Below, piece by piece: positions 1 to 53,338 of a stretch of DNA of 53,338 nt. Source of the stretch: a virus (lineage: Duplodnaviria > Caudoviricetes); the IMG/VR virus record IMGVR_UViG_3300043765_000021, positions 1 to 53,338 of that record, one strand, 5' to 3'. The number at the start of each line of letters is the position of its first letter. Within the stretch, counting starts at the first letter, position 1. Made by a program: the position numbers and the translations under genes. The notes below the pieces were generated by a model, which saw only the letters and a list, made by a program, of their open reading frames with translations, searched no databases and was not told where the DNA came from.

Positions 1-1460
1 TCCTGCACGGCCCCCTGCGCGGGGCGCCGATCCTCTCGACCGGGTTTGGCCTCAACGGGCGCTCGATGGCGGGAGCCTCCTACCTCAACGCCTCGCGGCA
101 GATGATGCAGGCGCTGCGCATCGGCCGCGACGGCATCACCCTCGACTTCAACAAGATCCGGCACCTCCTCTCGCCCGACGAGTGGGCGCTGGTGCTGGAC
201 AGCACGAGGAAGGGGATCATCCACGAACAGACCGCCGACGAAATGGCGGCGGTGCGCGGCGGGGGCGAGGAGGCGATGAGCCCGCGCAAGCGTTTCGTGC
301 GCCGGGTCTTCGACATCTGGAGCAGCAACGTCTCTGCCGCCGACCGCATGGTACGCGGCGCGATGCTGCTATCGGCCTACCGCACCGCCGGGCGCGAGGG
401 CATGGACACCGTCAACCGCATCTGGGATCGCGGCGACGAGAACTGGAAGCAGGCGCCGATCAAGACCCCGGAGACCTGGGCGCAGTTCATGGTGGATAAG
501 ACTGTGGGTATCTGGGGCGACATCAACCGGATCCACGTGCTGCGCAACTGGTTTGGCTCGCTTGTCGGGCAGTTCAAAACTTACGAAATGGGGTATCTCA
601 GTAACCTCCATCAGATGCTCACCAAGATGGGCCCGGAGGGGCGGGTGACCGCGGCCTTGATGCTCGGCGGCATGGGCATGCTGGGCGGCGCGATGGCGTT
701 GCCGTTTAGCAAGGACATCGAGGACGCGGTACAGTGGATCGGCAACCAGATCAGTAGTCTGATGCCCAACCTCGATGGCGAACTGAAGAACGCGATGGAT
801 GCGATCTTCCCCGGCTACGGCGAGGCGTTCGCGCACGGGATCCGGCCGTTCGGCGTCGATCTGGGGTCGATCGGGTTTGGCGACCTCATCAGCCGCAACA
901 TGCAGTCGCCGCTGGACCTGGCGGGGGCGGCGATCTCGATGCCCTACAACGTCTTGCACTCCGCCTGGCAGCGCTACGAGAGCGGCCAGGGCGGGTGGAC
1001 CGCGGCCTACGAGCTCATGCCCAACGCGGTGAAGCACTTCATGCAGGCGATGTACCCCGAAGCCGGGCCGCAGGAGACGGTTGCCGGATACCCCGGCCCG
1101 CCGACGCTCGCGGGGGCCGACGTCTACAAGAAGGCGCTCGGGTTTGAGCCGGAGAGCACCGCGCTCTATTACGAGAAGCGGCAGCAGGAGAACGCGCAGA
1201 CCAGACGCTTCCACCAAGGCGTTGCGAATGCGGTGAACCGGATCGCCAACCTGCAGGCGCGCGGTGAGGATGATGCGGCAGACCAGGCGCGACAGGACGC
1301 CTACGCTCTCATCGAGCAGGGACGGCAGGCCAGAGTGTTCACGGCGAAGGAGATCCAGCAGTACCACACTGATCTGAAGAAGGCGCAGCGGGCGCGGCTC
1401 ACGCCAGGGGCGCCGACGCCCACCCAGCGCCGCCAGGAAGCCCTCCAGGGACAGCCCTGA
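1..1460 (+). CDS. C-terminal part of a large virion/internal (DNA-ejection-type, PLxRFG-like) protein, 5'-truncated
   Basis: Frame is open from base 3, upstream of the ATG at 66; mostly helical; hydrophobic Gly-rich segment TAALMLGGMGMLGGAMALPF resembles large podovirus internal proteins; directly precedes the fibre genes. Confidence 0.5.
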   Translation, partial: LHGPLRGAPILSTGFGLNGRSMAGASYLNASRQMMQALRIGRDGITLDFNKIRHLLSPDEWALVLDSTRKGIIHEQTADEMAAVRGGGEEAMSPRKRFVRRVFDIWSSNVSAADRMVRGAMLLSAYRTAGREGMDTVNRIWDRGDENWKQAPIKTPETWAQFMVDKTVGIWGDINRIHVLRNWFGSLVGQFKTYEMGYLSNLHQMLTKMGPEGRVTAALMLGGMGMLGGAMALPFSKDIEDAVQWIGNQISSLMPNLDGELKNAMDAIFPGYGEAFAHGIRPFGVDLGSIGFGDLISRNMQSPLDLAGAAISMPYNVLHSAWQRYESGQGGWTAAYELMPNAVKHFMQAMYPEAGPQETVAGYPGPPTLAGADVYKKALGFEPESTALYYEKRQQENAQTRRFHQGVANAVNRIANLQARGEDDAADQARQDAYALIEQGRQARVFTAKEIQQYHTDLKKAQRARLTPGAPTPTQRRQEALQGQP

Positions 1461-3358
1461 TGGCGACCGAAGCCTCACGGATCACCCAGCAGCAAAAGCC
1501 GGTCATCATTGTCGATGCCGACTACGCGATCGGCTTTCGCGACTTTGCTTCGCTTCTGATCTTCCCCTACGCCGGGGTGTCGGTGAGCTTCCCGCCGGCG
1601 AACACCCTGCCATCCGGGTTCAGCGTCACCTTGAAGAACACCTCGGCGACCCAGCTGCCGGTCTCCTTCGGCTCGCCGATCGACGGCAACGGGTCGAACA
1701 CCGTCGTCGAGCCCGGCGGCTCGATGGAGGTGCGCGGCGACAACAACAACTACTATTCGATCTCGACCATCCTGCCCGGGGCGGCGATGGGTCCGCCAGG
1801 CCCGACGGGGCCGACCGGCCCGGGGGCGACGGTCAGCGCCGGGACGACGACAACCCTCGCTCCGGGTCTGCCGGCCAACGTCGTCAACGCCGGGACCCAG
1901 ACCGCGGCGATCTTCAACTTCTACATCCCGCAAGGCCCGACGGGCGCCGCAGGAGTGAACGGGCCGCAGGGTCCGACCGGCGCGGATGGTCTGCCTGGGA
2001 CCGACGGGGCGGCGGCGACAATCGCGGTCGGCAGCACGGTCACCGGGGCACCGGGCACGCCCGCCGCCGTCGTCAATATCGGCTCGCCCAGTGCGGCGGT
2101 CTTCAGCTTCACCATCCCGGAAGGGCTGCAGGGCGTCCCGGGGGTGCAAGGCCCGACCGGGGCGACCGGACCGCCGGGCTCGAGCGTCACCATCGTCGGC
2201 TCGGTGCCGACCTCGGCCAACCTGCCGACGGGTCTTGGTCCGGCCAATGCCGGCGAGGGCTACATCGCCGAGGACACGGGTCACCTGTGGGTGTGGACCG
2301 GCACGTCATGGGTCGATGTCGGTCCGGTGCGCGGGCCGACGGGACCCACGGGACCAGTTGGACCACAAGGCCCGACCGGGGCCACGGGTGCGCCTGGTGC
2401 CGCGGGCAGCGAGGTCACGGTCAGCGCCACCGCGCCGCTGTCGCCCCAGGTCGGCGATCTGTGGTGGGACACCATCAGCGGGCAGCTTTTCGTCTGGTAC
2501 ACCGACCCGAACGGCTCGCAGTGGGTGATCGCCAATAGCGGGGGCGGTCAGGGGCCTCCGGGTCCGACCGGACCGCCAGGCCCGGGGGGTGGCGGTGGCG
2601 CCTCGGTCGTCGTCGGCCCCAGCCCGCCAGCATCGCCCAACGTCGGCGATCTCTGGTGGGATGACGTCGGAGGCCAGCTTTATATCTGGTACTCGGACCC
2701 GACGAGCTCGCAGTGGGTTGTCGCCAACCCCGGGATGATCGGCGCCACCGGGGCCACAGGGGCAACAGGAGCGACAGGTGCGGCTTCGACCGTGGCAGGC
2801 CCGACCGGGCCGACCGGCGCGCAGGGGCCGAACTGGCAGGTTGGCGCGGGTCTTTCGCTTAATACCGGCACCACGCCCAACACTGTCGCGATGACCTCAC
2901 CCACGCCCGCGAGCATCCCAAAAGCCGGCATCACGGACGGCAGCGCCGCCGCTGCCGGTAACGTCGGCGAGCTACTAACGAACACCATTGGCGGTCCGGT
3001 TCAGATTACCGGGGATGCGGCATGGCAGAACATACTGACGATGTCTGTTACCCCAGGCTGCTGGCTCATCTGGGCGACCGGCTACATCAGTATGCAATAT
3101 GCCGCCCCTCTGGGCGCGGCTTACAATGTCGGCCTCGGCGTCTACTTGCCCGGCGAAAGTATAGGCGGCTTAACCGGCATTGCGAATTGGAACGTATGGT
3201 CTAGCTCTGAGACCATACAGGGCTATGGCGGCCCAACTCCCATCCGTGTCTTTAACACCACCACCACTCAAACAATCACCTTGGCGGCGGAAGCCAACGC
3301 CTCGGGCGTCAACAAATATGTGACCGCCGCCATGATTTTGGCGCAACGGATACGCTGA
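1460..3358 (+). CDS. Collagen-like fibre/adhesin protein
   Basis: Multiple G-X-Y (GPT/GAT) runs, two GDLWWD..GQL...QWV modules and a C-terminal PKAG.TDGS.AAAG.VGE beta-rich domain shared with downstream paralogues. Confidence 0.8.
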   Translation: MATEASRITQQQKPVIIVDADYAIGFRDFASLLIFPYAGVSVSFPPANTLPSGFSVTLKNTSATQLPVSFGSPIDGNGSNTVVEPGGSMEVRGDNNNYYSISTILPGAAMGPPGPTGPTGPGATVSAGTTTTLAPGLPANVVNAGTQTAAIFNFYIPQGPTGAAGVNGPQGPTGADGLPGTDGAAATIAVGSTVTGAPGTPAAVVNIGSPSAAVFSFTIPEGLQGVPGVQGPTGATGPPGSSVTIVGSVPTSANLPTGLGPANAGEGYIAEDTGHLWVWTGTSWVDVGPVRGPTGPTGPVGPQGPTGATGAPGAAGSEVTVSATAPLSPQVGDLWWDTISGQLFVWYTDPNGSQWVIANSGGGQGPPGPTGPPGPGGGGGASVVVGPSPPASPNVGDLWWDDVGGQLYIWYSDPTSSQWVVANPGMIGATGATGATGATGAASTVAGPTGPTGAQGPNWQVGAGLSLNTGTTPNTVAMTSPTPASIPKAGITDGSAAAAGNVGELLTNTIGGPVQITGDAAWQNILTMSVTPGCWLIWATGYISMQYAAPLGAAYNVGLGVYLPGESIGGLTGIANWNVWSSSETIQGYGGPTPIRVFNTTTTQTITLAAEANASGVNKYVTAAMILAQRIR

Positions 3359-4473
3359 TGGCGACGATCGGCCTCTGCATGATCGTCAAGGACGAGGCGC
3401 CCAGGATCGAGCGCTGTCTGGACAGCACCTTGGGCCTTGTCGACTACTACTGCATCAGCGACACCGGCTCCTGCGACGAGACCAAGGAGATCATCACCCG
3501 CTGGCTCGACCGCCATCACCTGGTCGGCGAGATCGAGGACCAGCCGTGGCAGGACTTCGCCTACAACCGAACGGTCGTTCTGAAGCAACTGAGCCGGCAC
3601 CCGGACATCGACTACGCGCTGATGCTCGACGCCGACGACATCCTGGTCTACGAGCGCGGGTTTGTCGGGTGGATGTTCAAGCGCAACCTCGTCGCCGACG
3701 TCTACCACGTGATGATCCGCCACGGCACGCTGAAGCATGCCCGCGCCCAGATCTGTAGGAATGACGGGCGATTTTATTATCGCGGGGTGGTTCACGAGTT
3801 TCTCGTCGGCCCGGAGGGGACCACCGGCGCCGCGGCGCAGGGGCTCTTTATCGTTGCGGGAACGACGGGGGCGCGCAGCAGCGATCCAGAAAAGTATCGC
3901 AAGGACGCGCTCTTGCTGGAAGAAGCTCTCGCCGATAATCCCGACGAGTACCTGCGCCGGCGCTACACCTTCTACCTGGGCAATAGCTGGCGCGACGCCG
4001 GGGAGCCGTCGCGGGCGCTGACCGCTTACGAGGCTCGCGCCCAGCTTGGCGGTTGGGCAGACGAGGTGGCGCTGAGTATACTTCGCGCTGGGCAGGCAAT
4101 GATTGCGCTGGGGTGGGGCAACAGTGAGGTGATCGGGCAGTTTCTCGCGGCCTATGAGGCGTGTCCGTGGCGGGCCGAAGCCCTCCACGCCGCCGCGCGC
4201 TATTGCCGTGAGACCGGCAAGTTCCACCAGGGCTACCTCATCGCCCGCCACGGCACCACGATCAAGGAGCCGGCGGACGGGCTCTTCCTCGAGCCGTGGA
4301 TCTACCGTTATGGGATGCTCGACGAGCTCTCGGTGGCGGCTTACTGGACGGGGCGCTACGGCGAGTGCCTGACGGCCTGCGAGCAATTGTTGGCCGACGG
4401 CATCCACCCCGACCGCGAGCGGATCGCGCGCAATCTGGGGTTCGCCCGGGAGAAGCTCAGTGTCGGGTCTTGA
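3358..4473 (+). CDS. Family 2 glycosyltransferase with C-terminal TPR-like helices
   Basis: N-terminal [30 protein letters not shown] (DxD) and VHE motifs; TPR-like [13 protein letters not shown] region. Confidence 0.9.
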
Positions 4474-7400
4474 TTTTCCCGATGCACCGACGCCAGGCCA
4501 GAAGTTCTCTGGCGCCGGCAGCATGTGGGAATGGGACGGCGTCAAATGGGAGAGCATCAACGCCGCGCCACCGCCGGGGGCGACCGGGCCGACAGGTGCC
4601 ACCGGCGCCACCGGGGCGACGGGTCCCGGCGGGGGTGCCACCGGCCCCACCGGCCCGACAGGGGTAGCGGGCGCCACAGGAGCCACAGGAGCCACAGGAG
4701 CGACCGGGGCTGGTGCTGCAGGCCCCACCGGCCCTACAGGCGCCACAGGGGCTCCAGGCGCGGCCGGAGCCACAGGGGCTGCGGGTTCGACCGGCGCTAC
4801 GGGTGCGACCGGTGCCGACAGCGCGGTGCCGGGTCCGCCCGGTCCTACCGGCCCGACCGGGGCGGCGGGTCAATCCGCCAATGTGTTCGACTATCGGTTC
4901 TCGACATCGACGGCGCCGCCGGTATCGGCCGGCTATGTCGAGCTCGACAACGCCACCCCGACACTGGTGGCGACGGTCAACATCGCCGACACGTCGGGCG
5001 ATAACATCGACATCACCCGCATGCTGGCACTGATTGTCGCCGGCAATACGATCGTCCTGCAGAACAACACCAATTCCGCCCAGTTCATGGACTTCACGGT
5101 CACCGGTCCCTCGGTGATGCAGACCGGCTACGCCGCGGTGCCGGTCACCTACAAGAATGCCGGCGGGGCGGCGTTCAACAACAACCTGCAGATCGTTGTC
5201 GGCCTGGTGAGCCAGGGTCAGCCGGGCGCCACGGGTCCGACCGGTGCGACCGGGGCGACAGGCGGCACGGGCGCACAGGGTGTGGCTGGTCCTACGGGGC
5301 CGACAGGAGCCACGGGGGCCGCGTCCGTTGTTCCTGGTCCGACGGGTCCGACGGGCGCCACCGGCGCTACCGGCAATACGGGGGCGCAGGGTATCGCCGG
5401 CCCGACAGGACCGACCGGCGCCACGGGTGCGGCTTCGATTGTACCGGGTCCTACAGGCCCCACTGGTGCCACTGGCAATACCGGAGCCCAAGGGATCGCC
5501 GGGCCGACCGGACCGACCGGGGCGACCGGCAACACCGGAGCCCAAGGCATCGCTGGTCCGACCGGCCCCACAGGTAATACGGGCGCTCAAGGCATTGCCG
5601 GTCCGACCGGCCCCACGGGCAACACCGGCGCTCAAGGCATACCGGGCGTTGCAGGGCCGACCGGGCCTACGGGTGCGACGGGTGCCGCCTCGACGGTGCC
5701 GGGGCCAGTGGGTCCCACGGGTCCTACCGGAGCCACAGGGAACACCGGGGCACAGGGCGCGATCGGCCCGACCGGCCCCACCGGGGCGACGGGCGCAGCG
5801 TCCACCGTGCCGGGTCCAATTGGCCCGACGGGGCCGACCGGCGCCACGGGCAATACGGGTGCTCAAGGAGCGGTCGGTCCCACGGGCGCTACCGGGCCGA
5901 CCGGCGCGCAGGGCAATGTCGGTCCCATCGGCCCCACGGGTCCGACTGGAGCCACCGGCAACACGGGCGCCGTCGGCGCTGTCGGTCCTACTGGGCCAAC
6001 CGGGGCCACCGGCAACACCGGAGCTCAAGGCGCTGTCGGCCCCACTGGTCCGACCGGAGCGACCGGCCCGACGGGCGCGGCTTCGACCGTCGCCGGCCCC
6101 ACGGGTTCCACCGGGGCTACAGGCGCCACCGGCGCGACCGGCCCGACCGGCGGCACGGGAGGGTTCAGTAATCAGATCACGATCGCCGCAGCGCCGCCGA
6201 CCAGCCCTACGCCCAACCCGGGCGATCTGTGGTGGGACGACATCGGCGGCCAGCTGTACGTCTACTATACCGACGCCAACTCCTCGCAGTGGGTCGTCGC
6301 CGTCACCGGCTCGGTCGGACCGCAGGGCCCGAACTGGCTGGTCGGCACCGGGCTCACGCTCGACACCACCACCTCGCCTAGCACGATCGATCTGACCACC
6401 CCGGTCACGGTGGCGAACGGCGGCACCAATGCGACGAGCGCGCCGGCGGCGCTGGTCAGCCTGGGGGCGGCGCCGATCGCCAGCCCGACCTTTACCGGCA
6501 CGGTCACGCTGCCGACCGCGACCGGGGTCACCCCGGCGACCACGGACAACTCGGTCAACCTGGCGACGACGGCGTTCGTCAAGAGCGTTGCCGGTGCCTA
6601 CTTGCCGCTGGCAGGCGGCACCGTTACGGGCGGGCTGACCGTCAACGGCGCAATCACCGCCAATGCCGGGATGGCGATCTACGGCGGCAGCTTTTACAAC
6701 GGCTACAACAACGGCTGGCTCTATTTCAACGGCTCGCTGCGGGTCTACAACCTGCAGTCGGAGAACGATGTCAACGCCTTCGGCTCGCTCTACTGCGGCA
6801 ACGCTGCAGCCCGCTGGTATTGGAACGGCTACATGCGGACCGACCAGAGCCTGAGTTGCTACGACTTCGTCTCGAGCAACAACGTCAACGCCGCCGGCTC
6901 GCTCTTCTGTGGCGGCTGTCAGATTTACAACAACGGCGGCTGGACCTACTCGCCGCAGGGCTATCACGGCGGCGGCAACGGCATCTATTCGGACGGCAAC
7001 GTCTATGCCCAAGGCGCGGTCTATGTGAATTACAACAGCGGGCTTTATTGGTCGAACAACGGCGGCTGGATGTACTGCCCGGTCGGCGTCTGGTGCGCCA
7101 ACATCAACACCGGCTCGATCCAGGTGAACGGCAACAACATCAACGGCTGTAACAATCTCTACTGCAACGGCACCGCCTATGGCGGTTGGGGCGCTCAGTA
7201 TAATTGGAACAACGGCTATTGGGTTGCCTTCAACCTCAGCGATCTCCTTTACTGCTACAACAACGAGGGCTTAGCGGGCGGCGTCTACTGGACCTATTGC
7301 GATGAGCGGTTGAAGTGGAACTTCGGCGCTGTCGAGCGCGACTGCCTGGCCGCCATCGACGCCATCGAGCTTCGCAAATTTGATTTTAGCGAAGGATTTC

Positions 7401-7666
7401 CGCCGCAGCGCCGGGTCAATCCCGAGGAAACGCGGCCCGAGTTCTTCCAATGGGAGGACTTGCCACGGAAGGTCAAACATATCGAGACCGGGTTTATCGC
7501 TCAGCAGTTACGCGAGCTCATCCCCGAAGCGGTTCCCGATCCGCCCGAGGAGGGCGCTTTTCTGAGCGTCGATATGCGCCCCCTGGTGGCAACCCTGATC
7601 GGGGCCGTGCAGCAGCTTTCTGCCCAGGTCGCTGAATTGAAGGATCAACGGAGGAACTTCGCATGA
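4460..7666 (+). CDS. Long collagen-like tail fibre with Asn/Gly/Tyr-rich head and C-terminal S74-type intramolecular chaperone
   Basis: About 300 aa of Gly-X-Thr repeats; DERLK motif followed by [13 protein letters not shown] and [10 protein letters not shown] coiled coil typical of peptidase S74 chaperones. Confidence 0.85.
4578..4870 (+). repeat. Collagen (Gly-X-Y) coding repeat, block 1 of the 4460 gene
   Basis: GGN-CCN-ACN / GGN-GCN-ACN triplet periodicity. Confidence 0.85.
5215..6160 (+). repeat. Collagen (Gly-X-Thr) coding repeat, block 2 of the 4460 gene
   Basis: Recurring [16 protein letters not shown] units. Confidence 0.9.
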
Positions 7667-7998
7667 CCAACTACGCCGACGTACCGCAGACCAACGTGCT
7701 CTACGGCGAGCTTGAGCGCACCCAGCAGGCGCTCAGCAACATCAACGCCGGGGCCGCGCTCTACAGCTTTGTCGTCGGGGCGCCGCCAACGCCGACCGGA
7801 CTGCAACCGGTCTCGCCAACCGCAGCGCCGCCGCAGGCAATGCCGGTGACGATCACCCTCGACGTGCCGCCCTCGGCGGCGCTGATGAGCGATCTGACGG
7901 CGTGGCTGACCCAAAGGGTAACCGATCTTTCCAATCAGCTTGCCGCGCTCGGCGTGCCCGACGCGCCCTCCACTCCCCCCGCCAGAAAGGCAGCGTGA
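7663..7998 (+). CDS. Hypothetical protein (fibre-associated)
   Basis: ATGA overlap with the upstream fibre gene; GGAGG RBS. Confidence 0.7.
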
Positions 7999-8231
7999 TG
8001 ACACCGCAGATGCAGCCGCAACAGGTGCCGGTCGACCAGAAGATCAGCGTCACCCTCACGGCGGGGATGTGGTCGGAGATTATGAACGTCCTTCAGACCG
8101 CGCCGATCTCCTGGCAGCGCGCCCACCCGCTCGTCCAGGCGCTGAGCGAGCAGTTCGGGATCGCGACGCAGCAGCAAGAGACGCAGCCGCTGCCCAACGG
8201 CCACGATCCCGTCATCCCGCCCATGCAGTAG
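7998..8231 (+). CDS. Small hypothetical protein
   Basis: TGATG stop/start coupling; MTPQMQPQQ... Confidence 0.65.
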   Translation: MTPQMQPQQVPVDQKISVTLTAGMWSEIMNVLQTAPISWQRAHPLVQALSEQFGIATQQQETQPLPNGHDPVIPPMQ

Positions 8232-8240
8232 AGCTCGCCG

Positions 8241-9170
8241 ATGCCGCCGCTCGACTTCCCCGGTCCGCCCCTCACTGTCGGCCAGATCTATAGCGACTGG
8301 CAGTGGGACGGTGCGAAGTGGGTGAGCGCCGAGGCCGGCAGCAGCGTCACCATCGGCGCGACGCCACCGACCAGCCCGGCCCCGGCGGCCGGCAATCTGT
8401 GGTGGGATGACGTCGGCGGGCAGATGTATATTTACTACTCCGACCCGAACGGCAACCAATGGGTGGCGGTCAGCAACCAGCCCGGGGGCGCCGGACCGCC
8501 GGGGCCGCAAGGACCGGCTTCCAACGTCATCATCAGCGACACGCCGCCGGCGAACCCGGTCGCGGGCCAGTTGTGGTGGGACAGCACCGTCGGCCAGTTC
8601 TTCATCTGGTTTGTCGACCCCAACGGCGGGCAGTGGGTGGTGGCGTCGCAGCAGGGTGCGGCGGGGCAGAACTGGCAGGTCGGCAGCGGCCTGGCGCTTA
8701 ATCCCGCGACGTCGCCGCCGACCATCGCGATGGCTTCGCCGATCCCGACGAGCATCCCCAAGGCTGGCGTCATCGATGGCAGCAATGCCGCGGCGGGGAA
8801 CGTCGGGGAGTATCTAACTGTAACTCCCGCGAGTATCTCTTTAACCTCAAATGTGGTCGCTAACGCAGCAAGTCTGACACTAAGTCCAGGCGACTGGGAT
8901 TGCGGTGGCTGGATCAATTTCACCGCTGCCGCCGGCGCTTCGCCGACAATATTACAGGGTTCGCTGAGCACAACCAGCGCCACTGAGACGGGCAACATGA
9001 GCTACGTCGTGTTGTCGTCTAGTGGGTTTGGTGGCTATATGGGATTTCCGTTGGGCACAATTCGCTTCAACGTCTCCGTATCAACGACCATCTACAATGT
9101 CGCCCAGGCTCTGTTTGCCAGCGGCACCATGACAGTCCAGGGCGCGATCTGGGCGCGGCGGGCCCGCTGA
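8241..9170 (+). CDS. Modular fibre/adhesin paralogue (C-type head)
   Basis: LDFP..WQWDG.KW start, two LWWD modules, PKAG.IDGS.AAAG.VGE head domain. Confidence 0.75.
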   Translation: MPPLDFPGPPLTVGQIYSDWQWDGAKWVSAEAGSSVTIGATPPTSPAPAAGNLWWDDVGGQMYIYYSDPNGNQWVAVSNQPGGAGPPGPQGPASNVIISDTPPANPVAGQLWWDSTVGQFFIWFVDPNGGQWVVASQQGAAGQNWQVGSGLALNPATSPPTIAMASPIPTSIPKAGVIDGSNAAAGNVGEYLTVTPASISLTSNVVANAASLTLSPGDWDCGGWINFTAAAGASPTILQGSLSTTSATETGNMSYVVLSSSGFGGYMGFPLGTIRFNVSVSTTIYNVAQALFASGTMTVQGAIWARRAR

Positions 9171-10342
9171 TGATCGACTTCCCCGCCAATCCCACCACCG
9201 GACAGGTGTTCTCCGCCGGGAACTACGCCTGGCAGTTTGACGGCGTGCATTGGGTCTCGATGGCGCCGCTGAACCCGGCATCCAACCCCAACAAGCTCAT
9301 CAACCCGTTCCTCGAGATCGACCAGGCCAATGAGGGGGCGGCCGTCGCTCTGACAACTTCCTCTACTAAATACACCGCCGATGGGTTCCAGGCCGGCTAC
9401 GTCAACACCACAGCGCCCAGTGGAATAGTTACTCGTGACACTAACACTCCACCTCCCGGTTACGGGTACTCCATTGTCTTGCAAACCAATGTCCCCATTG
9501 CGACGGTGGGCGTTGGCGACTGGATGGCTATGGCTCAGGTGATAGAAGCAGATGACCTGTATGACACAGCCCAAGGCACAGTTAATGCCCGGCCACTAAC
9601 ACTGTCATTCTGGTTCTTGGCTACAATAGCCGGAACTTATTATGTGTCTATCCACAACCAGCCAACCACGGTAAGCTATATTGCTCCTTTTGCCATCGCG
9701 ACAGCCAATGTCTGGCAGTTCTTTACTATAACTATCCCCGGCAACACTGCCGCAGCATGGTCTCTGAACGGAAATGGACCAGGCGCTCTTGTCTATTGGG
9801 TGCTGGCGGCAGGGACAAACCGCCAGGCCCCCACCCTCAATAACTGGGTAGCAGGCAACTTCTTAGCCGGTCCCGGTATGAACAACGCCATTATGACAAC
9901 AGCCAATGCCTACGGCCGCCTAGGTCCCTGCAAGCTCGAGGTCGGCAGCGTCGCCACCCCCATGCTCCGCCGGTCCATCCAGGAGGAGTTGAGCCGGTGT
10001 CAGCGGTACTATGAGAAGAGCTACGATGTCGGGACGGCAGTAGGGACGGCTACAGGGGCAAATACGGGTTGGTTTATTGTCTTTATGAACAACCTCACTG
10101 CTGCGGGGAGGAGTGCAGGCGGCTCTACATCCTTCAAAGTAACCAAGCGCGCCTCTCCCACAATCACAATGTACTCAGGTGTAACTGGCGCTGCTGGTGT
10201 TTTGAGGGATGAATATGCCACCACAGACGTAACGGCTAACCTAAACGCTCACAACAGCAATCTGTTTGGAGTATATGGCACCACTACTTACAGCGGGGCT
10301 GTCCAGTTCAACGCGCACTGGGTCGCGGACGCGAGGCTCTGA
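9170..10342 (+). CDS. Modular fibre/adhesin paralogue (D-type, carbohydrate-binding-like head)
   Basis: MIDFP start; NKL.NPFLEIDQ...KLEVG..ATP...EL.RCQRYYEKSY...VADARL. Confidence 0.75.
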   Translation: MIDFPANPTTGQVFSAGNYAWQFDGVHWVSMAPLNPASNPNKLINPFLEIDQANEGAAVALTTSSTKYTADGFQAGYVNTTAPSGIVTRDTNTPPPGYGYSIVLQTNVPIATVGVGDWMAMAQVIEADDLYDTAQGTVNARPLTLSFWFLATIAGTYYVSIHNQPTTVSYIAPFAIATANVWQFFTITIPGNTAAAWSLNGNGPGALVYWVLAAGTNRQAPTLNNWVAGNFLAGPGMNNAIMTTANAYGRLGPCKLEVGSVATPMLRRSIQEELSRCQRYYEKSYDVGTAVGTATGANTGWFIVFMNNLTAAGRSAGGSTSFKVTKRASPTITMYSGVTGAAGVLRDEYATTDVTANLNAHNSNLFGVYGTTTYSGAVQFNAHWVADARL

Positions 10343-11793
10343 TGAACGACATCGCGCCGCGCGCCGGCACCCCGCTCGACTTCCCGGCCAACCCGACGGC
10401 CGGCCAGCAATACATCGTCGGCACCACGATCTGGACGTGGGACGGCGCCAAATGGGAGGCGACGGGTGGCGGCGGCTCGGCCTCGATCACCGTCGGCGAC
10501 ACGCCGCCTTCCTCGCCCCAGCCGGGTGCGCTGTGGTGGGATAGCGTCGGCGGGCAACTCTATCTCTATTACGCGGACCCGAACTCCAACGAGTGGGTGC
10601 CGGCGACCAACAACCCGGGCTCGGTCCTGACACCGCTGCCGGTTTCCCAAGGCGGCACCGGCTCGACGACGGCGCCCGCGGCCCTGACCGCGCTGGGGGC
10701 GGCGAGCGCGACGAGCGTTGCCGCGCTCGCCAACAATGTCGCGGCGCTCGCCAACCCGAACAAATTGCTGAACCCGTTTTGCGAGATCGACCAGGCCAAT
10801 GAGGGCGCCGCCACGACCGCCAGCGGTGCCTATATCGTGGATGGCTTCCTTTATGGCTTTACCACCACTGGCGGCGCAATCACCCGACAGCGCAACGCGA
10901 CCGGCGGTCCTCTTGGTTATCCCTACAATATCTCAGCCACGGTCACGACCGCCGCCACCTCTGTCGCGGCTGGCGATTATTACGAAATGCAGCAACGCCT
11001 TGAAGGAGACGAGCTCTACGATACGCTGTGGGGAACCACGCAAGCGAAGCCGGTTACCCTTAGCTTCTGGGTTCTGTGTTCGATAGCTGGCACCTATTCG
11101 GTAACAATTATTAATTACGCCGGCAACCGCTCTTTCGTTGCGCCTTATACGATCTCAGTCGCCAACACTTGGCAGTTGGTTACGATCACCGTCCCTGGCG
11201 ATACAGTCGGCACCTGGGTAACTAGTGGCAACGCGTTGGCTTTGTATCTGGGTTTTTGGCAAGCGGTCGGCACGACTTACCAGACGCCCACCGGCAACAC
11301 GTGGCTTGCCGGTCAGTTCTTTGCGACGACGGGCATCACCAACACCTGGGCGACCACGGCCGGCGCGGTCTTCCGGCTCGGCCCCTGCAAGCTCGAGGTC
11401 GGGCCGATCGCCACGCCGATGCTGCGCAACTCGATCGCCCAGGAATTGATCCGTTGTCAGCGGCACTATGAGAAGAGCTATGACATCGGGACGGCCGTTG
11501 GGACGGTAGTGAATAATGGCATGATTTATCTGACAGTAAATGCCGCGGGACTAGCTGCCCAGGTTGCTGGGCGTGCGTCCTTTGCTGTCATAAAGAGAGC
11601 AGTTCCTACAATAACGGGATACTCGCCTTCGACCGGTGCGGCGGGCAAGGCGCGCGACTACACAAATGTTGTAGATCTTACTGTTAATCCGTTTGGTGTA
11701 GGTCTTGGTGGCCTTAACCTATATGTCGCGATAGGCGCGGCTGGAGGCACTCCGAACGTATCCTACCACTGGGTCGCGGACGCGAGGCTGTAA
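10342..11793 (+). CDS. Modular fibre/adhesin paralogue (D-type head)
   Basis: LDFP, LWWD, PV.QGGTG linker, NKL.NPF.EIDQ...VADARL. Confidence 0.75.
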   Translation: MNDIAPRAGTPLDFPANPTAGQQYIVGTTIWTWDGAKWEATGGGGSASITVGDTPPSSPQPGALWWDSVGGQLYLYYADPNSNEWVPATNNPGSVLTPLPVSQGGTGSTTAPAALTALGAASATSVAALANNVAALANPNKLLNPFCEIDQANEGAATTASGAYIVDGFLYGFTTTGGAITRQRNATGGPLGYPYNISATVTTAATSVAAGDYYEMQQRLEGDELYDTLWGTTQAKPVTLSFWVLCSIAGTYSVTIINYAGNRSFVAPYTISVANTWQLVTITVPGDTVGTWVTSGNALALYLGFWQAVGTTYQTPTGNTWLAGQFFATTGITNTWATTAGAVFRLGPCKLEVGPIATPMLRNSIAQELIRCQRHYEKSYDIGTAVGTVVNNGMIYLTVNAAGLAAQVAGRASFAVIKRAVPTITGYSPSTGAAGKARDYTNVVDLTVNPFGVGLGGLNLYVAIGAAGGTPNVSYHWVADARL

Positions 11794-11796
11794 GGG

Positions 11797-13029
11797 ATGG
11801 CGATCGACTTTCCCAACAGCCCGACCACCGGACAGCAGTTTGTCAGCGGCACGACCGTGTGGCAGTGGGACGGCACGAAGTGGGAAGCGGTCTCGCCTGG
11901 CCCGCCGATCACGATCTCGGACACGCCGCCCGCCACCCCGCGGGTCGGCGCTCTCTGGTGGGACAGCACCGGGGCGCAACTCTACATTTACTATGCGGAC
12001 CCGACGTCGTCGCAGTGGGTCCCGGTCACCAACGAGCCCGGCGCGCAGGGCCCGACCGGGCCGCAGGGGCCGGGCAGCGGCTACAACAAGCTGATGAACG
12101 GCTTTCTCGAGATCGACCAGGTCAACGGCGGCGCGGCGGTGGCGACGAATAACGCGGGCTCGGTCGACGGCTGGCGCAATGAGTTCAATACGGGCGTGCT
12201 GACGATGCAGCGCGTCGTCGACGCGCCACCCGGCTACACCTACAGTGTGCGCGCCACGGTGACGACGGCCGGCACCGTCGCCGCCGGCAACTTCATGCTT
12301 TTCCAGTACGGGATCGAGGCCGACGACCTCTATGACACGCTCTACGGCTCGGCAGCGGCGCTGCCGCTGACCCTGTCCTTCTGGTGCAAAGCCTCGTTGA
12401 CCGGGATCTACGGCGGCGCGATCCGCAGCGGCCCAACGCCGTTCCGCAGTTATCCGTTTCCGATCGTCATCAACACCGCCAATACCTGGCAACTCGTCAA
12501 CCTGACCATCCCCGGCGACGCGCTCGTCGGCTCGACCTGGGTCAATTACGGCAACGCCCTCGGCGCCTACCTCTTTATCACGCTGGGCAGCGGCAGCACC
12601 TATGCGGGAACCCCTAACACCTGGCAGACGGCCAATCTCCTCGGGCCGAGCACGATGACGAACTCGATCATCACCACGGCCGGTGCGACCTTCAGCCTGG
12701 GTCCGATCAAGCTCGAGCTCGGCCAACTGGCGACGCCGATGGTGCGCTCGTCGATGCAGGAGGAGCTCGCGCGCTGCATGCGTTACTACCAGACGCGCAG
12801 CGTTATCCAAGGCATCATGTGGCAGGCCAACCCTGGTGATACCTACCGGAACTATACAACGGTATTCCCGGTGCCCATGCGCGCCGCCCCGACGATGACG
12901 TTCAACGGCGGAACGGCGGGATGGGCGATCGCTGGCATGGATGTTAACGGGTTTGGCGGCAACAACAATCTCGGCAACACGACGGGGGTCGCGTCGATGC
13001 CGAACTATGTCGCGGACGCGCGGCTATGA
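11797..13029 (+). CDS. Modular fibre/adhesin paralogue (D-type head)
   Basis: IDFP, LWWD, NKLMNGFLEIDQ...EELARCMRYY...VADARL. Confidence 0.75.
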   Translation: MAIDFPNSPTTGQQFVSGTTVWQWDGTKWEAVSPGPPITISDTPPATPRVGALWWDSTGAQLYIYYADPTSSQWVPVTNEPGAQGPTGPQGPGSGYNKLMNGFLEIDQVNGGAAVATNNAGSVDGWRNEFNTGVLTMQRVVDAPPGYTYSVRATVTTAGTVAAGNFMLFQYGIEADDLYDTLYGSAAALPLTLSFWCKASLTGIYGGAIRSGPTPFRSYPFPIVINTANTWQLVNLTIPGDALVGSTWVNYGNALGAYLFITLGSGSTYAGTPNTWQTANLLGPSTMTNSIITTAGATFSLGPIKLELGQLATPMVRSSMQEELARCMRYYQTRSVIQGIMWQANPGDTYRNYTTVFPVPMRAAPTMTFNGGTAGWAIAGMDVNGFGGNNNLGNTTGVASMPNYVADARL

Positions 13030-13775
13030 TCGACTTCCCCAACAGCCCCAGCCTCGGCCAGCAGTTCCTCTCCGGGGGGATGGTGTGGCAATGGGACGGG
13101 GCGAAGTGGTTCGCGATCAACAACGCGGCCAACGTCGTCGCCAGCGCGATCCCGCCGGCGAACCCGCAAGTGGGGAACCTGTGGTGGGACGTCAACGGCG
13201 GCCAGCTGTATATCTGGTACAACGACGGGACCTCGGCCCAGTGGGTCGTCGCCAACACCACGGCGGGATCGCCCAGTTGGCAGATCGGGCCGGGCCTGGC
13301 GCTCAACACCGGGACCACACCCAACACGCTGGGGATGGCCTCGCCGACGCCCGCGATCCCAAAGCTGGGGGTGACGGACGGGTCGAACGCGGCGGCCGGC
13401 CAGGTCGGCGAAGTCATCACCGCCAACATGGGATCGGCCGGCGTCAATATCCCTGCGTCTAACACCTGGACTAATGTCCTTTCGATTACCCTCACCCCTG
13501 GTGATTGGGATGTTGTGGGTACAATTAATATTACTTCTAGCGCAGGAGCCACCAACATAGCCGCTACGCAGAGTTTAACGACAGCGCCGTCAAGTGCGAT
13601 GGGTGACTTTTGGGTGCAGATTTACGGAGTAACACTATCGGAATTTGGTTCGGCTATCCCGCCGCAACGCTATACCGTGACGGCAAATACGATAGTTTAT
13701 CTTCTTGGTTTTTGTGCTTTCACTACCGGCACAGTGACCGCTTACGGGCAACTGATTGCACGGCGGATGCGATGA
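13026..13775 (+). CDS. Modular fibre/adhesin paralogue (C-type head)
   Basis: MIDFP, LWWD, PKLGVTDGSNAAAGQVGE, LTPGDWDV, ends ARRMR. Confidence 0.75.
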   Translation: MIDFPNSPSLGQQFLSGGMVWQWDGAKWFAINNAANVVASAIPPANPQVGNLWWDVNGGQLYIWYNDGTSAQWVVANTTAGSPSWQIGPGLALNTGTTPNTLGMASPTPAIPKLGVTDGSNAAAGQVGEVITANMGSAGVNIPASNTWTNVLSITLTPGDWDVVGTINITSSAGATNIAATQSLTTAPSSAMGDFWVQIYGVTLSEFGSAIPPQRYTVTANTIVYLLGFCAFTTGTVTAYGQLIARRMR

Positions 13776-14944
13776 TCGACTTCCCGAACAATCCCGTCGT
13801 CGGCCAGGTCTACGCGAGCGGCTTGGGCCAGTGGCAGTGGGACGGGACGAAATGGAATGCCATCGGCGCCTACTATGCGCCGACCGTCGCCAACCCGAAC
13901 AAGCTCCTCAACCCGTTTCTCGAGATCGACCAGGCCAACGAGGGGGCGGCGAGGACCGGCAGCGGCTATGCCATCGACGGCTTCCGGCTGAACGCCGCCT
14001 CCTCGACGGGTGTTTACATCGCCGGGCGGGGCGGGGCCGGCACTGGCCCGCCGGGTTTCCCCGCCTTCTGCCTCTACACCCAGACAAACACCGTCGCCAC
14101 CTCCGTGGCCGCCGGCGACAATCTCGGTCTCTACCAGACGCTGGAAGCCGACGACATTTACGACACCGGGTTCGGCACCAGCGCAGCCCAGCCCTTGACC
14201 GTGTCGTTCTGGGCCTACTGCACTATCGCCGGCACCTACTACTTCAACCTGGCGAACGCAGCAGCCAACCGCTCATACCCTGCCCCGTTTACGCTGACCG
14301 CCGCCAACACCTGGCAATTCTTTACCATCACTATTCCCGGCGATATCGCCGGTACGTGGGTCACCTCCGGCAACGCCGCCGGGATGGTCGCCTGGTGGAC
14401 GCTGGGAGCCGGCACCACTTTCCAGACCCCAACCCTCAACGCCTGGCAAAGCGGCAACTTCTTCGCCGGCACCGGCATATCCAACGCCGTGATGACCACC
14501 GCCGGCGCCCAGTTCCGGCTCGGGCCATGCAAGCTCGAGGTGGGACCCTCGGCGACGCCGAACCTGCGCACCTCGATCTCCCACGAACTGAGCCGGTGCC
14601 AGCGCTACTATGAGAAAAGCTACGATCCCGGACAGGCTCTTGGAATGACCGGAACGGGTAACTGGCTTTGGAATTACCTGGTTCCCAGCGCGGTAACGCA
14701 AGGGCCGGGGATCGGTGGGTCGTTTATGTTCAAGGTGACCAAGCGGGCGCAGCCATCGGTGAGCATCTACTCACCTAACAGCGGCGTGAATGGCAAGCTC
14801 TACGACCGCATGGATAACACTGATATCACCGCCAACATCATCGCGGTCGGAGCAAGCTCGGTCTCTTGGTATGGCGCCTGTTCAAGTGCGACACAAAGCA
14901 ATGTGCAGTTTGGCGGTCACTTCGTGGCAGACGCGAGGCTCTGA
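13772..14944 (+). CDS. Modular fibre/adhesin paralogue (D-type head)
   Basis: Start re-called at ATG 13772 (MIDFPNNP), overlapping the upstream stop; NKLLNPFLEIDQ...VADARL. Confidence 0.75.
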   Translation: MIDFPNNPVVGQVYASGLGQWQWDGTKWNAIGAYYAPTVANPNKLLNPFLEIDQANEGAARTGSGYAIDGFRLNAASSTGVYIAGRGGAGTGPPGFPAFCLYTQTNTVATSVAAGDNLGLYQTLEADDIYDTGFGTSAAQPLTVSFWAYCTIAGTYYFNLANAAANRSYPAPFTLTAANTWQFFTITIPGDIAGTWVTSGNAAGMVAWWTLGAGTTFQTPTLNAWQSGNFFAGTGISNAVMTTAGAQFRLGPCKLEVGPSATPNLRTSISHELSRCQRYYEKSYDPGQALGMTGTGNWLWNYLVPSAVTQGPGIGGSFMFKVTKRAQPSVSIYSPNSGVNGKLYDRMDNTDITANIIAVGASSVSWYGACSSATQSNVQFGGHFVADARL

Positions 14945-15144
14945 TGGCACAGCAGTATTACGTTCCCCCGGTTCACGACCAGATGGGCGGCGTGCAGTTC
15001 GACGGCGTCGTCTCCGAATACGGCGAGTGGATCCCCAATGAGCCGGCGAACCGCCACTGGGTCGAATACCAGGACTGGCTCGCTCAAGGGAACACCCCGG
15101 CGCCGTGGCCTCCCGAAGGGCCGGTCTTTGTCCCGCCCCCCTGA
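14944..15144 (+). CDS. Small fibre-associated (assembly/chaperone-like) protein
   Basis: WIP.EP.NRHWVEYQDWLAQGNTP motif of small proteins that follow phage fibre genes; TGATG coupling. Confidence 0.65.
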   Translation: MAQQYYVPPVHDQMGGVQFDGVVSEYGEWIPNEPANRHWVEYQDWLAQGNTPAPWPPEGPVFVPPP

Positions 15145-15156
15145 CGTCCCGGCGCC

Positions 15157-15444
15157 GTGAGGAGCGCAGCCCTCGTCTACGCGTTCTTCGCGGGGGCTGT
15201 TGTTGTCTGGGCGCTGCTCCTGCTGTCGACCTGGGCCTTGGCCGGGATCACCCTCGTCGAATTGCATGCGCCGAACGGGCACCCCGTGGAGATCAACCCG
15301 GCCGAGGTATCGAGCCTGCGCGAGCCGGTGGATGAGGCGACGCATCACTGGTTCCCGGGCACCCGCTGCATCATCGTGATGTCGAACGGCCGCTTCTACG
15401 CGGTCGCCGAGAACTGCGAGGCAGTCAAGGAGAAGCTGGAATGA
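15157..15444 (+). CDS. Membrane-anchored/secreted protein with FlbD-like domain
   Basis: N-terminal hydrophobic segment, then LVELH..NG..V.INP..V...IVMSNG....V.E..EAVKEKL pattern. Confidence 0.5.
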   Translation: MRSAALVYAFFAGAVVVWALLLLSTWALAGITLVELHAPNGHPVEINPAEVSSLREPVDEATHHWFPGTRCIIVMSNGRFYAVAENCEAVKEKLE

Positions 15445-15468
15445 GGTGTCTTTGACGAAGAGGACCGG

Positions 15469-15621
15469 CTAGCCGGGCCGCGAGGGCTGGCGATCGGCAT
15501 CGGTGCATCGGTGCTGCTGTGGCTGTTGCTGCTCGGGCTCACGGTATGCGCCTGAGCATGCCGGCACGATGATAAAGCCGAAGAGCACCACGCAGGCCGC
15601 GAGCGCGATCCAGATGCCCAT
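15469..15621 (-). CDS. Possible small membrane protein
   Basis: MGIWIALAACVVLFGFIIVPAC... directly downstream of rusA; below the ORF-track size cut-off. Confidence 0.35.
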   Translation of the reverse strand: MGIWIALAACVVLFGFIIVPACSGAYREPEQQQPQQHRCTDADRQPSRPG

Positions 15622-15627
15622 GTTCCA

Positions 15628-16128
15628 TCACGCCGAGAGGAAACTTGGCAGCATGAACTGGTGCGGCTTGCGCACCGGCGGCTTCTCCACCGGCCAGGCC
15701 GGCGCCGGGGGCCCGAGCTCCTCGACGGTCGCGGTGATGCCGGGGCGGTCGGAATAGATCTTCCTCACCCTCGCCTCGACGATCTGCTTGTCATCGCACC
15801 AGACGACCTCGTTCAACCCGTCGCCAAAGGATTTGCTGATGTTGTCGTAGTCCGGCTTGACGCAGGGGGTGATCTCGCCCAACAGCGCCCGCTCTCTCGC
15901 CTTCCGGGAGAAACCCTGCGGGATGGGGAACCTGGCCTCGATATCGATCCGCACCGGGAGCCTGGTCGGCGGACGGCCTTGCATCGCCCGCTCGCCGGCA
16001 AAGCGCAGTTCGGTTTCCCACTTCCGCGTCGCGTCGTCCTGGAAGATCCTGGGCCCGAACTTGGTGGCCTGGGCGCGCGGCGCCGCCTTGCCGCGCACCG
16101 CGCCCGCGATCTCGATGGTTATCTTCAA
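15628..16128 (-). CDS. rusA: RusA-family Holliday junction resolvase
   Basis: KPDYDNISK...DGLN..VW.DDKQIV catalytic motif; TTG start at 16128 with AGGAGG RBS. Confidence 0.9.
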   Translation of the reverse strand: MKITIEIAGAVRGKAAPRAQATKFGPRIFQDDATRKWETELRFAGERAMQGRPPTRLPVRIDIEARFPIPQGFSRKARERALLGEITPCVKPDYDNISKSFGDGLNEVVWCDDKQIVEARVRKIYSDRPGITATVEELGPPAPAWPVEKPPVRKPHQFMLPSFLSA

Positions 16129-16149
16129 CCGTGCCTCCTGGGCTAGCCA

Positions 16150-16250
16150 TGCTGTTATAATAACACACATAGCGCGCACAAATTATTCCACGCAACCATT
16201 GACGAACCGTGGAACCGGATTTATGTCTTACGCTCAACCGTTCCACGGGG
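16150..16250. promoter_or_regulatory. Divergent promoter region with three TTCCACG/CGTGGAA half-sites
   Basis: AT-rich; rightward TTGACG(16199)-N17-TATGTC; leftward TTGTGC-N16-TATAAC; half-sites at 16186, 16208, 16241. Confidence 0.6.
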
Positions 16251-16257
16251 GTACGAA

Positions 16258-16407
16258 ATGACGCAAACGCATGAGCCTTGCCCAAAGCCGGAGCCTCAAT
16301 CCGAGGCGCCGAGCAAGCGTTTAGAGGAGGAAATGAGGCGCGACCTCGAGACCGCAAAGCGGTATGGTGAGGTGTTCGGCCGGTTCTTGGACACGCTCTT
16401 CCGATGA
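16258..16407 (+). CDS. Small hypothetical protein
   Basis: First ORF after the rightward promoter; ATGA overlap with the next gene. Confidence 0.5.
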   Translation: MTQTHEPCPKPEPQSEAPSKRLEEEMRRDLETAKRYGEVFGRFLDTLFR

Positions 16408-16652
16408 AGTGCTCGATCGACGATCAGATCTCCTGCATCCGCCGCGAGGTATCGCTGCGCGAGCGCAACTACCCGGCCTGGGTCGAGAGCAACCGCATGT
16501 CGCAGACGACGGCGGACGTCGAGATCGAGCGGATGAAAGCCGCGCTCGACACGCTCGTCCAGATCCGCCGGGCGATCCCGCAGCTGGAGCGGTTGCTGCA
16601 CGATCTGGCGCCGCTCAACGGCGGGACGACACGGGAACTGCCGTTGGAGTAA
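16404..16652 (+). CDS. Conserved phage hypothetical protein
   Basis: QISCIRREVSLRERNYPAWV...EIERMKA pattern seen in many phage small proteins. Confidence 0.7.
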   Translation: MKCSIDDQISCIRREVSLRERNYPAWVESNRMSQTTADVEIERMKAALDTLVQIRRAIPQLERLLHDLAPLNGGTTRELPLE

Positions 16653-16654
16653 CG

Positions 16655-16846
16655 ATGCGGTGGCCGGACAACAGCGTGTGGGAACCGAAGGACACTCATA
16701 ACCGCGCGCCGCGTCCGGCCCTCATCGAATGCGAGCCGCTCCATCGTCGCCGAAGGTGGAGGACGGCTCGCTGGATCATCAAGACGGTGCTGATCGGCGG
16801 GTTGATAACAGTGATCGCATTCGGATTGGCTTATTGCGCACGTTAA
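16655..16846 (+). CDS. Small membrane protein
   Basis: C-terminal hydrophobic helix; GGAG RBS. Confidence 0.55.
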   Translation: MRWPDNSVWEPKDTHNRAPRPALIECEPLHRRRRWRTARWIIKTVLIGGLITVIAFGLAYCAR

Positions 16847-16847
16847 C

Positions 16848-16865
16848 AAATTCCACGTGGAATTT
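16848..16865. promoter_or_regulatory. Perfect 18-bp palindrome AAATTCCACGTGGAATTT (parS-like site 1)
   Basis: Intergenic; CGTTAACAAATTCCACGTGGAA (16841-16862) recurs exactly at 39223-39244. Confidence 0.75.
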
Positions 16866-16877
16866 CGGGAGGGATGA

Positions 16878-17255
16878 TTGGCTAACCGGCGACCGGCGCC
16901 GTACCGGGATCGTGGCCCGACGCGCCAGATCGATACGCCCGAAGTGGGCTACTGGCTGATGAAGGCGGTGAAGCACGGGCCGCTCGTGCCGGCGCGCATT
17001 TTCTGGTGCGACCACGAGCCGGGGGTGCCCGACAACATCTTGGACCGCGGCGGTCCGTTTTTAGCCGCCGAGATCGCCGGCGCCTGGGTCGAGGTCGACC
17101 GCGTCTGGCATAGCCGGGGCAAGGCGATCGACGAGAAGGAGTACGCGTTCCGCTTGGCGGAGATCGACTGGTCGAAGAAGTACGCGCCCAGCGAGCCGCT
17201 CGCCAACCCCAGACAGGCGGTGTCATTAAAAGACGCACCCCTGCCGTTCAGTTGA
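16878..17255 (+). CDS. Phage hypothetical protein
   Basis: TTG start with GGAGGG RBS; P..GYW.....GP.VPARI.W motif. Confidence 0.7.
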   Translation: MANRRPAPYRDRGPTRQIDTPEVGYWLMKAVKHGPLVPARIFWCDHEPGVPDNILDRGGPFLAAEIAGAWVEVDRVWHSRGKAIDEKEYAFRLAEIDWSKKYAPSEPLANPRQAVSLKDAPLPFS

Positions 17256-17266
17256 GGAGGTCGATT

Positions 17267-17551
17267 ATGGACGAAAGCTGGAAGGGTTCGTATGACGCGT
17301 GGAAGCTGGCGACGCCGCCGGAATACGAGTGGACCGACCGGCCCGAGCCGCAGCAAGACCCCGGCCCGTGCCGGCTCTGCAACGGCACGGGATGGATCGT
17401 CTGCACCACCTACGGCCGCTACGTCGCGGCGGGCCCGCTACCCGAGTATTCCTCGGCCCGCGGGGTCCATGACGCGCAGTGCGATGCGTGCGGCGGGTCT
17501 GGTGAGATCGTCGAAGAAGAAGAGGATGAGGACGATGGACTGGATCGATAG
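17267..17551 (+). CDS. Hypothetical protein with CxxCxGxG zinc-finger pairs
   Basis: CRLCNGTG and CDACGGSG; YDAWKLATPPE N-terminus; GAGGAGG RBS. Confidence 0.7.
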   Translation: MDESWKGSYDAWKLATPPEYEWTDRPEPQQDPGPCRLCNGTGWIVCTTYGRYVAAGPLPEYSSARGVHDAQCDACGGSGEIVEEEEDEDDGLDR

Positions 17552-17783
17552 GCTCGATCTCAAGCATGCCGAGGCGGTCCACCGCGCCGTCGAGTGTGTC
17601 AGCCTGGACGCGCCGACGCTCACCGAACTGACTTCGCTTGGTCGCTGCATGACCTTGATCTTCGGCACCGTCGAGCGCGAGGGCAGCGAGCGACAAAAGG
17701 CAGAGCTCGGGCAATGGTTCGCCTCGTTCGCCGGCTTCTGTCTGCACCGGTTTTTTAGGGAAGAGGAGGATGAAGATGAATAA
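17535..17783 (+). CDS. Hypothetical protein
   Basis: GAGG RBS; packed operon. Confidence 0.55.
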   Translation: MDWIDRLDLKHAEAVHRAVECVSLDAPTLTELTSLGRCMTLIFGTVEREGSERQKAELGQWFASFAGFCLHRFFREEEDEDE

Positions 17784-18084
17784 GGGTTACATCGATCCCA
17801 AGACGGTGAAGTCGCCGGCTTGGATAGTCATGCCGGGGTATCCGGTCGTGCTGCACAACGGCGGGCCGCAGTATCCCGGCAACGGGCCGAACGATGGCTG
17901 GGCGCTGGCCGAACTGGGCAACGGCGTTGTCGGTGTCCGCTGGAACGGCGGACCCGACGCCGTCAGTTTCCCCAACTCGCGCAATTGGCCGACGTGGACG
18001 GTGCTGCCGCCCGGCACCGCCCAGCGCGAGCGCGAATGGGCCAAGACGCACGGCCAGCATTATGGAGAGGAGGACGCAGCATGA
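17776..18084 (+). CDS. Hypothetical protein
   Basis: GAGGAGG RBS; YIDP..V.SP...VGVRWNG....FP.SR..PTW motif. Confidence 0.65.
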   Translation: MNKGYIDPKTVKSPAWIVMPGYPVVLHNGGPQYPGNGPNDGWALAELGNGVVGVRWNGGPDAVSFPNSRNWPTWTVLPPGTAQREREWAKTHGQHYGEEDAA

Positions 18085-19028
18085 GCATTGCCGAAAACAC
18101 GCGTGGCATCGGGGATAACCTCGCCCCGATAGCCGATCTCCTCGCCGAGGAAACGGTCGAGCTACGGCTGCGCGCCGAGGTCCTGGCCGAACAGGTCGGC
18201 AAGGCCGAGTGCGACACCGAGGAACAGGCGCAGGGCTGCACCGTCTTGGTCGGCATGATCAAGGAGCACCTTGGGATCATCGAGAAACAGAGGGTCAAGA
18301 GAAAGGAACCCTACCTGCAGACGACGCGCGAGATCGACGCGCACTACGGCGGCTTGGCGCAGATCCTCGTGATCGAGGACGGCAAGCGCAAGCAGGTCGG
18401 CGGGCCGCTCTTCAAGCTCGTCACGCTGCTGGACGAGTACCGCCGCGAGCAGGAGCGCAAGGCTGCGGCCGAGCGCCGTCGCCTGGAGGAAGAGGCACGG
18501 CTGCGCCGCGAGGCGCAGGAGGCGGCGGAGCGTGCCGCCCGTGAGGCCGAGGCCCGCCGTCAGCGTGAGGCCGAGGAAGCCGAGCGCAAGATCCGCGAGG
18601 CGCAAGCCGCTGCCGAGAAGGCAAAGTCGGATGCCGAGATCGAGAAGGCGCGTCGCGCTGCCGCCGAGGCGCAGCTGGAACAGGAACAGGCCGCGGCCCG
18701 GGCAAAGACCGAGCGCGAGGCCGAAGAGCGGCGGATCGCCGAAGAGCAAGCCGCTGCGGAGAAGCTCGACCGCGAGGCCGAGGCTGCGACGTTTGGCGCC
18801 GGCACCGTCAGAACCGCCTACGGGGTCAGCGCCCACACCAGAAAGGTCTGGAAGGTCGGGCAGATCACCGACATCAGGAAAGCCTTGGCGCACTTATTGA
18901 TGATCAACAAGGGGGCGGTCGAAGCCTTCGTCTTGCAGCAGTACGGCGCCCAGGTGCGCGCCGGGGTGCGCGCCCTGCCTGGGGCGACGGTGGTGGAGGA
19001 CAGTGCGACGACCGTCCGCACGAGGTGA
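18081..19028 (+). CDS. Coiled-coil phage protein of the recombination module
   Basis: Start re-called at ATG 18081 (GAGGAGG RBS); GIGDN N-terminus, long E/A/R coil, C-terminal VRAGVRALPG. Confidence 0.7.
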   Translation: MSIAENTRGIGDNLAPIADLLAEETVELRLRAEVLAEQVGKAECDTEEQAQGCTVLVGMIKEHLGIIEKQRVKRKEPYLQTTREIDAHYGGLAQILVIEDGKRKQVGGPLFKLVTLLDEYRREQERKAAAERRRLEEEARLRREAQEAAERAAREAEARRQREAEEAERKIREAQAAAEKAKSDAEIEKARRAAAEAQLEQEQAAARAKTEREAEERRIAEEQAAAEKLDREAEAATFGAGTVRTAYGVSAHTRKVWKVGQITDIRKALAHLLMINKGAVEAFVLQQYGAQVRAGVRALPGATVVEDSATTVRTR

Positions 19029-19039
19029 TGGGCTGGGCT

Positions 19040-19070
19040 ATGACATTTTTTCTGCCCGAAAAAATATCAT
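19040..19070. promoter_or_regulatory. AT-rich inverted repeat, possible promoter/operator
   Basis: ATGACATTTTTTC-N5-GAAAAAATATCAT in the gap before the KTSC gene. Confidence 0.4.
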
Positions 19071-19107
19071 AAATTCCGGCATGCGACAATGAGCGTGGAG
19101 AAATGCT

Positions 19108-19374
19108 ATGGATATGACGAGGATTTTGAACCCATCGACAACCGTCTTGGCCTATGGCTACGACCCCGAGAGCCAGGAATTGCACGTGCAATTCAAGGGC
19201 TATCATCGCAAGCGCGACGGCGCCGATATCCCGGCGACGACTTACGCCTATTCGGGGGTGCCGGCGCACGTGTATGAAGGGCTCGTCAAGGCCGACGAAG
19301 ACCCGGACGCGCATTTGGGCAACTATCATCGGGTGCATGTTGTCGGCGGGGGCTACCCAACCCGCAAACTCTGA
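19108..19374 (+). CDS. KTSC domain protein
   Basis: GYDPESQELHVQF...YAYSGVP..VY..L..A...G.Y. Confidence 0.85.
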   Translation: MDMTRILNPSTTVLAYGYDPESQELHVQFKGYHRKRDGADIPATTYAYSGVPAHVYEGLVKADEDPDAHLGNYHRVHVVGGGYPTRKL

Positions 19375-19380
19375 AGGACA

Positions 19381-19392
19381 TTCCACGTGGAA
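19381..19392. promoter_or_regulatory. TTCCACGTGGAA palindrome (parS-like site 2)
   Basis: Intergenic, immediately before the GATGGAG RBS of the next gene. Confidence 0.75.
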
Positions 19393-19409
19393 CCAAGATG
19401 GAGGGTTCG

Positions 19410-21215
19410 ATGGCTGATGACGAAGTGCTGCCGCCGCCACGCGTGCAGCAACCCGGAATGATCAAGGGTCTGGTGCCCCGTCTCCCGGAAAGAGGGCACA
19501 TCAAAATCGGGGCGTTGGGTGAGACGCGGAAGACGCGAGACGGCAAGGGCACCTACCAATTGCCGTCGAAGTTGGATCACTTCCGCATCACCACGTTAGA
19601 GCGCGACCGCACGGGCAACTTCACGCTCGACAAGGCGGTCTACGACAAGCTCGACCTGGGCGAGGCGCCGACCGAGATCCCGATCCGCTTGCTCTACGAC
19701 GATCCCTCGCTGAATTTCCCGACACGGTATGCCTGTTACTCGGGCAAGACCTTGTGGTGTACCGGCGACGGCGAGAGCGCGCAGCGCGCGTCGCGGAACT
19801 ACCGCCAACCGATGGTGCGCGGCGAGGAGCATCAAGTCACGTGCCCCTGCCACCGCTCGCAGGCCGCATACGACGGGCCCGAACGCTGCAAGATGAACGG
19901 CAGGCTCTCTGCCGTAATCGATGGCGCGAGCCGCTTGGGCGGGTGTTACATCTTTCGGACTACCTCCTACAATTCGATCGTCGGCATCTTGTCGAGCATG
20001 ACGTTCCTCAAGTCGGTGACGGGCGGCATCCTTGCCAATATCCCTCTGCGCTTGGTGGTGCAAGAGAAGGCGGCGACCAAGCCTTCCGACGGAACGCCGG
20101 TCACCGTCTACATCGTCGCGCTGGAGTTCGATGGCGATCTGGAGGAACTGCAGGAGCGGGCGCACAAGATCGCGCTCGACCGTGCGACGACGCACCTCTC
20201 GATCGAGAACATCGAGAACGAGGCGCGGCGGGTCTTGTCGCTGTTGCCGCCCGACGCGGCCCTGCCGGGAGACATACCGGAGGATGTGATCGAGGAGTTC
20301 TACCCCGAACAGAACGACCGCGAGGCGATGCTGGGCGTCACCGACGCGATGCCGCCGCGCCCGACCCGCGAGAGCTTCGATCAGAAATCCGGCGAGAAGG
20401 CTGAAAAATCTGAGCCGCCTCCCGCCGAGGAACCGGCGACAACCTCTGCACCGGAGCCCGAAACTGCCGAGGAAGAGGCGACAACCTCTGCACCGGACGA
20501 GGGTCTGCCGGTCTACGTGACGCAGGGCCCGCCTAACGGCGAGGAGGAAGAGGCGTTTGGCGGCGAGGAGGAAGAGGCGCCCTACGAGGAGGCGGGATCG
20601 CCGCCGAAGCTCTACCCGCTCGTCACCGAGGACGGCGAGTGCATCGAACTGCCGGCCGACCAGCTGGTCGAGCGCTTCACCCAGATCTTCAAGGGCGCGG
20701 CGACGCGTGGCGAAGAGACGTGGCGGGCGATCGCCGCCGACAACCGCGAACTGGTCTTGGAGACGCTGGCGGAGGACGGGCTGGGCGCACTGAGCCAGGA
20801 CATCCAGACGGCCTGGAAGGAGGCGCGTCCGAAGCCCGCCGCTGCGGCCCCTGCGGCGGCGCAGGGCAACGGCAACGGGCAGACCCGTGCTGCGACACCG
20901 CCACCGGCAAGGCCCGCTCCAGCGCGCCCCCGGGCGCCGGCAAAGGCATCCGACGAAGGGGTGCGCGCCGACGTCTGGGATCGGGAGAAGTTCACCCTGC
21001 CGCGCCCGATGAAGGCGGACAACGCGATCAACTTCCCGATGCTGCGCGACGTGATGATGAACGTCGCCGACCAAGCGCAAAGCGTCGCGGAACTGGAGCA
21101 GTTCAAGGCCGACAACGAGGAGAACATGCGCTGGCTCCTGGGTTTCAACCCGCGCTACGCGATGGACGTCGAGACGCGCTACAAGCAGGTCGCCGAGCGC
21201 TTGAAAAAGGGGTGA
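19410..21215 (+). CDS. phiC31 gp3-like (recombination directionality factor-like) protein with long acidic/Pro-rich C-terminus
   Basis: RLPERGHIKIG...P.KLDHF, C.GDG, CPC..CK..GRL, IFRTTS.NS, L..IPL.L motifs. Confidence 0.65.
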   Translation: MADDEVLPPPRVQQPGMIKGLVPRLPERGHIKIGALGETRKTRDGKGTYQLPSKLDHFRITTLERDRTGNFTLDKAVYDKLDLGEAPTEIPIRLLYDDPSLNFPTRYACYSGKTLWCTGDGESAQRASRNYRQPMVRGEEHQVTCPCHRSQAAYDGPERCKMNGRLSAVIDGASRLGGCYIFRTTSYNSIVGILSSMTFLKSVTGGILANIPLRLVVQEKAATKPSDGTPVTVYIVALEFDGDLEELQERAHKIALDRATTHLSIENIENEARRVLSLLPPDAALPGDIPEDVIEEFYPEQNDREAMLGVTDAMPPRPTRESFDQKSGEKAEKSEPPPAEEPATTSAPEPETAEEEATTSAPDEGLPVYVTQGPPNGEEEEAFGGEEEEAPYEEAGSPPKLYPLVTEDGECIELPADQLVERFTQIFKGAATRGEETWRAIAADNRELVLETLAEDGLGALSQDIQTAWKEARPKPAAAAPAAAQGNGNGQTRAATPPPARPAPARPRAPAKASDEGVRADVWDREKFTLPRPMKADNAINFPMLRDVMMNVADQAQSVAELEQFKADNEENMRWLLGFNPRYAMDVETRYKQVAERLKKG

Positions 21216-21218
21216 GCG

Positions 21219-21623
21219 ATGGAAGAGAAGATGCAGTTCAACGCCGACAACAAGTTCGACATCCAACTCGCCCAGGCGAAGAAGGACGAAATGCGGTTCG
21301 GCGATCGCCTGGAGGGCCGGAAATTTGAACTGAAGACCGAGCGCTGGTTGTGGGAGCGCACCGGCAACATCGCCATCGAATTTGAACAGAACGGCAGACC
21401 GAGCGGGATTGCGGTCACGCAAGCCGACTTCTGGTGCCACGAACTGGCCCGCGGCGACGAGACGCTGGGCTATTTTCTGTTCCCGGTTCCACGGCTTAAA
21501 ATGCTGGTCGAGGAGGCCGTTAAGTGGGGGCGCTGGCGCCAGGGTGGCGACCGCGGCGAGTACAAGATGGCGATCCTACGGATCAACGACCTGTTGATGC
21601 ACGGCACGGAGGCACAACGATGA
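21219..21623 (+). CDS. Putative PD-(D/E)XK-fold protein
   Basis: FELKTE...TGNIAIEF...PSGI..TQADFW. Confidence 0.55.
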   Translation: MEEKMQFNADNKFDIQLAQAKKDEMRFGDRLEGRKFELKTERWLWERTGNIAIEFEQNGRPSGIAVTQADFWCHELARGDETLGYFLFPVPRLKMLVEEAVKWGRWRQGGDRGEYKMAILRINDLLMHGTEAQR

Positions 21624-21796
21624 ACGCCCACACTCTCTTCGCCTTGGCGCATCCGGTGTTCGACCCCGAGAGGCAGATCACCGGCGGTCACCACTGGGTG
21701 GAGGAGCGGCGAGTGACCGCCGGCCTGACGGTCAATATCGGCTACGAATGAAGCCGCTACGGCGGCGGGAGGCCGCTCTGGCATCTGAGCCTTTGT

Positions 21797-22024
21797 ATGC
21801 ACGATGCCAGGGGCCGACCGTTGAAGGCGCTCCGTTGGAGTGCGACGGTGTGGCGGCATTTGGAGGCGGTACGCGATCGCATCCTCTTCGGGTGCGGGAC
21901 AGAGGAGCCGTGGGTGGAGGAGGTTGCTACGATCACGGTGCAGTGGAGGAAGCCATTGCGGATCGACGAGGTGAACCAGATGGCACAGACACCAGAAGTG
22001 ATCGCGCGCCCAGGACGGCCATGA
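21797..22024 (+). CDS. Hypothetical protein
   Basis: ATGA overlap with the next gene. Confidence 0.45.
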   Translation: MHDARGRPLKALRWSATVWRHLEAVRDRILFGCGTEEPWVEEVATITVQWRKPLRIDEVNQMAQTPEVIARPGRP

Positions 22025-22290
22025 CGCTGGGCAAAACTCATCATGTGCCGAACGGCTTTTGTCCGCTCTGCGGCAAGGAATTGGACGCGGCGTCGGGGAT
22101 GGACCACGACAACGCGCCGAAGCCCGGCGACGTCTCGGTGTGCCTGGGCTGTGCTCAGCCTTTGGTGTTCAACGACGACCTGACGGTGCGGGCGATGACC
22201 GCGTCGGAGGTGGCGGATCTGCCGCTCGCGCTCGGCCGGCAAATCCGCCGGGCGATGTGGGCCGCGCGCCAGTTGGATCGCCGGCAATGA
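22021..22290 (+). CDS. Zinc-finger hypothetical protein
   Basis: CPLCG..LDA...P.PGD.SVC..C. Confidence 0.65.
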   Translation: MTLGKTHHVPNGFCPLCGKELDAASGMDHDNAPKPGDVSVCLGCAQPLVFNDDLTVRAMTASEVADLPLALGRQIRRAMWAARQLDRRQ

Positions 22291-22628
22291 CCGAGGCCGA
22301 GCCGTGCGCTCCCGCCGTTCCTGGCGCTGCCGGTGGGGCTGGCACCAATGGTTCGTCGCCCCCCACAGCCAGTGGGAAATCTGCCAACGCTGCGGCAAGA
22401 CCCGCGACCTGCGACACCCCGATCAGGTATCCCGACCTCCCGAGGGCCGAGATCCACCGCCTGGAGACTGACTATCAGATGTTCCGGTCGGTCCGCGCGC
22501 TGCACCGCAAGGCCAGGAGGAAAAGAATGCTCGGCGTGCTGCGGATCTGGGTGCAGATCCTCGTCCCGGTCACGGTCGTATCGGTGATCGCCTATTGCAT
22601 CTTCAACTACGTGTCGAAGCAGCCATGA
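22287..22628 (+). CDS. Hypothetical membrane protein
   Basis: C-terminal TM helix; ATGA overlaps. Confidence 0.5.
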   Translation: MTEAEPCAPAVPGAAGGAGTNGSSPPTASGKSANAAARPATCDTPIRYPDLPRAEIHRLETDYQMFRSVRALHRKARRKRMLGVLRIWVQILVPVTVVSVIAYCIFNYVSKQP

Positions 22629-22837
22629 TCATCCGCAAGATCTTCACCCGCGCCTACGTCCCCGACGAGCTCAGCCATGCGTGGCTGCAGCATCTGCGCG
22701 ACTTCGACACCCAGCATCCGGGTTGCCATTTCGAGGTCATGGAGGACGTGCCCGACCTGACGCTGGCGCAGATGGTCGAGCGGGTGCAGCTGGATCCCGA
22801 ACTGACCTTTACGAAGATCATCGAGCGCAAGCGATGA
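22625..22837 (+). CDS. Hypothetical protein
   Basis: ATGA overlaps on both sides. Confidence 0.6.
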   Translation: MIIRKIFTRAYVPDELSHAWLQHLRDFDTQHPGCHFEVMEDVPDLTLAQMVERVQLDPELTFTKIIERKR

Positions 22838-23208
22838 CCCACCGGCCCGAGGTCAAGGTCGACTGCGGCCCGTGCAGGGCGTGCTGCTACCAAGCGGTGA
22901 TCCTGACGAAGCAGGACGGCGCGGGGCCGACCGACAATTCCACGTGGAATTTGGATCTCGCCTTGTCCGCGGCGACCAAGCACAAGGTGCTGCAGCGCAA
23001 GGCCGATGGGTCATGCTATTATCTCGATGCGATGCTGGGCTGCACGATCTACGAGAACCGCCCCAGCTTGTGCCGGGTCTTCGACTGCGGCAACTGGTTT
23101 GCGCAGATGGGCGAACGCATCGAGCGCGAGTTTATCCTTCACGGCACCGAGCAAGACCGTAAGGTGCTGGCCGAGGGACGCAAACGGGCGCAGAGGAGAG
23201 AGCGATGA
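22834..23208 (+). CDS. YkgJ-like CxxCxxCC zinc/iron-chelating protein
   Basis: CGPCRACC ... C.YL....CTIYENRP..CR.FDC. Confidence 0.85.
   Translation: MTHRPEVKVDCGPCRACCYQAVILTKQDGAGPTDNSTWNLDLALSAATKHKVLQRKADGSCYYLDAMLGCTIYENRPSLCRVFDCGNWFAQMGERIEREFILHGTEQDRKVLAEGRKRAQRRER
22936..22951. promoter_or_regulatory. AATTCCACGTGGAATT palindrome (parS-like site 3, intragenic)
   Basis: Perfect 16-bp palindrome inside the YkgJ-like CDS. Confidence 0.65.
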
Positions 23209-23489
23209 AGGTCAGCGACATCTACGGCCTCGACGATAATTTCAGCGAGCTTGCCAGTCTTGAAGAGCGGCTCGGGCACCACCCCTACAAGCGGCCCCGG
23301 AGCGACAGCATCGACCGCTGCTATATGTGCGGGCGCAATGACCGCCCCGGCGACTTCGTGCAGTCCTTCAATGAGAAGGATGAGTTGCTAGACGTCAGGT
23401 TCGCCTGCAACAAGTGCATGGACGACGAGATCAGAGCCATCGAGGCAGAGGAGCGGTGGATCGAGAGCGACGGGAAGCCGCTGCAGTGA
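23205..23489 (+). CDS. Hypothetical protein with two CxxC
   Basis: CYMCG, CNKC; GGAGAG RBS. Confidence 0.6.
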   Translation: MKVSDIYGLDDNFSELASLEERLGHHPYKRPRSDSIDRCYMCGRNDRPGDFVQSFNEKDELLDVRFACNKCMDDEIRAIEAEERWIESDGKPLQ

Positions 23490-23518
23490 GGTTCATGCGA
23501 AGGCAGGAGGAAGAAACC

Positions 23519-23896
23519 ATGAGCGGCAAGCCAACGATCTGCTTGGATTTCGACGGGGTGATCCATGCCTACAGCAAGGGCTGGCAAGACGGCTCGATCT
23601 ACGACGGCATGGTGCCGGGGTTCTTTGAGTGGGCGGCGAAGGCGCAGAAGCAGTTCAAGCTGGTGATCTATTCCTCGCGCTCGTCCAGCGTCGAGGGCAA
23701 GCTCGCGATGGGCAAGTTCCTCGCCGACCAGATGCGCCAGTGGAAGGGCGAGGAGATCGAGTTGACGATGGCGGCGGAGAAGCCGCCGGCCTGGGTGACG
23801 ATCGACGACCGCGCGATCATGTTCACCGGCGACTGGTCGGCGCCCGAGCTCGAGCCCGACACGCTGAAGAAGTTCAAGCCGTGGATGGCGCGATGA
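23519..23896 (+). CDS. HAD-superfamily phosphatase-like protein
   Basis: ICLDFDGVIH, SSR, KP, IDDRA motifs; AGGAGG RBS. Confidence 0.85.
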   Translation: MSGKPTICLDFDGVIHAYSKGWQDGSIYDGMVPGFFEWAAKAQKQFKLVIYSSRSSSVEGKLAMGKFLADQMRQWKGEEIELTMAAEKPPAWVTIDDRAIMFTGDWSAPELEPDTLKKFKPWMAR

Positions 23897-24273
23897 GGCG
23901 ACCGGCGCGGATCGAGCGCACCGTCCCGTTGCCCACGAAGCAGCCCAACCCGAAGCGCAAGTACGCGCACCGGCAGTTCATCCGCGATCTGCCGTGCTTG
24001 GTGTGCGGCAAGGCCGCGCCCAGCGAGTGCGCCCACGTGCGCCAGCGCACCGACGGCGGCATGGGGATGAAGCCCGACGACCGATACACGTTGCCGCTGT
24101 GCCACGCGCACCACAGCGAACAGCACGTCACCGGGGAGACGACCTTCTGGGGGCGGGTCGGGATCGATCCCTTGGACTACGCCTACCGGCTCTACGCCGT
24201 GTCGGGCGACCACACCGCGGGGCTGCGCGTCGTGCTGCGCGCCCGCCAGAAGCAGGACATGATGCGGCCATGA
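23893..24273 (+). CDS. DUF968/HNH-like zinc-binding putative nuclease
   Basis: PCLVCG...AHVR...G.G.KPDD..TLPLC..HH.EQH..GE.TFW. Confidence 0.75.
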   Translation: MRRPARIERTVPLPTKQPNPKRKYAHRQFIRDLPCLVCGKAAPSECAHVRQRTDGGMGMKPDDRYTLPLCHAHHSEQHVTGETTFWGRVGIDPLDYAYRLYAVSGDHTAGLRVVLRARQKQDMMRP

Positions 24274-24485
24274 ATTATTACTCGGAAGCCTCGCGCGCCG
24301 CCCAGGCACGGTGGAACCGCGAAAGCCGGGAGCGCCAGGACTACCGCGCGTTTTTTCTCGCTGAGCAAAAGCGAAAAGACGCGGCGAAAATCGCCAGGAT
24401 AAGGTCGGAAAATCCAGATCACCTCCAGGGGGCCGATTGGCTGTATTGGCCGCTGCGGCTCTACTTCGCCATCGTGAGGTGGTGA
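24270..24485 (+). CDS. Hypothetical protein
   Basis: ATGA overlap. Confidence 0.45.
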   Translation: MNYYSEASRAAQARWNRESRERQDYRAFFLAEQKRKDAAKIARIRSENPDHLQGADWLYWPLRLYFAIVRW

Positions 24486-24599
24486 AGTGGCGAAAGTGGT
24501 GAAGTGGCGAAAGCCCCGACAGAAGCCGCCCCAGGACTGGCGCATCCGGTGGGCAGGGCGCGTCATGCGCGCCTATTGCTGGATCGTGCGGTGGGACCG

Positions 24600-24767
24600 A
24601 TGACCGACAGGCTGATCACGCACATGATCTCCGAGCTTCACCGCATCCTCACGCGGATCGAGGGGCAGGAGTTCGACATGCCGGTGTCGTCGGAATTGTA
24701 CCGCGAACTGCGGGCGCTCGTTGACCGCGCCGACAGCGTCCTCGCCCAGCGCCACTACGAGCAATGA
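24600..24767 (+). CDS. Hypothetical protein
   Basis: ATGA overlap with the next gene. Confidence 0.5.
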   Translation: MTDRLITHMISELHRILTRIEGQEFDMPVSSELYRELRALVDRADSVLAQRHYEQ

Positions 24768-25378
24768 TCTCCTATGCGTCGTACACGACGACATACCGCA
24801 ACCTGGCGCTATTGCGCAAAAACGGCTGGCGCATGCTGATCGCGCCGACCAGCCACGGGTTCACCACCAAGGGCTTCAAATACGCGCTCGACAACGGCGC
24901 GTGGTCGTCCTACCTCGAGGGAAAGCCGTTCGATGCCGTGGCCTTTCGCAAACTGGTGCTGCGCCTTGGCGAGGACGCAGACTGGATTGTCGCCCCAGAT
25001 ATCGTCGCTGGCGGTCTGGACAGCCTCGCCTTGTCCCTCCAATGGGTCGACCGACTGCTCCTCCACACCCAGCGTGTTCTGGTGCCAGTGCAGGATGGCA
25101 TGGTGCCGGGTGACGTGGCGCCATATCTCGGGCTGCGCGTCGGCGTCTTCCTGGGCGGATCGACCGAATACAAAATCGGCACGATGATGGGCTGGGGGCA
25201 CTTCTGCGCGGCGAAGCGCTGCTGGTTCCACGTGGGTCGGGTCAACACCGCGAAAAGGGTCAAGATGGCTCACGCAGCTGGGGCCGACAGCATCGACGGC
25301 AGCGCGGCCTCGCGATATGCGTTGTCGATGCCGATCATCGACGGCGCGATCCGCCAACCCGATCTGTGGGCGCCATGA
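24764..25378 (+). CDS. Short TGT-fold (DpdA-like) putative DNA base-exchange enzyme
   Basis: ALDNGAW, PDIV, VPVQDG, FLGG, HVGRVN, DSIDGS in the order of queuine-tRNA-ribosyltransferase/DpdA motifs. Confidence 0.55.
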   Translation: MISYASYTTTYRNLALLRKNGWRMLIAPTSHGFTTKGFKYALDNGAWSSYLEGKPFDAVAFRKLVLRLGEDADWIVAPDIVAGGLDSLALSLQWVDRLLLHTQRVLVPVQDGMVPGDVAPYLGLRVGVFLGGSTEYKIGTMMGWGHFCAAKRCWFHVGRVNTAKRVKMAHAAGADSIDGSAASRYALSMPIIDGAIRQPDLWAP

Positions 25379-25617
25379 GCGACAAGCGCGAGTGGCTGGT
25401 GTGGTCGGAAGAGCACGGCGCGTGGTGGGGCGGCTCGGGCTGGCTTTATGTCCGCTCGATCCAGGAGGCCGACCGTTATACGCTGGAGGATGCCCAGGAG
25501 ATCGTCAGGAAGGGCAATCTCGGCGACAAACAAGGACGCGAGTTCAACGAGATCGCCGTCCTAGACCCGATGGTATGGCATGACAGACGAAACCGAACTG
25601 CTGCGTCGACTGATTGA
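25375..25617 (+). CDS. Phage hypothetical protein
   Basis: WLVWS.EH.AWW.....Y.....A.RY...A pattern. Confidence 0.6.
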   Translation: MSDKREWLVWSEEHGAWWGGSGWLYVRSIQEADRYTLEDAQEIVRKGNLGDKQGREFNEIAVLDPMVWHDRRNRTAASTD

Positions 25618-25777
25618 GGAAGAGATCGACTACCGCCTTCGCGATAGACCGAGCAACCGCCCGATTAATTCGCGCGAGATTGCCCGCCAGGTTTCGGAGG
25701 AGGTGCTGCGGCGGCTGGAGCGCTACGGCGCCCAGGTGATCCGTCTCCACGCCCTCAAGGATGATCTGGAGGATTGA
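25580..25777 (+). CDS. Hypothetical protein
   Basis: Fills the operon up to the promoter at 25774. Confidence 0.45.
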   Translation: MTDETELLRRLIEEEIDYRLRDRPSNRPINSREIARQVSEEVLRRLERYGAQVIRLHALKDDLED

Positions 25778-25810
25778 ACAGGACCGTGGAACGCGGTAGT
25801 AGCGTGGAAC
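25774..25810 (+). promoter_or_regulatory. Putative promoter with two CGTGGAAC half-sites
   Basis: TTGAAC-N17-TAGTAG; CGTGGAAC at 25785 (spacer) and 25803. Confidence 0.5.
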
Positions 25811-25830
25811 TTATTAACGGAGGTGTGACA

Positions 25831-26784
25831 ATGGCAAAAGCGCAGGCGTCTGCGTCGATCGCGACGTGGGAGCCGTTATTCGTCGACATTGCCGCGAGCG
25901 CGACTTTCTCCCAGTGGGAAGACGAGTACGAGAAAGCTCGCAACGTGGACCGTGGAATAAATTGGTGGTTGGGCGACATCCTGCGGATCGGCCAGGAGCG
26001 CTGGGGCGAAGCCTTCGCCGCGGTCGTCGATCCGGCGTTCGCGGAGCAACACAAAAACAAGATGTGGGTGGCTTCGCGCGTCCCGAAGGAGCGGCGCCGG
26101 CCCGAGCTCTCGTGGTCGCTGCACCGCGAAGTCGCGGCGATGCGCGACGACGACCAGGTCTTCTGGCTGGACAAGGCGGTCGCCGGCGACTGGTCGGTGG
26201 CGACGATGCGCGAGGAGATCAAGAAGACCCGCGACAACCAGCCCCCGGACGACAGCCAGGAGGAGCTCGAGCTCGCACCAAACCGCGACCACGAGATTAC
26301 CGTGGAACCGGTCGAGGAACTCGGGTTCGGGGTGCGTGAGGAGCCGCCGCAGCGGCCTGTCGTGGAACTGCGCAAGGGCGGGCCGGAGCGCGAGCGCTCG
26401 ACCACCGAGGTGCCGCCGGCGCCGGTCGCGGGGCTCGCCAGCGACACCCCGGAGATCAGCGACCTGCGCCAGCTGATCGGCGATTTGCGGACGCACGGCG
26501 AGAACGGCAAGGCGAACGACGGTGAGGCGGTCCAGGATTTGGAAAGCCGCATCCTCGACTATTTCAATCCCTCGGACTTTCTCGAGCCCTTACGCAACAC
26601 CGACGACGCGATCTCGCTGCGCCGGGGTGGCTGGGCGATGTCGCTCGATGAGGACGAGGACGGCAACTGGCGCTCGACGCTGCGCAAGGAAGGCAAGCAG
26701 CGGGTCTTCGGCTATTCGCCGATCCGTCAAATCGCCATAATCGAGGCGCTGTTGAGTGCGGAAATTGTCGAGCAGTCGGCATGA
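25831..26784 (+). CDS. LmbU-like / ParB-HTH-like DNA-binding protein
   Basis: WWLGD.L..G..RWGE...WVASR....RRR.ELSWS.H.EVA......WL.KA....WS...MREEI matches the LmbU-family pattern; GGAGG RBS at ATG 25831. Confidence 0.65.
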   Translation: MAKAQASASIATWEPLFVDIAASATFSQWEDEYEKARNVDRGINWWLGDILRIGQERWGEAFAAVVDPAFAEQHKNKMWVASRVPKERRRPELSWSLHREVAAMRDDDQVFWLDKAVAGDWSVATMREEIKKTRDNQPPDDSQEELELAPNRDHEITVEPVEELGFGVREEPPQRPVVELRKGGPERERSTTEVPPAPVAGLASDTPEISDLRQLIGDLRTHGENGKANDGEAVQDLESRILDYFNPSDFLEPLRNTDDAISLRRGGWAMSLDEDEDGNWRSTLRKEGKQRVFGYSPIRQIAIIEALLSAEIVEQSA

Positions 26785-26787
26785 AAG

Positions 26788-26824
26788 GGGGGGCGGCGGA
26801 CTTGACCCAGCCCCGCCGCTCCCC
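26788..26824 (+). terminator. GC-rich hairpin after the LmbU-like gene
   Basis: GGGGGGCGGCGG...CCGCCGCTCCCC; U-tract is weak. Confidence 0.4.
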
Positions 26825-26894
26825 GTGAGTTTCCTGCCAACGATGGCGCCTTCCCCAAGGCTGATTGGCAGGTCGCGAAGCCTAACATGCTGAT

Positions 26895-27170
26895 CCGATT
26901 ATCTGCGAAAAAAACTTGTGAAATTTGTCTGCAATTGGGTTGTAAAGCGGTTGACTGGTTTTTGTAACATGCGTCAAATTCGTCCTCGGTAAGGTGTGGA
27001 GCGGTCAGGTTTGGGGAGTAGCTACCCCGGTCAGGCACTCCGTCTTAAGCTCTTTGGCAAAAGGCTCCTGCGGGCGGAAACCCGCTCCACGCCTAACCAT
27101 CAAAGAGCGGCACCGTCGCCGTGGAACCAACCGGGAAGCCAAAGCCCGGCAACGCAGGAGGTTTTTGCAA
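26895..27170 (+). promoter_or_regulatory. AT-rich promoter and structured leader of the replication operon
   Basis: TTGACT at 26951; hairpins GGGGAGTAGCTACCCC and GCGGGCGGAAACCCGC; CGTGGAAC at 27120. Confidence 0.45.
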
Positions 27171-27713
27171 ATGGCTCGACGCCAGAACTCTGCCAATCGG
27201 CCTAACCCACTGGTCCCGCCAGAGGTCGATCTGCGCGGCATCGAATGGATGAGGTTCTATGGCGAACGGCTCTCTCGCAGCACCTTTAACGCCCACGCAT
27301 CTGATGCCGGCTTCCGGGCCGCGGTAAATCTGTGGTGGGCTGCATGGCAAGCAATTCCCGCCGCGAGCCTTCCCGATGACGAGATCGTCTTGACGCGACT
27401 GGCTGGACTAGGCCGCGATCTCGAGAAGTTCCGCGAACTGCGCGGCGAGGCCATGCACGGCTTCATTAAATGCACGGATGGTAGGCTCTATCACCGCTTC
27501 CTAGCCGACGAGGCTAAGAAGTCATGGGAGCTTTTGAAACACAACCGCGATAGGCAGCAACGGCACCGCGACCGCCAAATGGCGCAGGCCCGTGGAACCG
27601 ACGTAACGGTTACGTCACCGTTACGTGACGGTAACGTAACGGGTAAGGAGAGGAGAGGGAAGGATAGAGGCTTCCAGGTTTTCACGAACCCTGAGAAGCC
27701 AGATACAGGCTGA
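27171..27713 (+). CDS. DUF1376/YdaU-like phage replication initiator
   Basis: WM......L..S....FRA...LW...W...PA.SLPDD...L..LAG...C.DGRLYH; AGGAGG RBS; upstream of helicase and primase. Confidence 0.7.
   Translation: MARRQNSANRPNPLVPPEVDLRGIEWMRFYGERLSRSTFNAHASDAGFRAAVNLWWAAWQAIPAASLPDDEIVLTRLAGLGRDLEKFRELRGEAMHGFIKCTDGRLYHRFLADEAKKSWELLKHNRDRQQRHRDRQMAQARGTDVTVTSPLRDGNVTGKERRGKDRGFQVFTNPEKPDTG
27591..27647. repeat. Interlocking GTAAC/GTTAC inverted and direct repeats, candidate replication origin
   Basis: GACGTAACGGTTACGTCACCGTTACGTGACGGTAACGTAACGGGTAA in the 3' part of the initiator gene, preceded by CGTGGAAC. Confidence 0.6.
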
Positions 27714-27833
27714 AACGCTTCAGAACATCAACGGAAGATGAAGCTGCTTAGGTCTCAGAAGGTTCAGTAGAGGTCTCAGTAGCAGACGGCGCCGGCTATT
27801 TCCGGCAGGATACAACGGACGGGGGTCCAAAGC

Positions 27834-29372
27834 ATGTTACTCGCAGGGAACAACGAAAAGCCGCTTTACGACTACCAGCAGGACGGCATCGACCGATTGC
27901 GGGCATCGCTCGTCGCCGGTCATCGCCGTCCGGTGCTGCAGGCTCCCACGGGGGCCGGTAAGACGCGACTAGCGGCAGAGGTCTTGAAGTTAGCACGAGG
28001 CAAGGACAAGCGGGTCGTCTTCACCATTCCACGCATCGATCTGGTCGATCAGACGTTGCAGGCGTTCTGGGACGAGGGGGTGGACGACATCGGCGTCATC
28101 CAGGCCAACCACCGGGAGACCGATTGGACGCGGCCCGTGCAGATCGCGAGCATTCAGACGCTGCAGAAGCGCGGCAACCCGGAAGCCGATCTGGTGATCG
28201 TCGATGAAGCGCACTTGGCTTTCCAGCACGTCTACGAGTGGATGGCGGATCCGGCCTGGGCGAGGGTGCCGTTCATCGGCCTGACCGCGACCCCGTGGAC
28301 CAAGGGCATGGGCGCCGAGGGGAAATACGATGACCTGATCGTCGTCACCACCACGAAGCAGTTGATCGACGAGGGCCGGCTCTCGGACTTTCGCGTCTTT
28401 GCGCCCAGCCACCCCGATCTGAAGGGCGTCAAGACGCGGATGGGGGATTACGTCGAGAGCCAACTGAGCGAGGTCATGTCGAAGCCGCAGATCGTCGGCG
28501 ATGTGGTCAAGACGTGGCTCGAAAAGGCGGAGCGCCGCCCGACGCTGGTGTTCGGGGTCGACTGCGCCCATGCAAAGCACTTGCAAGCGTGTTTCGAGCA
28601 AGCCGGGGTCAGGTGCGGCTACCAGGACGCCCACACCAGCGTTGCCGACCGCGCCGAGATCCGGCGGCAATTCCACACCGGGCATCTGGAGGTGGTGTGC
28701 AACATCGGCACCTTGACCACCGGGGTCGATTGGGACGTGCGGTGCATCAGTCTCGTGCGGCCGACGAAGAGCGAGATCCTCTACGTGCAGATCATCGGGC
28801 GCGGCCTCAGAACGGCGAAGGGCAAGGACTACTGCCTCATCCTCGACCACAGCAGCACCACGTCCAAGCTGGGGTTCGTCACCGATATCCACCACACCGC
28901 GCTCGACGACGGCAAGGCGACGGTGGAGGAGCGGCAGGCGCCGCAGCCCAAGGAATGCCCGCAATGCCACGGGCTGCGCCCTGCCGGGGTGCGGACCTGC
29001 CCGCATTGCGGCTTTGTCGCCCCGGCCGAGGCGAAGCCCAACAACGTCGAGCACCGCGCCGGCGAGCTTGTGGAGTTCTCGCGCCACGACGGCGGGAGCC
29101 TCAAGCAGTCGGGGAACCGCATCAAGGTCGGGCAGACCGATATCTCGCGGGCCGATCTCTACGGCATGCTGCGGCACTACGCCGAGGCGCACGGCTATGC
29201 GCAGGGCTGGGCGGCGCAGAAGTACCGGCAGGCGACGGGGCATTGGCCGAGCGCCGAGACCAAGTTCGCGGTGATGAAGGCGCCGTGCTGGGAACTCAGC
29301 AACTGGATCCGGTCCCGCCAGATCGCCTACGCGAAGATGCGGGCGAAGTCGGAGGGCAGGACGTGGCGGTAG
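27834..29372 (+). CDS. SF2 DEAH helicase (RadD/YejH-like) with zinc ribbon
   Basis: APTGAGKT, DEAH, TATP, Q.IGRGLR, CPQC...CPHCG. Confidence 0.92.
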   Translation: MLLAGNNEKPLYDYQQDGIDRLRASLVAGHRRPVLQAPTGAGKTRLAAEVLKLARGKDKRVVFTIPRIDLVDQTLQAFWDEGVDDIGVIQANHRETDWTRPVQIASIQTLQKRGNPEADLVIVDEAHLAFQHVYEWMADPAWARVPFIGLTATPWTKGMGAEGKYDDLIVVTTTKQLIDEGRLSDFRVFAPSHPDLKGVKTRMGDYVESQLSEVMSKPQIVGDVVKTWLEKAERRPTLVFGVDCAHAKHLQACFEQAGVRCGYQDAHTSVADRAEIRRQFHTGHLEVVCNIGTLTTGVDWDVRCISLVRPTKSEILYVQIIGRGLRTAKGKDYCLILDHSSTTSKLGFVTDIHHTALDDGKATVEERQAPQPKECPQCHGLRPAGVRTCPHCGFVAPAEAKPNNVEHRAGELVEFSRHDGGSLKQSGNRIKVGQTDISRADLYGMLRHYAEAHGYAQGWAAQKYRQATGHWPSAETKFAVMKAPCWELSNWIRSRQIAYAKMRAKSEGRTWR

Positions 29373-29502
29373 CGGCCCCGTCCGGTGGCGCGTGGTGAGC
29401 GAAGCGGGGGTCGGACGGGCCGACATGGCCGAACGGAGCTTCCCGCGCTCTACGGTGCCTCTACGGGTTTTGGACGGCATCGGTGCATTAAGGGGGTAAT
29501 CG

Positions 29503-29724
29503 ATGGATCAGATATTCGTCTGGCAGGAGTTGAGCTCCGAGGATAACCGATGGGGCACGATCGGGACATATGTTCCGGCGATGGGCGCGATCACCTTGCT
29601 GCAAGGCCGCAGCGAGGAGGTGGCGTGGAAGCTCGAGCCGCTCGCCACGGCCCACGCCAGGAGCGCCGGCAACCCGATCCGCCTCGCCCAGTACAACCTG
29701 GCGAAGGTGATCACCCGTGAGTGA
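29503..29724 (+). CDS. Hypothetical protein
   Basis: AAGGGGG RBS; overlaps primase start. Confidence 0.6.
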   Translation: MDQIFVWQELSSEDNRWGTIGTYVPAMGAITLLQGRSEEVAWKLEPLATAHARSAGNPIRLAQYNLAKVITRE

Positions 29725-30676
29725 TCACCACGGGGTCACGCTGGCGGAGCGCGCACGCGGGAAGTGGCGATCGATCCTTCCGGCGGTTGGCATAGGTCCG
29801 TCTTTCCTTACAGGAAAGAACGGACCATGCCCGGTATGCGGCGGCAAGGACCGTTGGCGGTTCATCAACCGCAACGGCACCGGCGACTGGTTCTGCAATG
29901 TGTGCGACCCGCAGCACGGCTCCGGCGTCCAGCTGGTGATGGCGTTCCATAAAATCGATTTCGCCCAGGCGGCGACTAAGATCGAGCAACTGATCGGGGA
30001 GGCGCCGGTGGAGCGCGACAAGCCGAAAGCCGACAGCGCCTGGGTTCGCACGATGATGCGCGATCTGTGGCAACGAGCGGCGCCGATCGAGCCGGGGGAT
30101 CCGGCCGAGCGCTATCTGGTGAGCCGCGGCCTCTCGCCCGCCGGCGATTTCTGGTCATCCTCGCTGCGCTACATCGAGGATTGCCCCTACGACAAGGAGA
30201 CGCGATTGCCGGCGATGATCGCCAAGGTCGTCGCGCCGGACGGCAAGCCGGTCAACATCCACCGCACCTTCATCACCCTGCAAGGCCGCAAGACCGAGCG
30301 CGAGCCGGCGAAGAAGCTGATGCGCGGCACCTGTCCTCCAGGCTCCGCGATACGGTTGGGCCCGCGCGTCGGGACGCTGGGCATCGCCGAGGGCATCGAG
30401 AATGCGCTTGCAGCGCAGCTACTCTTCCGGGTTCCGGTGTGGTCGGTGATTTCGGCGCAGGGCATGGAGCGCTTTCAGAAGCCCGAGGGTCTGCGGCGGC
30501 TCATCATCTTTGGCGACAACGACCGCTCGTTCACCGGCCAGGCCGCAGCCTACGCGCTGGCAAAGCGCGCGCGGCTGCAATGGGAGATCGAGGCCGACGT
30601 TCGGATCCCGACCCATCCCGGCACCGACTGGAACGACCAATTCCACGTGGAACCGGAAATGAGGTTTGGCGAGTGA
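29717..30676 (+). CDS. DNA primase (P4-alpha-type zinc ribbon + TOPRIM)
   Basis: GPCPVCGGKDRWRF...WFCNVC, IHRT, AEGIE.AL, GDND, DWND. Confidence 0.9.
   Translation: MSDHHGVTLAERARGKWRSILPAVGIGPSFLTGKNGPCPVCGGKDRWRFINRNGTGDWFCNVCDPQHGSGVQLVMAFHKIDFAQAATKIEQLIGEAPVERDKPKADSAWVRTMMRDLWQRAAPIEPGDPAERYLVSRGLSPAGDFWSSSLRYIEDCPYDKETRLPAMIAKVVAPDGKPVNIHRTFITLQGRKTEREPAKKLMRGTCPPGSAIRLGPRVGTLGIAEGIENALAAQLLFRVPVWSVISAQGMERFQKPEGLRRLIIFGDNDRSFTGQAAAYALAKRARLQWEIEADVRIPTHPGTDWNDQFHVEPEMRFGE
30641..30652. promoter_or_regulatory. TTCCACGTGGAA palindrome (parS-like site 4)
   Basis: In the primase 3' end, about 20 bp upstream of the gcrA start. Confidence 0.7.
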
Positions 30677-31086
30677 GCGAGGAGTTCTGGACGCAGGAGC
30701 GCGTGGATCTGATGCTCGTGCTGTGGAATGCCGACCAACTGAGCACCGAGGAGATCGGCAAGCTCCTGGGATGCTCCAAGAACGCGGTCATCGGCAAGGC
30801 CAGGCGCCTGGGCGCGACCTGGCGTGGCCCGGTGGCGGAACCCCAGTCGGAAGCTCGGCCGCTCCCGCTGTGGGTCCAAGGCATCATCGCCGGCGGTTGC
30901 CGCTTCCCCGACGGCGATCTGCGCCAAGGGACTTTATCCTTTTGCTGCAAGCCGGTGTACCAACTGGGGGCACCCTACTGCGAAGAACACCATGCACGTT
31001 GCTGGATGCCGCTGCGCTCGGCGAAGACGGCGAAGTTCATCCGGTTCGTTCATGCCGGTCTGCCCAGGAGGATCCTCAATGCCTGA
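30673..31086 (+). CDS. gcrA: GcrA-family cell-cycle transcriptional regulator
   Basis: WTQERV..M..LW....S..EI...LG.SKNAVIGKARRLG and C-terminal CRFPDGD....FC..P....PYC.EH; GTG start overlapping the primase stop. Confidence 0.85.
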   Translation: MSEEFWTQERVDLMLVLWNADQLSTEEIGKLLGCSKNAVIGKARRLGATWRGPVAEPQSEARPLPLWVQGIIAGGCRFPDGDLRQGTLSFCCKPVYQLGAPYCEEHHARCWMPLRSAKTAKFIRFVHAGLPRRILNA

Positions 31087-31309
31087 GATACCCATGCCGA
31101 AGCGCCTGTGGACACCCGCCGAGATCATGCATCTGCGATGGTACGCCGAGCGCGGGTTCAGCCACGCCGAGGCCGCGGCGGTGATGGGCCGGACCCACGC
31201 CAGCGTGGCGATCAAGGCATCGAAACTGGGGATCAAGTTCGACGGGCCGGACGGGGCGCCGTTCCTCAATCGCAACAGTGCCAAACCACATAGTTCCGCC
31301 GTATATTGA
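31079..31309 (+). CDS. Small HTH protein (GcrA N-terminal/Myb-like)
   Basis: WT..E...L......S..E.A..MGRT..SV..KA.KLG. Confidence 0.65.
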   Translation: MPEIPMPKRLWTPAEIMHLRWYAERGFSHAEAAAVMGRTHASVAIKASKLGIKFDGPDGAPFLNRNSAKPHSSAVY

Positions 31310-31571
31310 TCTGGGCGCGATGGTGGGGAGAAAGAGGATGGGGCTCCTCGACGCAGAGACGATGGCGGCGGTCATCGATTGCCGGGACAACCCGTCGCCG
31401 GTGCCGTTCAAGGCCGGAGCGCTGCCGGACAAGGGCGCCGACAACCCGTGGCGCCGTCTGCCCCAGGCTGATCTCGAGGCGATTGCCCAGATGACCGGGA
31501 TGACCCGCATCGAGATCCTGCGCAAGGCGGTGAAGCATCTTCGCCGCGATCTTGAGGAGGGCCGGCTATGA
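31278..31571 (+). CDS. Hypothetical protein
   Basis: Packed operon. Confidence 0.5.
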   Translation: MPNHIVPPYIDLGAMVGRKRMGLLDAETMAAVIDCRDNPSPVPFKAGALPDKGADNPWRRLPQADLEAIAQMTGMTRIEILRKAVKHLRRDLEEGRL

Positions 31572-31804
31572 GCAGGAAATCCGAGCGCAAGAAGAAGCTG
31601 AAGTTCATCTACGACACGACCGCGATCGAGGCGCTGGACGAGGAGCCGATCGCCAAGAACCGCCGCTACATCGCCGGTCAGTGCGGTGTCGGCGCGGCCT
31701 GGGCGGTGCTCGACCGTTTCGAGTTCCGCTTCTTGAGCGAAGCCGAGATCGACGCGCTGCCGATGACCTCGTTAACGCAGGAGATCCCCGCATGGGTGCA
31801 GTGA
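31568..31804 (+). CDS. Hypothetical protein
   Basis: GAGGAGG RBS, ATGA overlap. Confidence 0.6.
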   Translation: MSRKSERKKKLKFIYDTTAIEALDEEPIAKNRRYIAGQCGVGAAWAVLDRFEFRFLSEAEIDALPMTSLTQEIPAWVQ

Positions 31805-32064
31805 GGAAGCTTGTCATCCTGGGCATTGTCGCCGGTCTGGCGGGGTGCGCGGCCCCGGCGCCCGCACCGCCGCCCCTGCCACCGCCTCCCCCTCCGATTG
31901 CGGGACCGCCGCCCCCGCCGCCGGTTGCCTACATACCGCCCCCGCGCGTGGTGGTGGTTCACCACAGGCGGGTCCACCGGCACAACGTCCGCTGGGGGCG
32001 GATGTACTACTACCACAACCGCTGGCACCGCCACCCGTGGTCGCATTGGCACCACATGCGCTAA
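31801..32064 (+). CDS. Pro-rich, His/Trp-rich lipoprotein
   Basis: GTG start; MRKLVILGIVAGLAGC lipobox, poly-Pro linker, HHRRVHRH...WHRHPWSHWHH tail. Confidence 0.7.
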   Translation: MRKLVILGIVAGLAGCAAPAPAPPPLPPPPPPIAGPPPPPPVAYIPPPRVVVVHHRRVHRHNVRWGRMYYYHNRWHRHPWSHWHHMR

Positions 32065-32078
32065 GAGGAGACTGATCG

Positions 32079-32234
32079 GTGTTCTGGAACCTCTTCCTCT
32101 TGGTCGTCGCCTTTGTCCTGGCGGTGATCGAGGCGTTTGTCGGCTACGCCGGCATCCCCCAGATCGAGCGGGTGAAGTTCGGCTGGCTGGCGCTCGCCTT
32201 CTACTTCCTCTCGATCATCGTCGGGGGCCGCTAG
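32079..32234 (+). CDS. Small two-TM membrane protein
   Basis: GAGGAG RBS; MFWNLFLLVVAFVLAVIEAF...FGWLALAFYFLSIIVGGR; missed by the ORF track. Confidence 0.6.
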   Translation: MFWNLFLLVVAFVLAVIEAFVGYAGIPQIERVKFGWLALAFYFLSIIVGGR

Positions 32235-32268
32235 TGAAACGCTGGCGGCGAAACCCGGAGGAGGCCGC

Positions 32269-33198
32269 ATGAAGCACACCATTCGGATAATATCCGTTAG
32301 TGGTGGGAAGGATAGTACCGCCTGCGCCCTGTTGGCGCTTGAAAGGCATCCGCAGGACGAAATCCGACTGATTTTCGCTGACACATCAAACGAACATGAA
32401 CTCACCATCGATTATGTCACCAATGTACTACCCCGCCAGCTGGGACACCCGATCATCGTCTTGAAAGCCGATTTCACCGAAGATCTGGCGCGAAAACGCC
32501 GGTTCATCCTGGAAAAATGGCCCGAACAGGGGATCGACCCCGAGATTTGCCAGCGCGCGGCGGCGATTTTGGAGCCCACCGGCATCGCTTACCTCGATTT
32601 GTGCTTGTGGAAGGGCCGTTTCCCCTCCAGAAAAGCCCAGTTCTGCACCCAATTCCTCAAAAGGCATCCCCTTGACAATTACACGTTGGATCAGATGGGT
32701 CCTGGGCGCAAGGTCGAGGTCTGGCAGGGCGTCAGACGCGACGAAAGCCAAAGCCGCGCCCACCTTCCAGAGTACGAGGATGCCGCGGAAGGCTTCGTTA
32801 TTTACCGCCCGATCCTCGACTGGACGGCACAACAGAGTGTGGATTACGTCCGAAGCCGAGGGGTCGAACTCAACCCTTTATACAAAAAAGGTTTTGCGAG
32901 AGTAGGCTGCGCGCCGTGCATCAACAGCGGCAAAGAGGACGTCAACCAGTGGGCGCGGACATTCCCCGAAATGATCGAGAAGATCGCTGAGTGGGAGCGG
33001 CTCGTCGGGCTTGCGTCGAAGCGCGGCGAGAGTTCGTTTTTCCCGGCCCCCGACGCCGAGGGTAGAGGCGAGCGCCAGGGCCGCAACATCCGCGAATTTG
33101 TCGAGTGGGCAAAGACCTCGCACGGCGGCTATCAATATGCGCTCCATGCTTTTATGCCGTCGCCGACCTGTTCCAGCGTCTACGGGTTGTGCGAGTAG
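32269..33198 (+). CDS. PAPS-reductase-family (PP-loop) protein
   Basis: SVSGGKDSTA, FADT, FCT..LK, GVRRDES..R, PILDW, NPLY..GF.RVGC.PCI. Confidence 0.9.
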   Translation: MKHTIRIISVSGGKDSTACALLALERHPQDEIRLIFADTSNEHELTIDYVTNVLPRQLGHPIIVLKADFTEDLARKRRFILEKWPEQGIDPEICQRAAAILEPTGIAYLDLCLWKGRFPSRKAQFCTQFLKRHPLDNYTLDQMGPGRKVEVWQGVRRDESQSRAHLPEYEDAAEGFVIYRPILDWTAQQSVDYVRSRGVELNPLYKKGFARVGCAPCINSGKEDVNQWARTFPEMIEKIAEWERLVGLASKRGESSFFPAPDAEGRGERQGRNIREFVEWAKTSHGGYQYALHAFMPSPTCSSVYGLCE

Positions 33199-33209
33199 TG
33201 GAACGGGTA

Positions 33210-33887
33210 ATGGAGTACCCTTCCACGGCTCTTGAACGGCTTAAGTCTTTGCGCCATATGTCAACCACCCCCGGGCCGGTTTTTCAACCCCCCAGGAACG
33301 AACTACCGGCCAGCCCCGGCTCTGCATCCCCCGAAGAGCCGGGGCTTTCATTTGACTGGGCGCGCGATCTGACGCTGGAGGAATACCGCTACGGCGTCGA
33401 GCTTGGCACGTTTCGCAACGAGGAGGATTACCGGCTGGGCCGCCACCACCGTTGGGGTCTCCAATGCACCAAGGAACAGGCGACCCGGATGCACATCAAC
33501 GGCGCCCTGGCGGAGATCGGCGGGGCGGCGATCCTCAAGTTGACTTTTAGGTCAACCCAACTGCGCGAGCCCGACCTGCCGTGCAAGATCCAGGTGCGGG
33601 CGATCTCGACGATCACCCACTCGCTGTTGCTGCACCCGGACGACCCCGACCTCGAGCGCTTCATCCTCGTCTACAGGAAGGAGAAGTCCCGGCGCTGCGA
33701 GCTCTTGCGCTGGACGGTCGCCGGCGATGTGAAATTGCGCCGCTACTGGAAAGACCCCAAAGGTGGCCGACCGGCGTTCTTTGTCCCGCAGAGCGCGCTG
33801 GTGCGGCCGCGCGAGGAACTTCTGTGGCTTTTACGGGTCGAAGGCGCTTGGCGAGGTCGAGCGGAAAAGTGTAATGAGAAACCGTAA
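33210..33887 (+). CDS. Hypothetical protein, possible PD-(D/E)XK-like fold
   Basis: GALAE...PDL...IQVR...FFVPQ..L pattern; start uncertain. Confidence 0.5.
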   Translation: MEYPSTALERLKSLRHMSTTPGPVFQPPRNELPASPGSASPEEPGLSFDWARDLTLEEYRYGVELGTFRNEEDYRLGRHHRWGLQCTKEQATRMHINGALAEIGGAAILKLTFRSTQLREPDLPCKIQVRAISTITHSLLLHPDDPDLERFILVYRKEKSRRCELLRWTVAGDVKLRRYWKDPKGGRPAFFVPQSALVRPREELLWLLRVEGAWRGRAEKCNEKP

Positions 33888-33930
33888 AATATCGCGCCGC
33901 CGTGTAAAATCTTAACCTGTAGGAGGTCGC

Positions 33931-34590
33931 ATGCCGGTTCTCGACGCTACATTTGTAGGCAAGCTGTATCTGCCCGAGGTCGGGGGCGGTCCGATCATCC
34001 CGCCAGGCCAGCCGGTCGAGCCGCCGCTGGGCATCTGGGGTCCGCCGGGGCCGTGGCCGACGCCGCCGATCTACATCCCGGTGCCGCCGCCAGATGAAAA
34101 GCCACCGGAGGGAGGAGCCCCGCCAGGCGAGCCGGCACACCCGATATACATCCCCGTCTATCCGGCCCATCCGATCATCATTCCGCTGCCGCCGGATCCC
34201 GGCGAAGAGCCCGATCCACCCTATGTGTGGCCTCCGCAGATCTGGGGTGGCCCGATCATCCCACCCGAAGGCAAGCCCCCGGGGACACCCTCGCATCCTT
34301 GGGTGCCGCCTAGTAGTGGTGCTCATCCAGAACATCCGATCTACATCCCGGCACCTCCAGGCCAGGGTGGGACACCGGAGCACCCAATCTACCTGCCGGT
34401 CTATCCGACGCACCCGATCGTGCTGCCGCCCGAGGGCGAGCATCCCAAGCCGCCGCCGGATATGATCAACCCGCCGGAGGGTGCGCGTGGGTTCTGGGCG
34501 TACTCGGTCTATTACGACTGCTGGGTCTTTGTGCCCTATGAGGGCAGTGGGCTCGGACCGACGCCTCCTGGCGGTGCCGGTCGCCGGTAA
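33931..34590 (+). CDS. Proline-rich repeat protein (PxHPIYxP repeats)
   Basis: AGGAGG RBS, AT-rich upstream gap, repeated HPIYIP/GGPIIPP units. Confidence 0.8.
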   Translation: MPVLDATFVGKLYLPEVGGGPIIPPGQPVEPPLGIWGPPGPWPTPPIYIPVPPPDEKPPEGGAPPGEPAHPIYIPVYPAHPIIIPLPPDPGEEPDPPYVWPPQIWGGPIIPPEGKPPGTPSHPWVPPSSGAHPEHPIYIPAPPGQGGTPEHPIYLPVYPTHPIVLPPEGEHPKPPPDMINPPEGARGFWAYSVYYDCWVFVPYEGSGLGPTPPGGAGRR

Positions 34591-34656
34591 GAGTTCGGTC
34601 ACATTTTCCTGGCAGGGTTGGGGCGGGTCGTTCTAAGACGTCCCTCCCTAACTCTT

Positions 34657-34683
34657 AGGGCCGCATCGCTGCGGCCCTTTTTT
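34657..34683 (+). terminator. Rho-independent terminator
   Basis: AGGGCCGCA-TCGC-TGCGGCCCT followed by a T run. Confidence 0.85.
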
Positions 34684-34695
34684 GTTCGGCTTGTC

Positions 34696-34865
34696 GTCAG
34701 GTGCTTTAGGTGGTTTAGGTGCCGGTCGCGAGAGGGAAAGGAACATTGGAAAGCCTCTCCACCGGCTGACGGGGTTATTCGGCAGCGCGCCCTCGTTCCC
34801 AAAAGCGCCGAATGCCCAGGACACTGGCCGTCTGGTCCTGGCGGAGGTATGCCAGACCCTCCGCT
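34696..34865. ncRNA. Candidate structured RNA/multi-hairpin element in the convergent intergenic gap
   Basis: Four back-to-back stems: 34721-34766, 34777-34813, 34816-34841, 34841-34864. Confidence 0.3.
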
Positions 34866-34961
34866 AACCGCTTTATCGTCCTAACCTGCTCAGAGCATAG
34901 CCCAGGCTGAAGCACAGCCCCAGGAACAAGAGGTAGACCGTCCAGGGATCGCTGATGTGCA

Positions 34962-35261
34962 TCAAATTCGCGTCCACTTGCGCTGGTAGCCTAGCGCAAA
35001 CCCCACCCAGGTCATGGTGAAATTCTGCGGTCGTATCGTCTTCCCCCCGAGCCAGTTGGCAATGGTGCTGGGCGAGACGGCGTAGACCCCTTTCGTCGCC
35101 TTGTACGTCTCCTCGACGATCTGCGGGATCGACATGCCCGACTTGTCGATGAGATCACAAAGCTCTTCCATCGCCGGATCGCGATCTTGAAACCGGTAGC
35201 CCCGGTCGCGGTTGAGGTAGACGACGTTCTTGGCCTTGATGGCCTTGGTGGTTTTGGTCAT
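34962..35261 (-). CDS. XRE-like HTH protein
   Basis: SGMSI.QI......VSPSTIANWL.GKT.RPQ..T......ALG. Confidence 0.65.
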   Translation of the reverse strand: MTKTTKAIKAKNVVYLNRDRGYRFQDRDPAMEELCDLIDKSGMSIPQIVEETYKATKGVYAVSPSTIANWLGGKTIRPQNFTMTWVGFALGYQRKWTRI

Positions 35262-35284
35262 TCCATGCTCCCTTGGGGTTCCTC

Positions 35285-35413
35285 CTAGTGCTGCGCCACG
35301 CACGAACCGATCAACGCCAGGACGACCAGCATCATCATGCAGCCGAACAGTCGCGTGTTGAGCAATGCGATCACCGCGTAGGCGATGAGGATGCCGCCAG
35401 CGATATGCAGCAT
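35285..35413 (-). CDS. Small membrane protein
   Basis: MLHIAGGILIAYAVIALL...; coupled to the upstream stop. Confidence 0.5.
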   Translation of the reverse strand: MLHIAGGILIAYAVIALLNTRLFGCMMMLVVLALIGSCVAQH

Positions 35414-35754
35414 CAGACGCTTTCCAGCCGCTTGTGCTTCTCGTAGATCTGGCGGACGCGCTCTTTCGAGACGCCGAAGCGGTTTCCGATCTGCTGCAGG
35501 CTCTCGCCTTCCTCGCGCAGCTGCACCATCGCCTGTTGCCGCTTGCTGAGCGGCCTGGGGCTAAGCCGCCGGGGGCCGCGCCCGTGACCCGCCTTGTCGA
35601 CGCCGGCTCGCCTGGCGATGCGCTCGATGGTGTAGCGCGACATGCCGTATTTCGCGGCCAGATCGGGCACCGTCCAGTCGCCGGTCATGTCGGCCAGGAT
35701 GGCCGCGCGCCTCCTGGCGCGGGCCTCCCGGTTCATCTTGGGTTCGGGGTTCAT
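35413..35754 (-). CDS. Double-HTH protein with sigma-70 region-4-like C-terminus
   Basis: TV.DLAAKYGMSRYTI and SLQQIG.RFGVSKERVRQI; GGAGG RBS. Confidence 0.75.
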   Translation of the reverse strand: MNPEPKMNREARARRRAAILADMTGDWTVPDLAAKYGMSRYTIERIARRAGVDKAGHGRGPRRLSPRPLSKRQQAMVQLREEGESLQQIGNRFGVSKERVRQIYEKHKRLESV

Positions 35755-36107
35755 TGCGCCGCCACCTCCTTCAAGACGTGCCACAGCACGAGATCGTCGG
35801 CGGTCTCGTTGCAGCGCTTGGCGCTGAGTTTCTTGTCGAGCAAACGCGGGATGTTCTGCCGTAGCTCGCGCTCGACGCTGAGCATCAACCGCCGCCGCCC
35901 ATCAGGATGGATCTCGGCTACCGCCGCGCGGGCGTGCTCGACCACGTGGCGTTCGATGCGCAGCACGAAATCACCGTAAAGGATGTTGACGGCGTTGTCG
36001 TCGGCGAGCCTTCGCGCCACTTCGTCGGGCTGCAGTCCGGTGTCGTTGCGCTTCGTCTCGCCTACTGCGCGACGGATTTTGTCGAAGGAAAACTCGCTGT
36101 CGCTCAT
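35751..36107 (-). CDS. Hypothetical protein
   Basis: GGAGGAG RBS, ATGA overlaps. Confidence 0.65.
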   Translation of the reverse strand: MSDSEFSFDKIRRAVGETKRNDTGLQPDEVARRLADDNAVNILYGDFVLRIERHVVEHARAAVAEIHPDGRRRLMLSVERELRQNIPRLLDKKLSAKRCNETADDLVLWHVLKEVAAQ

Positions 36108-36310
36108 AGCTCCTCCGTCCATGCCATGTCGCCGTTGGCGTCCTCGATGGCGCGCTTCAATTCGCGCACCATCAACGGGAAGCCGATGTCAGCGAGGATC
36201 AGATGCACCGTGCCGGTGCCGTGCGTCGTCTTGTTGACTTCGCCGCCGCGTATGAGGATGCGGAAATCCTCCTCGTCCAGGCGCACGAAGTGGTTGCGAT
36301 AGGAAGTCAT
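36104..36310 (-). CDS. Hypothetical protein
   Basis: ATGA overlaps. Confidence 0.6.
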   Translation of the reverse strand: MTSYRNHFVRLDEEDFRILIRGGEVNKTTHGTGTVHLILADIGFPLMVRELKRAIEDANGDMAWTEEL

Positions 36311-36495
36311 AGCTTTTCATGCTCCAAGATCTGGATGTCGATCCACTGCTGCGCCTCGTCGGTCGTCTTGAGAAACGGGGTGACGGTCGCGGGCTTCTGG
36401 TAGTAGCCGACGACGCCGAAGAGGTAGGTCTGTTTGCCCTGGACGCGGCGCTGCGTGTAGAAGGGGACGATTTGATGCTCCTTGTACTCCAGCAT
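36307..36495 (-). CDS. Hypothetical protein
   Basis: GGGAGG RBS, coupled. Confidence 0.6.
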   Translation of the reverse strand: MLEYKEHQIVPFYTQRRVQGKQTYLFGVVGYYQKPATVTPFLKTTDEAQQWIDIQILEHEKL

Positions 36496-36818
36496 CAATC
36501 GCCTCCCTTCTGGGTGAGCCAGCGGTCGATGTCCCCGCTCGATATCTCCCACTCGTCGCGGTCGAACCGCGCGACGATATCGTCCTTGAAATACTGGTGC
36601 AGCCTGACGGCCTTGTCGTCGTCCATCGTGTGATGGGCGAGGATCGCGAGCGCCAGCTGCGCGGGGCCGCTCCCGTGATAGCCCCATTCAAAGCCGTTGG
36701 GCGAGTGGTTGTAGAGATCGAGGCGCACCGGCAACTGCCCCATTGCCTGGGGATCGCGCACCGACCACACCCGCACCGCCACATCGCCGGCCCAGCGCAC
36801 ACCGCGATAGATCGCCAT
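36495..36818 (-). CDS. DUF6166-like protein
   Basis: NHSP.GFEWGY.GSGPAQLALAIL. Confidence 0.75.
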   Translation of the reverse strand: MAIYRGVRWAGDVAVRVWSVRDPQAMGQLPVRLDLYNHSPNGFEWGYHGSGPAQLALAILAHHTMDDDKAVRLHQYFKDDIVARFDRDEWEISSGDIDRWLTQKGGD

Positions 36819-37126
36819 CACGCGTCTCCATCCGCGCCGCAAAGCTCGCAGTAGACGCGGCCCTCGCCGTGGTAGCTCTCGTCATCGCCCCCGTACTCGG
36901 TGCCGGTGTAGGCCCAGACGTGAGCGCAGCCCTCGCTGGGATCGTCTTCCAGCGTGTTGGCATCGATCCCCCACGGATAGAAGATCGTCGGCAGCGGTTC
37001 GTGGTGCAGGGCCGCGTGGCAGATCTTCTGAATGTCCTGCGCCGCTTCCTGCGGGTTCTCCTCGCCCTCCTCGATGCCGATTGCGGCACTGATGATCATG
37101 CGGATCGCCGTCTCGAGATTGTCCAT
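36818..37126 (-). CDS. Hypothetical protein
   Basis: C.H.W...YC.LCGADGDA; coupled. Confidence 0.6.
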   Translation of the reverse strand: MDNLETAIRMIISAAIGIEEGEENPQEAAQDIQKICHAALHHEPLPTIFYPWGIDANTLEDDPSEGCAHVWAYTGTEYGGDDESYHGEGRVYCELCGADGDA

Positions 37127-37353
37127 CAGTTGACCTCCCCCCTTGCCACCATGATGTGCGCCACCGGCTCGCTGCATTCCCGGCAAGCGAGCGTCAGCAC
37201 TCCGGTCTGTTTGTCGTAGGACGCGCGGTGTCCCGCGCCGGGATGACACAGCCCGTGCAGGAAGAGGATCTGATCGTGATCCTCATGGGTGCAGTCGGGG
37301 TTCTCGCAGCGGCCCATGTCAAGATCGGCGCGCGTCAGGATTGTTCCCTTCAT
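37126..37353 (-). CDS. Cys/His-rich hypothetical protein
   Basis: C..PDC.H..H...H..CH...C.EC. Confidence 0.6.
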   Translation of the reverse strand: MKGTILTRADLDMGRCENPDCTHEDHDQILFLHGLCHPGAGHRASYDKQTGVLTLACRECSEPVAHIMVARGEVN

Positions 37354-37832
37354 CAGTCGTTCCTCGCTCTGAGATAGCCGCAGTTCCTGGGCGAGCCCTC
37401 GACGCAGTGCTTCTTGCCGTCGCGGCAGCGCCAGCAGGAGTGGGTGCGGAACAAGCCCTCCGCCGCTTCGTCGATCATCCACTTCTCCATCGCGAGATCG
37501 GCAGCGTAGGCATCTGCCTGTCGCTTCTCTTCTGCAAGCCATTCCGCCAAGAGCTTGTCCGCAGCTGCCTTCGACGCGACCTGCTCGGGCGTCCGCACCA
37601 TGCCGTGCGAGGGATGCTCCCACCGCGTTACGTCACCATCCCTGTCGGTGAACTCGCGAACCCGTCCGTCGTAGCAGTGGGGATTGCCGTACTCGCCACA
37701 ATCTGGGCATTCGGGACAGATGCAGTCGTCGGGCATCTTTCCGCAGACCTCGCACGGCTCCTCATGCCCGAAGGCTTCGTCCACCATGCGCTGCGTACAG
37801 CCGGGGGGAAGGCTCCAGCCGAATTTGCTCAT
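37353..37832 (-). CDS. Cys-rich hypothetical protein
   Basis: FGWSLPPGC, CEVCG...C.CPECP.CG, CWRC. Confidence 0.7.
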   Translation of the reverse strand: MSKFGWSLPPGCTQRMVDEAFGHEEPCEVCGKMPDDCICPECPDCGEYGNPHCYDGRVREFTDRDGDVTRWEHPSHGMVRTPEQVASKAAADKLLAEWLAEEKRQADAYAADLAMEKWMIDEAAEGLFRTHSCWRCRDGKKHCVEGSPRNCGYLRARND

Positions 37833-38071
37833 GGCAGCACCTCATGGACAGTGATGTCGTACCACTCCTCGACATGATCGAAATAGACCGCGATTGCCTC
37901 CTTGGGATCGTCGGGACGCGGCTCCGCGCCGCGCACCTCCTCGTCCCAATACTGATCGACCCAGTTGTAGAGTGCGGCGTCCGCACTCTCGGGCGAGGCA
38001 AAGACGCCATCGACGCCGGTTCCGTGCCGGTGAGAGATCACCAGCACCCAGACCTTCTGCGCGTCAGCCAT
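37829..38071 (-). CDS. Hypothetical protein
   Basis: GGAGG RBS, overlaps. Confidence 0.65.
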   Translation of the reverse strand: MADAQKVWVLVISHRHGTGVDGVFASPESADAALYNWVDQYWDEEVRGAEPRPDDPKEAIAVYFDHVEEWYDITVHEVLP

Positions 38072-38510
38072 TGCGCGCCTCCGGTTCTTGATGCAGTTCG
38101 ACAGCGATCATGTGGAGCTTCGTTCCCGGCTCCCCACTCTGGGCGCGCTCGCGCACGAACGCCAGCGCCTCGTCGTTGGTGAACCGCTCCGTGGGATCGC
38201 TGCCGAAGGCGATGATCGCAAGCCGGTCTTCTTCGTCCACCGGCTCGTGCATTTCCCAGCCCTCAAGCATTGCCGTGTGTCGCGCGTGCTCGGTCAGTAG
38301 TCCGTTCTCGTCCACGATGTCCTGGTAGAACAGCGCGTCGATCAAGCGGAGGCAGACCGCCGTGGCCTCGCCGATAAAGCCCTCCGTCTCCACATAGTCT
38401 CCCATCATCGCGTCGATAGCGGCGTCGGACAGCAGCTTCACCGCGGCGACGAGCGTGTCGTAATCGACGCTCACCCGATTGATGAGCGCCGGTTGATAGG
38501 GATTGGTCAT
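38064..38510 (-). CDS. Hypothetical protein
   Basis: GGAGG RBS, overlaps. Confidence 0.65.
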   Translation of the reverse strand: MTNPYQPALINRVSVDYDTLVAAVKLLSDAAIDAMMGDYVETEGFIGEATAVCLRLIDALFYQDIVDENGLLTEHARHTAMLEGWEMHEPVDEEDRLAIIAFGSDPTERFTNDEALAFVRERAQSGEPGTKLHMIAVELHQEPEARNG

Positions 38511-38701
38511 GCGTCACCTCCGTGTTCGCCAAGCCAACTGCGCTGGATCGTGTTGAGGAAGTCGTCGAACGTCGCGCGGTTCTTGCAGAGGCAAACGATG
38601 CTCATGCCCATCACCGCGACGGCTTCGTCCTCGGACAGATCACGCTGGATCTGGAAGAAGTCCATCAGCGAGCACACTTCGTTTTCGAGCGTATCCATCA
38701 T
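38507..38701 (-). CDS. Hypothetical protein
   Basis: AGGAGG RBS. Confidence 0.6.
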   Translation of the reverse strand: MMDTLENEVCSLMDFFQIQRDLSEDEAVAVMGMSIVCLCKNRATFDDFLNTIQRSWLGEHGGDA

Positions 38702-39210
38702 GCATCCTCCTTGATGCCGTAGCCTTCGGAGAGCGCCCAGACGTAGAGCCGGCGCTCTAGCTCCTCCAGATTGTTACTGAGCCACTCGTCGCGGTTCAGC
38801 AGCAGATACCACCGGTCGCCCTCGCCGTGCTTGCACGTGCCGACTGTCCAGGCCCGCGTGTCCTCGATGTAGAGCGCATCGCAGTAGATCCAGCCCTTCT
38901 GCGGCGTGTCGGGATCGAAGCTGTCGTCCTTGAGCTTCTCGCCCAAGTCGTCGCACCATGCGCGCGTTCCCTGGAACTCGGCAAAGGTCATCGCGAGGTT
39001 CTCGTACGTCTCGTCATGGACGATAAGCGCCTTGCCCAGATCGAACATGTGCTGGCAGCGGCGACAGATCGCGTCCTCGTCGCCAATCGCATCGCACTCG
39101 TCGACATCCTCGGGATGCACCTCGCGCTCGGGGAAATCGACCCAGCACTTGACGTAGAGCGACAGTTCGTTGCTGCCGCACTGAGGGCAGCGGTAGATCG
39201 TGATTGCCAT
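38698..39210 (-). CDS. Hypothetical protein with N-terminal zinc ribbon
   Basis: CPQCGS...CRRC; GATGGAGG RBS. Confidence 0.7.
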   Translation of the reverse strand: MAITIYRCPQCGSNELSLYVKCWVDFPEREVHPEDVDECDAIGDEDAICRRCQHMFDLGKALIVHDETYENLAMTFAEFQGTRAWCDDLGEKLKDDSFDPDTPQKGWIYCDALYIEDTRAWTVGTCKHGEGDRWYLLLNRDEWLSNNLEELERRLYVWALSEGYGIKEDA

Positions 39211-39232
39211 CGGCACCTCCATCGTTAACAAA

Positions 39233-39244
39233 TTCCACGTGGAA
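39233..39244. promoter_or_regulatory. TTCCACGTGGAA palindrome (parS-like site 5)
   Basis: Intergenic; 22-bp identity with 16841-16862. Confidence 0.75.
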
Positions 39245-39245
39245 C

Positions 39246-39446
39246 TCAGTTGGCCTCGTCCCACCACGTCTCATCGACCGTGAGAAACTGGCGCTCGTCA
39301 TCGCCGTCCACACGGCGAGCCTCGACCGCTTTGGCAAGCGCGGCCTCGCGCTCGCCGTGGGTGTCGTCCAGCCCATCGGGGATCTCGACCTCGCAGTCGA
39401 AGCACTCGGTGATCTGTTCGTAGATCGTGACCTTCACCGTCTCCAT
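39246..39446 (-). CDS. Small acidic hypothetical protein
   Basis: GATGGAGG RBS block identical to that of the next gene. Confidence 0.6.
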   Translation of the reverse strand: METVKVTIYEQITECFDCEVEIPDGLDDTHGEREAALAKAVEARRVDGDDERQFLTVDETWWDEAN

Positions 39447-39460
39447 CGGCACCTCCATCG

Positions 39461-39513
39461 TGGCAGTTCACGTAAGCCCCCCGCCGTAGCAGGGGGCTGC
39501 ACGTCAACTGTCA
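39461..39513. repeat. Intergenic hairpin element E1 (type B)
   Basis: TGGCAGTTCACGTAAGCCCCC...GGGGGCTGCACGTCAACTGTCA; near copy at 42370. Confidence 0.8.
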
Positions 39514-39514
39514 G

Positions 39515-39658
39515 CTACCAGCAATAGGTGTTGCAGGTGCGGAAGTTGCCGAAGCCGCTGCATGTGGTGGTGCAGCTATAGGCGTGGGCGACGACCGCCC
39601 AGCCGCTGATGGCAAGCACCGCAACGGTGATTGCCGCAAACAAGGTGCGCTTTGACAT
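39515..39658 (-). CDS. Secreted four-cysteine mini-peptide
   Basis: MSKRTLFAAITVAVLAISGWAVVAHA|YSCTTTCSGFGNFRTCNTYCW; GATGGAGG RBS; missed by the ORF track. Confidence 0.7.
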   Translation of the reverse strand: MSKRTLFAAITVAVLAISGWAVVAHAYSCTTTCSGFGNFRTCNTYCW

Positions 39659-39719
39659 AGGCTTTATCCTCCATCAGAGGCAGATTGCGCGGGGAAGCCC
39701 GCCCGCGCACGGGATGGGA

Positions 39720-40298
39720 TTAGCGGTCGATGACGCGCGCCAGATAGTCGATCACGAACCGCGTCACCAAAGGCTCGTTGCCCTCGGGGATGTGGATGCG
39801 CGTACCGGAATACGTCTCGACCCTGCCCAGTTCCGCCATCGCCTTGGCGTGTTGTTCGTAGCTGCCGTACACGTAGTCGTCGTTGACGCGACCCCAGAGC
39901 GTCCATGTGTTCAAATCGCCGCAGCGGATGCCAGAGGCTTGGTTGTAGTAGTTCACGTCGCGCGGCCCGCAGCCGAAGCACAGCCCCTCAAAGCGGTACG
40001 GGCGCTTCTGGTCGTCGTCAGCGATGTCGAGTGAGAACCAGAACTTGCCCTTGGCACTGCCGACATTGGCAGCGACCAGTTCCTTGAAGGCAGTCATAAG
40101 CTCGGCGTAGGCGTCTTCCAGCTTCTGCTTCTGCGCCAGCACCGCGACAGTATGCGCTGCGGCCTTGGCCCGCTTATCAGCGAGTGCGTGAAGCACGGAC
40201 GCCGCCAGCGACGGCTGTTCCGGCTGCGGATTGACGATCTTCCCCTCGCCGTCGTTATCGACAACGATGGTCGCAGTCCCTCTAACGATTTTACTCAT
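39720..40298 (-). CDS. Hypothetical protein
   Basis: GATGGAGGAG RBS. Confidence 0.65.
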   Translation of the reverse strand: MSKIVRGTATIVVDNDGEGKIVNPQPEQPSLAASVLHALADKRAKAAAHTVAVLAQKQKLEDAYAELMTAFKELVAANVGSAKGKFWFSLDIADDDQKRPYRFEGLCFGCGPRDVNYYNQASGIRCGDLNTWTLWGRVNDDYVYGSYEQHAKAMAELGRVETYSGTRIHIPEGNEPLVTRFVIDYLARVIDR

Positions 40299-40542
40299 TG
40301 GCTCCTCCATCCTTGATGAACTCGACTTTGGCAAAGTCGAAGTCACGGGTTTGCTCGAAATCCTCGTCACCCACCACATCGACCAGTGCGAAGTAGGTGG
40401 CGTCCTCGGCGTCCTCGATGCACTCGGCATCGCGCACGTCGCGTTCCTCCGCGATCTTGATCGCCTCCTCCATCGTCTCGGCCTCGATGTCGGGCTGCTT
40501 GACGCGGTAGAGGCGGTAAAGATGCACGTTATAGAGCGTCAT
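40291..40542 (-). CDS. Small acidic hypothetical protein
   Basis: Y.V.....IEA...EEA..IA pattern. Confidence 0.6.
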   Translation of the reverse strand: MTLYNVHLYRLYRVKQPDIEAETMEEAIKIAEERDVRDAECIEDAEDATYFALVDVVGDEDFEQTRDFDFAKVEFIKDGGANE

Positions 40543-40763
40543 AGCCGCGCGCTCCATTTCCACTTGGTACTATCCTCGATGGGATAGACCAGTGAGCCGC
40601 AATCCGCCGTTGGGCAGCGCCCGCACGGCGACGGATCGCCAGGAGTGAGCGAACACTCTCCGATCTCGTCCACTTCGGCAAAGGTGCCTGTCCAATTGCA
40701 GCCGCCGCACTCGCATGGCGTGTCGTCGGGCGGCTCCTCCATTTCGACGGTATAGATTGTCAT
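40539..40763 (-). CDS. Cys-rich hypothetical protein
   Basis: CECGGC.W...L.PG...P.GRCP..CGSL. Confidence 0.65.
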   Translation of the reverse strand: MTIYTVEMEEPPDDTPCECGGCNWTGTFAEVDEIGECSLTPGDPSPCGRCPTADCGSLVYPIEDSTKWKWSARL

Positions 40764-40993
40764 AGGTGCCAGCCCTCCTTGTCGTAAGTGGCGTGGGTGT
40801 CCGGTTTCGCCGCCTCGATGCGCGAGACGACGGTATGCACCGGCTCATCGAGGATGTTATTGCCCCACTCAAGCTCGCAGTTCTCGATCAGATGCTCGGC
40901 AAGGCCGCGCGCCTCATCGACGTTCTCGGCTGCGATCACCTCGCTGGTGTACTCGATGATGACGCGCTTGAAGGTGAACTCGTATTTTCTCAT
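40760..40993 (-). CDS. Small acidic hypothetical protein
   Basis: Y.F......IAAEN.DEA...A pattern. Confidence 0.6.
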   Translation of the reverse strand: MRKYEFTFKRVIIEYTSEVIAAENVDEARGLAEHLIENCELEWGNNILDEPVHTVVSRIEAAKPDTHATYDKEGWHL

Positions 40994-41406
40994 CGCGCCT
41001 TCTCCGTGCAACTGATGCAGATTTCGTTGAGATCGAAGCTGTAGTGTCCCTCGTCAAAACGCTGCTGCGCGATGTCCTGCGCCTTCTGCTCGGCCTCAGT
41101 CTCATCGTGCGCCTGGACGTGGATGTCGTCGCCAGAGCAAGCGAATAGCTGCACCGTGACGACGTAATCCACTTCGGGCTTTTCTTCGACAATCTCCTCG
41201 TCCTCGGTGAGGAACACCACCGGGTAGCCCTCCTCCTTGGCGGCGTCCTGCAAGTTGTCGATCCAGTTGAGGATGCCGTGCAGCGGCACGGTGTCGTCGC
41301 CGGTCGCCTGCGCGGTGTCGATGGCCTGGAGCAGCGCCAGCTTCTGTTTCGCCAGCATCGCCCAGTCGGTGTAACTGAACACCCGCTCGGTTGGATCCAT
41401 TGCCAT
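40990..41406 (-). CDS. Hypothetical protein
   Basis: DW..L..QK..L ... L.GIL..ID.LQD.A; C-terminal V.A.DE.EA..KA. Confidence 0.65.
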   Translation of the reverse strand: MAMDPTERVFSYTDWAMLAKQKLALLQAIDTAQATGDDTVPLHGILNWIDNLQDAAKEEGYPVVFLTEDEEIVEEKPEVDYVVTVQLFACSGDDIHVQAHDETEAEQKAQDIAQQRFDEGHYSFDLNEICISCTEKAR

Positions 41407-41588
41407 CAGCATCCCTCCCTCGGTTGGATTTTCAGCTTCCAGTGCAGCGGCAACCAGTACCGCTTCACCGGATTGCTGCCGAAGCTCGCCTCGATCCCGC
41501 CGCGATCCGGCTTGACGCTCTTCACCACCTCGCGGCCTGGAAACAGCACGTCGCCAACGCGCAGCTTGTCGGCTGTGACCGTCTTCAT
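41406..41588 (-). CDS. Hypothetical protein
   Basis: A..L.VGD motif; coupled. Confidence 0.55.
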   Translation of the reverse strand: MKTVTADKLRVGDVLFPGREVVKSVKPDRGGIEASFGSNPVKRYWLPLHWKLKIQPREGC

Positions 41589-41830
41589 CAGCTTTCCTCC
41601 CTTTCGATGAGAAATGCGATGAGGCCAGCGCGGCCCCGCGCGATGACGTGGCGGGTCATCCCCAAGTCCACGTACTCCCTGTCCTCAGAGGCGAACCACG
41701 TGATGTTGTCGTCGCGGCCCGTGCGCTGGATCTCGGGATAGCCCTCGCGCAGATAGGTCATTGCCTCCTTGCGCGTGGCGAACCACAAGCTCCATCCATC
41801 GTTGGTGGGGAAGACTTCCCAGATAATCAT
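41588..41830 (-). CDS. Hypothetical protein
   Basis: Coupled start/stop. Confidence 0.55.
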   Translation of the reverse strand: MIIWEVFPTNDGWSLWFATRKEAMTYLREGYPEIQRTGRDDNITWFASEDREYVDLGMTRHVIARGRAGLIAFLIEREES

Positions 41831-42351
41831 TTGCGCCGTCCTTCGCCTAGCGCCTCGCGGATGACGCGCAGCACGTCGTCGGCGTCCGGCTCAACGAAAC
41901 TCATTGCCGCGCTCACCTCGGTGATGAACTTTTCGGCCTGGACGAGCGCGTCACGCATCGTGTCGTTGCCGATCTGCGAGACGATGGCATAGCTGCCGTT
42001 GTCGATCTCCTCGATCCACTTCATCGCGGAGTACAGCACTTGCTCAAGGTCTGTGGTGTAGTCACTGAGGATGTCCACGCGGTTGCCGTAGACGAGGTAG
42101 ATCCAGCTATCGCACTGCGGGTAGACCGCCTCGCTCCCCGGCTTGTAACAGAACACATGGCTTTCGTCGGCCAAGGCGTCGACGTGTTCCATGACGAGGT
42201 TGATGTCATGGCTCGGAGCGACGTTCTCCTCGTCGCACTCCTGCTGGTAGTCGTCAACGATGAGGCCGTAGCCAGCTGCGATAAGGTCTTCGCAGAGCTT
42301 CTTGGCAATCGCGTACTCCATCGGGTGCATGTATTTGCGCTGGTAGGTCAT
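41827..42351 (-). CDS. Phage hypothetical protein
   Basis: WIYLVYGN..D.LSDY motif; GATGGAG RBS. Confidence 0.7.
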   Translation of the reverse strand: MTYQRKYMHPMEYAIAKKLCEDLIAAGYGLIVDDYQQECDEENVAPSHDINLVMEHVDALADESHVFCYKPGSEAVYPQCDSWIYLVYGNRVDILSDYTTDLEQVLYSAMKWIEEIDNGSYAIVSQIGNDTMRDALVQAEKFITEVSAAMSFVEPDADDVLRVIREALGEGRRK

Positions 42352-42369
42352 AGGCTTCTCCATCCTTGC

Positions 42370-42424
42370 TGGCAGTTCACGTAAGCCCTCCCGTTGGCGC
42401 GAGAGGGCTGCACGTCAAATGTCA
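42370..42424. repeat. Intergenic hairpin element E3 (type B)
   Basis: TGGCAGTTCACGTAAGCCCTC...GAGGGCTGCACGTCAAATGTCA; compensatory C-G to T-A change versus E1. Confidence 0.8.
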
Positions 42425-42691
42425 GAGCGTTATCGGATTAGGTGCCCAACTGAGGTAGTCGTTGCCGCGCTCGGTCATCGCGTCCTCAAGGTACTTGCCG
42501 TTGGCGACAAGCCACTCCTGCGCCTTGCCCAAGAGCGCCTCGTCCGCGCCGTCGAGTTCGTCGGGCAATTGATTGCTGATTACGTCTTCGGCGCAGAACG
42601 CGACCACCACCAGCCCCCGGTCGCGCAGCACGTCCAGAAGCTGGTGGTTCTCGTAACCCTCCAGGGCTTTGTGAAGTTCCTCGTTTGTCAT
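42422..42691 (-). CDS. Hypothetical protein
   Basis: GATGGAGGAG RBS. Confidence 0.65.
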   Translation of the reverse strand: MTNEELHKALEGYENHQLLDVLRDRGLVVVAFCAEDVISNQLPDELDGADEALLGKAQEWLVANGKYLEDAMTERGNDYLSWAPNPITL

Positions 42692-42702
42692 TGGCTCCTC
42701 CA

Positions 42703-43428
42703 TCAGTCGCCTATGAAATCGATGACGATCCGGCAGACGCGCCGGCCCCAGCCCTCCACGTCGCGGATTTCCGCCATGACGCTGTACTCGCCGTCGCCCA
42801 GCCCCGTCGAGAAACAGACGCCAGCGCGGTACTGGTGCGCCAGCGAGCCGTCCTCGCGGATAATGCGGCCCATGAAGGTGCCGTGCGTGTCCATGATGTC
42901 CTTGCCACCCGCGATCTCCTTGAGGAAATCCGTCCAGCCCTCGCGGCCGCGTGCCAAGTTGGTGTCCTTGATGAAGCACGGGTCGCCCACGATCAGCATC
43001 CCGGCGTCAACGCCCACCCGCCCGATCTCGATCATGCCGGTGTCGGCGTCGTCGCGCCGGAAGACGCCGTAGTCGTAGAGCTTCAGCACGTCCTTCGGTG
43101 CCAAGCTCCACGTCACATAGGCGTCGGGATCGCTGTCGTCGTACTCGTCATAGAGGCCGTTAAGCGCCATGCCCTCGTTGATGGCATACGCGATGCTCTC
43201 GCCAAAGTCCTCGTATCCCGGCCCCAGCAGCTTGTCGTTCTTATCCCAGCCTTCGGGCGGGTTGAGCTTGCCGACAGGCCAGCCCTTGGGCGCGACGACG
43301 CCTGGACGAATGCCGGTCGAGCCGCCGACAATGATGTCGTCCTCGATGTCGAACTGCACCGTCAGGTATTGGCTGCGCTCGCCCTTATGCGGGTAGATGA
43401 GGTGAACGTCGATGTAACGATCAGTCAT
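42703..43428 (-). CDS. Hypothetical protein with DUF4241-like C-terminal domain
   Basis: G.VGVDAG...VGDPC ... STG.GDG.Y.V. Confidence 0.6.
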   Translation of the reverse strand: MTDRYIDVHLIYPHKGERSQYLTVQFDIEDDIIVGGSTGIRPGVVAPKGWPVGKLNPPEGWDKNDKLLGPGYEDFGESIAYAINEGMALNGLYDEYDDSDPDAYVTWSLAPKDVLKLYDYGVFRRDDADTGMIEIGRVGVDAGMLIVGDPCFIKDTNLARGREGWTDFLKEIAGGKDIMDTHGTFMGRIIREDGSLAHQYRAGVCFSTGLGDGEYSVMAEIRDVEGWGRRVCRIVIDFIGD

Positions 43429-43643
43429 GTGACCCTCCAGCGTTGTGGAATGACGATAGCCCCGGCGTCGAGCTTCAAACCTCGATCCGCCGCGAGCCGA
43501 CTTAGCGCACCGGCAGCATGGGCCGCGCAGCAGTAGATCGCGCGCTTCTCGCCGTCGAATGTCGCGGTCTTCAGCGTGACGACGATCCCGTCGTCGCCCA
43601 CAAGCTCCAGGCAGTTGCCGTATTGACAGGTGATGGCAGGCAT
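43425..43643 (-). CDS. Small Cys-containing hypothetical protein
   Basis: CQYGNC...YCC..H; AGGAGG RBS. Confidence 0.55.
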   Translation of the reverse strand: MPAITCQYGNCLELVGDDGIVVTLKTATFDGEKRAIYCCAAHAAGALSRLAADRGLKLDAGAIVIPQRWRVT

Positions 43644-43858
43644 TAGTCCCTCCTAATTCCAAGGTGCTTCTCGATGCGCTCGACGCGTTTCACCAAGTCA
43701 TCGGCGTCGAGGTAACTCTCGATTGCCTTGACGATCTCGGCTTTGACTGAGCGGCTGTTCTCAGCCGCTCGCTGGCGTAGGCGTTCGCGAAAGCCGGGAG
43801 GTAAGCGAAGCAGATATTGATCGCCTTCGCGCACTACTTGTTTGCAGGAGGTGGTCAT
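43643..43858 (-). CDS. Arc-family ribbon-helix-helix DNA-binding protein
   Basis: QYLLRLP...RERL..RA.EN.RSV.AEIV..IE. Confidence 0.85.
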   Translation of the reverse strand: MTTSCKQVVREGDQYLLRLPPGFRERLRQRAAENSRSVKAEIVKAIESYLDADDLVKRVERIEKHLGIRRD

Positions 43859-44034
43859 TATGGCTCTTTGTGCGGCACGGCGCGCAGCAGACGCCCGTGG
43901 TCGATCAACAGCGCCTCGATGTCCTCGACTTTGACCGTCATGCGCTGAGTGCCGTTCTTCACTTTCTGCACGGCCTGGACGAGTGCCTCGAAAGAGGCGC
44001 GCGGGCATGAGAGTTCGATGGGGTCGCCATTCAT
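43858..44034 (-). CDS. Hypothetical protein
   Basis: Coupled; V.V..LL.DH motif. Confidence 0.55.
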   Translation of the reverse strand: MNGDPIELSCPRASFEALVQAVQKVKNGTQRMTVKVEDIEALLIDHGRLLRAVPHKEP

Positions 44035-44306
44035 CGACCGGCCTCGCGCATCACACAGATGACTTCGCTCGGTCGCACCACGAACTCGGCATAGCCATAG
44101 CACCGCACTGTCGGCCAGTGGCGGTCGTCGTTGGTGAACCCGTTGACCGTCCGCACCTCGACGCGTGTCGGCCAACGGCACGTAGCTTTGAATTGAATGC
44201 GATCACCCACGCCATAGCTTCCCGGCGGCGGGTATTCGTAGCTCGCGCCGCCGCCGCGACCGCTCGTCTGTCTTGGGTAGTGCGCGCCCAGATCGTGGTC
44301 TGCCAT
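44031..44306 (-). CDS. Hypothetical protein (SH3-like)
   Basis: Y.VGDRI.F...R.V.G....V.......V...EV. Confidence 0.55.
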   Translation of the reverse strand: MADHDLGAHYPRQTSGRGGGASYEYPPPGSYGVGDRIQFKATCRWPTRVEVRTVNGFTNDDRHWPTVRCYGYAEFVVRPSEVICVMREAGR

Positions 44307-44307
44307 G

Positions 44308-44958
44308 TCAGTTGTCCTTCCATCCTTGCTCGCGGTGAAATTCCGCCTTCAACTCGACGCGCTCCTTTCGCAGCTGCGTGATTTGCTCCAAGGCGTCGGT
44401 CACATACCCACGGAACACCGCCATCAATTCGGGCGTGTAGCTCGCGCGGGCTGCGCGTCCCTCCGCGTGGAACGTCCCCAGGAGACGTCGCCGGATCGCG
44501 GCAACCTCGTCGTCCTTCTCGTCGTATTGCAGCTTCGCGTGTGATGCGCGGCGATAGTCGCGCTCTTCCTCCGCGTAGACTTCGGCGATGCGATCCGCCG
44601 CTTGGGCCGCTTCCAGCCTGTCGTCGTAGAACGTATCGACGGCGATCAGCGCGGCCTTGCCGTTAAACGGGTCTTCCATCCCGGCGAGGAAACGCCATTC
44701 GCCGCGCCAGCGCAGCGCAAAGACGACGCCACGCGCAAGCTCGTCCATGCACCCGTCATCCTCAAGGAACCAGCCTTTGTGATCGATCATGCGGTAATAG
44801 CCCGCGTCTCTCGATACCTCGTCGCAATAGCCCTCGCTGCGCAGCCCGCAGGAACGCTCTGGATGCTCAAACCACCGCAGGGTGCTGCTACCCTGCCTAA
44901 AGGGCTTTCCCACGCTCTGGCGGGCTTCCCTGACGCGCGCTGTGGGTACGTATCGCAT
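44308..44958 (-). CDS. Phage hypothetical protein
   Basis: GWF.D...RG.V..L....FLAG...AA..AD..AE..AEEER; GATGGAG RBS. Confidence 0.7.
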   Translation of the reverse strand: MRYVPTARVREARQSVGKPFRQGSSTLRWFEHPERSCGLRSEGYCDEVSRDAGYYRMIDHKGWFLEDDGCMDELARGVVFALRWRGEWRFLAGMEDPFNGKAALIAVDTFYDDRLEAAQAADRIAEVYAEEERDYRRASHAKLQYDEKDDEVAAIRRRLLGTFHAEGRAARASYTPELMAVFRGYVTDALEQITQLRKERVELKAEFHREQGWKDN

Positions 44959-44980
44959 CGTCTCGTCTCCATCATCGTCT

Positions 44981-45027
44981 TGGCACCCCAAAACCCCCAC
45001 GCCACGACGCGTTGGGGGCTATTTGGG
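44981..45027. repeat. Intergenic hairpin element E4 (type A)
   Basis: TGGCACCCCAAAA-CCCCCACGC-CACGAC-GCG-T-TGGGGG. Confidence 0.75.
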
Positions 45028-45107
45028 TTCGCCTTGCAGAGGCTATGATCGATGTTATTTCTTCATGCCGTCCTCCTGTCGCTCCCGCGCTTTGGGCTTG
45101 CTATCGC

Positions 45108-45320
45108 CTAGCCGCGCGGCCTCGTCTGAATGCCGTACCGCGTCTGGTTGTCGAGCAGCACAAGCTCCTCGCCCTCCAGCACGGGCGGTGCGCCCAGATG
45201 GATCTCGCCCTCGTCGAGCTTCCTCTGCACGTCGCCAGCGTCAAAGCCATAGACGCGGTAATAGCGTTCAGCCTGTTTCTGTGTCGGGAAATGGCTCGTC
45301 CCGTAGATCGAGTAGAACAT
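45108..45320 (-). CDS. Hypothetical protein
   Basis: GTSHF...A.RYY...KL..GEIH.G.P. Confidence 0.6.
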   Translation of the reverse strand: MFYSIYGTSHFPTQKQAERYYRVYGFDAGDVQRKLDEGEIHLGAPPVLEGEELVLLDNQTRYGIQTRPRG

Positions 45321-45340
45321 GCTCCGCACCCTCTTGTCAA

Positions 45341-45568
45341 TCAAGCCCACGTGCCAACGGTTTTGAGCGCGTAGCGGCCAACGTCGTTTCCGTTGATGTC
45401 GCGGATCGTTTCCGACAGGGAGCCAACCCCATCGCTCTCGATCCTGTCGGCGCACTCGCGAAGGATGCGCGCGATCTCTCGCGGGCAAGCCTCGCGCCGG
45501 TTCGTGCCGTCGAAGGCGTCGTTCTCGGTCACGATGAAAAGCCGGAACAAGCGGTCATCGTCGTCCAT
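45341..45568 (-). CDS. Phage hypothetical protein
   Basis: T.N.AF...E.ARILR..AD.I...D.NGN.VG. Confidence 0.7.
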   Translation of the reverse strand: MDDDDRLFRLFIVTENDAFDGTNRREACPREIARILRECADRIESDGVGSLSETIRDINGNDVGRYALKTVGTWA

Positions 45569-45579
45569 GTGCTTCTCCT

Positions 45580-45774
45580 TCAAGAATGCGTGTAGCCGTC
45601 GCGCTCGATCCCGATCCACATCCCGCACCACGGCACCATCACGCAGTCCATCAGCGTCGACAGTTGCGCGGTCGCGGCGAGGCTCTCAAAGCTGGAGTGG
45701 ATGTCGTTGCTGCGCTCGTAGAGCCGGTGCAGCGCGGCCCACTGGGCGTCGGTAAAGCCTTCGGGCTTCTCCAT
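45580..45774 (-). CDS. Phage hypothetical protein
   Basis: MVPWCGMWIGIE.DGYTHS; AGGAGG RBS. Confidence 0.7.
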   Translation of the reverse strand: MEKPEGFTDAQWAALHRLYERSNDIHSSFESLAATAQLSTLMDCVMVPWCGMWIGIERDGYTHS

Positions 45775-45775
45775 G

Positions 45776-45979
45776 TCAGCCCTCCTTGCCGTTGGCGAGC
45801 CGTCGCTTGGCCTCGCGACACGCCGCCTCGGTCGCCCAACGCGGCGAGCCAAACCCGACAGGAGGAGCCATCGACATAATCGAGCCGATAAGGCTGTTCC
45901 CGCGCTCGCAGCCGTCCAGGCCGTCGGGGTAGTCCTTTGCCAGCGCGAGCGCATGTTTCACCAAATGCTGTTCAGCCAC
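45776..45979 (-). CDS. Hypothetical protein
   Basis: GGAGGG RBS with GTG start. Confidence 0.5.
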   Translation of the reverse strand: MAEQHLVKHALALAKDYPDGLDGCERGNSLIGSIMSMAPPVGFGSPRWATEAACREAKRRLANGKEG

Positions 45980-46202
45980 GCGTCCCTCCCTCGTCCTTGC
46001 GCATGATCGACCGGACAAATGCGGTCAATCCGCCTTCCAATTGTCCCTCGGTCGCGCCGTCGCGGATCAGCCGCTCGCCCACTTCAAAGACGCGCGGAAT
46101 GTCGAGCATGTCGATTGCCACAGTGCCGCCGTCCTCGATGGCAATCCGCACCACAACGCGCCCATAGGCCCGCTCGATGCGCTTGTCGTTTGCCTTGCTC
46201 AT
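45972..46202 (-). CDS. Hypothetical protein
   Basis: GATGGAG RBS after element E5. Confidence 0.65.
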   Translation of the reverse strand: MSKANDKRIERAYGRVVVRIAIEDGGTVAIDMLDIPRVFEVGERLIRDGATEGQLEGGLTAFVRSIMRKDEGGTRG

Positions 46203-46223
46203 ATGCCTTCTTCTCCATCATGT

Positions 46224-46272
46224 TGGCACCCTTCAAGCTCCTGCGGCGTCACCCGTTAGGAGCTTGTCGGGG
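46224..46272. repeat. Intergenic hairpin element E5 (type A)
   Basis: TGGCACCCTT-CAAGCTCCTGCGG-CGTCAC-CCG-T-TAGGAGCTTG-TCGGGG. Confidence 0.8.
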
Positions 46273-46303
46273 AGCGCGGTGCTACCCCCGTATCGCCGTC
46301 GCT

Positions 46304-46561
46304 CTAGTGGTTGTTGCCGTAGTAGTCGTAGAGCGTTCCTCCAGGCCCGCTCTCCAGGCGCGAGCCGTTGTCGCCGTAATAGCCGCCGCGTCCGTCTGGA
46401 TAATAGTAAGTGGGAGACTGATACGGGGTTGCGGCGTCATCGGGAGCGTACCCATAGCCGGGGGGGCTGCGGGTATAGGTATCGTCTCCGTCGTCGTAGT
46501 TCTGGGCGTTCGCGGTGGCGATGGTCGCCAGCGCGACGGCCGCGTAGATCAGTGTTCGCAT
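46304..46561 (-). CDS. Small secreted Tyr/Gly/Asp-rich protein
   Basis: Signal peptide MRTLIYAAVALATIATANA|; GGAG RBS. Confidence 0.7.
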   Translation of the reverse strand: MRTLIYAAVALATIATANAQNYDDGDDTYTRSPPGYGYAPDDAATPYQSPTYYYPDGRGGYYGDNGSRLESGPGGTLYDYYGNNH

Positions 46562-46570
46562 GTGCTTCTC

Positions 46571-46966
46571 CTATTCGTAGTAAGGACGCGTCTCGGGAAA
46601 GCCAGCTGGTGCGGTGCGTCCGTCCATCACCCGCGCGCTGTACCGCCCGTCGCTCGCCACAGAGCTAATCGGGCGTCGGCCTTTGTTGAGCGTGGCGTCG
46701 AGCAGCATGTTGAGCCGGTAGCAGTAGTCGCTGGCGCGCTCCTCGCTAATGAAGGTACGCATCTGGCGCACAAGCTCGCCGCACTGATACCACCAGCCGC
46801 CTTCCTCGCACCCGCCGTAGGCAAGCTCGACGAGGTAGACCGCGACCGCGTAGCGGCAAGGCCGCGCCCGCTCCTCCTCAAAGTCCTTGCCGCAGTCGTG
46901 GCACTCCCACGCGTTGGTGTCGAACTTCGCGATGTTCCGCGAGCCGCAATGAATGCACTCTTCCAT
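46571..46966 (-). CDS. Phage hypothetical protein
   Basis: N-terminal CxxC/CxxC; AYGG.EEGGWWY..G; P..RP.YE. Confidence 0.7.
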   Translation of the reverse strand: MEECIHCGSRNIAKFDTNAWECHDCGKDFEEERARPCRYAVAVYLVELAYGGCEEGGWWYQCGELVRQMRTFISEERASDYCYRLNMLLDATLNKGRRPISSVASDGRYSARVMDGRTAPAGFPETRPYYE

Positions 46967-47130
46967 CAGCGCACCTCCTTCACGTAATGCTCGGACAACA
47001 GGATCTCGGCACACGCAAGCTCGCGAACGACTTGCTCTGCCCAGCGCGCGGCTTCCTTGTCCTTGCCGCACTGTTTGTACGCGACCGCCTTGGCGAGCGC
47101 GCGGTAGAGGTTCACGCGGTCGATCTCCAT
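46966..47130 (-). CDS. Small hypothetical protein
   Basis: RALAKA.AYK.CGK...A..WA; GGAGG RBS. Confidence 0.6.
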   Translation of the reverse strand: MEIDRVNLYRALAKAVAYKQCGKDKEAARWAEQVVRELACAEILLSEHYVKEVR

Positions 47131-47339
47131 CAGTGTCCTCCCGCTTCCCACAGCGCCACGATGTTTATCGGCAGCAGCCGCACCAAGCGGTACGTCTTGT
47201 CCAGGCGCACGCTCACCCACTTGCGGCCCACCTTCTCGACCGTGCCGAAACGGTCGCCACGCATCCAATAGTCGGTTGCCGGATGCAACTCGACGCGATC
47301 CGTGGCGCGGATCATGTGAATGCTCAAACCCTCGGTCAT
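47130..47339 (-). CDS. Hypothetical protein (SH3-like)
   Basis: RVELHPATD.WMRGDR.G.V.KVG...V.V.LD. Confidence 0.65.
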   Translation of the reverse strand: MTEGLSIHMIRATDRVELHPATDYWMRGDRFGTVEKVGRKWVSVRLDKTYRLVRLLPINIVALWEAGGH

Positions 47340-47341
47340 CA

Positions 47342-47692
47342 TTACCTCACTGGTTCCATCAGCCAATGCTCGCCCGTCGTCTGGGTGAGCGTCACCTTGC
47401 GCTTGGGCGTGCCGCGCTCGCCCACCTCCTGCCCAAACCACCCGTAGAGGATGTCAGGCAGCACGTTCACTTTGCTGCCCTCCTCGCGCAGTGTGTTGAT
47501 CGCCACCTTGGCGACGAACGCCACGTAGAACGCGTTGCCGATCCGCACCTCGACATCGCCCTTCGGCAAGCCCACGCCGTAGCCTTTCTTCGGGCTTCCA
47601 GGCAGGAAGAGGATGGGCTTCGTCCCATTGCGGGCAATCGGGCAGAGGATGCGCAACGGCGCATCCCCCTCCTGGCCGACAATCTCGACCAT
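47342..47692 (-). CDS. Hypothetical protein
   Basis: GGAGG RBS, coupled. Confidence 0.55.
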   Translation of the reverse strand: MVEIVGQEGDAPLRILCPIARNGTKPILFLPGSPKKGYGVGLPKGDVEVRIGNAFYVAFVAKVAINTLREEGSKVNVLPDILYGWFGQEVGERGTPKRKVTLTQTTGEHWLMEPVR

Positions 47693-48186
47693 CAGCCAAA
47701 CCTCCAATCACCCGCACCGCAATACGCATCCCAATTGCCGTCTTCGCGCGCGGCGAGCCGTCGATCCTCCGCGTTCTGCGCCAGTTGGCGTATCCGCCGC
47801 TGCGTCACCACGCGCTCGCCGTGACAGGCCGCGCACGTCTGATCGTAGTCGCCGCGCCAATAGCTCTCGGCAAAATCCGGGTCGTCGGCAAAGTCTTGCG
47901 CCGTCAGTCCGTGTGCGTCGATGTTGGGGTTTACCGTCGTCCCATGCCCGCGACAGGCTGGACAGACTTCAAACTCCTCGTCCTCGCGACTGCGCTCGTG
48001 AACAAACCGCTCGGCCTCGCCGCGCGTGGCGAATGTCTCGTCCACTGGCTCGTCGGCGTCCTCATCGAAGACGACGAAGATGGTCGCGTCCTCGTCTGGC
48101 ACCTCGTACCAGCCATTGCCCTCGCCTTTCGTCTCGGCGTGAGCCTCGACCGTGTAGCGTGGCTTCTCTTCGCGTCTCGTTCTCAT
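47692..48186 (-). CDS. Hypothetical protein with CxxCxGxG zinc finger
   Basis: CPACRGHG..VNP.ID..G...Y..G.YD..C..C.G.RV. Confidence 0.7.
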   Translation of the reverse strand: MRTRREEKPRYTVEAHAETKGEGNGWYEVPDEDATIFVVFDEDADEPVDETFATRGEAERFVHERSREDEEFEVCPACRGHGTTVNPNIDAHGLTAQDFADDPDFAESYWRGDYDQTCAACHGERVVTQRRIRQLAQNAEDRRLAAREDGNWDAYCGAGDWRFG

Positions 48187-48274
48187 GCTCTTCCTCCATC
48201 ATCAGCATCGGGCGTCCGATTGCTGGCGATGGCGGCGGGTGTTGTTGTTCTTCCCGCCGCACACGCAAGCAGTC

Positions 48275-48625
48275 CTAGCTCTGTTGGTGGTTGAACTTGA
48301 TCGTCCGCGCCCAGTTGTAAGCCGCCTTGCGACAGCACGGCCCGCTACAGAAGAACTCGTCAGCCCAACTCTCGCCGTCCCATATGCCGAAGTGCGCGAC
48401 GCGCGGCTTGGCCTCGCCTTCGCGCTTGTTCCAGTAGGACACGCTCACCACCACCTCATTGACCTTGGCTTGGCACTGAGCCTTGGAATAGAGCGGGCCG
48501 AATACGTGTCGGTCGAGGCCAGCATGACCGTCGCCTTCGCGGCGCACCCATACGATGTCGGTGAACTTCGCTATGGGCTTGCCGCAATACATGCACAAGG
48601 GACGCGTTGCGCTCTTGTATGCCAT
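48275..48625 (-). CDS. Zinc-binding hypothetical protein
   Basis: P.C.YCGKPI ... FCS..C; GGAGG RBS. Confidence 0.65.
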   Translation of the reverse strand: MAYKSATRPLCMYCGKPIAKFTDIVWVRREGDGHAGLDRHVFGPLYSKAQCQAKVNEVVVSVSYWNKREGEAKPRVAHFGIWDGESWADEFFCSGPCCRKAAYNWARTIKFNHQQS

Positions 48626-48626
48626 A

Positions 48627-48887
48627 TCACCCTCCAAACAGCGCGATGAGAACCCACGCCACCACGAACAGGATGAGGAAGCACAGCGCGACGAAGCCCA
48701 GACCACGCAGGAACCCGTCATACTCTCTGTCGAGCTTCGCGACTGTCGCCCTGTCGGGATGTTTGCCCGTGAACCACGGCCACAGATCCAACAGCCCCGG
48801 CTTGCCGCTGTAACGAACGGCGTTGATGTCCCCGACATAGGTGGTGTTGGGGAACTCGTCGTCGGGATGCATTGGCGGCTTTTTCAT
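48627..48887 (-). CDS. Hypothetical membrane protein
   Basis: C-terminal TM helix. Confidence 0.55.
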   Translation of the reverse strand: MKKPPMHPDDEFPNTTYVGDINAVRYSGKPGLLDLWPWFTGKHPDRATVAKLDREYDGFLRGLGFVALCFLILFVVAWVLIALFGG

Positions 48888-49102
48888 CACCAGTTCCCCA
48901 CTGCCTTGGCGTTCTCGATGAGCCATTTGTTGCCCGCGCAGTAAGCGCGTATTCCGGCGCGCGGATCGTTGCCGCGATGCGCCTTCCTCGCATCCGCCAC
49001 CCGCTGGGAAATCCCCCGGCTGGCTTCGTGCTGTTCCATGCGCCGCACCGCATGATGATCCTCACGCGGATCGCGCCGCCGCAATTCGTCGAACTCGTCC
49101 AT
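48887..49102 (-). CDS. Hypothetical protein
   Basis: GATGGAG RBS; GNKW..ENA.A.GN. Confidence 0.65.
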   Translation of the reverse strand: MDEFDELRRRDPREDHHAVRRMEQHEASRGISQRVADARKAHRGNDPRAGIRAYCAGNKWLIENAKAVGNW

Positions 49103-49133
49103 TTCTCGTCTCCATCAAATGCCAGTTGGCTCC

Positions 49134-49182
49134 TGGCACCCCGAAAGCCCCTCGCCGTCACGCGTAGGGGCCGTCAGGAGGG
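49134..49182. repeat. Intergenic hairpin element E7 (type A)
   Basis: TGGCACCCCGAAA-GCCCCTCGC-CGTCAC-GCG-T-AGGGGC. Confidence 0.8.
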
Positions 49183-49198
49183 CTATTTGCCCTAGAGG

Positions 49199-49624
49199 CT
49201 AGTCACGTAGCCAATCGGGAACATCGCGTCCCAGCGCCTTCAGAACGCTCCGAGAGGCGAACGAGTAGTTCTTGCCGTCGTCGGCACTGGCAAGGATGGG
49301 TCGCTTCGTCGCCCGCGCCGCAAGCCCGCTAATGGTGAAGGTCTGCATATGACCCGCCACCTTGAACGTCTTGCCCAGATCGTCGGCCTGGAAGCCAAAG
49401 AGCTTGGCGTTGACCTTGAACGTCTCTGCGGCCTTGGACGCCGCAACGCCCGTGTCCTCGTTGACGACGCCCACCTCCAGGCTAACCGTGACCAGATTGC
49501 TCTGGTAGCGCATCTTGCCCAAGGTGATTTGGACGCCCACGCTCTCGGCAAACTGCGACAGCACCGCATTCAATTGCTCGCGCAACAGATCGCACGCGCT
49601 GGGATCGAACCGTGTGTATTTCAT
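49199..49624 (-). CDS. Phage hypothetical protein
   Basis: FG...DDLGKTF....FTI.GL..R..K.PI.....GK.Y.F; GATGGAG RBS. Confidence 0.7.
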   Translation of the reverse strand: MKYTRFDPSACDLLREQLNAVLSQFAESVGVQITLGKMRYQSNLVTVSLEVGVVNEDTGVAASKAAETFKVNAKLFGFQADDLGKTFKVAGHMQTFTISGLAARATKRPILASADDGKNYSFASRSVLKALGRDVPDWLRD

Positions 49625-49656
49625 GCTCTCGTCTCCATCATACCACATTGCCATCC

Positions 49657-49704
49657 TGGCACCCTTCAAGCCCCTGCGACCGGATCGTTAGGGGCTTGTC
49701 GGGT
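49657..49704. repeat. Intergenic hairpin element E8 (type A)
   Basis: TGGCACCCTT-CAAGCCCCTGCGA-CCGGA-TCG-T-TAGGGGCTTG-TCGGGT. Confidence 0.8.
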
Positions 49705-49720
49705 CATTCCACGTGGAATG
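49705..49720. promoter_or_regulatory. CATTCCACGTGGAATG palindrome (parS-like site 6)
   Basis: Perfect 16-bp palindrome abutting hairpin E8. Confidence 0.75.
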
Positions 49721-49933
49721 CTACGTCGCGTCGAGCACCCTGGCGCTATTGACCGTGTGCCGCTCGACCAAGGTCTTGAGGCACTCCGCGAAGCTCACCG
49801 CGTCATCGAACGTCACGGCGTTGACGATGCAGCACTGCTGGTACGTCATGCGGTCATCCACCACCGCCACGTCATAGACGTGGCTCCCGTCCGATAGCGC
49901 CTTCTTTACGATGTTGATGGTCAAATCGGCCAT
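49721..49933 (-). CDS. Hypothetical protein
   Basis: L.DGS.VYDV motif; AGGAG RBS. Confidence 0.65.
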   Translation of the reverse strand: MADLTINIVKKALSDGSHVYDVAVVDDRMTYQQCCIVNAVTFDDAVSFAECLKTLVERHTVNSARVLDAT

Positions 49934-49936
49934 GTC

Positions 49937-50341
49937 CTACTCCTTCTCGCTTTCGATCCAATCCGCCGCGTGGTTGTCCCGGTAGTCCACCAGCGCCATC
50001 GCGAACTTGTGCAGGTCCGGCAGCGCCGCGTCGTCCCAATCCTCGATCTGCGCCATCACGTCGATAAGCGCATCCACCGCTTGGCACAGCCTTGGCGTCG
50101 TCCCCTTGGGCGGGGCCGCGACGGACGGCGTAGCTCCCCGATAGCGGTTGAGCCGCGCCACCTCGGCGTCGATGTCGTCCTGGTGGTCGCTGGTCTTGAT
50201 GATCTTGAAGTCGCGCATTGGCCGCTTCTGGCTATACGCGTAGTCCTCGCGCTCAAACTCCACGTTCTCCCTGTCATAGTCGCCAAACTGCGGGTGCCAC
50301 GCACCCTCCTCCAGGCTCAACAGCGTGTAGTAAGTCGTCAA
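49937..50341 (-). CDS. Phage hypothetical protein
   Basis: YYTL.....W.PQFGDYDR..V..E; GAGGAGG RBS with TTG start. Confidence 0.65.
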   Translation of the reverse strand: MTTYYTLLSLEEGAWHPQFGDYDRENVEFEREDYAYSQKRPMRDFKIIKTSDHQDDIDAEVARLNRYRGATPSVAAPPKGTTPRLCQAVDALIDVMAQIEDWDDAALPDLHKFAMALVDYRDNHAADWIESEKE

Positions 50342-50354
50342 CGCTCCATCCTCC

Positions 50355-50735
50355 TCAGTAGACGCCAACGGCATACGCGCCGTTGTGCGGGGTAAAAACC
50401 ATGTACGCCGCGCCCGTCACCTTCATGCGGGTGTCGGTGCGGAAGAACCACGGGTCGCCCGCGATGTCGTAATCGACCCGCACCATCGCCCGCGATCTGG
50501 AAGCGACCGTCAGGAATGACAGCGACGGCACGATCTCGCCAATGGCGTAGGCGTGTACCTTCCTGCGCGGCTTGCCGTTAGGCATTGGGTGGGTGTTGCA
50601 CCACACCCACCGCGCGAGGCTCACAGAGAACGTCACGTCGCGCATGACGCACCCTTGCGGCATGTAGGTAGGTGTGGCGTTGGGCTTCTCAGCGACCGCC
50701 CAGACGCGCCGTGTGAGGTTCCAGTAGCAATGCAT
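50355..50735 (-). CDS. Phage hypothetical protein (paralogue family, copy 3)
   Basis: Y.NL...W.V...DV.F.VS....R.VHA.A.G...V.Y. Confidence 0.7.
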   Translation of the reverse strand: MHCYWNLTRRVWAVAEKPNATPTYMPQGCVMRDVTFSVSLARWVWCNTHPMPNGKPRRKVHAYAIGEIVPSLSFLTVASRSRAMVRVDYDIAGDPWFFRTDTRMKVTGAAYMVFTPHNGAYAVGVY

Positions 50736-50750
50736 TTCTTCTCTCCATCC

Positions 50751-50800
50751 TGGCACCTCTTAAGGCCCGCTCCGTCGCCGGAAGCGGGCCTGTCGAGGCG
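50751..50800. repeat. Intergenic hairpin element E9 (type A)
   Basis: TGGCACCTCTTA-AGGCCCGCTCCG-TCGC-CGG-A-AGCGGGCCT-GTCGAGG. Confidence 0.8.
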
Positions 50801-50812
50801 TGGCGGGTACGT

Positions 50813-51457
50813 CTACCCGTAGATCACCACGTCCATCAGCGAGGTGAGCCACGTCTGATCTTCCAGCGCCGCCTCGCTCTTCTCACCCTCACCCCAGACC
50901 GCGTTCGTCTCGCACCCGCGCTGGATGACGATGGCCTCCAGGGTTTTCATCATGGGCAGCATTTCGTCGGGAATGCCCTCGACGCAGTGCGCCGTCTCCA
51001 GGGCGTCCATCGCCTCCTCGATGGCCTCGCTGCACCCGATCCCCACCACTTCGGGATCTTGGTAGATGCCGCGCTCGCCGTCCTTGTCGTTGCGTATCAC
51101 CACGTCGCCCGCATAGAGGTAGATGTCGCGCTCCCGCGTCTCCTCGTCGTCCTCGGCGTAGAAGCGGTCGCTATTGTCCTCGCAGTTCGCCAGCACCGCT
51201 TCCGCCCGCTCCAGGGCCGCGCTCGGCAGCACCACGCTGCGCGATCCGCCACGCGGCAGGTCTGTCCACTCCACGTCGCTGTTGCCCACCGGCAGCGCCT
51301 CCAGCGCCTTCCACAGCACGTGATAGCCGTGGATGGTCGCCACGCTCTCCGGGTCATCGATTTGGAAGTCGTCCCTCGCCACTTCCCACATGCCCTCGAT
51401 CATCGACTGATACACCGCGAAGGCTTGCGGTGTGCGAAACCGGATCGTCGTCGTCAT
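50813..51457 (-). CDS. Acidic hypothetical protein
   Basis: Long ORF following element E10. Confidence 0.65.
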   Translation of the reverse strand: MTTTIRFRTPQAFAVYQSMIEGMWEVARDDFQIDDPESVATIHGYHVLWKALEALPVGNSDVEWTDLPRGGSRSVVLPSAALERAEAVLANCEDNSDRFYAEDDEETRERDIYLYAGDVVIRNDKDGERGIYQDPEVVGIGCSEAIEEAMDALETAHCVEGIPDEMLPMMKTLEAIVIQRGCETNAVWGEGEKSEAALEDQTWLTSLMDVVIYG

Positions 51458-51477
51458 GTCATCCATCCTTCTCTCTC

Positions 51478-51526
51478 TGACACCCCAAAAGGCGCGACAG
51501 CATGACCTGTACGCGCCCGTTGGGTG
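51478..51526. repeat. Intergenic hairpin element E10 (type A)
   Basis: TGACACCCCAAAA-GGCGCGACAG-CATGAC-CTGT-A-CGCGCC-CGTTGGGTG. Confidence 0.8.
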
Positions 51527-51541
51527 ATGGTGGGGTTCGCT

Positions 51542-51898
51542 CTAGAACTCTGCCGGATGCCGCCTCGGTCGCGCGCTCTCAGGCTCCAACTGGAACTCGA
51601 CGCCAAACACATGCACCGGGGTCGATCCCGTGCCGCACTGCTTCACGTGCCACGCTGGACGGGTTTTCTCATCGAGGTACACAAGGATGCCCATCCACCC
51701 ATGCTCGACAAAGTAGCCGCACACCTCACCCGCTCCCAGGTTGTTGAGGAGCTTGTGGACGCGTGTCCCGATCGCCGGTGGCTCCAGATCGCCAGACCAG
51801 CGCGGGCGACCGCTGCCGTCGTCGTTAGGCTCCCCGTCCTTGAAGGTGACGCGCTGGTACGGGGGGATGCTGTCGTGATGCTCGTAGATCAATGCCAT
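51542..51898 (-). CDS. Phage hypothetical protein
   Basis: WSG...PPAIG..V....N.LG...V.GYFVE.GW.G..V....P.W.......FG.E. Confidence 0.7.
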   Translation of the reverse strand: MALIYEHHDSIPPYQRVTFKDGEPNDDGSGRPRWSGDLEPPAIGTRVHKLLNNLGAGEVCGYFVEHGWMGILVYLDEKTRPAWHVKQCGTGSTPVHVFGVEFQLEPESARPRRHPAEF

Positions 51899-51914
51899 TT
51901 CAATCTCCATGCTC

Positions 51915-51963
51915 TGGCACCCCAAAAGGCCCGCCACCATCACGTGAGCGAGCCTTAAGGGAG
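51915..51963. repeat. Intergenic hairpin element E11 (type A)
   Basis: TGGCACCCCAA-AAGGCCCGCCAC-CATCAC-GTG-A-GCGAGCCTT-AAGGG. Confidence 0.75.
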
Positions 51964-51978
51964 CTATCGGTTAGCCCG

Positions 51979-52302
51979 TCAGTCGGGCATGAAATACTTG
52001 TTCAAATCCCACGCCGCCCACGTCAGGCCCGGGTCGCCCGTGTGGTGGAACAGCACCGCCACCCGGAACTCCAACGGCATCCGCGCCTCCAGCGCGTGCT
52101 TCTCGCACAGCGCCAGCGCCTTGTACGCGTCCTCCTGCGACAACGCCTTCATGTCGCGCATCTTGACGTCGCAGAACTGACGCTTCCTCGGGTTCCAGCC
52201 AAACCACTTGAACGCCTGGCGGCTATCAATCTCGCGCATCTGCACCCCGTAGAGGTTCGACGACGGCATCTGCGGTGCTGCTTGTTTGCGTGTCCTTGCC
52301 AC
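51979..52302 (-). CDS. Hypothetical protein
   Basis: GATGGAG RBS with GTG start. Confidence 0.6.
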   Translation of the reverse strand: MARTRKQAAPQMPSSNLYGVQMREIDSRQAFKWFGWNPRKRQFCDVKMRDMKALSQEDAYKALALCEKHALEARMPLEFRVAVLFHHTGDPGLTWAAWDLNKYFMPD

Positions 52303-52318
52303 TTCAATCTCCATCTGT

Positions 52319-52366
52319 TGACACCCCTCAAGCCTCTGCGACCGGATCGTTAGAGGCTCAAGGATG
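52319..52366. repeat. Intergenic hairpin element E12 (type A)
   Basis: TGACACCCCTCA-AGCCTCTGCGA-CCGGA-TCG-T-TAGAGGCT; 18-bp core identical to E8, with a compensatory change next to it. Confidence 0.8.
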
Positions 52367-52384
52367 CGAATTTTTCGTCCAGGG

Positions 52385-52612
52385 CTAGAGGGTGCGGTGC
52401 GACTGCGTGTGCGCCTCGTCAGAGCGCGTCCACTTGCCAGTGCCGAGATAGACAGGCTTACCCGTCTGCTTGTTGGGGAAGGCGACCGCCAAGCGGAAAT
52501 GGTCATGCGGATGCGCCACCACCCGCCACTCGGCATGCTGCGGGTAGTAGAAGTTCGCTTTGTTCGCCGCGAACCGCGCGGTCTTGAAGCTGCGATAGAC
52601 GCGTACCTTCAT
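52385..52612 (-). CDS. Hypothetical protein
   Basis: GGGAG RBS, ATGA overlap. Confidence 0.55.
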   Translation of the reverse strand: MKVRVYRSFKTARFAANKANFYYPQHAEWRVVAHPHDHFRLAVAFPNKQTGKPVYLGTGKWTRSDEAHTQSHRTL

Positions 52613-53010
52613 TTCACACTCCCATAAGCGACCGCCGTGCGGTCTTGGTTGAACGCCACGAAATCGCAGTGCCAAACCCTCGTAGCGTGGTCTGCGAGGG
52701 TGAAATAGGCAGGGCCGGTGAACGGGTTGTAGGTCACGCGCGCCGCGTTGCCGCGATCCGGCAGCGTCTCGACCACAGTCCCCACCGCCCATGCGTGGAT
52801 GTCCTTGCCACGCTTCCCGGTTGTCTCGAAAAGACGCTTGATCCGGCGATGCGAGGCTTCACTGACATGGAACGTCACGTCCTTCAAGATCAAGGACGGG
52901 TGATACGTGCCGTTGCCGCCCTTCGACGTGGCGAGATCTTTCCGGACCCCACCCATATCGGCTACCACCCACATGCCGTTGTGCAGATTGAGCCACACTT
53001 GGTTTCTCAC
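52609..53010 (-). CDS. Phage hypothetical protein (paralogue family, copy 2)
   Basis: NLH...W.V...LKDVTF.VS....K.IHAWA.G...RVTYNPF. Confidence 0.7.
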   Translation of the reverse strand: MRNQVWLNLHNGMWVVADMGGVRKDLATSKGGNGTYHPSLILKDVTFHVSEASHRRIKRLFETTGKRGKDIHAWAVGTVVETLPDRGNAARVTYNPFTGPAYFTLADHATRVWHCDFVAFNQDRTAVAYGSVK

Positions 53011-53338
53011 CGCACACCCCGCGCATAGCAATGGCTGTCGGGATGGAACTCGGCATAGTCCATGCCCTTGACATCGGGCATCCCATCAGCGCGAAAGCGA
53101 TAGCTCTCAGGATGGTACGGATCGAGGCGTACACGCATTGCAGCGCCACTCTGCGCCTCGCAAACCACGCCCTCGATCCACGCATAGGGAATGCGCTTCT
53201 TGAGGCGCAACGCCTTCTTGAAGAGCGTCTCGGAAACGATGGTGGTGCAGTCCCGAAGGCACAGCGCGCGGCACAGCATCACCCGCTTGTTGCCCTGCGA
53301 CAACGCCCAAATCTCAGGCTTCTGCTGCCGCCATTGGT
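53007..53338 (-). CDS. Phage hypothetical protein (paralogue family, copy 1), 5'-truncated
   Basis: Frame open to the window end; L.D....VS......K...YAW..G...RV..DPY. Confidence 0.6.
   Translation of the reverse strand, partial: QWRQQKPEIWALSQGNKRVMLCRALCLRDCTTIVSETLFKKALRLKKRIPYAWIEGVVCEAQSGAAMRVRLDPYHPESYRFRADGMPDVKGMDYAEFHPDSHCYARGVR

Follow-up and report, generated by a model that had tools for sequence, protein, structure and literature searches.

Hairpin linkers between small genes of a soil phage as possible leaky terminators joined to a translation leader

The 53,338-nt stretch of phage DNA analysed here (the window) contains a family of repeated intergenic hairpins whose pairing is kept between copies, which show a strand bias and which carry an invariant UU and box; the element is also present in other phage contigs, and breakpoints between two of these, L028 and L029, fall at the linkers. 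We assign a probability of roughly 45% to the reading that the elements are sense-strand RNA hairpins, each joined to a conserved translation leader, that would act as attenuators (intrinsic terminators that leak) and that, being repeats, would also serve as linkers for homologous recombination. Termination or attenuation, protection of the message and a role for the box are what we infer from this sequence arrangement.

The DNA derives from an uncultivated soil phage, in which the linkers separate many small early genes. All ten elements located by an earlier, sequence-only reading were found at their starts in the window, and we scored them with R1, a covariance model built from the eight type-A copies. 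The elements and two further features are as follows.

52319..52368, minus strand: type-A linker e52319; R1 53.9 bits; hairpin, UU and GGGGUGUCA, with ATGGAG 4 nt downstream
51915..51965, minus strand: type-A linker e51915; R1 56.8 bits; one U-G pair in the main stem (minus-sense fold)
51478..51528, minus strand: type-A linker e51478; R1 58.0 bits; tail UGUCA, with UGACA 16 nt downstream
50751..50800, minus strand: type-A linker e50751; R1 50.5 bits; GCGA loop and 6-bp outer stem
49657..49706, minus strand: type-A linker e49657; R1 59.7 bits; then a mini-hairpin, UGCCA GGA UGGCA
49134..49183, minus strand: type-A linker e49134; R1 55.6 bits; then UGCCAG-N7-CUGGCA
46224..46274, minus strand: type-A linker e46224; R1 66.1 bits
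44981..45030, minus strand: type-A linker e44981; R1 56.6 bits; 3' 17 nt match those of copies in L028 without a difference (alignment A7)
42370..42427, minus strand: type-B linker; fold -26.6 kcal/mol (shuffle mean -15.8); 5' arm contains the upstream gene's stop codon
39461..39518, minus strand: type-B linker; fold -37.3 kcal/mol (shuffle mean -18.7); R1 7.3 bits
48196..48275, minus strand: two hairpins, unlike the linkers in sequence, immediately before AUGAUGGAG; a bulged A on the 5' side of the second; z -3.57, 0/200 shuffles folding as well
36832..52315, minus strand: GATGGAG-rich span holding 21 of 23 minus-strand GATGGAG motifs, mostly 5-9 nt upstream of a start codon

Read on the plus strand, the type-A copies begin with TGRCACC (TGGCACC in six, TGACACC in two) and the two type-B copies with TGGCAGT, which fits the TGRCA start claimed for all. 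The stems quoted in the sequence-only reading are present (AGCTCCT/AGGAGCT, AGCCCCT/AGGGGCT, AGCCTCT/AGAGGCT, GGCCCGCT/AGCGGGCC and GGCGCG/CGCGCC), as are the single unpaired A or U in every type-A copy, located where the main stem gives way to an apical stem of 3-4 bp, the 6-nt loop C-R-Y-S-A-C (plus strand) common to five copies, and both outer stems, ACCC/GGGT and CCTC/GAGG. The bulged stem measures 11-13 bp, varies in sequence and carries loops of 4-6 nt; with the outer stem of 3-6 bp the helix totals 16-20 pairs, and an internal loop or mismatch separates outer and upper stems in seven of the eight type-A copies. The run X1 contig graph has a fork within e50751, at 50761-50790.

The pattern TGRCACCYNNNAAR matched 7 times forward, 0 times in reverse and 0 times in a backward control; allowing one mismatch it matched 9 times, against 3.75 +/- 2.02 in shuffles, 3 of 100 of which reached 9. 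R1 recovered exactly the eight type-A copies (50.5-66.1 bits), all on the minus (coding) strand, the next-best match (15.4 bits) being an element read on the opposite strand. The proposal that all ten elements form one family needs correction: type B, with two copies, is distinct in sequence, the copy at 39461 scoring only 7.3 bits with R1. Two looser variants had also been proposed: that at 48196 is a significant double hairpin, whereas the fold at 39678 is no better than shuffles (z -0.61) despite an 8-bp GC hairpin within its 70 nt. A match to a known Rfam family had been named as a possible counter-finding; no family matched the elements, which is consistent with the earlier suggestion of an unlisted cis-regulatory RNA.

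Several lines of evidence indicate that pairing itself is maintained. Element cores fold at -24.8 to -37.3 kcal/mol, compared with mononucleotide-shuffle means (n=100) of -13.1 to -19.9 (sd 2.3-3.2). In the model-fitted alignment 86.4% of cells are paired, against 73.7 +/- 2.4 in shuffles (0/500 reach the observed value) and 37-58% in slid-alignment controls; the covariation score is 0.42 against 0.20 (0/500), and double changes occur in 8 of 16 pairs (2/500 shuffles). Because compensatory double changes occur in the otherwise near-identical copies at 46224, 49657 and 52319, we conclude that pairing is under selection, and because compensation keeps pairing, a site for a double-stranded DNA-binding protein is disfavoured. 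The claim that structure rather than sequence is selected thus stands in its first half only, since sequence is strongly conserved as well, in the UU and GGUGYCA of 20/20 copies. Nor is the functional strand as unassignable as had been thought: the three near-identical copies do carry an A-C mismatch that is a G-T pair on the plus strand, but the minus-sense fold is the more stable in 8/10 copies. G-U pairs make up 14/144 pairs in the minus-sense fold versus 8/145 in the plus-sense fold, and in 9/12 relatives' copies a sense-strand G-U pair closes the main stem at its base.

These observations bear on whether the linkers are functionless repeats, spread or homogenised by recombination and retained because they are harmless. 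In favour of this, each genome's copies closely resemble one another, L028 and L029 have an invariant main stem, three window copies are near-identical and breakpoints lie at linkers. The compensatory changes just described nevertheless show selection for pairing, and genomes as different as 46% and 64% GC have the core in common, their flanks having shifted to the local composition; we give this explanation a slim chance.

One feature that points to termination is the UU that immediately follows the GC stem. Together with the GGUGYCA box it is invariant in 20/20 copies from four contigs (alignment A7, columns 39-40 for UU), yet its 5' partners vary, the pairs 10-40 and 11-39 being unpaired in 2/8 and 1/8 cells, and UU is thus conserved as sequence, beyond pairing. 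Among window type-A copies the T run is 2 nt in four, 3 nt in one and 4 nt in three, and a simple terminator scan flagged 0/10 window elements; in L028 and L029 the run is 4-5 T in 11/11 copies, and the scan flagged 3/6 and 3/5 linkers, respectively. In L029 the hairpin recurs twice more, near 4172 and near 4652, this time lacking an outer stem; a run of 6-7 T comes after it and, ~85 nt further on, the ATGGAG ribosome site seen elsewhere. On sequence grounds this L029 hairpin has the textbook form of an intrinsic terminator.

We propose that each element would work in mRNA (equivalent to the window minus strand) as a cis-acting linker of two parts. The first would be the GC-rich, one-bulge hairpin of 11-13 bp with U residues at once after it, a factor-independent terminator of reduced strength; the second would be a leader comprising the GGGGUGYCA box, in some copies a small UGCCA/UGGCA hairpin, then GAUGGAG and the next gene's start codon. 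Transcription entering from the right end of the genome would be partly halted at every linker, the upstream message would be shielded by the hairpin remaining at its 3' end, and the leader would supply each following gene with an identical translation start region. The position of the elements supports this arrangement: as had been claimed, each follows a stop codon and precedes the ribosome site that serves the next gene on the minus strand, although the motif itself is exact in only 9/10, with ATGGAG 2-21 nt downstream of nine and ATGGAT at e51478. GATGGAG, the start-associated ribosome-site motif, occurs 23 times on the minus strand versus 2 on the plus strand. Sigma-70-like promoters numbered 0 between 38.5 and 53.3 kb (3.1 +/- 1.7 expected), and none were found at the L028 and L029 linkers, which fits attenuators that are read through within an operon. 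A sigma-54 promoter identity failed a defining test. Against the attenuator reading stand the short T run in the window with its 0/10 scan passes, and the GGUGYCA box, which a plain terminator does not need and which attenuation leaves unaccounted for. A terminator after nearly every gene with no promoter behind it would also be unusual and would require leakiness or an antiterminator. Moreover, the U run is engaged in the outer stem, where it pairs with A residues upstream, so that the U residues could simply be the lower part of a long hairpin. The sequence turned up in no RNA run.

A terminator, ranked first here, was absent from the candidates of the sequence-only reading, which included RNase III-type processing sites in the style of T7 early genes. 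In that scheme a host double-strand RNase would cut a long irregular hairpin, separating cistrons and leaving a protective 3' hairpin. The elements do separate the cistrons within a block of small genes that share one strand, their pairing is kept while stem sequence varies freely, their 16-20 pairs approach the two-turn substrate described in the available text of PMC3867540, and the loop or mismatch between outer and upper stems recalls the internal loops at which, in the same source, single-strand cuts leave stabilising 3' hairpins. By contrast, a UU that is invariant even where unpaired is a feature of terminators and not of RNase III sites, the outer stem has just 3-6 bp and is missing from the L029 hairpins with 6-7 T, and the lower part of the upper stem is all G-C in the relatives, when for the E. 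coli enzyme G-C at proximal-box positions 2 and 4 blocks binding or cleavage (PMC3867540, available text). We consider processing unlikely, though with an appreciable chance. There is a smaller chance that a dedicated phage or host RNA-binding factor reads the bulge and GGGGUGYCA, as a translational operator, for antiterminator loading or as a standby ribosome site. Consistent with such a factor, the box does not vary among contigs whose GC content ranges from 46% to 64%, a bulge interrupts the 5' arm of the stem 3-5 bp beneath the loop in 8/8 window copies and about 8/12 relatives' copies, UGCCA is followed by UGGCA in 10/12 relatives' copies, and pairing of the box with an assumed 16S rRNA tail motif, at -7.2 to -9.5 kcal/mol, is as good as that of annotated ribosome sites (-6.6 to -9.5). 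The loops differ, however (6-nt GUSRYG, UCCGG and GCGA; 4-nt in relatives), and so offer no sequence to read; the window and L028/L029 have no common candidate protein; a full 5-bp tail partner is present in 5/10 window copies against a weakly exceeded background of 25-28%; and the mini-hairpin shows double changes in 0/4 pairs in relatives.

The linker occurs in three other viral contigs (46-52% GC), and gene-content differences between L028 and L029 start and stop at linkers, as the idea of cassette-like punctuation had led one to expect. Five of the six inner ends of collinear blocks in L028 lie <=36 nt from a linker (binomial p ~0.04 by our estimate, a weak value given that linkers with 36-nt flanks cover ~40% of the gene block), and one extra L029 gene sits exactly between two linkers (2993-3393). 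Proteins shared between the window and these two breakpoint relatives were not detectable. Breakpoints fall at varied spots in and around linkers, even inside the first codons of genes, which fits homology rather than one fixed crossover point; unrelated genes have nothing but their first 6-10 codons in common downstream of the linkers e52319 and e51915, and again at L028 3925-3973 versus L029 4771-4819. Since the linkers are repeats, recombination between them would insert, delete or exchange the intervening genes. The earlier candidate of single-stranded DNA recombination sites is supported in L028 and L029 as regards its cassette punctuation, through ordinary repeat homology, but not in its attC or HUH features. 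We see very little prospect that the elements are attC-like or HUH-type sites or N4-type template-strand hairpin promoters, even though they are uniformly oriented hairpins with a single extrahelical base and cassette-like gene spacing, and the genome is 56% complete, so that a cognate enzyme could sit outside the window. No integrase, HUH nuclease or RNA polymerase was found among 50 window ORFs scanned against Pfam. The available text of PMC5027507 gives attC two or three extrahelical bases spaced 6 bp and an unpaired central spacer of 5-6 nt; our elements have one bulge and no such spacer, and GTTRRRY matched singly in 1/10 and as an R-box pair in 0/10. N4 promoters have stems of 5-7 bp with loops of 3 nt, carry specific bases at positions -11, -10 and -8 and go with a vRNAP of 3500 aa (PMC4496689, available text), at odds with bulged, variable stems of 11-13 bp, loops of 4-6 nt and no vRNAP in the window.

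Compared with known systems, the linkers resemble canonical Rho-independent terminators in that U comes directly behind a GC-rich stem-loop whose 5' flank is rich in A, and some relatives' copies (in L028 and L029) pass a simple scan; they differ in the window U run of 2-4, with 0/10 passing, and in constituting, as ordinary terminators do not, a single sequence family that shares a box and leader downstream. The RNase III sites of T7 early genes are irregular hairpins of about two turns between the cistrons of a polycistronic transcript. The linkers share with them an intercistronic, irregular hairpin of kept structure and variable sequence, but show terminator features (a GC-rich stem with UU directly behind it and, in L029, variants whose T run is long). 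PeSLs, the promoter-early stem-loops of T4-like phages, are likewise concentrated among small genes of unknown function, have a G/C stem-loop that terminates transcription and act as points of homologous exchange at which indels between close relatives begin or end, as far as the available accounts go (Arbiol et al. 2010, PMC2839356; Comeau et al. 2014, PMC4122927). PeSLs carry a strong sigma-70 early promoter (same accounts), whereas none was found in our linkers, whose hairpin is longer (11-13 bp plus outer stem) and precedes an invariant GGUGYCA box, in phages that, judged by their genes, are not T4-like. The SAS and extended SAS of Cluster K mycobacteriophages, in the available text of Pope et al. 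2011 (PMC3203893), also combine a short conserved motif with a ribosome site upstream of starts, are confined to the non-structural arm in one orientation, and are preceded at about half of sites by inverted repeats with a variable spacer. Membership of that group was rejected, the 13-bp SAS giving 0 matches at up to 2 mismatches. Pope et al. noted that departures between left and right repeats generally do not support RNA pairing and favoured DNA-binding proteins; our linkers, unlike the extended SAS, keep pairing by compensation and have U residues after the hairpin.

All ten of the ~50-bp intergenic hairpins that the sequence-only reading had placed in the window were confirmed in position, and we refer to each as e followed by its start coordinate. 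Eight are type-A copies, and the two type-B copies (e39461 and e42370) are alike each other and unlike type A. On the sense (minus) strand, in 5' to 3' order, a type-A copy has the upstream stop codon, 12-30 nt in which a small hairpin is often found, and an outer stem (3-6 bp) that in most cases leads over a small internal loop into a GC-rich main stem (7-9 bp). Above the main stem a single A or U stays unpaired on the 5' side, below the apical stem (3-4 bp) and its 4-6 nt loop. After the hairpin come UU extending up to UUUU, the box GGGGUGYCA, 2-21 nt, the ribosome site (G)AUGGAG, 5-9 nt and the start codon; we call the hairpin with its UU, box (GGUGYCA) and ATGGAG ribosome site the linker. 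The hairpins have stems of 11-13 bp, loops of 4-6 nt and folding energies of -24.8 to -37.3 kcal/mol, and the element cores fold 3-5 standard deviations better than shuffles. R1, a covariance model of the eight type-A copies, was searched against both strands of the whole window with filters off and returned these eight copies, all on the minus strand, at 50.5-66.1 bits, with the next best match at 15.4 bits and type-B e39461 scoring 7.3 bits. Their density is highest at the right end: the segment 49.1-52.4 kb has six elements, 39.4-46.3 kb has four and 33-39 kb has none. In many cases a second, small hairpin or palindrome separates the stop codon from the main hairpin (e.g. 49707-49722), and the gene before e51915 has its stop codon inside the loop of such a small upstream hairpin.

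The proposal that selection acts on pairing in these hairpins was borne out by covariation and double changes that exceed those of shuffles. In the model-fitted alignment, 86.4% of cells pair compared to 73.7 +/- 2.4 in shuffles (0/500), the covariation score is 0.42 versus 0.20 in shuffles (0/500 reach 0.42), double changes occur at 8 of 16 pairs (2/500 shuffles), and sliding the partners along the alignment lowers pairing to 37-58%. A hand-anchored table of the ten bulge-adjoining pairs, which come from each copy's own fold and are hence paired by construction, has 80 of 80 cells pairing versus 54.7 +/- 3.0 after the copies' 3' letters have been exchanged at random. When the 5' arm of one copy is set against the 3' arm of another, a mean of 6.4 of 10 positions pair, and arms are fully interchangeable in only 2 of 56 ordered copy pairs. 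The trio at 46224, 49657 and 52319 is near-identical elsewhere and carries U-A, C-G and U-A pairs at differing stem positions, which indicates that pairing is under selection and, in turn, speaks against recognition of the site in double-stranded DNA by a dimeric protein.

We assign function to the sense (minus) strand with moderate confidence. The sequence-only reading had held that the strand could not be assigned; fold energies and G-U counts favour the sense strand, whereas one mismatch points the opposite way. Specifically, 8 of 10 copies fold more stably in the minus sense, the summed type-A energies (n=8) are -237.0 kcal/mol in the minus sense versus -214.7 kcal/mol in the plus sense, G-U pairs number 14/144 in minus-sense folds versus 8/145 in plus-sense folds, and related linkers on other contigs carry a sense-strand G-U at the main-stem base in 9 of 12 copies. 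The counter-evidence is the trio's A-C mismatch at the apical-stem base, which is G-T on the + strand.

Two scans of viral contigs with a pattern of box plus ribosome site brought to four, counting the window, the viral contigs from which the linker is known among those searchable by pattern:

Linker-bearing viral contigs found by pattern scan
L028: 8.0 kb, 46.5% GC
L029: 7.4 kb, 45.5% GC
L041: 13.2 kb, 52% GC

R1 matched at full length, on one strand only, five times in L028, five times in L029 (weakest 11.5 bits) and once in L041, and a sixth L028 copy was recognised by eye. Two further contigs with one pattern match each were taken as chance or degenerate and excluded from alignments: L030 has no R1 match and no GC hairpin by eye, and in L040 the match lies in GC-rich gene-like sequence with no upstream hairpin by eye. 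The 5' half of the relatives' linker consists of an A-rich flank, a 6-bp GC stem, a bulged A in most copies and a covarying apical stem of 5 bp, 4 of whose 5 pairs show double changes. In its 3' half, the loop (4 nt) leads into 4-5 U and GGG(G)UGCCA, and 3-4 nt further on come (U)GGCA, AAAA and AUGGAG. In an alignment of 20 copies from the four contigs, two T directly 3' of the main stem and the G-G-T-G-x-C-A of the box are invariant in 20/20 copies, and because the 5' partners of both T vary and are at times unpaired, the U residues are kept as sequence. The 3' 17 nt of e44981 are identical to L028 copies; identity of a 17-nt core across contigs of 64% and 46% GC is not what one would usually expect of a plain terminator and suggests a further constraint. 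The box is the 5' arm of a small hairpin in the relatives, without covariation there, and this hairpin is weakly supported in the window. Complementarity of the box to a 16S tail motif equals that of annotated ribosome sites, a weak comparison, and a downstream UGGCA partner for the tail is found in 5 of 10 window copies versus a 25-28% background, which is too weak to claim. A tRNA-like 3' CCA or RNase P site was rejected, since the CCA is base-paired in relatives and is replaced by UCA in two window copies.

L041 and the window have two early proteins in common (29-33% identity), none was detected in common between the window and L028 or L029, and neither megablast of window 44000-52500 nor blastn of L028 3300-5100 matched the phage collection. 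The window has no close relative among isolated phages. Its helicase matches four viral loci at 40-53% identity, whose whole records hold no R1 match better than E 0.6, and one distant locus in an alphaproteobacterial MAG; a search of 401 sampled alphaproteobacterial genomes with the pattern TTGGGGTGCCAN{2,12}ATGGAG gave 0 matches. Gene 44308-44958 matches three metagenome loci at 40-47% identity, one of which (L013) has no upstream hairpin by eye, and a search with gene 50813-51466 gave no related locus in viral contigs. A 9-mer survey of three distant relatives revealed no comparable repeat family; one helicase-found distant relative (G001, comprising L019 and neighbours) carries a tandem array with a ~36-37 bp period at ~43.1-44.4 kb. 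In L041, an ArdC-like anti-restriction and metallopeptidase gene (1783-2673) lies one gene downstream of the single linker.

The window spans one whole IMG/VR virus record (53,338 bp, linear, 63.6% GC) with a CheckV completeness of 56%, nearly half of the genome being absent. It contains no tRNA genes and is organised as follows:

Genes and domains of the window
1 to ~32 kb, + strand: collagen-repeat tail fibres, glycosyltransferase, exonuclease, Gp3-like factor, helicase and primase; further GcrA-like and PAPS-reductase domains
1-1460, + strand: first ORF, open at the contig start
26994-27713: DUF1376 domain
~30688-30849, + strand: GcrA cell-cycle-regulator domain, just 3' of the primase gene
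33-53 kb, minus strand: ~40 small genes, almost all without known family
35413-35784, minus strand: small two-helix-turn-helix protein (sigma-70 region 4; Mor-like in PHROGs)
50355-50756 and 52609-53031, minus strand: paralogues of the gp82 family of mycobacteriophage L5, among the elements; a third relative is in L041

The match of the first ORF to a PHROG profile (3431 positions, function unknown) is confined to the C-terminal part of the profile, so the ORF probably encodes the last portion of a very large virion protein. The two-helix-turn-helix protein is a possible candidate for a right-arm transcription regulator. The GcrA and DUF1376 domains, together with an alphaproteobacterial MAG as the sole genome-contig relative, may hint at an alphaproteobacterial host, which we offer as a hint and not as a finding.

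L028 and L029 are 86-91% identical in their flanks and have these collinear blocks:

Collinear blocks of L028 and L029
L028 388-3420 = L029 7-2992
L028 3324-3681 = L029 3394-3753
L028 4242-4595 = L029 5134-5487
L028 4732-6643 = L029 5527-7442

An extra L029 gene (2993-3393) sits exactly between two linkers, and the unrelated sequences L028 3682-4241 and L029 3754-5133 also both lie between linkers. Five of six inner block ends in L028 fall within 36 nt of a linker, in suggestive agreement with the earlier expectation that breakpoints coincide with elements; linkers and their 36-nt flanks cover an estimated ~40% of the gene block, so this count is suggestive rather than strong (binomial p ~0.04). 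Junctions also fall just inside genes: two genes that otherwise differ match over their first ten codons, at L028 3925-3973 and L029 4771-4819. Similarly, the unrelated window genes after e52319 and e51915 have only the ribosome site and first six codons (MEIE, V/M, A) in common, which indicates that the repeated unit extends into coding sequence:

Common gene starts in the window
52289-52318, minus strand: start of the gene after e52319
51885-51914, minus strand: start of the gene after e51915

For the window itself, the sole strain-variant breakpoint is a fork at 50761-50790, inside e50751, in the contig graph of soil metagenome run X1, which is possibly the source sample and so not independent. 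In contigs of two soil metagenome runs, ~50791-51096 (the 3' part of gene 50813-51466) is present in diverged form, with 94 letters replacing 97 at 50998-51096. Read joints from 43696 to 46123 (side 21) and from 52260 to 52394 (side 34) were left out for short sides or unknown content. Homologous exchange between repeats has been shown for the promoter-early stem-loops (PeSLs) of T4-like phages (PMC2839356). The breakpoint pattern would fit such an exchange and not a site-specific reaction.

Intrinsic terminators have a GC-rich stem-loop with U immediately 3' and an A-rich 5' flank. The linker's U tract measures 2-4 T in the window and 4-7 T in relatives, and a simple terminator scan flagged 0 of 10 window elements and 6 of 11 linkers in L028 and L029, namely the five-T ones. 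L029 contains two extra copies of the hairpin, near 4172 and 4652, in which 6-7 T replace the box and are followed by ~85 nt and then the same AAAAUGGAG ribosome site; the ~85-nt stretch has a promoter-like TTGCTT-N17-TAAAAG by eye, which the promoter scan did not flag. With two linker classes in one genome, L029 thus carries the hairpin both as a textbook terminator-then-promoter and as a short promoterless form. The second-class L029 linkers lie at 4160-4300 and 4640-4790, and the gene 3' of the latter (4792-5160) encodes pentapeptide-like repeats. In the window, no sigma-70-like promoter was found in 38.5-53.3 kb. A look for RNA runs containing the sequence returned none. The most likely mechanism, at a probability of about 0.45 and hence tentative, has an attenuating terminator and a standard translation leader joined in one unit that doubles as a recombination linker. 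The elements would then act as successive leaky terminators (attenuators) within a single leftward transcription unit, which would begin beyond the right contig end. This mechanism leaves the role of the invariant box without explanation.

The main rival, which we regard as unlikely, is that the hairpins serve as RNase III-type processing sites. The elements do have the T7-type feature of an irregular ~two-turn hairpin between cistrons, with 16-20 pairs and, in all but one of the eight type-A copies, an internal loop. The box has its place in another, equally improbable proposal, according to which the linker would be a promoterless portable expression cassette of 46-64% GC phages, the box would be the site of a dedicated factor, and the whole would constitute a new cis-regulatory RNA class that also supplies the homology for a gene-cassette system working without an integrase outside T4-like phages. 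The cassette would combine an attenuating terminator with a standard translation start region and, as its invariant box, UU-GGG-GUGYCA, which either a processing nuclease or an antiterminator would recognise. Should the leading reading of an attenuating linker hold, one short module would account, in this group of uncultivated phages, for the graded expression of many small accessory genes in a long series as well as for the gain, loss and exchange of those genes with their neighbours left intact. The module is absent from Rfam, and a model of it would aid the annotation of gene boundaries and plastic regions in such phages.

Searching the whole window against Rfam at gathering score gave 0 matches, so that the check proposed earlier turned up no described family; at E <=5 there were five weak matches at chance level, two of which touch an element:

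Weak Rfam matches touching an element
50762-50852: Trp_leader, over e50751, 20.5 bits (gathering 41, E 3.1)
39503-39642: isrG, at the edge of e39461, 17 bits (gathering 100)

We did not find the motif described in full-text literature on phage intergenic stem-loop repeats, with subscription journals outside this search and the letters not queried. Two candidates of the sequence-only reading fell away. Integron attC sites have R' (RYYYAAC) and R'' (GTTRRRY) boxes at the hairpin base, two or three extrahelical bases, a 6-bp stem spacing and an unpaired central spacer of 5-6 nt (PMC5027507), whereas the ten elements contain one single R-box match and no pair, a single bulge in each copy, internal loops measuring 0-3 nt and no central spacer. 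The 50 window ORFs compared with Pfam, and 20 compared with PHROGs, yielded no integrase, HUH nuclease, RNA polymerase or RNase in this 56% complete record. The hairpin promoter of the N4 virion RNA polymerase has a 5-7 bp stem, a 3-nt loop and specific bases at -11, -10 and -8 (PMC4496689), and stem length, loop size and conserved bases are all wrong in the elements, which have 11-13 bp stems with a bulge, 4-6 nt loops and variable stem sequence. A + strand sigma-54 promoter (TGGCAC-N5-TTGC) was also rejected: no more than 3 of the 8 type-A copies match it with up to 2 mismatches, both in TT, the window holds 50 matches versus 58.4 +/- 7.5 in shuffles and so no excess, and the orientation would be antisense to all genes.

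Downstream of the hairpin, GATGGAG is a start-associated ribosome-site motif in its own right. It occurs 23 times on the minus strand versus 2 on the plus strand, 21 of the 23 within 36.8-52.3 kb (36832-52315), mostly just upstream of start codons, those of hairpin-less genes included, and its sub-families share 14-19 nt identity. The idea that ATGGAG is a true start codon or the start of a leader peptide was rejected as a general rule, because whether it is in frame depends simply on its distance from the real start, either 6 nt or 7-8 nt. At the other end of the intergenic region, TAG stops cluster at elements: 7 of 39 right-arm genes end in TAG, 6 of the 7 directly upstream of an element, and two further elements come after lower-confidence ORFs ending in TAG. 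CTAG is scarce in the window, with 27 observed versus ~179 expected from base composition.

TAG stop codons at elements
39515, 46304, 49199, 49721, 50813 and 51542
also 45108 and 52385

Of the known systems, the PeSLs of T4-like phages and the start-associated sequences (SAS/ESAS) of Cluster K mycobacteriophages come closest. As in PeSLs, the linker places a stem-loop, a Shine-Dalgarno sequence and a start codon between small ORFs, and indel or replacement breakpoints fall at the motifs, this coincidence being seen in the comparison of L028 with L029 only; in contrast to PeSLs, it has no sigma-70-like promoter in the motif, either across 38.5-53.3 kb of the window or at the L028 and L029 linkers. 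The 13-bp SAS of Cluster K, GGGATAGGAGCCC, has 0 matches at <=2 mismatches, and the Cluster K authors report no compensation in their inverted repeats (PMC3203893). Being without the PeSL promoter and without the SAS motif, the element belongs to neither system.
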